Part shown: positions 1 through 45,388 of the stretch, one piece after another
Position numbering within the stretch: the stretch's first letter is position 1
How the letters are laid out: each line of letters opens with the position of its first letter
DNA from: Limisphaerales bacterium
Lineage (GTDB): Bacteria > Verrucomicrobiota > Verrucomicrobiia > Limisphaerales > SIBE01
Length of the DNA: 45,388 nucleotides
Reading direction: 5' to 3'
NCBI GenBank assembly: GCA_044225505.1
Contig: JBGAIN010000049.1
Coordinates: 1 to 45,388 of the forward strand
Made by a program: the position numbers and the translations under genes
Notes under the pieces: model-generated
Seen by the model: the letters and a program-made list of their open reading frames with translations, nothing else
The model's database searches: none
Told to the model about the DNA's origin: nothing

Positions 1-212
1 AGTTCCTGCAAACTCACTGATACCGGAACGGCCTGACCATTCGCTATGGAACGGGCTTTGTAAACATTTGCCGCCTGGAGAATTCGTGAATACTCCGGCA
101 TACCTGGGTGAGGCGCGTGCGTGCGGACATAGGCCAACCCGGCGACGACCAGCAAAACTGCCGCTGCCACCGTAGCGAGCGCGATCCGCCTTACGTTCAG
201 AGTTGTCTTCAT
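1..212 (-). CDS. Partial small membrane-anchored/secreted hypothetical protein (runs off window start)
   Basis: Hand translation from ATG at 212: MKTTLNVRRIALATVAAAVLLVVAGLAYVRTHAPHPGMPEYSRILQAANVYKARSIANGQAVPVSVSLQEL. Basic N-terminus plus hydrophobic segment; open to the window edge. Not in the ORF track. Confidence 0.65.
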   Translation of the reverse strand, partial: MKTTLNVRRIALATVAAAVLLVVAGLAYVRTHAPHPGMPEYSRILQAANVYKARSIANGQAVPVSVSLQE

Positions 213-327
213 ATTCATATAGACAACGCTGCTGCAAAATCGTGCGAACAAAATGGCGTCGACTTTATCTTCAATTATTGGAGCTGGGACGAATGGTTGA
301 AGAATTCCAAAGCCAGCTTGATGTTTT

Positions 328-777
328 TCAGACCGTACTGTCGCGACCGTCCTGTCGCCTTCTTTCCTTGAGTATCTGCGTCGCTCTTTGACTCGCTGAG
401 ATTGACCATGCCTGAATTCCGGCGTCCGATCCAACGAGAGATAATGATCGCTCCATCTGGCCGCGCTGTAACAGGTCGGGACGTTCGGTCACGAGCAAGT
501 CGTTCATAATGACTCCAAGCTCGCACGCGCAATCGAAGCACCGATACGAAGCATTACCAGTTGAGGTTATTTCTGAGGAGGATGCGTTCTTCCCGCAGAA
601 CTCACATTTCTTACCAACGCTGGACAAGCTTTGAATTGGGTTCAAGTCCGTGTTGGCCAGACTGAAGGCGGTTGGACCGCAGTCCGTGCAGAGGTGAACG
701 GTCTCCTCGTGAATGCCATCCACGATACTCGTCAAGTGAATCGTGGCTTCGTTGCGATGACACTTCGCACAGAGCAT
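328..777 (-). CDS. McsA-like CxxC zinc-finger protein (no UVR domain evident)
   Basis: MLCAKCHRNEATIHLT...HLCTDC resembles the McsA N-terminus; four CxxC motifs (CAKC, CTDC, CEFC, CFDC). Confidence 0.65.
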   Translation of the reverse strand: MLCAKCHRNEATIHLTSIVDGIHEETVHLCTDCGPTAFSLANTDLNPIQSLSSVGKKCEFCGKNASSSEITSTGNASYRCFDCACELGVIMNDLLVTERPDLLQRGQMERSLSLVGSDAGIQAWSISASQRATQILKERRRQDGRDSTV

Positions 778-1098
778 AAGTCTTGGCAGCGAACGTTAGC
801 CTAACCGACGCTGAGCGAGAGCGGTAGTTTAAACTCGCAAAGCGTTTCACGCGGTTGCGGAGAACTCCACCTTTATCTGGCGAGTCGGCCGATGCTTTCA
901 AATGGAATTGCGCGAAAACCGAATGTTAGCGCTGGCGAATCGTCCAGTAACTGGAAGGTAGCCCGGTCTTTGAATTGTGGATCGGTATCCAGCAGGTTGT
1001 CCTTGAAACGAATGTGCGCCAGCGCGTTTCCATCACCGTGTGCCCCGCAGTCAGTGCAGGTTCATTTCGTCAGATCAAACCTGCATCCGGTCGGGGAC

Positions 1099-2787
1099 TT
1101 AGAGAGCGGGCGATCGTTCGAGCACGAGCTCGGGCCAGACCCAGTCGCTACGTGCATTGTTTTCCTGGTTTCTTGGCAGGCCTCCATCATCGCGCCCGTC
1201 GAGGCCTACGGACCAGAGCTTGAAGCCGGCCGGGTTCACGGCGCTTTGGTCGGATGTCGGCTCGTACTGCAAAGGCGCTCCGGCCATGGGATCCTGAATT
1301 GTGCCCGGCAACTCACGCGGGGTGAGTTCAGACAAACCCTTCGGATAGCCCCCGTGCTCGAGGCGAAAGCGTTCCAAGGCGCAGCCCACCATCGCCAACT
1401 GGTTCAGAGTTTGCCCGCGCGCGGCTTTAGTCTGCGCCTTCGGCAAGTCCGGAACCAACATATATCCGAGGAGTGAATAAGGGGTGTTCTGGGCAATTCC
1501 CGCGCCGCGGAGCAAAGCCTCTTGGTCCGGGGCGCCCACCAGACTCGCTGGCCAGCGCGCATCCGTGAGTTGGCGCAACGCCAGATCGTCATAGCGATTG
1601 ACCCGCACCTGATTTTGCCGAATCCAACCAGGAACCCAAGGTAGCACAAGGGCCAGTGGTCCGGGTTGCGTGTCCCCAGAAGCAACCGCGTCGACGGACA
1701 TTCGCCGTTGGTTGAATTTATCCAGGAAGCTGTTTTGGGCGATGCGATCACCGCGGAACGCGTTGATCATCTGCTTTTGAAAATTAAACCGGGCAAGTTC
1801 GGTCTGGAAGGCAGCGAACTGGTCGGCATTCCATTGCCGCCCTGCCATCCCTTCCCAGAGCGCTTTGACGGCAATTCCATGCAGTCCAATTCCGACAAGC
1901 TGCGAGATGGGCAGAGGTTCCGATCCCATGGCATTGGCCAGGCGCAAGCAGGTGGTGGCATCCGCAAATGCCCCAGCGATATCTTGCTTGCGGAGACGAG
2001 CTGCCGCTCGTACCGAGAACATCACGTCGAACTGCTTGAGCGGTGCCAAGTGGGGCAGGAGTGCTTGGTAATCTTCCTCCCAATGCACCGGAAATTGGCT
2101 GAGCGGACGCCGCACGGCATCGGCAATTTCCTGAAGTTCAGGTTCGAAGCGTTGCAGATAAGCCAGGACTTCTCCTGCCGGATCCAGAATGGAGGCCGCG
2201 ATCTGGACTTCGTTGGTCGGTTTCTTCCATTTCCGGCCTGGGGCCAAGAATCCGTAGCGTTCGGCAAGCGCAGGATCGAGATCGGGCGGACAGGTTTGGG
2301 GACGCATGCGAATGCCCAGGGCGTAACGCATAAGGTCCATCCTGCTGTCTGAGCCGTTCTCGTCGTGATCCTGGGCCGCTAGCTCGGACGGCCGCGGTGC
2401 GCGAAGAGTGCGCGTCGGCGGCAGGCTAATGGCGCGGAGTCGCCCCAGGATATGAGGATCGCGCCATGCGTTCTGCTGTCGAAGTGGGTCGCCTGGCGGG
2501 TAATAATCGAGAAGGCCGCGCAGGAGCGGTGTGGCGGCGAAATTCGACTCATCCATCGGAACTTTGTGCAGGAGTTGGTCTATGGAGAGCGGCTCGCCTC
2601 GGGCCACCAGATCTCTCTTCGCGGCCGACCAGGCCCTGGCGCCGCGCCAGTTTTCCACGGCCCAACTCAACGCCAACACTGTGAAAAGGCTGGCCAAAAG
2701 AAACATCGAGGACCGAGTGACGGAGAGCAAGTGTCGCAGTTTTGAGGGCGGAGCCACGGAACTGGGAGTGTCGGAGATTTCGTTCAT
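1099..2787 (-). CDS. Single-TM anchored helical protein with a C-terminal GspG/pseudopilin-like motif
   Basis: Likely start MNEISD (2787), just downstream of the anti-sigma-like gene. TM segment LLASLFTVLALSWAV, then ENWRGARAW..RGEPL. C-terminus ALERFRLEHGGYPKGLSEL..DPMAGAPLQY..LWSVGLDGRDDGG. Confidence 0.75.
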   Translation of the reverse strand: MNEISDTPSSVAPPSKLRHLLSVTRSSMFLLASLFTVLALSWAVENWRGARAWSAAKRDLVARGEPLSIDQLLHKVPMDESNFAATPLLRGLLDYYPPGDPLRQQNAWRDPHILGRLRAISLPPTRTLRAPRPSELAAQDHDENGSDSRMDLMRYALGIRMRPQTCPPDLDPALAERYGFLAPGRKWKKPTNEVQIAASILDPAGEVLAYLQRFEPELQEIADAVRRPLSQFPVHWEEDYQALLPHLAPLKQFDVMFSVRAAARLRKQDIAGAFADATTCLRLANAMGSEPLPISQLVGIGLHGIAVKALWEGMAGRQWNADQFAAFQTELARFNFQKQMINAFRGDRIAQNSFLDKFNQRRMSVDAVASGDTQPGPLALVLPWVPGWIRQNQVRVNRYDDLALRQLTDARWPASLVGAPDQEALLRGAGIAQNTPYSLLGYMLVPDLPKAQTKAARGQTLNQLAMVGCALERFRLEHGGYPKGLSELTPRELPGTIQDPMAGAPLQYEPTSDQSAVNPAGFKLWSVGLDGRDDGGLPRNQENNARSDWVWPELVLERSPAL

Positions 2788-2801
2788 AGGCCTATTCCTT
2801 T

Positions 2802-3233
2802 CTAGACGAGGGCCAATGGCGATCGGTTCCGGGGGTGCCAGAGCTGGGCGTCCGGTCCAGGTTCCGGCGGCAAGCCTGCCAGGGGTGGATCTTGAAGCAG
2901 GCGCTGCAACAGCGCACGCTGCTCGCGCAACGCCGCTGTCCAGGCGGAAGCAACCTGTCTTTGGACCCGTTGCGGCGGAACGTTTGGAGCGTTCTCCGGC
3001 GCCGTCACGTGCAGCACTGCGACGACCAGCCAGGCAAAACCTAAGGTGGCCCAGGCCGCTGGATGTGGCCAAAACCAATCGACCATCCACGGCCACGATC
3101 GAGTCGCGGCCGGCCGTGCTGAACCACCCTTGGACCGGTCGGCAGTCTGCAGCACTTGCTTACGCAAAGAGGAGGGCGGGGGACGGAACGGTGTCCGCGC
3201 CAGGCGTTGTTCGAATGGATCCGATGGGTTCAT
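2802..3233 (-). CDS. Putative anti-sigma factor (single TM)
   Basis: ATGA overlap with the sigma factor stop; DPFEQRL..PPPSSLRKQVL N-terminus; W-rich TM (WPHPAAWATLGFAWLVVAVL). Confidence 0.65.
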   Translation of the reverse strand: MNPSDPFEQRLARTPFRPPPSSLRKQVLQTADRSKGGSARPAATRSWPWMVDWFWPHPAAWATLGFAWLVVAVLHVTAPENAPNVPPQRVQRQVASAWTAALREQRALLQRLLQDPPLAGLPPEPGPDAQLWHPRNRSPLALV

Positions 3234-3742
3234 TGTATCTCGTTGTATATGGGACGCAGCCGGGAGCGTAATTTGTCCACGCCATAGCGGTATCGGCTCG
3301 CAGCGGTGTTGGCTGAGATGCCGAGCGTCTGGCCGATCTCTTCAAAGGTGAGTTCTTCCCAAAGTTTCAGATGGACGACGGCACGCTGGTCGGGCGGCAG
3401 TTCGGCGAGGGCCTGGGTCAATTCCAGGCGGAACGCTTGCTCATCTGGGTGATCCGCTGGTGCAAATATATTCGACCCCTCGGCTGCCAGCGTTTCGACG
3501 GAACGGCTGCGCGCGGCGCGCCGGCGGATGAAATCAATCGCCAGATTGTGCGCCAGGCGCAGAAGAAAAGCGCGTTCCTGGCGGACTCCTTCCAGGATCG
3601 CCGGGCGGACGGCTAAACGACGAAAAACCTCCTGAATAACATCGCCCGTGTCGGCCTCGTCGCGGGTCAGGTTGAGGACGAATGCGAACAAAGCCTCGGC
3701 ATGCCGCTCGTAGAGACGTTCCAATTCGCCCGTTGATGCCAT
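3230..3742 (-). CDS. ECF RNA polymerase sigma-70 factor
   Basis: Region 2 (LYERHAEALFAF..DVIQEVF..LAHNLAIDFIRRR) and region 4 (LAELPPDQRAVVHLKLWEELTFEEIGQTLGISANTAASRYRYG). Confidence 0.95.
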   Translation of the reverse strand: MASTGELERLYERHAEALFAFVLNLTRDEADTGDVIQEVFRRLAVRPAILEGVRQERAFLLRLAHNLAIDFIRRRAARSRSVETLAAEGSNIFAPADHPDEQAFRLELTQALAELPPDQRAVVHLKLWEELTFEEIGQTLGISANTAASRYRYGVDKLRSRLRPIYNEIQ

Positions 3743-3753
3743 CTGTTCTTAAG

Positions 3754-3786
3754 GACGCATCGCTGCGCCAAATTTGTCTACAAATT
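3754..3786 (-). promoter_or_regulatory. Possible ECF-type autoregulatory promoter
   Basis: Minus strand GACAAA-N15-CGTC just upstream of the sigma gene; the -35 lies within palindrome AATTTGT-CT-ACAAATT (3771-3786). Confidence 0.3.
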
Positions 3787-4019
3787 ATCGATGGCTCATC
3801 GATTCCCTCAGCGGCCTGGCAGCAGCAAGCCTCCAAATTCCCAAGGTTGACGTGTTTTCGAACCGGAAAACGTGTCCGGATCATATTTTCTGTAACTTCT
3901 GTCCGAATCTCCTGTGGTAAGCACCAGGAGCACCCGACTGGGCAGGGTTCTTCTCGTTACGTAGGTGCCGCCGGACAACTTTACATTGGCAAATAATTAA
4001 GAGGCGAGATTGCGAGCAC

Positions 4020-5711
4020 ATGTGGCAAGCGAGGAATAGAAAGCGCTTCGTGATTCTTCTGATGGGATGGGTCTGCCTCATCCTTGGGGTGGTCATCGGA
4101 GCCACTCGCACTTACCACGCGGTCAAGAGATGGCGCGCTCAACAATTGGCGGCCCAATCCACCGTCTGCTTGGCCAAAAGCAACCTCCTGGAATCCCAGC
4201 GAAAAGTGCAAGCCGCTTTGCTCTTGGATCCGAAGGAGCCGGCAGTCTTGCGAGCCGCGGTCAAGACTCAAGCCGCCGCGGGGCGCATGGGTGCCATCCC
4301 TATTTGGCAACGCCTCCTGGCCCTGGGCCAGGCTTCCATTCAGGATCGTCGTGACTATGTCGAGTTTTGCTTGAAACTCAAGCGTTTGACATTGGCAGAA
4401 GCGGAATTGCGCAAGCTTACTCTCGAGTTTCCGCACGACGCGGCCAACCTCTGGCTGTTTTCGCAGCTGAGTCTGGCCCGAGGCGACGTGTTTCAGAGTA
4501 TCGAGTTTGCTTCCCAGGCGGTCGACTCGGAGCCGTCTAACCGGCGCTATCGCCTTTTCTTGAACAGTGTTCAGTTTGACACTGAAGATCCGTCCGTGCG
4601 ACAGGCTGTCCGGCAACGTGTTTGGGAGATTGCACAAGGGCCAGACGCCGTCGGGTTGGAAGCAATCGTTTTTCTGGCACGACGTTCGGATTTGTGCCCG
4701 TCGGAGATAGGCAAGGTATTTGGCCTTTTCGAAAAGCACTCCGAGGCGATCCGCACTCACTGGCTCCTGAGATTGGATCTTGAACTTCGACTCGAACCGA
4801 CGCGCAAGGCGGCGTTGCTTCAAGCAGCGGAAGAGAGGTCTCGAACGGGCACCGAAACCGAGTTTGCCGAGTTCATCGTCTGGCTAAATGGCCACCGTGA
4901 ATTTGAACAAGTGCTCAAGAGCCTGCCTATGGATCGGGCGATGCAGCGCCGTGACTTATTCATCCTGCGAATGGATGCCTTGGGCGGACTAGATCGATGG
5001 CAGGAAATTCAGGGAATTCTGGGAAGGGCAAATCTGCCAGTCAGTCCGACTTTGTTGCAGGCTTTCAAGGCACGAACACTCTCACAACTTGGTCAAACCA
5101 ACGATGCCGGGTTCGCTTGGCGTCGAGCGTTGCAGGCGGCGGCTGATCACGTTGAGGAGCTGGAATTTCTCTTCGAATACGCTTGCCGGAATCAGGAGCC
5201 GACCTGTGCGATCCGTGCATATCGAACCCTCCTGCGAGTGGCGCCCGATGCGTTGCCAACTCAAGCGGCTCTCCCTCAATTTCTCGCGCAAAGAGGTGCT
5301 ACGACGGACCTACGGGATCTAGCGGAGGAGCTCTCTTCGCGCTCGCCACAGATCGCCGCATTCCGGAACGATTTGGCTTACCTAAACCTATTGCTTGGCA
5401 AAGACATCGAAGCCTCCAAGAGAATCGCGGAAGGTTTAGTAGCTGAAAATCCGTGGTTCTTGTCCATGCGCACCACGTTGGCGCTGGCTTGCTTGCGGCT
5501 GAATGAGCCAGCGCGGGCGCTGGAGGCCTATGGTGAAGTTCGCCACGATTGGACCCATGCGATGCCAGCCCATCAGGCGGTCTACATCGCAACGCTCTTC
5601 GCCAACCAGAAGAGTGATAGGGCTCGCCAGATGGTTGCCAATCTGCCGCTGGAATCTTTGCGTGTCGAAGAACGAGCCCTCATTCCTGTCAGCTTGATGC
5701 GTGATTTATGA
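4020..5711 (+). CDS. N-terminally anchored TPR-like helical repeat protein
   Basis: TM at residues ~11-28, then TPR-like A/L periodic helices (ALLLDPKEPAVLRA, FRNDLAYLNLLLG, RTTLALACLRLNEPARALEAY). Confidence 0.8.
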   Translation: MWQARNRKRFVILLMGWVCLILGVVIGATRTYHAVKRWRAQQLAAQSTVCLAKSNLLESQRKVQAALLLDPKEPAVLRAAVKTQAAAGRMGAIPIWQRLLALGQASIQDRRDYVEFCLKLKRLTLAEAELRKLTLEFPHDAANLWLFSQLSLARGDVFQSIEFASQAVDSEPSNRRYRLFLNSVQFDTEDPSVRQAVRQRVWEIAQGPDAVGLEAIVFLARRSDLCPSEIGKVFGLFEKHSEAIRTHWLLRLDLELRLEPTRKAALLQAAEERSRTGTETEFAEFIVWLNGHREFEQVLKSLPMDRAMQRRDLFILRMDALGGLDRWQEIQGILGRANLPVSPTLLQAFKARTLSQLGQTNDAGFAWRRALQAAADHVEELEFLFEYACRNQEPTCAIRAYRTLLRVAPDALPTQAALPQFLAQRGATTDLRDLAEELSSRSPQIAAFRNDLAYLNLLLGKDIEASKRIAEGLVAENPWFLSMRTTLALACLRLNEPARALEAYGEVRHDWTHAMPAHQAVYIATLFANQKSDRARQMVANLPLESLRVEERALIPVSLMRDL

Positions 5712-5835
5712 CCGTAACACTGCCTCTTTCCCAGGCTCGAGAGCTCGTCCATGTCTATCGATGGACCCCTCAGCTTTCCGCGGTCACGTCGCAGCATCTC
5801 TTCGTGATGGAAAGCACCCCAACCCTCAGTTGACC

Positions 5836-6132
5836 ATGACTCGAAGGCAATACTGGATCTTAAACGCAGTCGTGGGCGCTTTTGTGCTGCTGCTGGCCGG
5901 ACATTTTGTTCTCTCCCGACTCAATATCCGGACCAGGGGGGCCCTCGATTCGGAACGAGTTTTTGTCGAGAGAGCGACGCAATTAACCTTCGTTCTCAAT
6001 CAGTTAGGCAAGCGGGTGGCGCTCGGCGCGGAGCGCGATTCCAAGCTGAAAAGCATCCGGATCAAGTTCGGTCTCGCGGACAACGACGACGCTGGCCCGG
6101 CCGCCCTCAACTCCGTTCCGGCAAAACGATAG
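5836..6132 (+). CDS. Small single-TM hypothetical protein
   Basis: Likely start MTRRQYWILN (5836); TM followed by an amphipathic helix. The upstream part of the ORF call looks non-coding. Confidence 0.6.
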   Translation: MTRRQYWILNAVVGAFVLLLAGHFVLSRLNIRTRGALDSERVFVERATQLTFVLNQLGKRVALGAERDSKLKSIRIKFGLADNDDAGPAALNSVPAKR

Positions 6133-6198
6133 GAGAATCAATCCTCCACTGACCGACGAAAGGCGAAACAACCCCTCAACCTTCCCAAAGGGCGGATC

Positions 6199-6549
6199 AT
6201 GGACGAGACCAACCCGAAATACTCCTCGCATCTCGGACTTACCGTTGCATTTGCAGCGCTGGTTGTGCTGCAAGCGATCTACGTGGTCGAGGATTTCCAG
6301 GAGCGGAGGCAGCTTCAATCCCTGCGCACAGGCCTCGCTCCCGCGCTGCGCCATGCGCAGACCGTGGCAGCCACCGTGGAAAATGTCGGGCGCGAGCTGA
6401 TTGACCTGTCGACCACCAACAAGGAAGCCGCGTTGATTGTCGACGAATTCAAACTCCGAATAAACGCGGCAATGCACCCTGCGAACCAGACTTCGCGAAC
6501 GGAATTGGACCCGGGTTCATCGCGCGGACAGCTTACCGTCGCTCATTAA
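6199..6549 (+). CDS. Small single-TM coiled-coil hypothetical protein
   Basis: TM LGLTVAFAALVVLQAIYVV then a helical segment; same strand and spacing as its neighbours. Confidence 0.65.
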   Translation: MDETNPKYSSHLGLTVAFAALVVLQAIYVVEDFQERRQLQSLRTGLAPALRHAQTVAATVENVGRELIDLSTTNKEAALIVDEFKLRINAAMHPANQTSRTELDPGSSRGQLTVAH

Positions 6550-6640
6550 ACTACAGGATTCAGTTCCCAAGAAATCTCCATTTTATGACCGCCGAACAAC
6601 CAGTGTCGCAGGGGAAACATATCGCGCGTGGAAAGGACAT

Positions 6641-8028
6641 ATGAAATCAAATCGACGATTCAGGAAAAGGTCGACGGTGCTGTTCGCACTAGCCGCCATT
6701 TTGTCATCAACAACGGATCAGGCCTTCGCGGCTACAAAACACTGGGACGGCGGCGCTTTGACTGGCGGCCCGAGCTGGAACACCCCGTCAAACTGGGATG
6801 GGCCTGATCTCTTGCCCAATTTTTCAAGTCCAGGGGACGACATCATTTTCGACAACGCGGCAACGTCGGGAACGAGCACAGGGCTTGACGGAAGCAAAAC
6901 AATTAACAGCCTGACCTTCTCGGCCTCCGACAACGCCAACTTCGCGATCCTTGCTGGGACAACCGCCAATAGCACGCTAACCATCACGACAGGCAATTTA
7001 TCCAAATTGGGAAATGGAGCTCCTCAGATTTTTGCCGGCGTGGTTCTTGGAGGAACACCGTTTCCAGCTTGACCGTCAGCGGTGTCATTTCCGACGGCGG
7101 CAACGGTTACGGGATCACCTTTTCTGGGCCAGGTAGGACCATCTTGACGGGAGCGAATACTTACTCTGGATTGACGATCGTCAGCGCCGGCACGCTAACG
7201 CTCAACGCCAATTCCGGAGCTGCAATGCCGGGAAACTTGGAAATCTCCGGAGGTACCGTCAGCCTTCCTAGAGGCAACCAAATTGCCGACTCAAGAAACA
7301 TCACTGTTAGCGGCGGCATTCTCGATTTACAGGCTAACAGCGACACCGTTGGTCCCGTAGTTCTGCAAAATGGATCCATTACGGCTTCGAGTGGAACGCT
7401 GACCGGCAGCAGTTTCGACGTTCAAAACGGCTCGATTACCGCCAAACTGGCGGGCGCGGGAGCCAGCCTTAACAAAACTTCTGCTGGAACCGTGACACTT
7501 TCGGGCGTTAACACTTAAAGTGGCGGAACCGTCCTCACCACAGGGATCTTGAAGCTTGGAGTCAACAATGCCATTCCCAACGCGGGCCTCACGTTTGCCG
7601 GAGGCACTCTCGAACCTAACAATTTCTCGGATGCGCTCGGCGCGTTGTCACTGACCTCGGGCAGTTCGATCATCAAACTCGATCCTACAGGCAATGCCGC
7701 GAACCTCAGCTTCACGTCCGTGGCCTCTGGGGCGCGCTTGACACTGACAATTGATGGTTGGCACGGCACAACAGGCAGCGCTGGCAGCGCTAGCAATGAT
7801 AGAATAACATTCGCCAGCGATCCAGGAGCGGCTTTTCGCAATGCGGTCTCTTGGACCAGTGTGAATGGCTCCCAATCGATTCAGGGAGCGCTTTATGTCG
7901 GCGACGAACTTGTGCCGGTGCCGGAGCCGGCCAACGTGGCACTGGCGATTTTCGGCGGCGCTTTCTTGGGATTTGGGGCGGCGCGTCGTGCCTGGAGCCA
8001 CTGTCGAAGACAGGCCTTGACGTCCTAG
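6641..8028 (+). pseudogene. Disrupted PEP-CTERM protein with autotransporter-associated beta-strand repeats
   Basis: Signal peptide, W..GxSWNTPSNW, repeats LTGANTYSGLTIVSAGTL and LSGVNT*SGGTVLTTGIL, C-terminal VPVPEPANVAL+TM+RR. Frameshift near 7046-7069 and in-frame TAA at 7516-7518 where Tyr is expected. Confidence 0.85.
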
Positions 8029-8179
8029 TCTTAGCGTGACCCTTCGTTCGCACAGCCTGAGCGACCGAACGTAATATGGCCAAGGCGTGGGGTATCCTTC
8101 AGGTTTAACGGACCATTGACGAAAGGGCGCTGGCTATGATCTCGACAGGAAGAGGAATACTCCGCACAGCGTATCGAGC

Positions 8180-9703
8180 TCATGCGCTGGCGTCCGGCAT
8201 GTGAATGACAAAGGTAGTCCAACCCGGCCTGCTTTCCTTGAGCACAACGTCGCCCCCATGCGCCCGGAGGATTTCTCGGGCGAGACTCAGACCAAGCCCG
8301 TTGCCCTCCCGCTGTCGATCCCCTCGTTGTTGACCTCGGAAAAAGCGCTCAAAAAGGCGCGAGGACTCGCATTCCTGGATGCCGGCACCCGTATTACTGA
8401 CTGTGATTTCAATATGGCCGTCGTTCGCTCGCGCCTCCAGCGCGATGCGTCCCGCGGGTTCGTTGTACTTCACGGCGTTCCCAAGCACATTATGGACGGC
8501 AGTGCTCAGGAGGTTTGGATCACCGGACGTCTGCAAATCTCGGGGAAGGCGAACGTCGAACTCCAAGTTGAAATGGACGGCGAGAACGCGGACGTCTTCG
8601 AGGGTGTTCTCCAGCAACTCGGTCAGGTTAATCTTCTGCCGGGCGAGTTTGAGTTGACCCGAGTCAGCCTGGGCGAGGAGCAACAGATTCCGAGTGATAT
8701 TCTTAAGCCGTTGCGTCTCCTCCAGGAGGTTGCCGAATACCTGCTGTTCTTTGGACCCGATGGCAGCCGCTTGCAGCGCGTTGTCCAATTCTCCCTGCAT
8801 GATGGTCAGCGGTGTTTTGAGCTCGTGCGATGCATCCGCGGTGAACCTAGTTGCCTGGTGGAAGCTTTTTTCTAAACGGTCCATCATTCGGTTCAGCACG
8901 CAGACGACTCGGTCGACTTCCGGGTCGGAATCCGCTGGAGGAATTCTCTGATCCAAACCACGCGCGGTCACTCGTTCTGCCGTATCAGCTATGACTCTGA
9001 GCGGCCTTAAAGCTCGACTGCTTGTGATCCACCCTCCTGCCGCGACGAGCACTAAGGCTACGGGAAGCGTCAGGAGAAAGGCGTCACGTAACTGGTTTAG
9101 TTCGTCCTGGACCTTGTTACCATTGATGCCCATGACGACGGTAGTTTGGGCGTTTCCGAGAATTCCCAAACGCCACAAAGTCTCGGCCGCCCTGGCCGAG
9201 AGGAAACGCGGAGATTTCGTAAAGCTTGCCGGACCTCCAGATTCCGAGCCAAGATCCCGCCCCATTCGTCCGAGACCGCCTCCTGGTCCCCAGCCTCCCG
9301 TATTGTGCCCAGGGACCTGCCTCGGTCCGGTGCCTGCCTCGGTGTTTGGAGCGTTGGGAACCTGATCGAGGTGGAGCGGCAATTTTGCGGTGTCAAGGCT
9401 GGACGGCCAGTGCGGAGAGCGGTAGAGCTCCTTTCCATCCGGATCGCAAATCCACAGAATGACCTCGTCTTGGCGTTGTTCGCCGAAGGTGAAGCGGAGC
9501 ATGCTGGTCAATCGTTCGTAGCTCGTTCGGTTCGCCAGCCACCCTGGATGCCGCGCCGCCAGCGTCCTTATTTCACGATCGAGGGCAGCCAGTCTCTCAT
9601 GGCAGATAAGGTGCCAGGAGGCGAGGCCAAATCCGACCAGAATCGCACCTGAAATTGAGACCGACAGCAGGGAAATCTTTACGCGAAGAGACATGAGCTT
9701 CAA
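8180..9703 (-). CDS. Heavy-metal-sensor-like (CusS/CzcS-type) histidine kinase
   Basis: Two TMs, HAMP (ALRPLRVIADTAERV), H-box FTADASHELKTPL, N-box NVLGNAVKY, G-boxes NTGAGI and GNGLGLSLA. Start may be a few codons downstream of 9703. Confidence 0.93.
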   Translation of the reverse strand: MKLMSLRVKISLLSVSISGAILVGFGLASWHLICHERLAALDREIRTLAARHPGWLANRTSYERLTSMLRFTFGEQRQDEVILWICDPDGKELYRSPHWPSSLDTAKLPLHLDQVPNAPNTEAGTGPRQVPGHNTGGWGPGGGLGRMGRDLGSESGGPASFTKSPRFLSARAAETLWRLGILGNAQTTVVMGINGNKVQDELNQLRDAFLLTLPVALVLVAAGGWITSSRALRPLRVIADTAERVTARGLDQRIPPADSDPEVDRVVCVLNRMMDRLEKSFHQATRFTADASHELKTPLTIMQGELDNALQAAAIGSKEQQVFGNLLEETQRLKNITRNLLLLAQADSGQLKLARQKINLTELLENTLEDVRVLAVHFNLEFDVRLPRDLQTSGDPNLLSTAVHNVLGNAVKYNEPAGRIALEARANDGHIEITVSNTGAGIQECESSRLFERFFRGQQRGDRQREGNGLGLSLAREILRAHGGDVVLKESRPGWTTFVIHMPDASA

Positions 9704-10371
9704 CCCGCGGTTATGCGGTAGCCAACCCCTCGGACGGTATCGATGAGTTTGCGGCTGGCTTCACCGTCGACCTTTTTCCTAATCCGTTGAACGTAGACAT
9801 CCACGAGGTTGGTCTCCGGATCGAAGTGATAGTTCCACACCTGCTCGCAAATCTGGACTCGTGTCAGCACGCGTCCAGGACTCTTCATCAAATGCTCCAG
9901 CAGTGCGAACTCGCGAACCGTTAAGTCAATCTTTTGCCCAGCGCGAGTGACCTCGCGGGTGAGCAGGTTCAGAGTGAGATCTTCGAAGGAAAGGATGCTC
10001 TGCGACGCCCCGGAAGCGCGCCGAGCCACCGCATGAATCCGGGCAACGAGCTCCTGAATATAGAAAGGCTTGGTCAGGTAATCATCGGCTCCGAGGTTCA
10101 ACCCTTCCAAGCGTTCATTCAATTCACTTCGGGCTGTAAGGAGAATCACGGGCAATGGCATTCTCCGCTCGCGCAGGCCTTTGAGAATGCTCAAGCCATC
10201 ACGACCTGGGAGCATAATGTCCAGCACGAGCACGTCATACGGTTTAGAGGTTGCCAGCGTAAAGCCGGTGGTGCCGTCCGGGCAGACGTCGACTACGAGA
10301 CCCGCGGCTTCCAGCCCTTTGCGAACGAAGGACGCGATCTTCTTTTCATCCTCTATAACCAGGATCTTCAC
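9700..10371 (-). CDS. OmpR-family response regulator (CusR/CzcR-like)
   Basis: MKILVIEDE, LDIMLPGRDG, GADDYLTKPF, C-terminal winged helix ETNLVDVYVQRIRKKVD..TVRGVGY. Confidence 0.95.
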   Translation of the reverse strand: MKILVIEDEKKIASFVRKGLEAAGLVVDVCPDGTTGFTLATSKPYDVLVLDIMLPGRDGLSILKGLRERRMPLPVILLTARSELNERLEGLNLGADDYLTKPFYIQELVARIHAVARRASGASQSILSFEDLTLNLLTREVTRAGQKIDLTVREFALLEHLMKSPGRVLTRVQICEQVWNYHFDPETNLVDVYVQRIRKKVDGEASRKLIDTVRGVGYRITAG

Positions 10372-10775
10372 AGTTTAGGTGACGCTGGGTTAACTGCCGC
10401 GGATGTCTTCGAGAAACAGGACAAGACCCGCTTGGCTCTTCGATAAGATCCCAGGTTGTAGGCACGAGAATAGCCTCTAGCTCTGAGGAGCCTGAGCGCT
10501 ATCGCGCTACGGCCTCCTCCCAAGCAGTAGAGGAGGAGCGCTTGGTCCTTTTCGGGAAATCGGGCCATAACGCCGTTCGGCAGTTCGGACAAAGGCAGGT
10601 TGATCGCGTTCGGCACGTGGCTGGCTCGAAACTCGTCCGGGGTGCGAACGTCTATGATCGCGCCGCCCTCGCCCAGATGACGATGGGCGTCCTGAGTCGA
10701 GAGCAGTGCGGCTCTTCGGATGAGCAGGATTATGACAACGATGGTGACGATGACCAGTATGGGGACCGGGTTCAT
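10368..10775 (-). CDS. Membrane-anchored rhodanese-like domain protein
   Basis: N-terminal TM; IIDVRTPDEFRASHVPNAINLP; active-site loop YCLGGGRS. Confidence 0.9.
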   Translation of the reverse strand: MNPVPILVIVTIVVIILLIRRAALLSTQDAHRHLGEGGAIIDVRTPDEFRASHVPNAINLPLSELPNGVMARFPEKDQALLLYCLGGGRSAIALRLLRARGYSRAYNLGSYRRAKRVLSCFSKTSAAVNPASPKL

Positions 10776-10983
10776 GCGGTCGCTCTTTCCAACGATTCTT
10801 TAGGAGTTTTCACAAAATCGGCAGGCTCGTGCCGCGGCTCTGGCCTGCCGGCGAGGCTCCCCACGATCACAGGACGTCGAGAATGCATCTCGATTGAATC
10901 AGAGCCGTCACACCGCAAGAAGTTACAGGAAAGAAGTGGCGGTGAAGCGTCCGCCACTTCTTTTTGGGCTTATTTGAGTTCTG

Positions 10984-11661
10984 TTAAGGTTGCCCGTTTC
11001 GCCCACGGCCCGCACCGTTGTGGTGGGGGCCTTGCCCCATCTGCTGGCATCCGCTTCCCTGCTGCGGACAATCGGTTGCAACTCGATCGCACGAACCACC
11101 TTGTGGCTGTCGCAGACACTTGGTCGGATTGCACGAGCCTGCAGCCACTTGGCCCCCATTGAGATCGGCAGCTTTCAGCGCTGGAAGATGACGGTCGCGA
11201 GACATGGACTGAAGTTGACTGAAAACCCGAACTAATGACGGATAACCTTGCACTGCTTTGAGTAACTCCTCGTACATCTTCACATTCGCTTCCTCAGCCA
11301 GGATCCCCGCTTTAGCCGCCTCAGCTAAATTTGCTGGAGGTTGGACTTTCCCGAAGAAGGAATCCTCTGGAATGGGAACACCAAAAGCTCGGCATTGCTG
11401 TTCCAGAGCTGCGACGTGGTTTCCTTCTGCTTGGATGATGTGCGCGTAGGGCAGCACCTCCGAGCCGAACTTGGCGAGAATGGCCTCGTATTCCGCCCGG
11501 GCGGCGTACTCGCCGTCCCTCCCAGCCAGGGCCGTGATCAATGCGGCTTTGGCAGGTTCAGTCAGCGTGGGCGTGGTCTGTCGTCGGCCCTGAGCAACGC
11601 TGTTCGCGATGGTTGCACAGACAAGGATTGCTGCTGTGATAAGGACTAAGCTTCGTTTCAT
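10984..11661 (-). CDS. Exported ferritin-like (DUF2202-like) protein
   Basis: Signal peptide MKRSLVLITAAILVCATIANSVAQ; EYAARAEY, EGNH, EEANVKMY, RDRHLPA carboxylate/His pattern; Gly/Cys-rich tail. Confidence 0.75.
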   Translation of the reverse strand: MKRSLVLITAAILVCATIANSVAQGRRQTTPTLTEPAKAALITALAGRDGEYAARAEYEAILAKFGSEVLPYAHIIQAEGNHVAALEQQCRAFGVPIPEDSFFGKVQPPANLAEAAKAGILAEEANVKMYEELLKAVQGYPSLVRVFSQLQSMSRDRHLPALKAADLNGGQVAAGSCNPTKCLRQPQGGSCDRVATDCPQQGSGCQQMGQGPHHNGAGRGRNGQP

Positions 11662-11753
11662 AGATTCTCTGGATTTCTTTGCTGGAGCGGCGGAGTTATT
11701 CGGCCGCTTCATCAAGAGTAGACTTCACGAAGATGAATTCCGGCCCCGTCCTC

Positions 11754-11773
11754 GGATTACATTTTGTTAATCC
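11754..11773 (-). promoter_or_regulatory. Cop/CusR-box-like palindrome
   Basis: GGATTACATTTTGTTAATCC, resembling ATTACA-N4-TGTAAT, ~90 bp upstream of the ferritin-like/rhodanese/RR/HK operon. Confidence 0.45.
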
Positions 11774-12028
11774 AGGCTCCATTTCAGAAAAAAGGCCGTT
11801 CGGTTCGGATGCCCATCCGCGAAAAGACATCTCGCGCTGTTGCTGTTCGAAGAGTTCTTGAAATGGCGGAACGTCTGCCGCGGGTCTGACAACACAGCTT
11901 CGGTCCGCGATCCTAGATCTCACCTAGTCTTGGTCGCCCCTGCATCCGCGAAGGATTTGGACATGTCACAGGCTTCATGTCGCAAATAGCGTATTTCTTG
12001 GTCCGTCCCCTGACCCAGTAGGCTATTT

Positions 12029-12327
12029 ATGCGAGAAACCGTTGGCTTGGTAATTGGGATCATCGCCGCTTGTTGCGGTTGCCAACAACCGCTCTGAGCG
12101 GCGCAGGATCTGACCATTCCTCGGTGACATCGGTTGACCCAATTCGGCGTTTGCGCCTCTCTTTCACGGGGACACCTGGCAACCAATATGACATTCAAGC
12201 GGCCGATCAGATTCCAACGGCTCGGCAGAGTGCTCAGAAAGTTACCGCCGACGGCGCAGGTAAGATCGAGTTTCGGGAAGATTCTCTGCCTGGAGTTAAC
12301 AGTCGGTTCTTCCGGGTCGCAGAGTAA
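12029..12327 (+). pseudogene. Frameshifted mini-gene: signal-peptide-like start plus lone RFYR-type C-terminal module
   Basis: ATG 12029 gives MRETVGLVIGIIAA, which continues in another frame as LLRLPTTALSGA...LSFTGTPGNQYDIQAAD..SRFFRVAE*. Confidence 0.5.
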
Positions 12328-12449
12328 AGAATTCTGACCAAAGAAGCCGGTACCGATGAATACGTAACGCGCTCGGATCCGACGGACGCCATCCCCACCA
12401 GATCTCGCTTCCGAGGCAGGTCGTTGCGTCCGACTCGTCTACGTTATGC

Positions 12450-12785
12450 TCACGCGTCTTGCTTTCGCGGTATTTCTCGCTGAGAAAATAACTCCTGAGG
12501 AGGAATCGCCCAGAGTTGCTCGATCTTGGCCGGGGCCAAATCCGGCGCAATGATGGCAATTTCTTTCGCGGCCAGCCTCCGGAAGCGAGCGACAGAGTCA
12601 TCCGGAGTGTTACGATCAAATTGGTACTGCTGGACAACCGCGACCACTCGGCGCTTGTCACGTTTTGACATACTATCGCCGAGGATTTCATTCAATCGCG
12701 GGCTGGGTTCCCACGCCTCCAGTAACGCTGCAAAATGAGCTGGCGCCTGCGCACTTTCCTGATTCTTTTTACCACCGCTATTCAT
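12450..12785 (-). CDS. Hypothetical protein
   Basis: 111-aa ORF with protein-like helical composition; no family recognised. Confidence 0.45.
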   Translation of the reverse strand: MNSGGKKNQESAQAPAHFAALLEAWEPSPRLNEILGDSMSKRDKRRVVAVVQQYQFDRNTPDDSVARFRRLAAKEIAIIAPDLAPAKIEQLWAIPPQELFSQREIPRKQDA

Positions 12786-13074
12786 TGCGCACGATCTTAT
12801 TACGAAGCTGGCGACGATTCAAGGTGGAGTCGACAGTTTGGTGTTGGCCAGAGTTAGAGCTCGCTTTTTTGGAATTATGGGCGCGCACTCGACTGAAAGG
12901 CAAACGGCAGCGACGTGATTTTCACTCAATGAAGCCTGCTGAGGACAACCGCACTCAGCGACCGCTGGCGGAAGCTCGAGACTCCTGCCGAATCTCATCG
13001 GCGCGCTCGGCCCGGCAAATTCATGACTGGATTTCCTACCACCATCCATTGGCGGCTTGCAGGCCCGGATGTTC

Positions 13075-13233
13075 TTACTCGACCACAACGTTCTTCTCGA
13101 GTGTCTTAAACCGTTCTCCATCACCCTGCACCACCGTGATGGTGACGTGACCTGTCTTGCGCGTCTTCATGTCTCGAACAACGCCGGATTTGGCGCCATG
13201 GGTGCCATTCACCACCTTTGGATTGCGTTTCAT
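13075..13233 (-). CDS. 52-aa KOW-motif-like microprotein
   Basis: Hand translation MKRNPKVVNGTHGAKSGVVRDMKTRKTGHVTITVVQGDGERFKTLEKNVVVE*; VVNGTHGAKSGVV fits the KOW VxxGxxxGxxGxV pattern. Below the ORF-track cutoff. Confidence 0.65.
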   Translation of the reverse strand: MKRNPKVVNGTHGAKSGVVRDMKTRKTGHVTITVVQGDGERFKTLEKNVVVE

Positions 13234-13488
13234 CGTTGGCTGGGCTGGATCGCGGGCAAGAGCAGAAGGACGAGGGTAATGGAGAGATCACGCCCGACAG
13301 GCGCCTCAATTCCCAAGCAATGCCGCGCGCGCTAGGCAAACGTCGTGTCCCCGTCGTCGTCCATTTGTTGCCGGAGAACTGCCGCATGGCTTTCTATTCG
13401 CGTCGGCCGAAGCATAACTGACTCCAGGTGGCCGGATTGAGGCCGCAGGTCGGTTCCTCCGGTTCTCGCGGGTGGCTAAACATGACGA

Positions 13489-14139
13489 CTAAAGCCGGGT
13501 CTCCAGATTGGGCAACGCCTCTGCTTGCACTAGAAACAAGTCGGATTGATCCTCCGCCAGAAGCAACCGGAAAGCAGCCCTGTTCAGCAGCGTTGACCAT
13601 TCTTTCGCCGGAGGAAGAAAATCATGACCGATGGCTCCGCCAATCTTATGGTGAAAGTTGTTTAGATGATCGCTGCCGGCGAGGTGGAGCACGGTCAAAC
13701 ATCCGCCCGGCTTGAGATGCCTGCTGATTTGACGCAAGGCGGTCGGCTGATCGCGGAAATGCGGGAACGAATTGAAGCAAAGCACGAGGTCGAACTGTCC
13801 GAGCGCGAGGGGTTCCGCTTGGCAGATGTCCGCGAGAACGAACTCCGCCTCCACCCGACGCTCGCGCGCCTTCCGCAACATCGCCGGGGAAAAATCGATT
13901 GCGTGCACCTTCCCAGGGCGGACCAAATCCGCCAGCCAAGCGGTGACCAACCCGGTGCCACAGCCGACCTCCAGCACGTCCAGGCCAGTTCGAAGCCCCA
14001 GCTTTAGCTTCAATTCATTCAAGCGTTGGAGCGTGCGAACGGGATCAGGGCCAGTCTGATCCCAAGTCGGCGCATGATGATCAAAGAAGGCGATGCGTGG
14101 ATCCTGGATCAGGCCGCGGGCGAAAGACGGATGCGTCAT
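13489..14139 (-). CDS. Class I SAM-dependent methyltransferase
   Basis: FFDHHAPTWD, motif I VLEVGCGTG, AIDFSPAML, FDLVLCFNSFPHF, LKPGG. Confidence 0.92.
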   Translation of the reverse strand: MTHPSFARGLIQDPRIAFFDHHAPTWDQTGPDPVRTLQRLNELKLKLGLRTGLDVLEVGCGTGLVTAWLADLVRPGKVHAIDFSPAMLRKARERRVEAEFVLADICQAEPLALGQFDLVLCFNSFPHFRDQPTALRQISRHLKPGGCLTVLHLAGSDHLNNFHHKIGGAIGHDFLPPAKEWSTLLNRAAFRLLLAEDQSDLFLVQAEALPNLETRL

Positions 14140-14162
14140 ACGATTTTTTGATTGCGTAACAC
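14135..14162. promoter_or_regulatory. Putative NikR operator 1
   Basis: GTCATAC-N14-GTAACAC (28 bp), overlapping the methyltransferase start codon. Confidence 0.65.
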
Positions 14163-14173
14163 CCGAGTTCGAA

Positions 14174-14201
14174 ATATTACGTGTTTCTATGTACGTAACA
14201 T
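14174..14201. promoter_or_regulatory. Putative NikR operator 2
   Basis: ATATTAC-N14-GTAACAT (28 bp, near-palindromic), overlapping the likely start of the secreted-protein gene. Confidence 0.6.
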
Positions 14202-15379
14202 CGCCTATTCACCCGGGTCAAGGTTCCTTTCGTCAACTCGTTCGCTCCGCTACGTCCTCGGCTTGGCTCGTGGCGGCATTGGCCATGTCACTGACGGTCG
14301 GCCGAGCAGAGTCGCACGCCAATCTCCAGTCCGTTAAGGTCGACGGGACCAGCGATTGGAACGGGACCTTTCCGTTCACGATTCAAGGAGTGCTGCTCTG
14401 CAATCCCGACGAAATGCTGGACTTCACTCCGAACTTTCTGCCCTGGAATGAAGGGGCCAACCAATACCGCATGGGAGGCGAATGGCAGGTCACACTCCAG
14501 GCGGTGGATGCAAACGATCGCGGCGGGACGACGTGTTGGATGGGGCAGAACTATGGAAACCAACCCTGGATCCACGACAGCGCGCTCAGTTACGCAAACG
14601 AAGCGTGGGTGTCCGAAATCCTGCGCCTGAACTTCGACCCATCGAGTCTGCATCCGTTCCGCGCGGGCGACTTAATCGAAGTCACGGTGCGCCAGGCATT
14701 ATTCTATGGTGGAAAACGCAATATCAACGAGGGGCATGACATCGACGCCGACTACAATTTCGACTTCCGGCTCGTCACCGCCAACTATGGGTTGCCGGCG
14801 CCCGAGGTCATCTCCTTAGGCAACGTCATGCAGCCGGGAGGCGACGAGGCCGATTGGAAGACCTGGCCCGCGATTTTTGATGCCAGTCGAGCCACGGGTG
14901 GGGAGCATTATCAGGGGATGCGCGTTCGGATCAATGATCTGACATTGCTCAGCACCAATGGGTGGAACGCGACGAACACCTGGAGTTCGCGCCTCTGCAC
15001 CGTCACGGACGGCAATGGCCGCTATTTCTCCCTGCGTCACCCCCGCTACAGCCTAGGGAGCGCTCCCGCCGGTGTGTTCGATGCGATAGGCATTTTCAAT
15101 CAGGAATCCGGGTCTGGAACCACTGGGACCAACGGTTACGAACTGTTTGTGCAACAAGTCCTGCCGCATGTGCCGGCGCCGGACGTGGCGATTGGGCTCA
15201 ACGTGACGGTAACTTGGCCGGTTTTCAGCGACGACTATCAGCTTGAGTGGCGCAGCAAGGTGGATGTCGGGGAATGGACACCCATGACAAACTCGGTTGT
15301 TGTGATCGACGGCAAGAAGACAGTGATCCTTCCACCGTCCAGTCCGCAACGGTTCTACCAACTACGGAAGACCAACTGA
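14189..15379 (+). CDS. Secreted hypothetical protein (possible OB-fold-like domains) with RFYR-type C-terminal module
   Basis: Signal peptide ..WLVAALAMSLTVGRA|ES; AGDLIEVT, EHYQGMRVRINDL, GVFDAIGIFNQ; tail VTWP..YQLEW..W..PQRFYQLRK. Exact start uncertain. Confidence 0.8.
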   Translation: MYVTSPIHPGQGSFRQLVRSATSSAWLVAALAMSLTVGRAESHANLQSVKVDGTSDWNGTFPFTIQGVLLCNPDEMLDFTPNFLPWNEGANQYRMGGEWQVTLQAVDANDRGGTTCWMGQNYGNQPWIHDSALSYANEAWVSEILRLNFDPSSLHPFRAGDLIEVTVRQALFYGGKRNINEGHDIDADYNFDFRLVTANYGLPAPEVISLGNVMQPGGDEADWKTWPAIFDASRATGGEHYQGMRVRINDLTLLSTNGWNATNTWSSRLCTVTDGNGRYFSLRHPRYSLGSAPAGVFDAIGIFNQESGSGTTGTNGYELFVQQVLPHVPAPDVAIGLNVTVTWPVFSDDYQLEWRSKVDVGEWTPMTNSVVVIDGKKTVILPPSSPQRFYQLRKTN

Positions 15380-15490
15380 CACGTTGGCAGATCCGCGAAA
15401 TCTATCCGGCCGCGAAAGGCTTGGCGCCCGGGGCTTCCTCTGCCCAAACGCAAGCCTCGCTCTGTTTTGGCGCCTTTTAACACCGCAAGA

Positions 15491-16504
15491 ATGAAACCAA
15501 GAAAGAAGTCGCAAAAAGCCCCTCCCATCGAAGTTTGTGGACGGGTGAGTGGCTTCATAGAACACCATTACCGGCACTTCAACGCCGCCGTCCTGGTAGA
15601 CGCGGCCCGTGCCTACCGCGAACAACTCGAATCGGGTAACCAGATGATGGTCACTCTGGCGGGGGCCATGAGTACGGCTGAGCTGGGATTGTCGCTCGCT
15701 GAGATGATTCGCCAGGACAAGGTCCACTTGATCTCCTGCACAGGCGCGAATCTCGAGGAGGACGTGTTCAATTTGGTTGCCCACGACTTTTACGAGCGCG
15801 TGCCGGGGTATCGGGAGCTCTCAGCGGTTGACGAGGAAGCGCTGCTTGAGCGCCATCTCAACCGTGTCACCGACACCTGCATCCCGGAAGGCGAAGCGAT
15901 GCGCCGGATGGAGAAGGCCATGCTGGATGTCTGGACAGCCGCGGATCGGAAGGGGGAACGCTGGTTTCCTCACGAGTTCTTCTATCAGGTCTTGAGAAGC
16001 GGCCGGCTCAAGAAACACTACCAGATTGATCCGAAGAACTCATGGATGCTAGCGGCGGCGGAGAAGAGCTTGCCGCTGATCGTGCCCGGGTGGGAAGACT
16101 CGACGCTGGGTAACATGTATGCCGCCGCGTGTCTGCGCGATGACGTCAAGAACGTTCATACGGTGCGGACGGGCATCGAATATATGCGATGGCTCGCGGT
16201 CCATTACCGGCAAGTTACCTGGCGGCGAGGGCTTGGAATGTTTCAAATCGGGGGTGGGATCGCCGGGGACTTCCCCATTTGTGTGGTGCCACTGCTCCAG
16301 CAGGACATGGGTTTTGAGACGCGCCTCTGGTCGTACTTTTGCCAGATCAGCGACTCCACTACCAGTTACGGCTCTTATTCGGGCGCCGTGCCAAACGAAA
16401 AGATCACTTGGGGCAAACTTGGCAAGGCGACGCCCAAGTTTATCATCGAGTCCGATGCGAGCATCGTCGCACCACTTATTTTCGCCTATGTCCTTGGGTG
16501 GTAA
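15491..16504 (+). CDS. Deoxyhypusine synthase family protein
   Basis: HFNAA, TLAGAMSTAELG, SCTGANLEED, IGGGIAGDF, DSTTSYGSYSGAVPNEKITWGK (catalytic Lys in WGK), SDASIVAPL. Confidence 0.93.
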   Translation: MKPRKKSQKAPPIEVCGRVSGFIEHHYRHFNAAVLVDAARAYREQLESGNQMMVTLAGAMSTAELGLSLAEMIRQDKVHLISCTGANLEEDVFNLVAHDFYERVPGYRELSAVDEEALLERHLNRVTDTCIPEGEAMRRMEKAMLDVWTAADRKGERWFPHEFFYQVLRSGRLKKHYQIDPKNSWMLAAAEKSLPLIVPGWEDSTLGNMYAAACLRDDVKNVHTVRTGIEYMRWLAVHYRQVTWRRGLGMFQIGGGIAGDFPICVVPLLQQDMGFETRLWSYFCQISDSTTSYGSYSGAVPNEKITWGKLGKATPKFIIESDASIVAPLIFAYVLGW

Positions 16505-16595
16505 GTTCCACCGGAAGTTATTCGAGTGATGCGGCTAGCTCCATCAAACCGTTCCAACCTCCGCTCGAGAACCGCAAGGAGAAACGGAAAGATCC

Positions 16596-16623
16596 GTATG
16601 ATGTTTCTTATTTGCCGTAACAC
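16596..16623. promoter_or_regulatory. Putative NikR operator 3
   Basis: GTATGAT-N14-GTAACAC: left half equals the E. coli NikR half-site GTATGA, 28-bp span, 24 bp upstream of the prepilin-ABC operon. Confidence 0.7.
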
Positions 16624-16647
16624 TGCGGAACGGATAGCCTTCGGCCA

Positions 16648-17328
16648 GTGAATGGAAAATCCCAGCCGTGCCTTTCGGGCTTCCCGGGTCTCCGGACGAA
16701 TGGGATAGGCTTCACTCTGATTGAATTGCTCGTGGTAATCGTCGTGATCGGCGTGCTGGCCAGCTTGCTTTTGCCAGCGCTTTCCATGGCAAAAGAGAAA
16801 GCCAAGGTCGCCAAGGTCCACGCGGAGCTCTACGGAGTGGGCCTTGCCTTGGAGATGTACTCAGACGATCACGAAGGTCAATTGCCGCCCGTCCGGGTGG
16901 ACTGCAACACCGATCTCTCCACTCACTGGTGCCAGTTTCCGATCGAGCTAGCCACTGACGGCTATTTGCCTCGTGGAGACAAACCTGGTTTGGCGGCTAA
17001 CATGGAAGACGTTTTTAACCGCGGACACTCCTACAAGTATGCCACCCCGGGTCCCCAATTGCTGAACGGGAGTTCGGGTGGGAACTTCAGGTTGTGGGTG
17101 CCCGATGATTTTCCAATGTGCGCGACAAATTCGGGGAAATACTACTCCACTCGCGAAGGCTCCCCAGCGCGCTGGGTGGTGTGGAGCTTGGGCCCCAAGC
17201 CAGACAGCGCGAAGACCCAGGATGATCATGCGCCGCTTACGGGCGCGAGTTGGTATCGGCGCACTCGAGACAGTGGAGTAATCGCCCGGATGTCGACCAG
17301 AGAAGGAGTGCAGCTCAAGACACCTTGA
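16648..17328 (+). CDS. Prepilin-type N-terminal cleavage/methylation domain protein (type IV pilin/pseudopilin-like)
   Basis: G|FTLIELLVVIVVIGVLASLLLPALSMAKEKAK class III signal; LEMYSDDHEGQLPP; WSLGP. Confidence 0.9.
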   Translation: MNGKSQPCLSGFPGLRTNGIGFTLIELLVVIVVIGVLASLLLPALSMAKEKAKVAKVHAELYGVGLALEMYSDDHEGQLPPVRVDCNTDLSTHWCQFPIELATDGYLPRGDKPGLAANMEDVFNRGHSYKYATPGPQLLNGSSGGNFRLWVPDDFPMCATNSGKYYSTREGSPARWVVWSLGPKPDSAKTQDDHAPLTGASWYRRTRDSGVIARMSTREGVQLKTP

Positions 17329-17337
17329 GAGGATTGA

Positions 17338-17493
17338 ATGAAGCCCCCCACACTCCTCGCTTACCTCAAAGGAATGGCCACCCGCTTGGAAGGGCAGCAA
17401 CGGAAAGGTCAGGAGATTTTCCTGCTGAAAGAGCTGCCACCGGAACATCCGGCACGAAAGTTCGCGAGAGAGATCAACCCGCAGTTCGAGTAA
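17338..17493 (+). CDS. 51-aa microprotein within the operon
   Basis: GAGAGGA RBS then MKPPTLLAYLKGMATRLEGQQRKGQEIFLLKELPPEHPARKFAREINPQFE*; fills the gap between the prepilin and SBP genes. Confidence 0.5.
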   Translation: MKPPTLLAYLKGMATRLEGQQRKGQEIFLLKELPPEHPARKFAREINPQFE

Positions 17494-17514
17494 CTGCTTC
17501 AGACACTCGTTATT

Positions 17515-18372
17515 ATGTCAGCTCTTCGAATCTTCCGCATTCCAGCAAGAATGATCTGGGGTGCAGGACTGCTCGTTCTGTTCCTTCTAGCTCCGGCTTG
17601 CCAGCGTCCCTCGGAGTCCAGCGAGGGTCTGGCGCTCGCGACAACGACTTCCTACCTCGAAGCTGCGGTGCGAGATTTGCTTGGCGATCCGGTGCGCGTG
17701 GTGCGTCTGGCTGAACCAGGCACCTGTCCCGGCCATTTCGACGTCCGCCCAAGCCAGGTGCAGGAGCTTCGGAGTTGTGCCGTCGTCTTTCGGTTCGATT
17801 TCCAGAAATCGTTGGATGCCAGATTCGCGGATGCCGGGACCAATCGCCCACCGGCGGCGGAGATCGCCATTCGCGGCGGGATGTGCCGGCCGGATAGCTA
17901 CCTTTCCGTCTGCCATCAGGCGGCCGACCACCTGGTCCGATTGAAACTGCTCGCTCAGACGAACGCCGAGTCGCGTCTGCACTCCATTTCCAACCGGCTC
18001 GACGCTCTATCGCGTGTTGTCGCGAATCGGGTTCGGCAAGCCGGACTCGGCGGTGCTTCCGTAATCACGAGTGGTCATCAGCGCGATTTTTGCCAGTGGC
18101 TCGGTCTCGATGTCGTGGCCACTTTCCGTGCGGCGGACGCGGCGAGCATCCGCGAGATTCAAGAGACCATTGACGTCGGCAAGCTTGCTCAAATCAAATT
18201 TGTGATCGGCAATCTTCCCGAGGGCCATCGCACCGCCGACGCGCTCGCCGAGCGGCTCAAAACCCGCGTCGTCGTCTTCGAGAATTTCCCCGCGTTAAGG
18301 GATGGTCGAGTGTCATTCGACGAAATGCTCACCGCCAATACCGATGCTCTTTTGAAGAGTGCCACCCCATGA
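17515..18372 (+). CDS. Metal ABC transporter substrate-binding lipoprotein (ZnuA/cluster A-I like)
   Basis: Lipobox-like LLAPAC; ATTTSYLEAAVRDLLGD; PGTCPGHFDVRPSQVQEL; adjacent to ATPase and permease. Confidence 0.85.
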   Translation: MSALRIFRIPARMIWGAGLLVLFLLAPACQRPSESSEGLALATTTSYLEAAVRDLLGDPVRVVRLAEPGTCPGHFDVRPSQVQELRSCAVVFRFDFQKSLDARFADAGTNRPPAAEIAIRGGMCRPDSYLSVCHQAADHLVRLKLLAQTNAESRLHSISNRLDALSRVVANRVRQAGLGGASVITSGHQRDFCQWLGLDVVATFRAADAASIREIQETIDVGKLAQIKFVIGNLPEGHRTADALAERLKTRVVVFENFPALRDGRVSFDEMLTANTDALLKSATP

Positions 18373-19169
18373 CATCACCGGCCGTTGAGATCCGCCGCCT
18401 GGCTGTCCATCGTGGTGGCCGGTGTCTCTTGGATGTCGAACATGCCCAACTCGATCAGGGCAATGTGGTCGGGCTCATGGGGCCGAATGGGGCTGGCAAA
18501 ACCACCCTGCTCCGAGCGTGCCTCGGATTGATTGTGCCGACGGGCGGGGAGATCGTCGTCTTGGGCGAGAGTGTTCCCTTCTTGCGCCTGTCCGCCTTGG
18601 CGCGTCTTCGACGCCGGATTGGATTCGTCCCCCAAATGCCGCCTGTTCGTAGCGAGATTCCAATAACCGTTCGCGAGGTGGTGGTGATTGGACGAACGGC
18701 CCACCGGGGTTTGTTCCATCGACTGTCGGGCGACGACTGGGACCTTGCGGACCAGTGGATCGATCGCTTGGGTCTCAGTCCGCTGGCTGATCGTGCCTTT
18801 GGGCAAATCTCTGGCGGTGAACAGCGCAAGACCATCATTGCCCGGGCTATGGCACAGGAGCCAGAACTGCTCCTGTTCGATGAACCGACCGCCAACCTCG
18901 ATCTCGGCTGGCGGGAACGCATCGTCGCTCTGATCCAAAGCCTCCATGAGCAAACCAAGATCAGCGTGGTCCTGGTTTGCCACGAACTTGAGGTTCTGCC
19001 GCCTTGTTGTCGGCAGGTCGTCTTGTTGGAAGCGGGCCGTGTCACCGCGGCCGGCCCTCCGGAAACCGTTTTCACGACAGAACGAGTGCGGAGACTCTAT
19101 GGGGCGAACCTGAGGACAGTACACCAGGACGGACGCCACGCGACCCTTCCGGGAGGCGCGTATGATTGA
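18369..19169 (+). CDS. Metal ABC transporter ATP-binding protein (ZnuC/MntB-like)
   Basis: Walker A GPNGAGKT, signature ISGGEQ, Walker B LLLFDEPTANLD, H-loop VCHE. Confidence 0.95.
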   Translation: MTSPAVEIRRLAVHRGGRCLLDVEHAQLDQGNVVGLMGPNGAGKTTLLRACLGLIVPTGGEIVVLGESVPFLRLSALARLRRRIGFVPQMPPVRSEIPITVREVVVIGRTAHRGLFHRLSGDDWDLADQWIDRLGLSPLADRAFGQISGGEQRKTIIARAMAQEPELLLFDEPTANLDLGWRERIVALIQSLHEQTKISVVLVCHELEVLPPCCRQVVLLEAGRVTAAGPPETVFTTERVRRLYGANLRTVHQDGRHATLPGGAYD

Positions 19170-19992
19170 CCTGGTCTTTTGGTCGCCAGTCATGGTGGGG
19201 GGGGCGTTGGCCGGAGCTTCGAGCGGCCTGCTCGGAACGTTCATCGTTGGGATGCGCATTCCGTTCCTGGGCGTCTGCGTTGCCCACGCGGCATTAGCCG
19301 GGGCTGTTTTCGGCGGGTTGTGCGGACTGGAAGGCCAGCAACTTCTATTGCCGGGTCTCGCCGGAGCCATCCTGACAGCACTGGCCCTGGGCCTGCTGAA
19401 CCCAGGGCAAGCGCGACTTGACGACAACACCGTCCTGAGCTTTCTGTTCTCCGCCACGATGGGCCTCGCGTTTCTGGGCATTGGACTGTATGGAATCCTC
19501 GGCAAGAGCGATCACGATGTGCGCAGCTTGCTCTGGGGCAGTCTCAACTTCTGCCGCTGGAAAGACGTGCGGCTGATGCTTGGCTCGTCCTTGGCTCTGG
19601 CGGCTTTTATCGTCGTTTTCTTCAAGGAGCTGCGAGCGATCCTCTTTTCCCGTATGGAGGCTGAGGCCGTGGGCATCCGCGCGACCGCAGTCTGGACCGG
19701 CTTCCTCATTCTTACCGCTGTGAACCTGACCGTGAATTTTCAAACCGTGGGCGGGCTGATGATCTACAGCCTGATGAGCAATCCGGCAGCGGCCGCGATG
19801 CAAGTGAGCCGCGGGTGCCGTCAGGTCCTTTTGCTGTCGGCGACGTTTGGGGCAGTTAGCGGTCTGGGCGGTTTCCTGGTGGCCGCGGCGACGGATCTGC
19901 CCAGCGGCGCTGTGATCGTGCTGACCTCTTCCGCTCTGCTCATGGGCACCGTTTTGGTCCGTCGCCACCTTGATGGGGTGAAGCCATCGTGA
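19162..19992 (+). CDS. Metal ABC transporter permease (ZnuB/ABC-3 family)
   Basis: GVCVAHAALAG, SLLWGS, FFKELRAILFS..AEAVGI, QTVGGLMI, DLPSGAVIV. Confidence 0.93.
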   Translation: MIDLVFWSPVMVGGALAGASSGLLGTFIVGMRIPFLGVCVAHAALAGAVFGGLCGLEGQQLLLPGLAGAILTALALGLLNPGQARLDDNTVLSFLFSATMGLAFLGIGLYGILGKSDHDVRSLLWGSLNFCRWKDVRLMLGSSLALAAFIVVFFKELRAILFSRMEAEAVGIRATAVWTGFLILTAVNLTVNFQTVGGLMIYSLMSNPAAAAMQVSRGCRQVLLLSATFGAVSGLGGFLVAAATDLPSGAVIVLTSSALLMGTVLVRRHLDGVKPS

Positions 19993-20098
19993 AGTCGGGT
20001 CGGTTCGGCCACGGCGGTTTTCTCTGAATAAGGGGGGACACTCAGCTGATGAGCTGGCTATTTCATTCTGTCAGAGAATCTCATAGTCTTGGACCTAC

Positions 20099-20527
20099 AT
20101 GAAACAGGAACAAGCAGCCCGCTTTAGCGTCTCACTGCCACCCAAGCTCCTTCGGGACCTTGACCAGATGACGCAGGAAAAGGGCTATGACAACCGGTCC
20201 CTGGCCGTTGCAGACATGATCCGAGCGCACCTGGTCGAACACCGCCAGAACTACGGCGAAACCGAGATCGCTGGAACGATCACTCTGGTATACGACCATC
20301 ACAAGCAGAACGTGCAGTCGACGCTGACCGACATCCAACATGACCATCACGATGTCATCATCTCCTCGCTCCATGTGCACTTGGATCATCACAATTGCCT
20401 CGAGGTTCTGGCCGTCCGCGGAAAGGCGCTCGTCATCAAGAGAATTTCTGATGCGTTGATCGGTGCCAGAGGCGTCAAACATGGCAAGCTGACGATCACC
20501 ACGACCGGCAAGGAGTTGGCCGTATGA
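20099..20527 (+). CDS. nikR: Nickel-responsive transcriptional regulator NikR
   Basis: RHH RFSVSLP..GYDNRSLAVADMIR; ACT-like domain GTITLVYDHH, QHDHH, SLHVHLDHHNCLEV, GVKHGKL. Confidence 0.97.
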   Translation: MKQEQAARFSVSLPPKLLRDLDQMTQEKGYDNRSLAVADMIRAHLVEHRQNYGETEIAGTITLVYDHHKQNVQSTLTDIQHDHHDVIISSLHVHLDHHNCLEVLAVRGKALVIKRISDALIGARGVKHGKLTITTTGKELAV

Positions 20528-20767
20528 GCTGTCGACGGGTGGTCCAGCCTCAGCTGACCCTTCTCATCCCAGCCTTAAAGCTTGCGTAACACTCGCAAAG
20601 TCGAAAGCATGCCTCTGGTCTCCGAATTTGAAGCATGGCTCACCTTGCTCGCAGGGCACTTAGGCCGGGCCGTTGAAACCTGCAGGTCTGGTTTGAGCGA
20701 GTGCATCCGAATCGGCCCCGCCGGCGTAGAGAAAGAAATGACCTATGTTTGATTTCGGTGCGTGGTG

Positions 20768-21316
20768 ATGAAACTCTACCGCCAGCTGACCTGCCTTTAT
20801 CTCGCCTGTTGTCTCGGGTTGGCTGGCGCAGCGGGAATCAGTCCCTCCTTCCATCGATTGATCGAACACGGGGGGCGCGGTGCTCCACACACGCATTTCG
20901 GAGTTTCTTCTAGCGCCGTTGAATCGTCCCCATCGACCGACCCTGGGAGCGGCGCTTTCCCTTGGCATAGTTCTTCTTTTTTGCTCTCAGAAGTCCATCA
21001 ATTCAACAGGTTAGTCGTTCCAGAGGATGGGCTCGACCAACGTTCGAGTCCTCGTTCTTTACGTCCGAAGCAGGACCTTCACAATTTCTTGGAAGCCGAT
21101 CCTGCGGGAAAGCCAACTCCTTCCGACCAAGCGCCTCGCCACCATCATGACAGTTTGCCACAGAGGATCGCGAGCGGTCTTCTCGATCTGCACCTGGATT
21201 ATCCGTTGCTTTGTCATCCTAGGGGGCTTCTGGCTCGTCGGTCGTCGCCTTCCGATGTTCCCGCCGTAGTCCGAGATTGGGATATTCAAACGGCCCCGCG
21301 TGGTCCCCCCGGTTGA
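20768..21316 (+). CDS. DUF2946/CruR-like His-rich leader protein ending in RGPP
   Basis: N-terminal hydrophobic segment, SPSFHRLIEH, PHTH, RHHHD, C-terminus TAPRGPPG*; directly upstream of a TonB-dependent receptor. Confidence 0.75.
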   Translation: MKLYRQLTCLYLACCLGLAGAAGISPSFHRLIEHGGRGAPHTHFGVSSSAVESSPSTDPGSGAFPWHSSSFLLSEVHQFNRLVVPEDGLDQRSSPRSLRPKQDLHNFLEADPAGKPTPSDQAPRHHHDSLPQRIASGLLDLHLDYPLLCHPRGLLARRSSPSDVPAVVRDWDIQTAPRGPPG

Positions 21317-21523
21317 CTTCGTTCGGTTCCCTTAAGAATTTCCAAGAACTGTCAGGCCAGAGTCCAAATCGGCTTGCGTCAGCCCTAACGCCAACGCCTA
21401 AGCCTTCCTGTGCGCGTCCTATTGTATCGGGCTCAACAAACGGCCCCTCTTCGATAGCGCATGCTCCGTCGCCTGAGAGGTTCAAGTCCCAGAATTCCAA
21501 TCCAGTCAACATGAAAACCATCT

Positions 21524-23743
21524 ATGAGAAACTTCAGAAACTTAGTTTTTCGGCGGGCCAAAACGAGCGCTCGGCCGATACCATTGCCCACCCGATTCCA
21601 CGCCGCAGCCCTCGTCCTGGCCTGGGCGAGTTGCAGAATGATTCAGGCCGAAGATAGCAGCTTGACCAATCCGCCGTCCGCGGCGGCGACTGGTCTCTCC
21701 ACGAATCAATCAATCCGGTTGCCTGAAATGGTAGTGCAAGGGCGCCAGGACAGTCTTTTGAACATATCGGACTCAGCCACGCAGGGTACGGTCGGAGCCG
21801 CGCAAATCGAGGCTCGTCCATTGCTTCGCTCAGGCGAGATCCTGGAGACGGTGCCCGGCGTAATCATCACTCAGCATGCGGGTGGCGGAAAGGCTAACCA
21901 ATACTTCCTCCGCGGTTTCAACCTGGACCATGGGACAGACTTTGCGACGTTCTTGGATGGCATGCCGCTGAACCTGCCGACCCACGGACATGGACAAGGG
22001 TATTCGGACATGAACATCGTGATCCCCGAATTAGTGCAGCGAGTGAACTACGAAAAGGGTGTTTACTATCCAGAAAATGGGGACTTTTCGTCCGCCGGTT
22101 CGGCGCGGTTGGACTTTTACAAGGTGCTCCCGCAGAGTCTGGCCCTTGCGGAAGGCGGCATGTACGGGTATTTCCGCGGCGTTTTCGCCGAATCGCCCAA
22201 GGTCGGGCCAGGCAACCTTCTCTTTGGCGGTGAGTTCTCCCATTCGGATGGGCCTTGGGAACGCCCCGACGATTACCAAAAGTTCAACGGCATTGTGACC
22301 TACAGCCAGGGGGACGCAGCCAATGGCTTTAGCGTCACGGGCCGCGCCTATCATGGCAAGTGGAATTCGAGTGACCAAGTAGCGGAGAGTGCCATCGAGA
22401 GCGGCTTGGTGCCGTTTTTCGGTTCTCTGGACAACACAACGGGAGGGGACTCTCAACGCTATAGCCTCCAAGGCGAGTGGCACCGCGCCGACGAACGGTC
22501 CGCGACCAAAGTGATGGCCTATGGCTTCTACTATGATTTGGACCTGTTCTCCGACTTCACCTATTACCTGGCCGACCCTCTCCGCGGAGATCAGTTCGAA
22601 CAGACTGATAAACGGGGTGTGGTGGGCCTCGACGCCAACCATACCCTGTTCGATCAGTGGTGGGGCAAAGAAGTGGAAAATACGTTCGGTCTTCAAGTGC
22701 GGAATGACTGGATCAACAACGGGTTGTTTCAGACCCAAAACAAAGATCGGGTCGATAAAATTGATGTGACGCATAATGATTTTCCGCTATCGGCCACCAC
22801 CCGCAAAGATGACATCACCGAAACCAGCGTTGGCTTTTATTTGCAGAACAAGATCCAATGGGCGGACCGGTTCCGTAGTGTGGCGGGGGTCCGCGGCGAC
22901 ATCTACAATTTTGATGTCAGTAGTGATCGTTCGCAGAATTCGGGCTCCGAGCTTTCCGCGATTGGCAGCCCGAAACTGACCCTGGTCGCTGGGCCTTGGG
23001 CCAAAACCGAAGTCTACGTTCAAGGGGGATTAGGATTCCACAGCAACGATGGCCGTGGTGTTTCGACTCGAGTCGATCCCGTGACCGGCGTCGGCACAAA
23101 TCTCGATGGAGATGCCGTGGTGCGCGCTGACCCGCTCGTTCAAACCTACGGAGCCGAGATAGGAGTGCGGACATTGGCTGTCCCAGGATTGCAAAGCACG
23201 CTCTCTTTCTGGTGGCTGGACGTCGATTCTGAGTTGGTTTTTGCGGGAGACGCTGGCACGACCGAGGCGAGCAGGCCCAGTCGCCGATATGGCCTGGAGT
23301 TCGCCAATTACTATAACTTGACCAAACATCTGACCCTGGACGCCGATCTTTCCTTCTCGCACGCTGAGTTCAGAGATCGCGCTCCGGAGGGAGATCGCAT
23401 CCCAGGCTCTATCGAGAGCGTTGTTTCAGCCGGGATTACCTATCGCGCGGACCGTGGTTTCTTTGCCGGATTGCGCCTGCGTTACTTCGGACCGAGACCT
23501 CTGATCGAGGATAACAGTTTCCGATCCAGCGAAACCATCCTCCTGAACGCGGCGGTGGGTTACCAGTTCAACAAGACGTGGACGTTGACAGCAGAAATCC
23601 TGAATCTTCTCGATCGCCGCGATCACGACATTGATTACGCGTATGAATCGAGAGTTCAACCAGGAGACCCTTCCTTCGATCAGATTCATTTCCACCCCGT
23701 GGAACCAATTCAAGCCAGGTTTGGGATCACGGCCAGGTTCTAG
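21524..23743 (+). CDS. TonB-dependent outer-membrane receptor, probable Ni/Co specificity
   Basis: TonB box EMVVQG; plug ILETVPGVIITQHAGGGKANQYFLRGFNLDHGTDF..HGHGQGYSD; NLLD; terminal IHFHPVEP..GITARF. Confidence 0.95.
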   Translation: MRNFRNLVFRRAKTSARPIPLPTRFHAAALVLAWASCRMIQAEDSSLTNPPSAAATGLSTNQSIRLPEMVVQGRQDSLLNISDSATQGTVGAAQIEARPLLRSGEILETVPGVIITQHAGGGKANQYFLRGFNLDHGTDFATFLDGMPLNLPTHGHGQGYSDMNIVIPELVQRVNYEKGVYYPENGDFSSAGSARLDFYKVLPQSLALAEGGMYGYFRGVFAESPKVGPGNLLFGGEFSHSDGPWERPDDYQKFNGIVTYSQGDAANGFSVTGRAYHGKWNSSDQVAESAIESGLVPFFGSLDNTTGGDSQRYSLQGEWHRADERSATKVMAYGFYYDLDLFSDFTYYLADPLRGDQFEQTDKRGVVGLDANHTLFDQWWGKEVENTFGLQVRNDWINNGLFQTQNKDRVDKIDVTHNDFPLSATTRKDDITETSVGFYLQNKIQWADRFRSVAGVRGDIYNFDVSSDRSQNSGSELSAIGSPKLTLVAGPWAKTEVYVQGGLGFHSNDGRGVSTRVDPVTGVGTNLDGDAVVRADPLVQTYGAEIGVRTLAVPGLQSTLSFWWLDVDSELVFAGDAGTTEASRPSRRYGLEFANYYNLTKHLTLDADLSFSHAEFRDRAPEGDRIPGSIESVVSAGITYRADRGFFAGLRLRYFGPRPLIEDNSFRSSETILLNAAVGYQFNKTWTLTAEILNLLDRRDHDIDYAYESRVQPGDPSFDQIHFHPVEPIQARFGITARF

Positions 23744-23770
23744 ATATTCAACTCCAAAAGCGACCACTGG

Positions 23771-24538
23771 ATGGCAACATCCGAGACATCAAAGCCGATT
23801 GCTGCCGCTGCTTCCGGGGCGGCGCAATCGGCTGTCCTTTCTCTCGCCAGAATGGAGCGGCTCAAGGCAGCTGATGAATCGAACGATCTTGCGCTCTTGA
23901 CGCTCCTGCTTTGGGTGTTTTTCCTTTGTATCGGCGTCCTGGGGTTTTCGCTCCACTATGAGCGCCCGGTCGCTGGAATTCCGCCTGTGGAACAAATTGT
24001 CGCAGAACAATTGCAGGTTGACCTGGCGCCCGAACCTCTTGACCAGGCGCCTCTCAAACCCCCGACCTTCGAACCGCCGGAACTCCCTGACGAGCCTGGT
24101 CCCATCGCCGTCATGGAAGCTATTGCTGTTGCCCAGCCAAGTCCGGCTTTGGCATTTGCACTTCCGGTGGAAGGCCCCACTCGGGTTGTCGACGCAAAAC
24201 GTGCCGCCTATGTCGCACCCGCAACAACCGCCCGGATAGTCACCGCTCCGTCCGACCTGTCACCGCCCGTGCAACAGCTTACGTTTGGGCAGGGGGAAGG
24301 AAAACAGGTGGCCCCGGAATACCCTCCTGCAGCCCGACGGTTGGGACAGGAGGGAACTGTTTTGGTGCGGATTTCCGTCGGCCAAGATGGACGTGTACTG
24401 AAAGCCGAGGCCAAGGTGCCTTCTCCCTGGCCGCTCCTCAACGAAGCTTCCGTGCGGATCGTCCGTGAGCGTTGGCGATTTCATCCTGGGCCAGCGCGCC
24501 TGTATGAAGTTGCCATCCGCTTTGAAATCGTAAAATGA
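23771..24538 (+). CDS. tonB: Energy transducer TonB
   Basis: TM with SLH, Pro-rich linker, C-terminal PEYPPAARRLGQEGTVLVRISVGQDGRV..RWRF. Confidence 0.9.
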   Translation: MATSETSKPIAAAASGAAQSAVLSLARMERLKAADESNDLALLTLLLWVFFLCIGVLGFSLHYERPVAGIPPVEQIVAEQLQVDLAPEPLDQAPLKPPTFEPPELPDEPGPIAVMEAIAVAQPSPALAFALPVEGPTRVVDAKRAAYVAPATTARIVTAPSDLSPPVQQLTFGQGEGKQVAPEYPPAARRLGQEGTVLVRISVGQDGRVLKAEAKVPSPWPLLNEASVRIVRERWRFHPGPARLYEVAIRFEIVK

Positions 24539-24557
24539 CCTCTGCAATTTCTGACCT

Positions 24558-25268
24558 ATGACACCGATGCTGGCTCATCTTGCCCTGGACTTCTTCCTAA
24601 AGGGTGGACTCCTCATGTGGCCGCTGCTCGTCTGCCTCCTTGCCGCGCTGTTCGTGGTGCTTGAGCGCGCGGTGTGGTGGTGGAGCCTAAAGCGACGGTG
24701 CCGGCCGGAAGCGCTTGCCGAGACATTTAGCGCCATCAGTGAAGGGGATTTTACGCGCGCGGTCCGGCTGAGCGACAACCCCGAAGACCCGTACTTGCTC
24801 ACAATCCAGGCAGGCCTGTTGCACGCACACGCTTCGATGCTTGGGGCGATGCAGCTTCGCGCCACGGAGGAACTCGAATGTGCTGAGAAACGGCAATGGA
24901 TTCTGGGCACGTTTATAACCTTGGCGCCGCTCCTGGGGTTGATGGGAACTGTCACCGGCATCATGCATTCGTTTCACTTCGTCGGCAGCGAGGAGTTGGC
25001 GGCCGTCAAAGTCAGCGGCGGCATTGCCGAGGCGCTCATCGCTACGGCGTGTGGTCTTGGGATCGCCATCCTCTGCCTGTTACCTTTCAACCTTTTCAAT
25101 CGAAAGCTGGCGCAGTTTCGACTCCGGCTCGAGCGCACGATTAATCACACGGAATTGCTCGTGGAATCCGCCAAGCACCACGGGCACGATCTGGAGTCAT
25201 TTGCCAGGGACCGGGCATTACGAACCGACCGTGAACCAGCGGCGCTCAAAGGTGAGGCGAGCCGCTAA
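24558..25268 (+). CDS. exbB: MotA/TolQ/ExbB proton channel
   Basis: [38 protein letters not shown]. Confidence 0.93.
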
Positions 25269-25287
25269 GCACAAGAAAGAATTCCCT

Positions 25288-25716
25288 ATGCCTGTTAAGC
25301 TTGGCTCGAAGCTGCCCACCGAAAACGAGGCGCGCATCGAGATTATTCCGCTCATCGACATCATGTTCTTTCTCCTCGCCGCTTTCATGCTCGTCAGCTT
25401 GAGCATGGTGAACTTGAAGAGCATTAAGGTGAACTTGCCCACCGCAACAGCTGCCACCCTAGAAACCAAGCGAAACTTCGTCACGATTTCCGTGGACCGC
25501 GCCGGGGCCGCTTACTTCGACAAGCAACTCGTGGGGCCAAACGAACTGACCCAGCGCCTTTCTGCCTGGCGCAAGACCAACGAAGAAGTGCGAGTTTTCA
25601 TCAGCGGCGATGCCGACGCGCGCCATGGGGACATTATTCACGTGCTTGATTTGGTGCGCTCGACTGGCGTAGAGAGAATCGCCTTCGAAATCCGCCCCGC
25701 TACGGCGTCTCGCTAA
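25288..25716 (+). CDS. exbD: Biopolymer transporter ExbD
   Basis: IEIIPLIDIMFFLLAAFMLVS, VNLPTA, ISGDADARHGDIIHVLD; start MPVKLG at 25288. Confidence 0.93.
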   Translation: MPVKLGSKLPTENEARIEIIPLIDIMFFLLAAFMLVSLSMVNLKSIKVNLPTATAATLETKRNFVTISVDRAGAAYFDKQLVGPNELTQRLSAWRKTNEEVRVFISGDADARHGDIIHVLDLVRSTGVERIAFEIRPATASR

Positions 25717-25723
25717 ACAGGAC

Positions 25724-26227
25724 ATGAAGCGGCTCGATTACTTGAATTTGATCGGCGTGCTCGCGCTCGCCGCGCTCTGCGTCGCGCAGTGGCGTCGCGA
25801 CCGTCAATTGAACCTTGAAATCAATCAGTTAGAGAACGTTCGATTGCAACAGGAAGCTAAAATCGTTGAGCAAGAACGGTCGATGCACGGACTTGACGAA
25901 GATCTTGTGCATTTCAAAGAGCAGTTCCTCAAGGCGGAAACAGCCACGACCGAGTCCGGGCAGAAGCTCCGCGCCGCCGAGCGTGAAATCCGTCAATTGA
26001 CGCTGGAACGAGATCAGCTAAAGGGTAGCATCAACAACTGGGCCTCGGCTGTTACGGCACGAGACGAGCGGTTGACGGAAGCCAACGCGCAGATCCGTCG
26101 ACTCGCCGACGAGTTGAATGCTTCCATTCGCAAGTTCAACGAACTCGCCACGAATTACAATGCCACGGTGAAAGATCTAAATGACCTTCGTTCCCGAGTC
26201 GCGCAACCAAAGCCAGCCAGTCAATAG
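25724..26227 (+). CDS. Single-TM long coiled-coil protein
   Basis: TM NLIGVLALAALCVAQW then ~140 aa of heptad-rich sequence. Confidence 0.8.
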   Translation: MKRLDYLNLIGVLALAALCVAQWRRDRQLNLEINQLENVRLQQEAKIVEQERSMHGLDEDLVHFKEQFLKAETATTESGQKLRAAEREIRQLTLERDQLKGSINNWASAVTARDERLTEANAQIRRLADELNASIRKFNELATNYNATVKDLNDLRSRVAQPKPASQ

Positions 26228-26270
26228 AAACTCGGCAAGGCCCCTCGTTCACTATAAACATCCCTTCAAC

Positions 26271-26900
26271 ATGGACCTAGACGACAAATCTCAGCCGCGG
26301 ATCACCTCGAATGCGAAAAGCAATCGGCTGGTCTTTTATCTGTTGTTCGCTTTCTTCACGCCGTTAACTGCCATGGCCCATACCGAGAGTGGCACCGCGG
26401 GAGGTTTTCTCAGCGGATTTAACCACCCGCTGACCGGCCTGGATCACATCGTTGCCATGGTCGCCGTGGGGCTGTGGGGTGCGTTCCTTGGACCCCCGGC
26501 CATGTGGATCCTACCGGTGGTATTCCCGGTGGTGATGGCACTTGGAGGAGCCTTGGGGATTCTTGGTGTGCCCATCCCAAAAGTTGAGATCGGGATTGCC
26601 CTCTCCGGCGTCATCCTGGGCCTAATGGTGGCTTTCGCCGCTCGGCCTTCCTTAAGAATAGCCGCGGTGATTGTCGGCTTTTTCGCCATATTCCACGGCC
26701 ACGCACACGGGACAGAGCTTCCAGAATCTGCGAATGCGCTGACCTTCGCCATTGGTTTCGTCGTTTCCACCGGACTTCTTCATTTGAGCGGTATCGCCCT
26801 GGGCCTTCTGGTGCGCTGGCCTTGGGGTAAAATCGTTGTGCGCATGGGCGGCGCCGCCATCGCCATGATTGGCTTCGGCTTTCTTTTCAAGATTCTCTAA
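26271..26900 (+). CDS. HupE/UreJ family nickel transporter
   Basis: AMA|H, GFNHPLTGLDHIVAMVAVGLW, FAIFHGHAHGTE, GLLHLSG. Confidence 0.93.
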   Translation: MDLDDKSQPRITSNAKSNRLVFYLLFAFFTPLTAMAHTESGTAGGFLSGFNHPLTGLDHIVAMVAVGLWGAFLGPPAMWILPVVFPVVMALGGALGILGVPIPKVEIGIALSGVILGLMVAFAARPSLRIAAVIVGFFAIFHGHAHGTELPESANALTFAIGFVVSTGLLHLSGIALGLLVRWPWGKIVVRMGGAAIAMIGFGFLFKIL

Positions 26901-26901
26901 C

Positions 26902-27528
26902 ATGAACCGATTCCCGTTGTCCCAACACTCCCGCTTGCTGTGCTTTTTGTTCCTTCTTGTCTTGCCAGTCACCGGTCACGCGCATTCAGTCGGCACTGGA
27001 GGAGAGATTGCCAGTGGGATGCTTCACCCCCTGCTCAATCCCAGCCATGTTCTAATCCTCGTCGGTCTGGGATTGGTGATTGGCCAACATTCTCCGTTGG
27101 ACCTAGAAACACCGGTGAAAATTTCAATGCCGGTTTCTGCCTTGGCTCTGCTGCTGACAACGACCGGCGCGATTCCAAACGTTTATCAGCCAATTCTAGC
27201 CTCGATCGCACTCGCCGCCGGAGTTCCCGTCGCGCTGGAAAAAGCGCTTTCGCCTTTGGTGTGCAACGTTTTTGTGGGCGTTGGCATATTCGCTATAGGA
27301 CTTGATTCCGGGGTTGAAGGCGGATCTCCGCTAGGAACATTCAAGACTCTCTCCATGACCTGGGTGACGTTGAATCTCGTGGTCTTCAATCTGGCTTTTT
27401 ACGTATCGGCGATGACCAAGAAGAAGTGGACAAAGGTCGGTATCCGAGTCTTGGGCTCATGGCTGATCGCCATTTCGTTGCTGGTCTTGGCGTTTTACTT
27501 CAAGAAACATCGTTCGGTCGGTGGCTAA
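26902..27528 (+). CDS. Divergent HupE/UreJ-like membrane protein
   Basis: GHA|H, GMLHPLLNPSH retained; FHGxAHG absent; RVLGSWL C-terminus. Confidence 0.75.
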   Translation: MNRFPLSQHSRLLCFLFLLVLPVTGHAHSVGTGGEIASGMLHPLLNPSHVLILVGLGLVIGQHSPLDLETPVKISMPVSALALLLTTTGAIPNVYQPILASIALAAGVPVALEKALSPLVCNVFVGVGIFAIGLDSGVEGGSPLGTFKTLSMTWVTLNLVVFNLAFYVSAMTKKKWTKVGIRVLGSWLIAISLLVLAFYFKKHRSVGG

Positions 27529-28432
27529 TGCGTTCAGGAAGCTTTTGCTTGAGCGATAACACTGGCGCAAACAGATCACCATGCTGCTTAACGCGCTCTA
27601 AAACGTCGGCCGCTTCAAAAGTCAGAAGTCCCGCCTTTTTCTTTTTCAACGCGGTCTGAACCTCGGTCCAATCGATCGGAGTGGAAACGGTGGGATGATC
27701 CTTGGCGCGAAGCGAGTAGACATTGACCGTCGTTTTGTGGTCGTCATTTTGACTCCAATCCACAAGCACTTTGCCACCCCGGAGATGTTTTTGCATCTTG
27801 GACACCACGAGCTTTGGGGATTCTCTTTCCATCGCTTCGGCAAGGGCATGCGCCCAAGCCTTTGTTTTTTCGTAACTCGTGGGAGTGTTCAGCGGAACGT
27901 AAACTTGAAGCCCTTTCGAACCTGAGGTCTTGGGAAAGCTCTTGAGCTTCAGCGCATCGAAGACTTCCTTCAGCCGAAGCGCAACGGCACAGCACGTCAG
28001 AATGTCCGCCGGCGGTCCGGGATCGAGATCAAAGGCCAGCGCTGTTGGTCGGAGCATGTGCGTCGCCTTATGCAGGAAGGTATGGAGCTCAAGGTCCGCC
28101 AGATTCGCTGCCCAGACGAGTGCGGACAGGCTGTTCATCAGGCAATAGTTGACTTCGCCTCCATGAGACTTCGCTACGGTCTGCGTTTTGACCCACTTTG
28201 GCCGGCTGGACGGGCACTGCTTTTCGTAAAAGAAAAAGCCTTCAACTCCGTCCGGATAGCGCTTCAAGGTGATCGGCCGATCCTTAAGGTGGGGAAGCAA
28301 GACCTCAGAGACCCGAATGTAATAGTCGATGACGTCACCTTTGGTAAACCCTGCCTTTGGGTAAAACACCTTGCCGAGGTTGGACACTTCAACGGTGGTT
28401 CCTCCCACGGAAAGCTTTGTTTTTTCAGCCAT
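27500..28432 (-). CDS. LigD-type primase-polymerase domain protein (standalone)
   Basis: VSNLGKVFYP, TKGDVIDYY, TLKRYPDG, FYEK, FDLDP, KTSGSKGLQVYVPL, VLVDWSQN, YSLRA..PTVSTP. Confidence 0.93.
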   Translation of the reverse strand: MAEKTKLSVGGTTVEVSNLGKVFYPKAGFTKGDVIDYYIRVSEVLLPHLKDRPITLKRYPDGVEGFFFYEKQCPSSRPKWVKTQTVAKSHGGEVNYCLMNSLSALVWAANLADLELHTFLHKATHMLRPTALAFDLDPGPPADILTCCAVALRLKEVFDALKLKSFPKTSGSKGLQVYVPLNTPTSYEKTKAWAHALAEAMERESPKLVVSKMQKHLRGGKVLVDWSQNDDHKTTVNVYSLRAKDHPTVSTPIDWTEVQTALKKKKAGLLTFEAADVLERVKQHGDLFAPVLSLKQKLPERISHRPNDVS

Positions 28433-28627
28433 AGTGCTCCCGGAACTTTCTTCCCCATGAGACGGTCGACGCCCAGACCTCTTGCTCGAGGTGAGAGTGA
28501 TCGGAACCTGGCGTGACGGAAGAGGAGGCGAGTGGGGCAGCGCCTTCAGCCATCACTCCGTCGATCATCGCCTCTTGGACACTCAACACTCCATGGGCGC
28601 GCCTTTAGGAGCGTTGACTGCGACGTC

Positions 28628-28810
28628 CTAACCCTTGCCTTTGACCTCTTCCTCTACTTTATCCGCTGAAGTTCCCACTTTTTGCACAGCTCTCTTGAGC
28701 TGCTCTGGAGTACACCCAAACTTAGTGCACCAGTCTCGAAGTTCGTAATCTTCGTTGACGTTAATCCTTTTGGAGTCCTGCGGTCGGGTTTTGGTTTTGT
28801 CGTCGGCCAT
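28628..28810 (-). CDS. DUF3606-like small protein
   Basis: MADDKTKTRPQDSKRINVNEDYELRDWCTKFGCTPEQLKRAVQKVG. Confidence 0.85.
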   Translation of the reverse strand: MADDKTKTRPQDSKRINVNEDYELRDWCTKFGCTPEQLKRAVQKVGTSADKVEEEVKGKG

Positions 28811-29060
28811 AAATCCTTTCATCTCGAGCGTTGTTGAAGATTACAAGCGCAAGGGAGGCGTTCGCAATCGTCTCCAACGCTTAACGCACCCTCAGCGGTT
28901 CCCTGAACTTGCGTGAGTGAAGGAGAGCCAAGCGCACTCTCAATCGAATGAGGCCGTCACTCGGCGTTCGATCGGTCGTGCCCCGTTTCGTTGTGCCGTT
29001 TGGCCACGCGGTGGATGGCAATATACTTCGCCGTGCGTTGCAGAGGGAAAATTCCTGGAC

Positions 29061-30476
29061 TTACTTCAATCTCTGCTCGAGGAACGAATACGCTCGCTCG
29101 CGGACTTCGATCGGGAAATCATGTCCGGCCACCGGATGTTCGACCACCAGGTTGTCGTCAGCATCGTGGAGTTGGTAAATGGGCCGGGCCGCGAGTTCGC
29201 AATCGACGACGCCGTTCATGGGGAAATTCGAGTCACCCGTTGGCGCATTCACGAACACTGCCCTGGGGGCAATGGACGCTAAGAGTTCGGTGAAGTCGAA
29301 CGGCATCCGGCTCGGGTTCGCGCCATACTCGGTCGCAATGCGAGGCATATACGCCGGACCGGACCACCCAGTGAGATCACCGCCTTGGTATTTGAAGAAG
29401 GAACAAAACCCGCAGCTCGTCACGGCGGCTTTGACTCGGGCATCGAAGGCAGCCAAGAAGAGCGTGTTGTGCCCGCCGAGAGAATGGCCGATACACCCGA
29501 GGCGGCTGGCGTCTACTTCTGGCAAGGAGGCCAAAACGTCCAGGGCTCGCTGATGATTGCGAATGGCTTTCATCGTCGCGCTGGCATAGCCGTGAGCATA
29601 CGGATCAAAGCGATAGTCACCGAAATTCGGGTAGTCGGGCACCAAGGTCACAAATCCACGTTCCGCGAGTTCGAGCGCATAATGCAAGTTCGTCGAGCCG
29701 CCGAGCCCCGCTGGTTCATCTTTGCCCATCGCGATGGTTTGATGAAGACAGAGCACCCCGGGCAGTTTACCTCCGGTGTTCCTGGGGATGAACAGGTAGG
29801 CTGGCACGGAATCTCCCGGTTCCACGACGAAAGCGATCTTGAGTCGTCTCCATGCGGCAGTTGACACTTCGGAGATCACCTCGATCAGGGAGGGGTTCGA
29901 ATCGTCCCTGTTGGGCAAGGCTCCCATGACCACTTGCATGGCCCCAAGCGTGTGAAATCTGCGCGTCGCCCATTCGCTGGCGTTGAGAACGCGGCGATCG
30001 ATTCCGTCCAAACCGCGATACCAGGGAAGATCCATCTTCTCGCTGTATAAGGGAACCGAAGCTGTGGCCCGGTAGAATCGTCGTTCTTCATCACAGGACG
30101 ACAAGCCATCGACGAGTTGCGGCTTGGCAGTTTGAAGAACCTGCAGCACCTGGGACCAGTCTGGCCGTTCCAGTTGGGTTGCCTGTTCCCAGCTCAGCTG
30201 CGCCCCAATCATGCCATCCACGTGAACGGACATTCCATTCGTCGTTCGTGTCGCGGTCACGCGCCCTGGGTCTATGGCTGCACTCCGCGGCAGCAAGAGC
30301 GACTCCGATGGAACCGAGTGCGCATCGCCCGGGTTGGTGGCGGGCTGAGCCATTAGCACCGGGGCCGCCAGCAGGATCCAAAGGCAGAGCCACGCGAGAT
30401 TGGAGCTCCGGCCGATCCCAGGAGCGACTGGGTCAGTGAGACTAAAAACGTCGAGCATGCGCATTCGGGTGCCCAC
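29061..30476 (-). CDS. Exported alpha/beta hydrolase (dienelactone hydrolase/esterase-like) with N-terminal RFYR-type module
   Basis: VLCLHQT, nucleophile GHSLGG, APTGDSNF, GHDFP; EERRFYRA precedes the hydrolase domain. Start uncertain. Confidence 0.88.
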   Translation of the reverse strand: MGTRMRMLDVFSLTDPVAPGIGRSSNLAWLCLWILLAAPVLMAQPATNPGDAHSVPSESLLLPRSAAIDPGRVTATRTTNGMSVHVDGMIGAQLSWEQATQLERPDWSQVLQVLQTAKPQLVDGLSSCDEERRFYRATASVPLYSEKMDLPWYRGLDGIDRRVLNASEWATRRFHTLGAMQVVMGALPNRDDSNPSLIEVISEVSTAAWRRLKIAFVVEPGDSVPAYLFIPRNTGGKLPGVLCLHQTIAMGKDEPAGLGGSTNLHYALELAERGFVTLVPDYPNFGDYRFDPYAHGYASATMKAIRNHQRALDVLASLPEVDASRLGCIGHSLGGHNTLFLAAFDARVKAAVTSCGFCSFFKYQGGDLTGWSGPAYMPRIATEYGANPSRMPFDFTELLASIAPRAVFVNAPTGDSNFPMNGVVDCELAARPIYQLHDADDNLVVEHPVAGHDFPIEVRERAYSFLEQRLK

Positions 30477-30519
30477 GGTAATAACGTCTACGCGCGGACA
30501 TGCAAGTCATGGTCGCGGC

Positions 30520-30567
30520 AAATGTCTCACACTCGGTTGCCAATTGGCGACAGAGTATGAGACATTT
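30520..30567. repeat. 48-bp palindrome A
   Basis: AAATGTCTCACACTCGGTTGCCAA|TTGGCGACAGAGTATGAGACATTT; 21/24 arm positions pair. Confidence 0.9.
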
Positions 30568-30787
30568 CGCGGAATTCGATGGCGTGGATGAGTCCCGTGC
30601 GGGAAGAATCGCACCTATCGGCTGACGCGTGGAGTCAGGGAAGGGTTAGGGATCGGCGTGGAAAATCCGCTATGGAAGAGGACGAGTCGACGATGGAGGG
30701 CGACAGAATGACACAGTCAAGACTCGGGGGCCGAACGGAGCAACCCCAATCTGCTGCCGGAGCAATCCCGGTGGAAGGCCGATTGGT

Positions 30788-30831
30788 GACCGGCGTTGCA
30801 CCGGCCTTGGACCGGCATTGCACCGGCCTTG
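30788..30831. repeat. 4 x 11-bp tandem repeat SACCGGCNTTG
   Basis: gaccggcgttg caccggccttg gaccggcattg caccggccttg. Confidence 0.85.
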
Positions 30832-30962
30832 CCTCGAATCAATCCCGGCTGGCTCAACTCAGGAATGCTTGCCCGGTCCCATTTAAACACCCTTATTCCG
30901 TTTCTTGTGCCGTTTTGTCTCTCGTTACCTCAGGGGAGAATGCCCCACGGGAGCTCCCATCC

Positions 30963-31010
30963 AAATGTTGCACACAACGGGAACAATTGTTCCCGTTGTG
31001 TGAGACATTT
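30963..31010. repeat. 48-bp palindrome B
   Basis: AAATGTTGCACACAACGGGAACAA|TTGTTCCCGTTGTGTGAGACATTT; 22/24 arm positions pair. Confidence 0.9.
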
Positions 31011-31060
31011 CGACCGTAAACCGCTTTCCTGGCTCGGCGCCTTCGGGCGGTGCAGTGGGA

Positions 31061-32746
31061 TCATTTCGGCCCGGCTGCCTTGAGCTGCTCCATCGTGGTG
31101 ATCCCAGGCGGGAGCGAGCCGAGTATGTTTTGCACCTTGGCCGGATCCAGTGGACGAGGGAGGTAGGGCTCCAATTGGGAGGCGTCGACCGTGATCAACC
31201 CGTTGTGGCCCTTCGCAAATTCCATCAAGCCGTTCCAAACGAGGTCGCCCAGATTGTTCACGCTGCTGGATTGAGTTCCGTTCATGCCGAATTTGTAACG
31301 CGAGTCGTACTCCTCATCGACGGGGGGAGCCTTCTCGCCAAAGAGAAATTCCGCTGCACCCACATCGGCCAGTTTCCCCGATTGCAGGAGCGCATACCGG
31401 GCGAGCATAGCGTCATCGACCGGCGTGTCGTAATAGGGCTTTAATTGCGACATCTCGGTCGGCAGCAGGCCATCATTCGCCTCGGCATATTTCTTCAAGG
31501 CCTCGAGAGTCATGTTACCAAAGGCGTGTTTCGCCCCATTTCTTAAATTGTGCAGAGCTTCGCGAACGTCAGTGTCGCTCTCCAGCGCCTTGGCATTCTT
31601 GATGGCGTCGAACCAATCTTTGTCGGTGACAAGCCGCAGTTCGGGGATGCTTTTGTCGGGCATCTGTCCCAAACGTTGCTTGAGTTGTGTCGCTCGCGCT
31701 GCCCAGGATTTCAGGGTGGCTTCGATGGCAGGATCGTTCCCGGTGGCGGCCTTGAGTTGAGCCAGCTCTCGTTCGCTTGCCTGCAGACGAGCCACTTGGG
31801 CCCGGAGTTTCATCAATTCGTTAGGCCGATCCGGTGCGTCTGCCGTCTTGGGCTGGGTGGCGGTAAGCCTCTCTCTTGCCTCATCACGCTCGTTGCCGAT
31901 TTGCTCGACTTGCTTGGCCAGGACGGATTCCCGCTGACGCAGCGTCAGAGTCTCTTCGCGCCAGCGGGTGGCCTGGCGATTCTCGTAGATGCCAGTTCCG
32001 ATCGCGGCGACGAGTGATGTTCCAATGAGGGTTTTCTGCAGTGTGGTCATAGCAACGGTCTGAATCGTGGCGGTGGTGATGACGGCGGTCGCGGCGGGAA
32101 GCGCGGCTACGGAAATCGCAGCTGCCATTCCCAGTGGCGCGGAGTGGACGGCATGGGCCGAAAGCACGACGGACAAAGAAGCGGCTGAGTTCATAATGCC
32201 GCGTTGCGAGAGAAGTCCGGAAAGTTTATCCAAGGCACGGGCCACGCGTTTCTGCGCTGTGTCATCGCTGACCCCAAGGGCAAGGCCCACCGCCCGCAAG
32301 TTTTGGTTCTTATAGTAGCGCAGCACGAGCGCGTCATAGTCGGGTTCGCTCAATTCCGACATGGCAGCATCGAGAGCGGGACGTAGGAGTGACCAGTCAA
32401 CGCTCGAGCCGCTCATTGAGTCCAATTGTTCCATGGCTTGCTTTTCGCGGGCGTAGCGGCGGAATTCATCGCGACGAAGATTGAGTGAGAGGTTGCGCGC
32501 GCTGCGACAAAGCCAACCGGCCAGCGAAGCGTTCTCAGCGAGTTTGCGTGATAGACCCTGCGCGCCGCGCGCCAACGCGATGAAGACAGTTTGTGCGACT
32601 TCGCCAGCCAAGTCGGGGGAGTCCAACTGCCGCAGCGCGGCGGAATAGACAAGATTGGTGTGTCGGGTCACGATCTCCGTGAACGCGGCCTCGGTGCCGT
32701 GCTCGGCGAATGCTCGGAGAAGTTGGGCATCGGACTGGGACTGCAT
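31061..32746 (-). CDS. ECF sigma factor with long C-terminal extension
   Basis: SDAQLLRAF..AFTEIVTRHTNLVYSAALRQ, SLAGWL, LDAAMSELSEPDYDALVLRYY..AQKRVARALDKL, then Ala-rich/TM linker MTTLQK and ~300 aa extension. Confidence 0.93.
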   Translation of the reverse strand: MQSQSDAQLLRAFAEHGTEAAFTEIVTRHTNLVYSAALRQLDSPDLAGEVAQTVFIALARGAQGLSRKLAENASLAGWLCRSARNLSLNLRRDEFRRYAREKQAMEQLDSMSGSSVDWSLLRPALDAAMSELSEPDYDALVLRYYKNQNLRAVGLALGVSDDTAQKRVARALDKLSGLLSQRGIMNSAASLSVVLSAHAVHSAPLGMAAAISVAALPAATAVITTATIQTVAMTTLQKTLIGTSLVAAIGTGIYENRQATRWREETLTLRQRESVLAKQVEQIGNERDEARERLTATQPKTADAPDRPNELMKLRAQVARLQASERELAQLKAATGNDPAIEATLKSWAARATQLKQRLGQMPDKSIPELRLVTDKDWFDAIKNAKALESDTDVREALHNLRNGAKHAFGNMTLEALKKYAEANDGLLPTEMSQLKPYYDTPVDDAMLARYALLQSGKLADVGAAEFLFGEKAPPVDEEYDSRYKFGMNGTQSSSVNNLGDLVWNGLMEFAKGHNGLITVDASQLEPYLPRPLDPAKVQNILGSLPPGITTMEQLKAAGPK

Positions 32747-32756
32747 CTCACCTATC

Positions 32757-32786
32757 AATAACCGTTAGAGGTGAAATCCGACAAAA
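32757..32786 (-). promoter_or_regulatory. Possible ECF autoregulatory promoter
   Basis: Minus strand TTTTGTCGGATTTCACCTCTAACGGTTATT immediately upstream of the sigma start. Confidence 0.35.
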
Positions 32787-32977
32787 TGTTTAATACTTAA
32801 CGATCGGCAGTGGACCCTGTTGTATGGCCAAAATGGCTGGAGCAAAGCGACCCCTCGGAATTAGACGCCTCCAATGCTCTGTCACATCCGCGCATTCGTT
32901 AATCCGAAATGAAATACGCCTATTTCCCAGGTCATTGAAATACTGGGCGCAACCTTCCGCTCTCTCTTTGTCTCTGA

Positions 32978-33235
32978 CTATTCTTGTTCCTCAGGCCGTT
33001 TCCCAAAGAACTCCAGATGACTGCAATCGCAGCACTGGAGGGCATACCCTTCGACGAGAAGAGCTTTGTATCTGCTGCCCAGCGTGCCGTGCCCGTGCCA
33101 GTGGAATCCGTCGTTTCCACAAAGAGTGCAAACCACGGACTTGCTGCCGATCCGGAACCGCTGAGGACTGGGATGGAATGTTTCTTTCAGAGCGACCTTG
33201 ATGGCACGCTTAATAGGACTGATAGTCTTGCTCAT
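32978..33235 (-). CDS. Small zinc-ribbon protein
   Basis: VVCTLCGNDGF and LQCCDCSHLEFF. Confidence 0.7.
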   Translation of the reverse strand: MSKTISPIKRAIKVALKETFHPSPQRFRIGSKSVVCTLCGNDGFHWHGHGTLGSRYKALLVEGYALQCCDCSHLEFFGKRPEEQE

Positions 33236-33394
33236 AAGAGTCTCCTGCGGATCGATGGTAACCTAATCAAAGGCTGCTTACAACCCGTTCTTGATCGCCG
33301 CCTTGAGGGCGAACCGCTAAAACACGGTTGTATCAAGGAACAAGCCGGTGCGACCGACTTGGCCACTGCGAACTCCAGCGACGGGGACCTGGAG

Positions 33395-34063
33395 CTATTT
33401 CGGCGTGAAAGTCAAATAATACTGGTAGGGCAGGAATTTCTGTTCGCCCGTGACCCGGAATCCGTTCTGTTCCATTTCTGCGATTAAGTCATCCCGGCTA
33501 ATACGCATCTCGGGAGGAGGTCCCACGGGCGTCGGTTCCTTTTTAAAATCGATCATCACCACTTCGCCGCCCGGTCTGAGGATCTTCTTGAGCAGGCCCA
33601 GGTATTGGGGATGGTCAGCAATGTGGTGCCAGGTATCGCAGATAAAAACCCGGTCCACCGAGCTGCCCGCGAGCAGCGGATCATCTGGTAGGCAGAGAAC
33701 GGTGGTGACGTTCTTTATCCCTAAGTCGCGAATGCGCCGGTTCAGGTGGACAATCATATCCGGGCTGACGTCCACCGCGTAAATGCGGCCCTTCTCGCCA
33801 ATGTGGCGGGCCAAGCGGAACGTGAAGTACCCGGAACCAGCGCCGATATCGGCAATCGCTTCGCCGTCTTTCAGCTGGAGTGCTTGAATGACCTCGTGCG
33901 GTTTCTGATAAGCATCGCGCTTGGGATCTTCCAGCATGGCGACATAGGCTTTGGGGTCCTGGTGCAAATGGTGCATTTCGTGCATCGTTCGGTTGGTCTG
34001 GTCTTGGGCATTTACGAAGGTCTGCGCCAACAAAAGCCCGACAAAGAATCTACTGGTTTTCAT
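33395..34063 (-). CDS. SAM-dependent methyltransferase with apparent signal peptide
   Basis: MKTSRFFVGLLLAQTFVNA|Q, MHEMHHLH, RDAYQKP, IADIGAGSGYF, YAVDV, DTWHH, LRPGG. Confidence 0.9.
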   Translation of the reverse strand: MKTSRFFVGLLLAQTFVNAQDQTNRTMHEMHHLHQDPKAYVAMLEDPKRDAYQKPHEVIQALQLKDGEAIADIGAGSGYFTFRLARHIGEKGRIYAVDVSPDMIVHLNRRIRDLGIKNVTTVLCLPDDPLLAGSSVDRVFICDTWHHIADHPQYLGLLKKILRPGGEVVMIDFKKEPTPVGPPPEMRISRDDLIAEMEQNGFRVTGEQKFLPYQYYLTFTPK

Positions 34064-34224
34064 AGGTATAGCTCGCGCTTTCTTTCGCCGGACTCGATTG
34101 GTCAACGGAGTGCATGCGTAGGTCCTGAATAACCACTATGGCAAAACCGAAGTGGACGAGAGAGCTGCAAAGCATCGTCACATGGGCTTACGAGTCAAAA
34201 CCGTGCGTTTTCTGGTGCGCAGGG

Positions 34225-34431
34225 TCACGTCCCGGATTTGCGGCCGTCTCCGGGAGCGCGAAGAGCGACGAGATAGTGCACGAGAATGAGCAGGAGCGCT
34301 GACAGTGCCCCGGCCATCAGCCCAAACTTGAACCGGAACAATCCGAGGAATGGAAGGACCACCGCCCAGCCAACGAAGGTTCCCAGTGCCATTCTCAAAC
34401 CCTGCTTTAGCGTGTCCTTTGAACTCATCAT
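34225..34431 (-). CDS. Small two-TM membrane protein
   Basis: Two hydrophobic segments in 68 aa. Confidence 0.5.
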   Translation of the reverse strand: MMSSKDTLKQGLRMALGTFVGWAVVLPFLGLFRFKFGLMAGALSALLLILVHYLVALRAPGDGRKSGT

Positions 34432-34601
34432 GTTCTTTTGTTACGGAACGTCATGTGACGACGACAATGCACCAAGCTGTGCACCGCGGTCTTCGGCGAT
34501 GCGTTCGATGACGATCCTCGAATCAAAGCAGACGCGGGAAGGTGGGTCAAAGATTAATCCCGCGCTAAATTGATTTGGGGCGTATCTTGACAGTACCACC
34601 A

Positions 34602-34711
34602 GGATCGCGGGATTTATCCCGCAGGAATGTCCGCAGGCACGACCGCGATCGCGACGGATTCGAGCGCTGCTGGCTGCATCGGACGGTCCGGCGGACTCAA
34701 GTCCGCGCGCC
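34602..34711. repeat. REP-like inverted doublet
   Basis: Hairpins GCGGGA-TTTA-TCCCGC (34607-34622) and GCGGAC-TCAA-GTCCGC (34691-34706) with inverted flanks, in an intergenic region. Confidence 0.55.
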
Positions 34712-34896
34712 AACAAAGGGTGGTACTGTCGAGATGCACCCATTGATCTGGGCTGCGGCCAGATCCGACGCTTTCGCCGCCACAAATGTGAGATTTCGGC
34801 GCGACGGGAGTGAGGAAATGGCCGCACGGATGTCAAATCCGCTATGGGCTCAAGCCGTTCTTGTTTTAGCCAGTGTTGGATCGCGCGTGCGCTGCG

Positions 34897-37800
34897 ATGA
34901 CGGCGTTACCCATTGTTAGACGCGAACTCCGCATCTCGGCACGGAAGCCAGGAACTTACCGGGGCCGAGTCGTCGCGGCTTTGCTCCCGATTGGCGCCGT
35001 GGCGATCCTTTTGCCCGCGATGGCGGCCTTGCCATTCAACGGCCAAGGACGAATTCTTTTCACCGCCCTCTCGGCGTTTGTCTTTCTCTACGCGCTCTTC
35101 GCTGGCGTGCTCCTGACCGCGGATTGCCTAAGCGCCGAGAAGCGCGAAGGGACGATTGGCCTGCTCTTTCTCACGGACTTGGGAGGCTTTGATGTCGTCT
35201 TAGGAAAACTGGTCTCATCGTCCCTTTGTGCCTCCTACAATCTGATCGCGATTGTGCCGATGCTAGCGCTGGCGCAGTTGCTTGGAGGCGTAACGTTGGC
35301 TCAACTTGGTCTGGTCACCTTGGTGTTGCTTAACACCCTATTCTTCTCCTTATCAGCGGGCTTGTTTGTGTCGTCCATCAGCAGAGATGCTCGCAAAGCG
35401 TTTTACGCTACCATGGGGCTGACTTTACTGCTGGCGCTTGGCCCTTACACCATGGCCGTGATCTTTGCGATCTATCTTCCGGTGACGGCGCCGAGCCCAA
35501 CGGGCTTGGGCTTTCCGTTCGGTGTTTTGAACCCGACGGTGCTGGCGCCAAGCCCCATCCTCGCGTTTCATATCGCTCAATTGCCGCTCGGCTGGAAACT
35601 GGGGCGAATGAATTTCATCGAATCGGTAGCCTCAACGCATCTGTGCGGGTGGATCCTGCTCGGCGTTTCGGCCAGTGTGATTCGGGGCGTGCGGTTGGAA
35701 TCATCTCAAGGACCTGCCAGCTTAGCCTGGCGAGCCGTATGGAATCGGTGGAGTTTCGGCGCGGGTGGGGCCAGGCGCGCTTTCCGTGCACCCATGCTTG
35801 ACACCAATGCCTTTTACTGGCTGGCGGCGCGCGACCGGCTCAAAGCTCGGAGCGCTTGGCTGGTCGTGGGGACGCTCATCGTGCTCTGGTTTTGGGGCTG
35901 GCTGTTCCTGGGGCGTTTCATGTTCGACTGGGACAATTCGGTTGTCCTGCTGTTTCTGACCTTCCTGCTGTATAAACTGTGGGTCGCTTCCGAGGTTTGC
36001 ATGCGATTCGTCGAGGATCGCCAGTGCGGAGGCCTCGAACTCATTCTTTGTTCGCCGTTGGGATTGAAAGCGATTGCCCAGGGGCTCCTGAGGGCGCTCT
36101 GGCGCCAGTTCGGAAAGCCGCTGCTCGTGCTGGGGGCGTTCGCCCTGTTCCTAGGCTGGGGCGCGCTTCGCAGTTCGCACAGCAATATCTCCGAAGGGGA
36201 TTTGGTGTTTTTGTATCTGGCTGGCCTCATCGTTTTCATGGCGGACCTGATGACGCTCGCGTGGGCTGGGGTATATCAATCGGCGCGGCGATCGACTTTG
36301 AACCGCGCGCTGACTGCTACCTACACGCAAGTGTTGCTCGTGCCGTGGGTCATCTTTGGCATCGCCGAGATCTTTATACGCATCTGGGACGCCTTATTTC
36401 GGGGCTCGGGAACCGTGTTCAGCGAGAGCGTGTCCGCTTGGATGGGAATTTGCCTGCTCGTGGATCTGCTCGTGTGTTTCCATGCGGTCTGTTTCTTTTT
36501 CAGGAAGTTCCGGGAAACAGCAGCGCTGCCGGACCGCGCGACGAGCGCAACGCCGCCCGTGGTGGAGGTTCGTGTTCCTGCCGGAAAGCACCTGCCGGAA
36601 GAGGGAGCGGCACTGGACAAGTCGCTGGTCCGCGAGACACGATTCCGCCGCCGCTGGGGCTTGCGCCTGGGCATGGGTCTGGCCATCGTCCTGGTGGGCT
36701 TGGCTTTTTGGCTGGGTTTTCGACGCCACGCGGCAGCCCGTCAGGTGGGGTTGCAGTTGGCCAAGATTCGCGCGGCGGGGGAGCCCGTCACCAAGGCCGA
36801 ATTCTATCCGTGGTTAGCCTTGACTCCCGGGGCTCCAGCGATCGAGCTTCCCGTTCAGCCCGTCGTTCCAGTTGCTCCGACCCTCGGCACGAACGGGGGT
36901 TTCTCCAGAGTCCGATGGCCCGACTGGCCCGGGCGGAGCGGGCCGCTGAATCTGGCGATGCGATCGTTCCTGGAACGATGGATGGCGGCCAACGGTGCCG
37001 CGCTGCAACTCCCACGAATCCGTGCCGGTTTGAAAGGTCGCTCGCTGCCCATCGACTGGTCAGGTCCGAGCTGGGGGGTCGGAAACCAGATCCGAGCGTT
37101 CTTCGGGGATTTCCAGTCGTGGCGATGGGAAGCCCTTTCATATCTGGAAACAGGTCAAGTGACGGAAGCCGTGGAACTGACTCAAGGCTTGCTCGACTGG
37201 GCAAGACTCGTGGGGGAGCAGCCGGCGATCGAGGCGTTCTACATAAGAAACGCCATCCTCGCTGTCGCCGTCCATGTTTTGGAGCGAATGCTCAATTCGT
37301 CGGCCCTGTCTGACGCGCTGCTTCGCTCGCTGCGGACAAGCTTTGAGGAAGCCGATCAAAACGTCGGGCTCGCATTGCAGCGTGCCATCACTGGTCAGCG
37401 TTGCCTGGATATCGTCGCTTACCGGTCAGGCGATCTCAACCAACTCAATCCAGGCGGCACCGTGCCCGCGGGCTGGCCAGCCATCCTCATGGGCGGGCTC
37501 AATGCGGCTCGAAACATTTCCGGAAAGGGTGACGAAGAACTTTCTTACTATTTGAGTGCCATGGACGATCAACTGCGACTCGCCCAATCCCTGAGCCAAT
37601 CGAATGGAGAGGGGAATTGGATGGCTCGCCTCTCCGTGTCCAGGGTTCGGCGCGACTATCCTCCGTGGAACCTGGCCAATCGATTTTTGGACCCTTGGGC
37701 CGATGTCTTTGTGCAGCGGGTGGAGCAGGCCGCCAGACTCCGAGTGACCGAATCGGCCTTGGCGGTCGAACGCTTTCGGTTGGCCACCGGCCAATTCCCT

Positions 37801-38007
37801 CGTGGTTTGCAGCAACTCGTTCCCGAGTTTCTGCCCCGTGTTCCGATCGACCCGTTCGACGGAGCCCCGTTGCGTTTCCGGTTGCGCGAGCGCGGCTATG
37901 TCGTCTACAGCATTGGAATGGACCGGAACGATGACCAAGGCGCGGAACGATCTTCGACCGGACGAGCTGTCTCAGGCTGGGATATCACCTTCACGGTCGA
38001 ACGCTGA
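34897..38007 (+). CDS. ABC-2-type permease fused to a helical domain with GspG-like C-terminal motif
   Basis: LPIVRRELR, ADCLSAEKREGTIGLLFLT, VVLGKL, second half EDRQCGGLELILCSPL; C-terminal domain IRAAGEPVT..ALAVERFRLATGQFPRGLQQLVPEFL..DPFDGAPLRF..YSIGMDRNDDQG. Confidence 0.88.
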   Translation: MTALPIVRRELRISARKPGTYRGRVVAALLPIGAVAILLPAMAALPFNGQGRILFTALSAFVFLYALFAGVLLTADCLSAEKREGTIGLLFLTDLGGFDVVLGKLVSSSLCASYNLIAIVPMLALAQLLGGVTLAQLGLVTLVLLNTLFFSLSAGLFVSSISRDARKAFYATMGLTLLLALGPYTMAVIFAIYLPVTAPSPTGLGFPFGVLNPTVLAPSPILAFHIAQLPLGWKLGRMNFIESVASTHLCGWILLGVSASVIRGVRLESSQGPASLAWRAVWNRWSFGAGGARRAFRAPMLDTNAFYWLAARDRLKARSAWLVVGTLIVLWFWGWLFLGRFMFDWDNSVVLLFLTFLLYKLWVASEVCMRFVEDRQCGGLELILCSPLGLKAIAQGLLRALWRQFGKPLLVLGAFALFLGWGALRSSHSNISEGDLVFLYLAGLIVFMADLMTLAWAGVYQSARRSTLNRALTATYTQVLLVPWVIFGIAEIFIRIWDALFRGSGTVFSESVSAWMGICLLVDLLVCFHAVCFFFRKFRETAALPDRATSATPPVVEVRVPAGKHLPEEGAALDKSLVRETRFRRRWGLRLGMGLAIVLVGLAFWLGFRRHAAARQVGLQLAKIRAAGEPVTKAEFYPWLALTPGAPAIELPVQPVVPVAPTLGTNGGFSRVRWPDWPGRSGPLNLAMRSFLERWMAANGAALQLPRIRAGLKGRSLPIDWSGPSWGVGNQIRAFFGDFQSWRWEALSYLETGQVTEAVELTQGLLDWARLVGEQPAIEAFYIRNAILAVAVHVLERMLNSSALSDALLRSLRTSFEEADQNVGLALQRAITGQRCLDIVAYRSGDLNQLNPGGTVPAGWPAILMGGLNAARNISGKGDEELSYYLSAMDDQLRLAQSLSQSNGEGNWMARLSVSRVRRDYPPWNLANRFLDPWADVFVQRVEQAARLRVTESALAVERFRLATGQFPRGLQQLVPEFLPRVPIDPFDGAPLRFRLRERGYVVYSIGMDRNDDQGAERSSTGRAVSGWDITFTVER

Positions 38008-38066
38008 AACGGGTCCTTTTTCACGGACTGGTTCCTTTAATCTGGCAAGGTGCGCGCTGGAAAAAA

Positions 38067-39212
38067 TTACGGTTTGACCACCCGATAGGTGCGATTGGGA
38101 TGGCCCTGTTCGTTTAACTCGCATTGGGCCGTCGACCCGGTGGCATGGACCGTTGTCAGCGTCTTCCAGGCCGTCAAATTCTCGCTCCCCTGGACTTGAT
38201 AACTTTGGCCTGACTCCGCGTTGAATCGGAACGAAAAGACTTGTCCCTGTCGTGAAGGTTGAAAAAGTGTTATGACGCCGTCTGGCTGCGTCGTTAACGG
38301 AGCTGATTGCACAATGGTGCCAAATCGTCCGACCGCAACGAACGTTTTGTTCCCGTAGGTGACACCGTAGAGAGCGTTCGTGGTCGGACTGGGGCGTAAT
38401 GTCCAATCGGCGCCGTCGCGAGAACTCAGGATCGTTCCGTCCCAGCCGACCGTCACGAAAGTGCGGTTGCCGTATTCCACATCCCAGAGCGTATTTTCGG
38501 TTCCCGTCGTGCGCGGAGTCCACGTGTCGCCGTCGGGAGAAGTCGCAATCGCGCCTCGGTCTCCCGCGATCACGAATACGCCGTCACCATAGGCCGCGCC
38601 ATTCAGTGATTCAGACGTTTTCGGATCGCGCGGCGTCCATTCAGCGCCGTCGGTCGAGGTAAACAGCGCCGCCGCGTAAGTATCGGAGTCCCATCCGACG
38701 CCAACAAACTTTCCATTGCCGTAAGTTAGTCCGTCCATGACCTGGGGAAAAGGCTGCGTGCGGAAGGTCCAACTCTCGCCGGTCGAGGAGCTAACCAAGA
38801 AACGCGAGCCAGCAAAGAGGTATTGCCCATTGCCATACGTTCCGCAAAACAAGGATCCCAGTGTCCCGCTGAGTGCTGGCTGCCAGCTCACGCCGTTGGT
38901 TGAGGTAAGGATCAGGCGATCTGCACCTCCGATCACGAACCGTCCGTTGGCGAATATGACCGTGTGGAGATCTCTCGTTGTCACTTTCGGTGCGGCTTCC
39001 CAGTTCGCTCCATCGGTCGAATACAGAATCGTGCCTTCGTCGCCGACGGCGACAAAGCGGTCTTGGCCGTAGATCACATTGTTTAGGTAATTGGTGTTCG
39101 CGCGCGGAGTCCGGAGTTGCCATGTGTCCAAAGAATCGGCTGCCGTCGCTCCGACCAGGCTGCGAAAAGCCAGAAACAGGAGTATCAAGTGCCTGGAAAA
39201 TTCCAGAGCCAT
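38067..39212 (-). CDS. Secreted beta-propeller/BNR-like repeat protein with RFYR-type C-terminal module
   Basis: Repeated L..V.YGNG.FVAVG..GTIL.S.DG..W units; tail FRFNAESGQSYQVQGSENLTAW..NRTYRVV. Confidence 0.88.
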   Translation of the reverse strand: MALEFSRHLILLFLAFRSLVGATAADSLDTWQLRTPRANTNYLNNVIYGQDRFVAVGDEGTILYSTDGANWEAAPKVTTRDLHTVIFANGRFVIGGADRLILTSTNGVSWQPALSGTLGSLFCGTYGNGQYLFAGSRFLVSSSTGESWTFRTQPFPQVMDGLTYGNGKFVGVGWDSDTYAAALFTSTDGAEWTPRDPKTSESLNGAAYGDGVFVIAGDRGAIATSPDGDTWTPRTTGTENTLWDVEYGNRTFVTVGWDGTILSSRDGADWTLRPSPTTNALYGVTYGNKTFVAVGRFGTIVQSAPLTTQPDGVITLFQPSRQGQVFSFRFNAESGQSYQVQGSENLTAWKTLTTVHATGSTAQCELNEQGHPNRTYRVVKP

Positions 39213-39534
39213 GCTCCTGGGTGGAAACGCAGTACGACTTGGGCAGCCAGCGGTTAATCTCATTCCCTTAACTCTTAGCGATCGATGTCCGGAGCGCTAT
39301 ACTACTTCCGAACTACAGACAGGCGTGCGGGATGGGATGGAATCTCCGGGTCTCACATCGTTTGGCATCCTTCCGAAGGCTCCAGTTGGACAGCTTTCAG
39401 TAGAATCTCGAACTCGTTACACGCGCTGAAAGGCTTAACACTCTCCTCCGATTCCTTGAAGAAAGTGATCAGTTTCCGTCCTTATTCGCCGTTCCGACGG
39501 AGAAAACGTACGATCCTAACAACCAAGGAGAGCG

Positions 39535-40233
39535 ATGAAGCATCAATTCAAAAAAATAGGTTGGGCTGCTGCCGTCTTGGCCGTCGTTAGCGGCCTCACC
39601 CCTAGCGGGTTAGCCACTAGCTTTACTTTTAACACGGACCCATTCGCGGGTACGACCGCCCTGACCACCCCTGGACGGCAAGTCGTCGCTGGCGAAAGCT
39701 TCATTTCATTCTCGCCGGCCACGGACACGTTCGTGTTTGACCCGTCGGTGTTCGGTGTGGCCAGTCCGCTCACCTTTGCCAACGTTCCGATCAGTAGTTT
39801 GCCGACGACTGGGGCCAACGTGGTGGTTCTGGAGACGTTCGATAACGATGCCAACACGGCTACACCCTTTGGCGCCGGTCAAGCGGCGGATTTGATCGCT
39901 GCACAGGTCACAGTACCGGGCCCGGGTTTCTTTATTTATTTCAATAGCGGTCTGGACCGGCCGCGGTTGGTGTATTCCAAGGACTTGAACGACAACACGG
40001 CTGATCTGAAGATTCTTGCGCGCTTGTTGAACCTTACAGGGCAGATTGGCCGAGATACCCTGCCGACATTCACCCCGGCCAATTTCACGTTGACCACCGA
40101 TTCGAGTGGTGGCGGTTCGGGGAGTGGCGCGTCCACCGTCCCGGACACTTCGAGCAACATCGCGTTGGCGGTTGTTGCCGTCGCTCTCTTTGGGTGCTGG
40201 GAACGTCTCCGTCGCGCGCCATCCGACTGCTAG
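39535..40233 (+). CDS. VPDSG-CTERM-like exosortase-target surface protein
   Basis: AAGGAG RBS, signal peptide, Gly/Ser linker, VPDTSSNIALAVVAVALFG..RLRR. Confidence 0.85.
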   Translation: MKHQFKKIGWAAAVLAVVSGLTPSGLATSFTFNTDPFAGTTALTTPGRQVVAGESFISFSPATDTFVFDPSVFGVASPLTFANVPISSLPTTGANVVVLETFDNDANTATPFGAGQAADLIAAQVTVPGPGFFIYFNSGLDRPRLVYSKDLNDNTADLKILARLLNLTGQIGRDTLPTFTPANFTLTTDSSGGGSGSGASTVPDTSSNIALAVVAVALFGCWERLRRAPSDC

Positions 40234-40421
40234 GAAGCGGTCGGCGACCGAAGCGGTGAAAGTAGCGCGAGCCTAGGTCTCCGGTTGAGGGAGGGAACTT
40301 CCGAACCGGACGAGACATGGCGTCGTCATCGGGTCAGGCAAACGCCGAGGCCAGATACGAAGCGCCTGACATTCACCCGCGGGATTTTGGCGCCGCCAAA
40401 TTAACCAGAGCGAGCTGACAG

Positions 40422-41297
40422 CTAAAGCCACCGGCGCACTTTGGCTTTATAAGCGGGAAAGTCCCGAGGAAACAGCGACGTGAGAGCTCGCTCCTCCGAC
40501 TGGATCTGAAAGCGGTTCATGTAAATGACGAACCCAGGAATCAGGGCTATCGCCAGAACGTTGCCCAGATAGACACCCCACCCAAGCAGCGTGAGCAACA
40601 GGCCGAGATACATTGGGTTCCGGGTAAACCGGTAGATGCCAGACACAACTAACGAGGAGGCCGAACCGGGCAAGGTCGGATTGAGCGTGGTCTTCGCCCT
40701 CCGGAAAGAAAAAACCCCGGCGCTGGCAATTGCCAACCCAGCCAAAGCCAAGGCCCTCGCCATAGGCCCGCGAAATGGAAAATGGAGAGTCCAGAGCGCT
40801 GACACGCCAGAAATGAACCACATGAATCCAGCCACAAAGGCGCAGACCAGGACCGGTGGAATTCGTAACTCCAGTCGGGTCTCCGTGGGAGGAACCTTGG
40901 CTCTGGCGTCGAGACTCGAGTCTTTGAGTAGAAACGCGAGAACCGCTGCGGCCACCCCGTCGTAAGCGAGGCAAAAGGCTGGCCACCACTCGGGCACGCC
41001 CCGATTTACCACGAGTTGACCATGCACAAAATCAAAGATGCCGTGCCCCGCCAGTCCTGCGACGATGAACCACAAGCTGGTTTTAAATCCGATGAAGGCT
41101 GTAAGCAGGAATAGAGTGACGATCAGGCATTCGACGATGAGGGCGTGGGTCGAGCCGCTCATCACCGCAAAGAGCACGTAATACGTTGCAATGACCGCCA
41201 ATACCAAGGGATAGAAGACTCGGTCCCGGTCAAATCCTGATACTCGCGCCAGGACAGAAACGAAAACGGCGAGAAAGATGCCTGTGAGATATGCGAT
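40422..41297 (-). CDS. Membrane protein fused to an isoprenylcysteine carboxylmethyltransferase (ICMT/PEMT)-family domain
   Basis: C-terminal half LELRIPP..FRRAKTTLNP..LVVSGIYRFTRNPMYLG..EERAL..YKAKVRRWL. N-terminal half continues upstream of the called start to an ATC at 41297 (IAYLTGIFLAV..FDRDRVFYP). Confidence 0.75.
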   Translation of the reverse strand: MAYLTGIFLAVFVSVLARVSGFDRDRVFYPLVLAVIATYYVLFAVMSGSTHALIVECLIVTLFLLTAFIGFKTSLWFIVAGLAGHGIFDFVHGQLVVNRGVPEWWPAFCLAYDGVAAAVLAFLLKDSSLDARAKVPPTETRLELRIPPVLVCAFVAGFMWFISGVSALWTLHFPFRGPMARALALAGLAIASAGVFSFRRAKTTLNPTLPGSASSLVVSGIYRFTRNPMYLGLLLTLLGWGVYLGNVLAIALIPGFVIYMNRFQIQSEERALTSLFPRDFPAYKAKVRRWL

Positions 41298-41734
41298 CTG
41301 GGAACTGTAACGAGCGCTCGGAACGCCGCAAATAAAAAACCGATGGAACGGTCTGCGTCAACCGTTTCGACATGCGTCGATATCGCTGTACAGAGCTCAC
41401 GTGGTTGCATTCCTCGGATTCGGGTTGGTTTCACCCAACGACAGGTGCCAGTCAGCTACAGTTGAGCGAGTTAACTCTATCGGATAAAGGCTACGGCTGG
41501 AAGACGAGTGTCCGTCATCGGGACACTTCAGGGAGCGCTAGCCTTGGTTGTTGCGTGGTTTTTCGCAAAATTATGACCCGATCTGGAGGGGTAATCCTTA
41601 AAGCCCTTCAAAAAGGCAGAGGGTGCTGTTCCCGTGCCGTCCCCAGGACAAAATCTCTCGTGCAACGCCCCTCACCACGGGAAAATCGGGTTTGAAGGAC
41701 GTTTGGCATTGCCTTTGCACGCAGAAAACGTGGC

Positions 41735-44170
41735 ATGGTTCCCGAACGCGCGCTTTATTCTGGGTTTTGGACGAGGCTAGGGATGGTCTGGCCTTTGATG
41801 ATGGCCTCCTTTCTAGCTCACGGTGCTTCCTTGACCAACCCTATTCTGTTCGTCACCCAGGTTCCTATTGCCGATGATTTCACCACCATCGCTGCGGTCT
41901 TTGGCAATCATAAGCCGGGCGTGGAATCAACCGGCCGCGGCGGCGACCTCTACATTCGCTATCCGGATGGCACATTGCGCAACCTCACCGCCGAAGCCGG
42001 CTTTGGCAACGAAGGTTTCCAGGGGGCCAAGAGCATTGCGGTGCGCGATCCGGCGGTGGATTGGTCAGGAAAAAAAGCCGTGTTCAGCATGGTGGTGGGC
42101 GCCGCGACGAGTCAATGGCAGGTCACGAGCAATGTCTGGCAGCTTTACGAAATCACAGGGTTTGGAAAAGGGGAAGTGCCAGCGATCGTCAAAGTCGCGC
42201 ACCAGCCGTCGAGTTTCAACAATATTAGCCCATGCTACGGCTCGGACGGGCGCATTCTCTTTACGAGTGATCGGCCACGGAACGGCGAGGCCCATCTCTA
42301 TCCACAACTGGACGAATACGAGCTTGCTCCCACGGTCTCCGGTCTGTGGAGCCTTGACCCGAACACAGGAGATTTGTTTCAGCTGGACCACTCGCCTTCC
42401 GGCGCCTTTACGCCGACGGTCGACAGTTTTGGCAGAGTAATCTTTACACGTTGGGATCATCTCCAACGCGACCAGGAAGCCGATGCGGATGCCGACGCGG
42501 TGGCCCAGGGAGAACAAGTTCCCTACGGCACTTTCAACTACGCCGATGAAACGGCGAACGCGCTCATTCTAGTTGGCAACCGGACGGAAGTGTTTCCGGA
42601 ACCTCGATCTGTGGAAGGCCGAGTGAACCGGCATACCTTCAATCATTTCCTGCCTTGGATGATCAACCAGGATGGCACCGAGGCGGAGACGTTGAATCAC
42701 GTAGGGCGTCATGAATTGGTGGGTTACTTGGAACAGAGTTTCCTGGATGATCCCAACTTAACGACTTTCTACAATATCGCCGCCCGCTTTAACACCAATC
42801 GCACGGAAAATCTGCTGCAATTGAAGGAGGATCCTCAACATCCGGGGTTGTACTACGGAATTGACGCTCCAGAGTTTTCCACTCACGCCTCCGGACAAAT
42901 TGTGACCCTCGCTGGTGCACCTGGCCTCGACGCCGATCGGATGAAGATCGATTACATCACTCATCCCGAAACAAAAAGCTATTCGGCGACGCCCTCGCCT
43001 AATCATTCGGGTCACTACCGTGAACCTGTTCCGCTAAGCGATGGCCTCCTGATCGCGGTCCACACCTTCGCGACCAACTCAGAAACGCGTCGCGGCGTTG
43101 GCTCAGATTACGCATTTCGAGTCAAAACTCTGAAACCCTTGCCGCAGTCACGATATTGGGGCCCGGACGAGAACCTGACCCCCGGGGTCACTAAGTCGAT
43201 TAGCTACTGGGCCAACGGCGCTATGCTGAACTACTCCGGGCCGCTCTGGGAGCTCAATCCGGTGGAAGTGCGGGCCCGCCCGGCGCCTCGAGCGGGAAAG
43301 ACGCCGCTCGGTGCGCCCGAGCAGCAGGTGTTTACCGAGGAAGGCGTTTCCGTAAGCGACTTGGAGGGATACTTACGATCTAACCGGTTGGCTCTGGTGG
43401 TTAGCCGCAACCTGACGTCGCGCGATCATGCGGACCGGCAGCAACCCTTTAATCTCCGTGTCGCTGGGACCGCGACGCAAACCCTCGGCGCAGAGGGGAA
43501 AGTTTATGACATTCGTTATCTGCAGTTCTTTCAAGGCGATCAGGTGCGAGGCTTCGGATTGGTCAGAAAACAAGACTCGCCCAGGGCGGGGCGCCGAGTG
43601 CTGGCCCAGCCGCTGCATGAGTCCGCCGCGTTGACTAGTTCGCTGATGGCGTCCGCTGGTCCGGTCGGCAGCGTGCAGCTTGGCGACGATGGATCGATGG
43701 CGGCTTTCGTTCCAGCCCAACGCGCTTTAACCTGGCAGCTGACGGACCCGGGCGGGACGCCTGTAGTCCGAGAGAGGTTTTGGGTCACTTTCCAACCCGG
43801 TGAGATACGGACTTGCGCGTCGTGTCATGGGGTCAACGAGCGCGACCAGGCCAATCAGCCTGCGCCTGTGAACAAGCCCGAGGCGCTTCGGGCTCTGTTG
43901 CGCCATTGGAAAGCTTCTGGCTTGAGCGGAACGTCTGGAGAAACGCCGAAGATCACTTCGATCGCCTGGACGGAAAACGCCCAATTCCGAATTCAACTTC
44001 GGGGTCGTCCCACGACCCAGCATCTCATCCAATCGACTCGCGATCTGGTCACCTGGACGACGATCGGAACGAACACCACAAGTCTCAGCGGGACGCTGGA
44101 CTTTGAAAGCCCCAGCAACGACCTTGCGGAACGGTGGCGCTTTTATCGTGTGGTCGCGCCGTCGCCTTGA
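41735..44170 (+). CDS. HzsA (hydrazine synthase alpha subunit)-related beta-propeller protein with one CxxCH and RFYR-type C-terminal module
   Basis: ILFVTQVP, RDPAVDWSGKKAVFSM, DGRILFTSDR, GRVIFTRWDH, INQDGT, DGSMAAFVPA, QPGEIRTCASCH (43814-43828). Start may be downstream of 41735. Confidence 0.8.
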   Translation: MVPERALYSGFWTRLGMVWPLMMASFLAHGASLTNPILFVTQVPIADDFTTIAAVFGNHKPGVESTGRGGDLYIRYPDGTLRNLTAEAGFGNEGFQGAKSIAVRDPAVDWSGKKAVFSMVVGAATSQWQVTSNVWQLYEITGFGKGEVPAIVKVAHQPSSFNNISPCYGSDGRILFTSDRPRNGEAHLYPQLDEYELAPTVSGLWSLDPNTGDLFQLDHSPSGAFTPTVDSFGRVIFTRWDHLQRDQEADADADAVAQGEQVPYGTFNYADETANALILVGNRTEVFPEPRSVEGRVNRHTFNHFLPWMINQDGTEAETLNHVGRHELVGYLEQSFLDDPNLTTFYNIAARFNTNRTENLLQLKEDPQHPGLYYGIDAPEFSTHASGQIVTLAGAPGLDADRMKIDYITHPETKSYSATPSPNHSGHYREPVPLSDGLLIAVHTFATNSETRRGVGSDYAFRVKTLKPLPQSRYWGPDENLTPGVTKSISYWANGAMLNYSGPLWELNPVEVRARPAPRAGKTPLGAPEQQVFTEEGVSVSDLEGYLRSNRLALVVSRNLTSRDHADRQQPFNLRVAGTATQTLGAEGKVYDIRYLQFFQGDQVRGFGLVRKQDSPRAGRRVLAQPLHESAALTSSLMASAGPVGSVQLGDDGSMAAFVPAQRALTWQLTDPGGTPVVRERFWVTFQPGEIRTCASCHGVNERDQANQPAPVNKPEALRALLRHWKASGLSGTSGETPKITSIAWTENAQFRIQLRGRPTTQHLIQSTRDLVTWTTIGTNTTSLSGTLDFESPSNDLAERWRFYRVVAPSP

Positions 44171-44192
44171 GCGTGCTGCAAGCCTGCACTAC
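44171..44192 (-). repeat. GTAG-type REP-like element (degenerate)
   Basis: Reverse complement GTAGTGCAGGCTTGCAGCACGC directly after a stop codon. Confidence 0.4.
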
Positions 44193-44406
44193 AGGCTGGC
44201 GAAGAAGTGAGGCGGGCAGAAGCAGGATGGCGCCGCGATAGTCCTAGCGATCAGGTGGCTTCTTCTCGTCGTAAGCAGTATGGCAAAACTTTCTTGGAAT
44301 TGTCATTTGGAAGATCCCTCGATCAGTGGCAGATTACCCTAGGCCCGTGATCCGCGATCACGAGTCGCAGCAAGGAGAGCGCAATCATCAAAATGAAAGG
44401 TTATTT

Positions 44407-44994
44407 ATGAAGAATCATTCTTATGAGGGCACAACCACCGCGACGGTTCGAGAGCCAAGTCTAAAATCTGCCAGCAGTGCCTCTCATGCCAGTGGCGATA
44501 TGGAAGAGATGATGAAAAAAGCGCAAGCCGCTGGCGCGCCTGGTCCGGAACATAAGGCCCTTGACCAATTCGTTGGGACTTGGAGGTGCGACGTTAAGTG
44601 CTGGATGGACCCCGATGGTCAGCCGGAGGAAAGTCAAGGGACGGCCGAGGTGAGCTGGATTATGAATGGCCGCTTTCTTCAGGAAGAGTTTGCCGGCGAG
44701 ATGATGGGTAAACCTTTTCATGGCCGCACGCTGTTTGGTTACAACAAGGTCAAAGGGATCTATCAGAGTGTTTGGATCGATGACATGAACACATCGATGT
44801 TCACGAGCGAAGGCAAAGGAAGTAAAGAGTTGATCACGCTGGAAGGCAAAAGCTCGTGTCCCGCGACGGGTCGCGCGGATATCCCCATGAAATTGGTCTT
44901 CCGGATTTCCGGGCCCGATTCGCACACCTTGGAGATGTTCGATGGAAGCAAAGGCGGCGCGAAGACCATGGAAATCGTCTATTCCCGGCAGTAG
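44407..44994 (+). CDS. DUF1579 domain protein
   Basis: PGPEHKALDQFVGTW, WMDP, GRFLQEEF..MMGKPFHG, SVWIDDMNT, KTMEIVYSR. Confidence 0.85.
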   Translation: MKNHSYEGTTTATVREPSLKSASSASHASGDMEEMMKKAQAAGAPGPEHKALDQFVGTWRCDVKCWMDPDGQPEESQGTAEVSWIMNGRFLQEEFAGEMMGKPFHGRTLFGYNKVKGIYQSVWIDDMNTSMFTSEGKGSKELITLEGKSSCPATGRADIPMKLVFRISGPDSHTLEMFDGSKGGAKTMEIVYSRQ

Positions 44995-45110
44995 GGCGTT
45001 CCTCATGCGGTGCGGCGCCAAGGCCAGGTGGCCTTGCTCCGCAGTGTCTCCGTCCGGATGGGGTAGGCAGCGGAGCAGCGCCATGTAGGCGAGGGGACGC
45101 GTTGCCTTAA
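44991..45110. repeat. Degenerate GTAG-type REP-like doublet between convergent genes
   Basis: GTAGGGCGTTCCTC ... GAGGGGACGCGTTGCCTTA imperfect inverted pair with internal GC stems. Confidence 0.3.
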
Positions 45111-45122
45111 AGGGCCGGGGTG

Positions 45123-45388
45123 TTATTGGTTCCCGGCCTTGTTAATCTCGTCCCAGGGGGGTGCAGTCCAAATGTGCAGTTGGTGTGTGGAATTTAGGGA
45201 ACCCAACGCGTTGCCATCAGGCGCAAACGCTGTCACATAGAATACTGATCCTGGCCCTTCCAAGGTGAGGACTTCCTGTTGACTGCCCAGATCCCAGAGT
45301 TTGATGGCTTCCTGGCCGCTGCTTCCCGCGGCCAAACGCCGGCCGTCCGGAGAGAACGCGACCGAATGAATGCCGAGCAGCACCCCGC
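45123..45388 (-). CDS. C-terminal end of a WD40-repeat protein (partial)
   Basis: IHSVAFSPDGRRLAAGS..IKLWD, AFAPDGNAL..HIWTAPPWDEI. Confidence 0.9.
   Translation of the reverse strand, partial: GVLLGIHSVAFSPDGRRLAAGSSGQEAIKLWDLGSQQEVLTLEGPGSVFYVTAFAPDGNALGSLNSTHQLHIWTAPPWDEINKAGNQ

Follow-up and report, generated by a model that had tools for sequence, protein, structure and literature searches.

Within the 45,388-nucleotide stretch analysed here (the window), from a soil-type Verrucomicrobiota genome, positions 13489-27528 hold two adjacent units rather than one island (Table 1). Unit 1 (13489-20527) comprises a methyltransferase gene and, divergent from it, genes for an exported protein (P428), a deoxyhypusine-synthase-like (DHS-like) enzyme, a pilin-like protein, a ZnuA-type binding lipoprotein (SBP), an ABC ATPase, an ABC-3 permease and NikR. 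Unit 2 (20762-27528) consists of genes for a His-rich protein ending in RGPP, a TonB-dependent receptor, TonB, ExbB, ExbD, a coiled-coil protein and two HupE/UreJ proteins. Every gene named in the original prediction is present in this region, which was searched with Pfam and NCBIfam profiles. Co-occurrence with urease or NiFe hydrogenase, proposed there as a check, is borne out by the host genome, whose nickel demand is reflected in a urease alpha gene, three NiFe-hydrogenase large-subunit loci and LarA.

Table 1. Features of the two units, with positions in the window.
Feature	Position	Strand	Evidence and remarks
SAM-dependent class I methyltransferase	13489..14139	-	PF13649 3.4e-24; divergent from P428
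NikR-type box O1 (candidate)	14135..14162	.	12/14 matches; overlaps methyltransferase start codon
NikR-type box O2 (candidate)	14174..14201	.	12/14 matches; overlaps probable P428 start codon 14189
P428	14189..15379	+	no family assigned; signal peptide; ORF open from 14093; two OB folds and C-terminal beta-sandwich (predicted)
Deoxyhypusine/homospermidine-synthase-like (DHS-like) enzyme	15467..16504	+	PF01916 134 bits; far under all equivalog cut-offs
NikR-type box O3 (candidate)	16596..16623	.	12/14 matches; 25 nt upstream of pilin-like gene
GspG-like prepilin-type protein, enlarged head domain	16648..17328	+	PF07963; TIGR01710 46.7 bits, below cut-off 88.85
ZnuA-family (cluster A-I) binding lipoprotein (SBP)	17515..18372	+	PF01297 56.8 bits
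ABC transporter ATPase	18369..19169	+	PF00005 5.9e-29
ABC-3 family permease	19162..19992	+	PF00950 1.3e-36
NikR nickel-responsive repressor	20099..20527	+	NF003381 188.1 bits, cut-off 105
His-rich exported protein ending RGPPG-stop	20762..21316	+	104 homologue clusters; probable start ATG 20768
C-rich spacer, RGPP ORF to receptor gene	21317..21523	+	C/G ratio 1.60
TonB-dependent receptor	21524..23743	+	PF00593 and PF07715; H-(G/A)-H-G-Q-G-Y in plug region
TonB	23771..24538	+	PF03544 6.4e-15
ExbB	24558..25268	+	PF01618 5.5e-25
ExbD	25024..25716	+	PF02472 5.6e-27, ORF residues 100-225 (last ~126 codons); start probably near 25300
Membrane-anchored coiled-coil protein	25724..26227	+	only weak coiled-coil-type matches (Pfam, NCBIfam)
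HupE/UreJ permease	26181..26900	+	PF04955 2e-56, 190.8 bits; probable start 26271
Divergent HupE/UreJ-like protein	26869..27528	+	PF04955 1.6e-6, 28.2 bits, cut-off 23; probable start 26902

Judged by its sequence, NikR is a genuine nickel sensor: it scores above the equivalog cut-off, and the four high-affinity nickel-site residues H81, H92, H94 and C100 (H-x11-H-x-H-x5-C) are kept across 22 homologues. Candidate operators were sought as matches to at least 12 of the 14 defined positions of GTRTTAC-N14-GTAAYAC, a pattern derived after inspecting these same promoters. O1, O2 and O3 are the only such sites within the 45-kb window, and all lie at promoter positions, so that candidate boxes do occur where the original prediction had placed them, before the methyltransferase, secreted-protein and pilin-like genes. 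The arrangement of O1 over the methyltransferase start recurs in relatives, O2 corresponds to perfect 14/14 boxes at three other loci (L049, L053, L063), and counterparts of O3 stand upstream of the pilin gene at L051 and L062. Across the 9.04-Mb genome there are 22 sites at this threshold, and 14 of the 19 outside the window fall within long ORFs. At a threshold of at least 11/14 the window gives 10 strand hits against a shuffle mean of 7.5, which is no excess, and the strict E. coli pattern is likewise not enriched (11 found, 7 expected); the evidence for the boxes is therefore that they cluster, lie in promoters and are conserved elsewhere. Indeed, 600 kb of P428 loci contain 23 boxes, all no more than about 200 nt upstream of a P428, nikR or pilin gene, and L030 has a 13/14 box upstream of P428 despite nikR being 12 kb distant. 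The same pattern gave none in 310 kb of receptor loci.

Unit 1 recurs at 37 other Verrucomicrobiota loci, found as a first set of 11 and a second set of 26. The nikR gene adjoins in 10 of the first set and is present in 12 of the second, in which many contigs end early; among 400 sampled genomes, NikR is carried by all 11 that bear P428, as against 135 overall. A methyltransferase homologue lies inside the cassette at 5/11 and 13/26 loci. The SBP, ATPase and permease set accompanies 3 loci of the first set; in the second, SBP matches occur at 11/26 loci and ATPase and permease matches also at 11, those of the SBP except for L046 (where the contig ends within the SBP gene) and L062 (which has no permease match). 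Linkage of the methyltransferase, secreted protein, pilin and ABC-3 transporter to nikR in other genomes, on which the original prediction had staked its case, is thus found, and the boxes accompany these genes. The DHS-like enzyme did not prove to be a regular member: its gene sits in the cassette at only two of the 37 loci, after P428 in L041 and L054. Its profile scores point to a divergent paralogue, and a second copy lies on contig C146.

P428 is encoded by a 428-codon ORF (14093/14189-15379), with a mature form of about 360 residues; it has no Pfam or NCBIfam match, and its 781 homologues are all unnamed. The structure model (pLDDT 86.5) gives generic OB-fold matches at Z 9.6 to 7, and an invariant His within a conserved ETH motif stands immediately past the signal peptide. 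The model of the pilin-like protein (pLDDT 87.9) is closest to EpsG (Z 8.1, rmsd 2.3, 98 aligned) and PulG (Z 7.0). Its processing appears feasible, given one prepilin peptidase and six secretin matches in the genome. P428 and pilin co-occur at 11/11 loci of the first set and 22/26 of the second; the remaining four, with P428 and no pilin match, count against a strict pairing. A predicted complex of the two scored 0.49 (three runs at 0.02, 0.49 and 0.74), with at least 45% of contacts agreeing, partner pLDDT of at least 82 and a best control of 0.00, and lends binding weak support; at scores of 0.60 or below, 18 of 157 solved complexes passed, and 2 of 215 mismatched pairs passed, both of them in this range. 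The SBP carries a lipobox-like LAPAC, and its residues C71, H74, D76, C133 and C193 are kept in 13 homologues.

In unit 2 the receptor is far from every solved receptor (best E 3e-9, YncD and PqqU). Its His-bearing plug, claimed in the original prediction, is confirmed by the invariance of H-(G/A)-H, the whole H-(G/A)-H-G-Q-G-Y motif being kept in 21/21 orthologues. A homologue of the coiled-coil protein likewise comes after ExbD in L097. In the first HupE/UreJ protein an N-terminal His and a GFNHPLTGLDH motif come after the signal peptide, and FHGHAHG is also present; the second keeps the N-terminal His and lacks FHGHAHG.

The protein at the head of unit 2 belongs, on the evidence of its conservation, to a real family, in which the R-(G/A)-P-P end is invariant together with His motifs (invariant residues P28, H31, H36, H43, H45, H127, G139, R180, P182 and P183). 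Here APRGPPG-stop (21299-21316) forms the C-terminus of a 184-codon ORF, and the gene lies upstream of this receptor at 4/4 informative metagenome loci (L111, L112, L113, L115). Codon-position GC of the ORF (0.65/0.52/0.53) is non-coding-like and counts against it. Spacers homologous to the one before the receptor have C/G ratios of 1.32 and 1.66 at two loci; the spacer itself has no stable fold (z -0.22). PMC12992588 reports an enrichment of small secretory RAPP/RGPP proteins ahead of TonB-dependent receptor genes; PMC9426467 describes CruR as acting on receptor expression via its RAPP motif and Rho, and PMC9973294 describes His-only CutF-like proteins adjoining HupE/UreJ genes, from a screen at fewer than 150 residues, which the 184-residue protein exceeds. 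The RGPP protein fits this CruR/CutF class of metal-sensing arrest peptides and is a candidate arrest peptide. What had been called an RGPP leader is accordingly upheld as a conserved family upstream of the receptor matching a published class, and not as a short leader.

With moderate confidence, we read the region as two adjoining nickel-acquisition units under different controls. In unit 1, low nickel would release NikR from the three 28-bp operators, derepressing divergent or tandem transcripts for the methyltransferase, for P428 and the DHS-like enzyme, and for pilin, SBP, ATPase, permease and nikR. P428 would be exported via its signal peptide, and the pilin-like protein inserted into the inner membrane and then cleaved by prepilin peptidase; we infer that the two form a periplasmic or envelope-spanning complex that binds nickel or a nickel chelate and hands it to the Cys/His-bearing lipoprotein and its ABC-3 importer for uptake. 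In unit 2, the nascent RGPP protein would stall its own ribosome at RGPP, as CruR does for copper, and metal on the exported His-rich part would alter the stall and so change how strongly the receptor operon is expressed. The receptor, served by a TonB/ExbB/ExbD set of its own, would act at the outer membrane and the HupE/UreJ permeases at the inner. The metal of unit 2 is probably nickel or cobalt, and for His-rich sensors such as this one zinc, cobalt or copper could equally be sensed.

The original prediction held the region to be a single coordinated nickel-scavenging machine, in which the receptor brings nickel through the outer membrane, P428 and pilin act as a relay, and the ABC-3 and HupE proteins import. 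P428 to the second HupE/UreJ gene run contiguously on one strand, nikR is located between the halves, an 11-mer identical to half of O1 lies directly past it (20582-20592), and HupE/UreJ is a nickel/cobalt permease family according to PMC11247825. Nevertheless, we consider this reading unlikely. The receptor, TonB and HupE have matches in none of the 37 P428 loci; nothing of this half appears in the 26 of the second set, and in the first only ExbB at L039 (27% identity), where Pfam places ExbB and two ExbD genes downstream. Conversely, neither nikR nor a gene of the P428 family occurs at any of 17 receptor-orthologue loci, a generic pilin-like match occurring only in L105, and at L111 and L112 the RGPP ORF and receptor stand alone amid housekeeping genes. 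The inclusion of unit 2 in the NikR regulon is equally unsupported, with no box of at least 11/14 between nikR and the receptor gene in the window. The surface-capture role that the original prediction gave to the secreted protein is conjectural. The nickel locus thus survives as a conserved, nikR-linked unit 1 with NikR boxes, and the single coordinated island does not.

It is also improbable that P428 and pilin are nickel-regulated and not nickel-carrying, a secreted or surface protein with a pseudopilin adaptor that might be enzyme-like, adhesive or a nickel-sparing substitute. Few classical metal ligands are conserved, P428 having invariant H75 and H215 and one nearly invariant Cys, and the pilin-like protein one Cys and no His. 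Some very large proteins of the phylum (4325, 2615 and 984 aa among the open frames) also end in the C-terminal beta-sandwich of P428; with about 118 prepilin-type ORFs in the genome, such proteins fill many roles; and minimal nikR-P428-pilin cassettes occur without a transporter. However, about one third of loci join the pair to the metal ABC importer as one operon, always in the order P428-pilin-SBP-ATPase-permease, and where nikR directly abuts the pair (upstream in 7 first-set loci, downstream in 7 second-set loci) no third gene recurred as a conserved partner.

A nucleic-acid or glycan uptake device built of the OB-fold protein and the pilin, with an incidental NikR link, is very improbable: OB folds mostly bind nucleic acids or sugars, the best fold matches of P428 are ssDNA-binding OB folds and pilins participate in DNA uptake in other bacteria, but the periplasmic OB proteins YgiW (Z 8.3) and CcmE (Z 7.1) match about equally, the cassettes showed neither competence nor glycan genes, and different classes of the phylum share the NikR adjacency and boxes. 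Just as remote is a role of the unit 1 regulator and transporter for another metal (Co, Zn or Cu) sensed by a NikR-like protein; the known substrates of ZnuA/ABC-3 systems are Zn, Mn and Fe, nickel not being among them to our knowledge, and the SBP conserves Cys, which is unusual in the ZnuA-type family, but NikR passes the equivalog model with its nickel-site residues kept.

Returning to two units under different controls, the secreted P428 and the pilin-like protein resemble so far unrecognised components of bacterial nickel acquisition, and the locus would represent a previously undescribed form of NikR-controlled nickel uptake centred on the P428-pilin pair.

Among known systems, GspG (EpsG, PulG) shares with the pilin-like protein the G↓FTLIELL cleavage motif with Glu5, the long N-terminal helix and the beta-sheet head; the protein here is about 80 residues longer, lies outside any gsp operon and falls under the GspG equivalog cut-off. 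Like the periplasmic OB-fold carriers of the YgiW/BOF family, CcmE and CusF, P428 is exported (as predicted) and OB-fold built, whereas it combines two OB folds with a beta-sandwich and has no sequence relation to them; CusF, a periplasmic OB-fold ligand carrier, is absent among the best 50 fold matches of P428 listed. Unit 2 parallels CruR-CrtA(BfrG)-PepSY_TM of Bordetella pertussis and CutF-like sensors in that a small exported metal-motif protein with a C-terminal R(A/G)PP stands first in a receptor operon, followed by some 200 nt of spacer; it differs in His-only rather than CXXC motifs, in length, in the lack of a DUF2946 match in Pfam, in a receptor distant from those solved, and in HupE/UreJ instead of PepSY_TM as inner-membrane partners. 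Comparative genomics assigns to NikR regulons NikMNQO, NiCoT, HupE/UreJ and receptors such as H. pylori FrpB4/FecA3 with ExbB/ExbD/TonB. Some CrtA loci have their own TonB/ExbBD, as unit 2 does, according to PMC12914433. As in E. coli NikR-nikABCDE and these regulons, the repressor gene here adjoins the importer that it would control, the 28-bp operator dyad follows the type GTATGA-N16-TCATAC (O3 reads GTATGA-N16-TAACAC), and HupE permeases and a receptor with TonB/ExbBD are also encoded in the genome. In contrast, the receptor module has no detectable NikR box, the importer is of ABC-3/ZnuA type rather than NikABCDE or NikMNQO, and the invariant members, often joined by a methyltransferase, are a pilin-like protein and an OB-fold protein that lacks annotation.

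The gene group from the methyltransferase to nikR (unit 1) is, as read from its sequence, a predicted nickel-import regulon under NikR. Its constant members are P428, a predicted secreted protein of two putative OB folds encoded by a 428-codon ORF, and a GspG-like prepilin-type protein, hereafter the pilin. The group that follows (unit 2), from an ORF ending in an RGPP motif to two HupE/UreJ genes, is a TonB-dependent route into HupE permeases. The gene map rests on Pfam and NCBIfam scans of the ORFs in 13489-28432, which found the gene inventory of the original prediction to be correct. Rfam at gathering thresholds gave no match anywhere in the window, a complete contig of 45,388 bp from a 9.04-Mb genome in 342 contigs. 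Nickel enzymes encoded in this genome include the urease alpha subunit, three NiFe-hydrogenase large-subunit loci and LarA-type proteins. At the right-hand edge of the map, the second HupE-like gene is overlapped at its 3' end by the gene for the unrelated LigD primase-polymerase.

Features of the nickel region and its right-hand neighbour, with positions in the window
Feature	Coordinates	Strand	Match
SAM methyltransferase	13489-14139	-	
P428, 428-codon ORF without family	14093/14189-15379	+	
Deoxyhypusine-synthase-family (DHS-like) protein	15467-16504	+	
Prepilin-type protein (pilin)	16648-17328	+	
ZnuA-family binding lipoprotein (SBP)	17515-18372	+	
ABC ATPase	18369-19169	+	
ABC-3 permease	19162-19992	+	
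NikR	20099-20527	+	
1-kb stretch containing ORF 20762-21316	20528-21523		
TonB-dependent receptor	21524-23743	+	
TonB, ExbB, ExbD	23771-25716	+	
Membrane-anchored coiled-coil protein	25724-26227	+	
HupE/UreJ, strong match	26181-26900	+	
HupE/UreJ-like, weak match	26869-27528	+	
LigD primase-polymerase, unrelated neighbour	27500-28432	-	PF21686, 2e-87

NikR matches PF08753 (1.5e-33) and passes the equivalog NF003381 with 188.1 bits against a cut-off of 105, while its ribbon-helix-helix domain scores 18.7 bits with PF01402, slightly below the cut-off of 20.5. Among 22 homologues, conservation of H81, H92, H94 and C100 reaches at least 90%, and their spacing of 11/2/6 is that of the high-affinity E. 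coli nickel site (His, His-x-His, Cys).

NikR operators are dyads in target promoters, with about 16 nt between their half-sites. Three NikR-like boxes had been proposed here, and a pattern devised after inspecting these very promoters (GTRTTAC-N14-GTAAYAC, at least 12 of 14 positions) places exactly three sites of 7-N14-7 form in the window, the putative operators O1 (14135-14162), O2 (14174-14201) and O3 (16596-16623). These boxes have counterparts at the cassette promoters of related loci: the 37 loci with P428 relatives yielded 23 sites in 600 kb, all within about 200 nt upstream of a P428, nikR or pilin gene, and the 17 loci with receptor orthologues yielded none in 310 kb at the same threshold. 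Intergenic regions between methyltransferase and P428 genes in the closer relatives carry two 28-bp dyad elements next to each other, and extra boxes precede the pilin gene in L051 and L062, two loci where a gap parts it from P428, as in the window. In the family that has a three-gene unit, a dyad TTATTAC-N14-GTAATAA lies upstream of nikR and overlaps its start codon. With the threshold relaxed to 11 of 14 positions, the window has no more boxes than shuffles give, and the whole genome holds 22 sites at 12 or more, fewer than base-shuffled genomes; 14 of the remaining 19 lie inside long ORFs. Other, possibly intergenic, boxes of the genome stand near PLD, ECF sigma factor, PQQ/EF-hand and CotH genes, none of them nickel-related. 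A search for the strict E. coli NikR motif, in which up to three mismatches were allowed, was uninformative, its 11 matches against 7 expected being no enrichment. Scans for sigma-70 promoters and for terminators, made near the boxes and between nikR and the receptor gene, returned nothing useful.

Several smaller repeats were seen in these regions. The 11-mer TTGCGTAACAC at 20582-20592, just past the nikR stop codon, equals the right half of box O1 (14152-14162) and has no partner half-site at operator spacing. An inverted repeat, GTCAAGCC...GGCTTGG, lies 20-30 nt past box O2 in 18 of 23 relatives (leaders of L040-L065); the window has a GTCAAGG...GGCTTGG version at 14217-14268, within the signal-peptide coding part of P428. 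Since the pairs of this repeat are invariant, there is no covariation. Upstream of one receptor orthologue (L091, about 9330-9350) a short palindrome, TTATTACCAGTAACAT, consists of two words resembling NikR half-sites, 2 nt apart.

The proposal that the accessory genes belong with nikR holds in other Verrucomicrobiota. Among 400 genomes sampled from the phylum, 11 have full-length relatives of P428 with 41-49% identity; a pilin-like gene follows P428 in all 11 loci, and nikR lies immediately upstream in 10, the sole exception (G050) having its nikR 12 kb away on the same contig. NikR_C was detected in 136 of 401 genomes, our own included, and all 11 genomes bearing P428 are among these. Seven loci, forming one family, consist of the minimal unit nikR-P428-pilin alone, with enolase encoded beside nikR in the four that were scanned for neighbours (L033, L034, L036 and L037). 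In three others (L029-L031) the operon extends as P428-pilin-SBP-ATPase-permease-methyltransferase. A further 26 closer loci (52-78% identity, one genome per species), from MAGs labelled Verrucomicrobiota, Limisphaerales or Pedosphaerales, usually have a methyltransferase gene on the opposite strand and then P428-pilin-SBP-ATPase-permease-nikR, which is the order of the window except for the DHS-like gene. Because many contigs end inside the cassette, the numbers of members found in these 26 loci are lower bounds: pilin 22, methyltransferase 13, nikR 12, SBP 11 and DHS-like 2. One of the 26 also carries a second, divergent pair of P428-like (34%) and pilin-like (46%) genes (L044:5354-5793), 4.5 kb upstream of its main cassette.

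P428 itself belongs to an unnamed family with 781 homologue matches. Its signal peptide is followed by a conserved E-T-H whose His, 3 to 7 residues past the likely cleavage site, is invariant. In an AlphaFold model (pLDDT 86.5, pTM 0.73), two putative OB-fold domains are followed by a beta-sandwich at the C-terminus. These two domains match OB folds of a generic kind (MCM N-terminal domain, Z 9.6; RPA, 8.8; YgiW, 8.3; CcmE, 7.1), with Z from 9.6 to 7 at an rmsd of about 3 over about 90 to 100 aligned residues, where scores below about 8 are common. The C-terminal residues, about 90 in number, resemble the ends of very large proteins in the phylum.

The pilin carries the prepilin motif G|FTLIELL, matching PF07963 (24.3 bits against 21.2) and TIGR02532 (25.2 against 16.3), and scores 46.7 bits with the GspG equivalog TIGR01710, below the cut-off of 88.85. 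Its model (pLDDT 87.9) comes closest in fold to EpsG (Z 8.1) and PulG (Z 7.0), both pseudopilins of type II secretion. The gene is not within a gsp operon, its neighbours being P428, the DHS-like gene and the ABC importer. Homologues number 6325 among 8000 scored candidates, many probably matched through the generic N-terminus; the genome alone encodes about 118 ORFs in which a prepilin-type G|FTLIELL motif is followed by a median of about 247 residues, together with one prepilin peptidase and six secretin matches. Complex prediction for mature P428 and the pilin head gave 0.49 (runs of 0.02, 0.49 and 0.74) against 0.00 for controls, a modelling result that faintly suggests binding. In the ESM Atlas the queried proteins fell only in their own unnamed clusters, with DUF5689 (0.77) and DUF6769 (35% of one cluster) as weak leads. 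The limited collection of literature that we searched reports no pilin or OB protein in any nickel regulon. Between the pilin and SBP genes of the window stands an ORF of 51 codons (17338-17493, plus strand) with coding-like codon-position GC (0.63/0.37/0.67); the same junction spans only about 40-60 nt in relatives.

The importer genes form one operon of a PF01297 binding protein (56.8 bits), an ABC ATPase (101.9) and a PF00950 permease (126.9), and are assigned by these matches to the ZnuA/ABC-3 (cluster A-I) type of metal importer. Zinc and manganese binding proteins of the ZnuA family use canonical His/Asp/Glu ligands, from which the Cys-bearing set of the SBP seems to differ: C71, H74, D76, C133 and C193 are conserved across the window protein and 12 homologues. 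A GTCPGHFD motif is conserved in this group, with C133 and C193 as two further cysteines and without an obvious His set.

The DHS-like protein scores 134 bits with PF01916 against a cut-off of 27; all seven equivalog models fall far below their cut-offs, the best at 115.8 against 450. A second gene of the deoxyhypusine-synthase family elsewhere in the genome (G000:C146:2377-3282) outscores it in the same Pfam search (215.8 bits against 133.8), which makes the window copy a divergent, additional paralogue. Only two of the 26 closer loci (L041 and L054) have the gene, each time followed by a second methyltransferase. The methyltransferase, joined in three genomes by the DHS-like enzyme, shares its putative operators with the P428 cassette, and it is tempting to speculate that the two enzymes may make or modify a small ligand.

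The original prediction had united both gene groups in one multi-layer nickel island. They do adjoin here, and their position side by side in this genome may be functional; the comparative data show no single system. No receptor, TonB, ExbB, ExbD, coiled-coil or HupE gene was found in any of the 26 closer P428 loci, many of whose contigs end within the cassette. Conversely, the 17 loci with receptor orthologues (40-74% identity, from 17 of 400 genomes) contain no nikR and no P428-family gene, with a generic pilin-like match in L105 only. Their neighbours are heterogeneous and mostly without family; L097 alone repeats HupE with receptor-TonB-ExbB-ExbD-coiled-coil, and L092 has TonB-ExbBD nearby. 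In the plug region, H-(G/A)-H-G-Q-G-Y is kept without exception by 21 of 21 receptor orthologues, and no close solved structure was found for the receptor. The first HupE/UreJ copy (PF04955, 190.8 bits) has a signal peptide, an N-terminal His and an HPxxGxDH motif; the second, at 28.2 bits just above the cut-off of 23, retains the N-terminal His and lacks the FHGHAHG motif. In L105, a 403-residue protein of no known family, a pilin-like protein of 204 residues and a second protein of no known family, of 263 residues, are encoded before the receptor orthologue (11150-13793), which hints that pilin-like proteins accompany receptors more widely. Membership of these neighbours in the P428 family was rejected, the profile probability being 1% and the match confined to the generic pilin N-terminus.

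Unit 2 is probably governed, by analogy with known arrest peptides, by the His-rich product of its first ORF. An 'RGPP leader' had been predicted; the motif and a conserved family upstream of the receptor are present, while the leader is not short, RGPP occurring once in a long ORF of the region, at the end of the 184-residue ORF 20762-21316. Codon-position GC had marked this ORF as non-coding, an assessment overturned by a HMMER search of 1.84 billion representatives that recovered 104 clusters of homologues, of which 49 reached E 1e-10 or better. Aligned, 48 of the sequences share a conserved hydrophobic N-terminus, SPxLHxLIEHGGxGxxHxH, a His-rich middle, PxHxHHSLxQLL and a terminal R-(G/A)-P-P ending 1 to 5 residues before the stop. 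R180, P182 and P183 are invariant (48/48), as are H31, H36, H43, H45 and H127, with H129 nearly so, and the conserved His residues are a candidate metal-binding motif of the putatively exported part.

The same-strand receptor gene lies 207 nt downstream of the ORF in the window. Four metagenome loci long enough to tell (L111, L112, L113 and L115; L114 and L116 are too short) all have, as the next gene about 145-260 nt beyond it, a receptor that is the closest kind of relative of the window's (58-67% identity), and in L111 and L112 the pair sits amid housekeeping genes. The spacers are C-rich, and the spacer RNA folds no more stably than shuffles (z -0.22). With a family HMM, neither the 17 receptor-orthologue loci nor the rest of the genome gave a copy, and 400 genomes of the phylum gave only two weak partial matches.

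For the P428-pilin pair, the most economical mechanism we infer is a complex of the two in the envelope, which would capture nickel or a chelate of it and pass this on to the ABC-3 system or, in minimal loci, to a transporter with its genes elsewhere. An encompassing reading, which we regard as rather improbable, is that of pseudopilin-based metal import in Verrucomicrobiota with an adjacent nickel-sensing RGPP arrest peptide. The NikR-repressed GspG-like pilin would hold the secreted tandem-OB protein, which would capture nickel or a nickel chelate, possibly the product of the linked DHS-like enzyme and methyltransferases; the pair would deliver to the Cys/His-type ZnuA-like ABC importer, and in the neighbouring His-rich peptide the CruR/CutF class would have its first nickel sensor. 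If true, nutrient-metal acquisition would be a role for the large unexplained pilin-like families of PVC bacteria.

Nickel acquisition in Verrucomicrobiota is poorly known. A 2009 survey, as far as the excerpts of PMC2667541 go, lists the sole genome of the phylum then available as having a nickel enzyme and no recognised Ni/Co transporter. Together with its 37 relatives, the window locus delineates a NikR regulon around two unannotated families with hundreds to thousands of metagenomic relatives. Should the pair handle nickel, the OB-fold family would gain a function and one PVC pilin-like protein its first concrete role. The RGPP protein, in turn, is a testable candidate for nickel or cobalt sensing through translation arrest, which excerpts of PMC9973294 raise from gene neighbourhoods only.

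Regulons of NikR, nickel receptors served by their own TonB systems, HupE permeases and RAPP/RGPP uORFs each belong to a known kind. The literature searched did not contain a NikR regulon centred on a secreted OB-fold protein together with a pseudopilin, NikR control of an ABC-3 type importer, or this His-rich RGPP family ahead of a receptor-HupE operon. RAPP and RGPP cause robust ribosome arrest and cluster at the C-terminal ends of small secretory proteins, a group enriched upstream of TonB-dependent receptors (excerpts of PMC12992588). The copper-responsive CruR of Bordetella controls a receptor gene via RAPP arrest and Rho termination (excerpts of PMC9426467), and His-only CutF-like proteins neighbour HupE/UreJ genes, for which nickel or cobalt is suggested (excerpts of PMC9973294). 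Peptides of the CruR/CutF class are marked by an N-terminal export signal, by RAPP, RGPP or PP within the last 15 or so residues, by a conserved metal-binding motif and by a same-strand metal-homeostasis gene within 1000 nt downstream. Like them, the RGPP ORF has a C-terminal R(G/A)PP, a candidate metal-binding motif, here of His residues, and a receptor gene downstream. Unlike CruR it lacks DUF2946, with no Pfam match of any kind at E 0.01 or better, and its 184 residues exceed the CutF-like length filter of fewer than 150, while staying inside the frame of fewer than 300 residues in the excerpted PMC12992588. Lacking DUF2946 and longer than the filter allows, it is thus filed as working like CruR and CutF rather than as a member.

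Follow-up and report, generated by a model that had tools for sequence, protein, structure and literature searches.

A candidate His-type arrest-peptide leader ahead of a TonB-dependent receptor and HupE operon in a Limisphaerales bacterium

The window analysed here is the whole 45,388-nucleotide stretch of DNA from a Limisphaerales bacterium. On its plus strand an open reading frame (ORF) of 182 codons, hereafter called the leader, lies between the only NikR gene of the genome and a gene for a TonB-dependent receptor. Genes for the receptor, TonB, ExbB, ExbD, a coiled-coil protein and two HupE/UreJ-family permeases are packed behind it on one strand. The genes and the intergenic spacer are arranged as follows.

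20099..20527, + strand: NikR, present once in the genome and separated from the leader by 240 nt
20768..21316, + strand: leader ORF, 182 aa, with an ATG start (in-frame GTG alternative at 20762) and a TGA stop
21317..21523, + strand: spacer, 207 nt, composed of C 67, G 42, A 49 and T 49
21524..23743, + strand: TonB-dependent receptor, with Plug and beta-barrel regions (domain search; orthologues follow the leader in other genomes)
23771-24538, + strand: TonB
24558-25268, + strand: ExbB
25291-25716, + strand: ExbD
25724-26227, + strand: coiled-coil protein, tightly packed behind ExbD
26181-26900, + strand: HupE/UreJ-family permease 1 (E 2e-56)
26869-27528, + strand: HupE/UreJ-family permease 2 (E 1.6e-6)

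Within the leader, the following parts were delimited from the sequence itself and from the family alignment described below.

20768..20839, + strand: residues 1-24, a basic N-region and a hydrophobic segment of about 18 residues (7-24), delimited by sequence, family columns and an AlphaFold helix over residues 2-24
20840..20896, + strand: residues 25-43, N-proximal ligand motif SPxLHxxxEHGGxGxxHxH, which in the window copy reads SPSFHRLIEHGGRGAPHTH (family alignment)
21140..21178, + strand: residues 125-137, HxHxSLxQ(L)(L)xxG motif (family alignment and offsets from the C-terminal Arg)
21179..21277, + strand: residues 138-170, linker of variable sequence and fixed length, gap-free in 115 aligned members
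21278..21310, + strand: residues 171-181, conserved putative arrest segment WDIQTAPRGPP (family conservation)
21314..21316, + strand: TGA stop, one codon past RGPP (sequence)

The hydrophobic N-terminal segment, the His clusters and the terminal PRGPPG before the stop codon were all present as the original prediction had described them. The first clusters, FHRLIEH and HTH, are located at residues 28-43, and RHHHD occupies residues 124-128 in a stretch (residues 124-137) that reads RHHHDSLPQRIASG. The C-terminus of the protein is WDIQTAPRGPPG, so that the chain ends with QTAPRGPPG directly ahead of TGA, and RGPP forms residues 178-181. Residues 1-24 were judged by eye, and from the predicted helix, to be a candidate export signal or N-in anchor, and small residues are found at positions -1 and -3 ahead of Ile24/Ser25. 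The AlphaFold model of the entire protein is mostly coil and of low confidence, with a mean pLDDT of 68.2, which fits a leader peptide rather than a folded protein. In a mechanical list of 56,754 genome ORFs of 50-300 aa, R[GA]PP was found within the last 14 residues of 49, seven of which also contain a hydrophobic stretch. The leader protein had no match in Pfam (E ≤ 1) or NCBIfam, a word-indexed homologue search with the single protein returned only itself, and a protein atlas search returned unnamed clusters only. A second ORF at 21277-21657 was considered and rejected as a gene, as it overlaps both the leader and the receptor genes.

Relatives were recovered with a profile built from four relatives in genomes of the same order and searched against 1.84 billion representative sequences. 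This search returned 134 clusters at E ≤ 1e-3, with 110 of them at E ≤ 1e-10. The original prediction had made conservation of RGPP in homologues one of the points on which it could fail. The motif R[G/A/P]PP was found near the C-terminus in 124 of the 134 clusters (65 RGPP, 48 RAPP and 11 RPPP), and His residues stand at fixed distances from it. The 10 clusters that lack the motif are short or partly matched and look like fragments. The existence of this family, with its motif in 124 of 134 clusters, rules out a chance ORF. Four residues follow the two prolines in 77 of the 124 relatives and a single residue in six, including the window copy. The window copy is atypical in having this single residue after PP and in lacking a central His-rich tract present in most relatives; the mean His content of the relatives is 7.8%.

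An alignment of 115 full-length members resolved three conserved blocks. The first contains Pro26, Leu28, His29, Glu33, His34, Gly35-36, Gly38, His41 and His43, and six of these residues (Pro26, His29, Glu33, His34, His41 and His43) are each at least 90% conserved in the family. The second contains His125, His127, Ser129, Leu130, Gln132, Leu134 and Gly137, and the third Trp171, Gln174, Thr175, Ala176, Arg178 and Pro180-181. The alignment has no gap from column 124 to its end. Measured from the Arg of the R-x-P-P motif in the 124 relatives, His is found at -53 in 116, His at -51 in 118, Ser at -49 in 97, Gln at -46 in 98 and Gly at -41 in 116. With a strict motif pattern, exactly 50 residues lie between the second His and the Arg in 97 of 104 members, and 49 or 51 in the others. 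Gly137 and Trp171 are separated by 33 residues that vary in sequence and are constant in length. This fixed-length stretch would be a ruler, as in force-sensitive arrest peptides, and residues 138-170 are presumed to span the ribosomal exit tunnel.

The leader family was found in 44 of the 401 sampled genomes of the order to which the window belongs. In a phylum-wide sample of 401 genomes, in which only eight candidates were scored per genome, it was found only in the genome of the window itself. A degenerate DNA pattern recovered six loci, all labelled Verrucomicrobiota, Limisphaerales or Opitutaceae, and most of these were Limisphaerales. The genome that carries the window contains three paralogous R-x-P-P leaders, each ahead of a different uptake system. 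The His type described here precedes the receptor-HupE operon, a CxxC type precedes a porin-like gene and ZnuABC, and the third precedes a DUF1559 protein.

Some of these features would also suit a working exported His-rich metal-binding protein, such as a periplasmic chaperone or receptor partner, in which RGPP has no regulatory role. An export-type N-terminus, conserved His/Glu motifs, a His-rich composition and a receptor gene alongside are all compatible with such a protein. It would leave unexplained the largely coil model of the product and an R-x-P-P motif that 124 of 134 clusters keep at a fixed distance from both the stop codon and the His motif. RAPP and RGPP are moreover counter-selected in proteomes and arrest robustly, according to the available text of a recent survey (PMC12992588), and the available text on CruR, a copper-responsive leader of Bordetella pertussis, describes its R-x-P-P motif as required for regulation (PMC9426467). 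A purely metal-binding role is thus very doubtful. The product may have a dual role as arrest leader and metal-binding protein.

CruR is a member of DUF2946 (PF11162), and the original prediction had proposed a search with that model as a check. The leader does not reach the Pfam gathering threshold of that model (23.7 bits): no match to the ORF was obtained in a whole-genome search with PF11162, and only five of the 115 aligned relatives graze the model, with a best E of 0.016. Genuine DUF2946 genes above the cut-off occur in 13 of the 401 genomes of the order, and one genome (G478) has both types of leader. Twelve of these local DUF2946 leaders were extracted for comparison, and 11 carry CxxC. 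In all 11 the second Cys lies 45 residues ahead of the RAPP Arg, and 45 residues is also the distance given for CruR in the available text of its description (PMC9426467). The local CxxC leaders and the His family share this register, as the second Cys of the former and Gln132 of the latter both stand about 45 residues before the Arg. Several of the local DUF2946 leaders also begin with a pattern of the form SPELH..H past the membrane segment, resembling the His family.

Profile-profile comparison (hhalign) of the N-terminal 30 columns only gave a probability of 91.6% and an E of 8e-7. The C-terminal halves alone aligned over 53 columns with an E of 5.8e-5, at a modest probability of 65.7%. 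That alignment pairs Ser129 and Gln132 with the two Cys, Gly137 with a conserved Gly, and RGPP with RAPP, and it leaves His125 and His127 four and two residues upstream of the aligned first-Cys position (Ser129). Under relaxed settings the His family and the DUF2946 leaders were collinear over 125 columns. A receptor-linked member, L078, scores with both models (1.6e-6 for the family and 0.0013 for Pfam DUF2946). A CxxC beyond residue 30 is present in one of the 134 relatives, and the window protein has none. From the shared Arg register, the profile alignments and the double scoring of L078, the His family is taken to be a branch of the CruR superfamily that has diverged below the Pfam threshold and lost the Cys pair. 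In this branch the HxH and the N-proximal His/Glu motif are read as being conserved instead of the Cys pair. The original proposal that His replaces CxxC therefore stands insofar as an HxH is found at the CruR-type register; it does not hold for the Cys positions themselves, which are occupied by Ser129 and Gln132, with His125 and His127 lying upstream.

The association with a receptor extends beyond the window. In 31 of the 41 loci for which flanking sequence was available, the leader is followed by a homologous TonB-dependent receptor gene of the same orientation, which bears out the arrangement described originally. Among strong members (E ≤ 1e-13) with downstream sequence, the receptor is next in 30 of 34, although some of these loci belong to the same genus and are non-independent. 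The exceptions are the RPPP-type members L069, L071 and L073, which are followed by DUF1559/prepilin-like genes, and L070, which is a truncated copy. Other flanking genes vary among the leader loci. Compared with PDB sequences, the receptor matched only YncD and PqqU (E about 3e-9), which is uninformative about its substrate. RAPP-type monitors of Sec and YidC exist, and the signal-like segment at the N-terminus of the leader would be expected of a secretion monitor of the SecM/ApdA type, in which only the pull of export releases the arrest and metal is not sensed. The genes downstream, however, encode metal uptake rather than sec or yidC, and such a monitor would give no role to invariant His/Glu ligands at the sensor position of CruR. 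This reading is extremely improbable.

The spacer between leader and receptor was described originally as C-rich, and the hand count of 67 C and 42 G proved exact. The C-G excess of 25 is reached by only 0.6% of all 207-nt windows on the plus strand. On its composition the spacer is a candidate region for Rho loading and termination, and Rho is encoded in the genome. No intrinsic terminator was found in the spacer, and a promoter scan returned no sites. In the 120 nt directly past the leader stop, C-G averaged +9.3 over the 31 leader-receptor loci, compared with a background of +2.0 for the loci as a whole. The value was above the background of the same locus in 25 of the 31 loci and within its top 10% in 11 of 31, although related genomes are non-independent. 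There is thus a modest family-wide bias of C over G after the leader stop. Spacer lengths in the family range from about 0 to 303 nt, and some are 34-64 nt as judged from longest-ORF calls. A riboswitch was considered and rejected, with no Rfam match within 19900-22000 and no significant structure in the 291 nt from 21270 to 21560 (z = -1.12; 27 of 200 shuffled sequences folded equally well or better).

These RNA-level results bear on whether an arrest would act on transcription or on translation. In the latter case, following the logic of SecM or CutF, the stalled ribosome would remodel the mRNA and expose the start region of the receptor gene, and metal would possibly induce rather than relieve the stall. 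The short spacers of some family members (34-64 nt) are compatible with this arrangement, and CutF, a DUF2946 member, acts in this way on cutO in the available text of its preprint (bioRxiv 10.1101/2025.02.05.636593). The region around the spacer nevertheless folds no better than its shuffled versions, spacer length varies over the full range given above, and the composition of the spacer suits a Rho site. It would also be physiologically backward for an excess of metal to induce an uptake receptor. Control at the level of translation is thus unlikely.

Motif conservation, ruler spacing, collinearity with the CxxC-type leaders, synteny, the C-rich spacer and the literature on RGPP suggest that the ORF is probably a regulatory arrest-peptide leader, a His-type relative of CruR that attenuates the receptor-TonB-ExbBD-HupE operon. 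That the ribosome stalls on this leader, that the peptide binds metal, in which direction the operon responds and how Rho takes part are all inferred, with CruR as the model. In CruR, as described in the available text, the stalled ribosome blocks Rho-dependent termination, and copper, acting through CxxC, relieves the stall so that the receptor is turned off (PMC9426467). According to the text available of the recent survey (PMC12992588), the ribosome stalled on CruR has one of the two Pro codons in its P site and the other in its A site, RGPP proved the most robust arrest core when placed in reporters, and small ORFs with RAPP or RGPP and a signal peptide are enriched upstream of TonB-dependent receptors.

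In the proposed mechanism the leader would be translated as the first gene of the operon. Going by the toeprint of CruR, the ribosome would stall at R178-G-P-P181 with Pro180 (21305-21307) occupying the P site and Pro181 (21308-21310) the A site. Stalled just ahead of the stop codon, it would shield the C-rich spacer from Rho, and with Rho kept off the spacer RNA polymerase would continue into the receptor genes, giving an ON state when metal is scarce. His125 and His127, at -53 and -51 from the Arg, would have just emerged from the exit tunnel at this point, 53-55 residues back from Pro180. When metal is plentiful, the conserved His motif would bind it, and the N-proximal His/Glu motif may contribute. 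Metal-driven folding, or a pull, would then release the arrest, and translation would end two codons further on. Rho could then load on the spacer and terminate transcription ahead of the receptor, giving the OFF state. The leader may meet its metal in the cytoplasm, as CruR does, or during export across the membrane, as CutF does (bioRxiv 10.1101/2025.02.05.636593).

Which metal would be sensed was considered from the neighbouring genes. The two HupE/UreJ genes of the operon suggest nickel or cobalt at the window locus. At L055, a locus from a different taxonomic family, a HupE pair with 74% identity lies some 3.5 kb away from the module, and urease and [NiFe]-hydrogenase genes are present in the genome of the window. 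The original prediction went further, to a nickel-specific switch layered on NikR control, and this part was not borne out. NikR adjoins the leader in one of 41 loci. Within the order it is present in 99 of 401 genomes, which by a hand-counted overlap comprise four of the 44 leader-bearing genomes versus 95 of the 357 leaderless ones, and it is present in one of the 30 genomes with a leader match at E ≤ 1e-29. In the sister genome G002 NikR belongs to a different conserved operon, as the last gene after those for an unknown protein of 428 aa and a prepilin-like protein, and neither a leader nor a receptor gene is found near it.

NikR recognizes the inverted repeats GTGTTAC-N13/14-GTAACAC or GTATGAT-N13/14-ATCATAC (PMC545781). 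No NikR-type repeat or palindrome was found between the NikR gene and the leader (20528-20767) with patterns allowing at most three mismatches, the enterobacterial form not being used as a full pattern. Short self-overlapping palindromes were the only inverted repeats with arms of at least 6 nt in 20500-20800, and a lone GTAACAC half-site is present at 20586. NikR-type sites elsewhere in the window were unmatched in G002. Most of the leader-bearing genomes searched show no NikR, and in these it could be the leader that chiefly controls uptake by this route.

The same arrest switch could instead respond to zinc, or to a broad Irving-Williams set of divalent metals, the adjacency of NikR being an accident of gene order. 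The scarcity of NikR beside leaders and in leader-bearing genomes, and its membership of another operon in G002, are in keeping with this. CobW/COG0523 genes occur near the modules L044, L052 and L060, and distant leaders (L075, L076, L079 and L080) adjoin Fur-family regulators and ZnuA/ABC-3 (ZnuABC) genes. All-His/Glu ligand sets also discriminate poorly among Ni, Zn and Co, as a matter of general coordination chemistry. COG0523 proteins are, however, not exclusively zinc-related. The operon in the window has two HupE/UreJ genes and a HupE pair lies near the L055 module, and the genome has nickel enzymes and its single NikR at this very locus. A zinc or broad-range switch of this kind is therefore rather unlikely. 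For the effector at the window locus, the chances of Ni(II) itself appear evenly balanced, nickel or cobalt taken together are somewhat favoured, and zinc is a minority prospect. The case for nickel is confined to the window locus, being built on the HupE/UreJ genes, the adjacent NikR and the urease and hydrogenase of this genome.

To our knowledge, copper is the only metal for which arrest peptides that sense a metal have been established by experiment (CruR and CutF). A literature search returned no His-type leader and no arrest leader responsive to nickel or zinc, and for uptake of nickel, cobalt or zinc only DNA-binding regulators are described in the literature searched. The proposed mechanism would extend co-translational sensing to Ni, Co or Zn. 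As a tentative idea, somewhat doubtful as a whole, a swap of His for Cys may have turned a CruR-type sensor of Cu(I) into one for a borderline metal, here Ni(II), with its distance from the peptidyl-transferase centre unchanged. The three paralogs would then be modular co-translational metal sensors, and the leader would be the first nickel-responsive arrest peptide. A family that retains the CruR ruler but has a set of His in exchange for the two Cys would demonstrate the modularity of the nascent-chain sensor. The fixed offsets (His at -53 and -51, Gly at -41) predict where a ligand must stand relative to the ribosome for release of an RGPP arrest, and with its more than 100 natural variants the family is a resource for work on force- or folding-dependent release.

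Among known systems, the leader fits the class of RAPP/RGPP small ORFs described by Fujiwara et al. (EMBO J 2025, PMC12992588), as far as the available text defines it. It is shorter than 300 aa, has a C-terminal RGPP and an N-terminus that is signal-like by eye, and precedes a TonB-dependent receptor gene on the same strand. The available text treats this class statistically, and the words "nickel" and "DUF2946" are absent from the main text, although the supplements may list family members (PMC12992588).

The closest counterpart is CruR (Bp2923 of Bordetella pertussis; PMC9426467), which, in the available text, is likewise the small first gene of an operon for a TonB-dependent transporter. 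Other shared features are an export signal at the N-terminus (a candidate one here), a poorly structured product, a long intergenic region in which C exceeds G, and a metal-ligand motif whose distance to a C-terminal R-x-P-P, itself a few residues before the stop, is fixed. Unlike CruR, the leader has no CxxC. Ser and Gln stand at the Cys positions, an invariant HxH lies upstream of them, and a second motif, of His/Glu type, is found past the signal segment. Members of the leader family are about 180 aa long compared with about 145 aa for CruR, and are found in Verrucomicrobiota. The receptor is also of another type, and gene context points to Ni/Co or Zn rather than Cu.

CutF of Rhodobacter capsulatus (DUF2946) is, in the available text of its preprint, an exported leader that combines a metal motif and a C-terminal proline stall to control the gene behind it, and the leader described here would resemble it in these respects. 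CutF differs in having CxxxC and PPP and in that copper induces its stall (bioRxiv 10.1101/2025.02.05.636593). According to the same text, the stall melts a hairpin over the ribosome-binding site of the next gene, which encodes a detoxifying oxidase. No such hairpin was predicted over the ribosome-binding site of the receptor gene in the fold of 21270-21560, and the target here is an uptake system.

The arrest peptides SecM, ApdA, ApdP and ApcA share with the leader an R-A/G-P-P core (RAGP in SecM) that is preceded by conserved residues at a short distance. The arrest motif of SecM is W...Q-A-Q-G-I-R-A-G-P, and the W-x-x-Q-T-A-x-R-G-P-P of the leader family recalls it. These peptides monitor Sec or YidC and precede secretion genes, whereas the conserved upstream features of the leader are metal ligands and its target is metal uptake.

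The NikR gene of the window lies in a string of genes that is shared with the sister genome G002; the other members of the string are an unknown 428-amino acid protein and a prepilin-like N_methyl protein. Identities between the two genomes are 49% for the 428-amino acid protein, 70% for the N_methyl protein and 70% for NikR.

Window 14093-20527: the string, ending in NikR
G002 contig C2, 9635-11967, minus strand (locus L106): the same string
Window 17515-18372: ZnuA-like binding protein, upstream of NikR

Because the string in G002 is kept without the ZnuABC-like genes, leader, receptor and HupE, NikR may be part of an upstream unit with the 428-amino acid and N_methyl proteins. The ZnuA-like protein of the window matched Pfam ZnuA weakly (E 3e-15) and contains a Cys-Pro-Gly-His stretch.

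The window was also searched for the NikR-box pattern GTGTTAC-N14-GTAACAC with at most three mismatches. Four sites were observed against 0.5 expected, a number that was reached in none of 100 shuffles.

14135-14162: NikR-box-like site
14174-14201: NikR-box-like site
16596-16623: NikR-box-like site
39414-39441: NikR-box-like site

Two of these stand before the 428-amino acid ORF at 14093, and one, GTATGAT-N14-GTAACAC, lies 25 nt ahead of the gene at 16648, which heads a one-strand gene string (16648-27528). The homologous locus in G002 yielded no site of this kind.

Two other R-x-P-P leaders were identified in the window's genome.

Contig C283, 5127-5450, minus strand: second leader (L104)
Contig C151, 1955-2284, minus strand: third leader (L105)

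The second leader has 107 amino acids, with a membrane segment, an H..CLIC (CxxC) motif and the C-terminus ..PPERAPPLSRS; it scored E 0.57 against Pfam DUF2946. Downstream lies a 499-amino acid protein with only a weak porin-like match; the genes after it encode ZnuA, the ATPase of an ABC transporter and an ABC-3 permease. The third leader (..LLPERAPPLLLL) precedes a DUF1559/prepilin-type (N_methyl) gene, and RPPP-type relatives in three other genomes (L069, L071 and L073) likewise stand ahead of DUF1559/N_methyl genes.

Four distant leaders of 125-142 amino acids carry one or two Cys at the Ser and Gln positions of the His family.

L075, 5706-6119: leader adjoining a divergent Fur-family regulator
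L079, 6785-7213: leader adjoining a divergent Fur-family regulator
L076, 6950-7342: leader, first in its gene string
L080, 6229-6606: leader, first in its gene string

The strings of the latter two continue with an unknown protein of about 500 amino acids, ZnuA and ABC-3. The Cys-bearing leaders, together with their Fur-family or ZnuA/ABC-3 neighbours, suggest zinc-type versions of the same switch as in the His family.

Two His-family loci were irregular. L070 (G745, C97) encodes a truncated member lacking the R-x-P-P tail. In L068 (G001, C49) the receptor behind the leader occupies two ORFs, one at 7617-9329 and the other at 9400-10005; a frameshift or an assembly error may be the cause.

For 11 of 12 CxxC-type DUF2946 leaders of the window's order (loci within L084-L101), the next protein has at least 356 amino acids, with frames reaching the locus ends, and belongs to no Pfam family. 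A TonB-receptor plug domain follows only one (L096). The Cys-type and His-type leaders of this order are followed by different outer-membrane systems.
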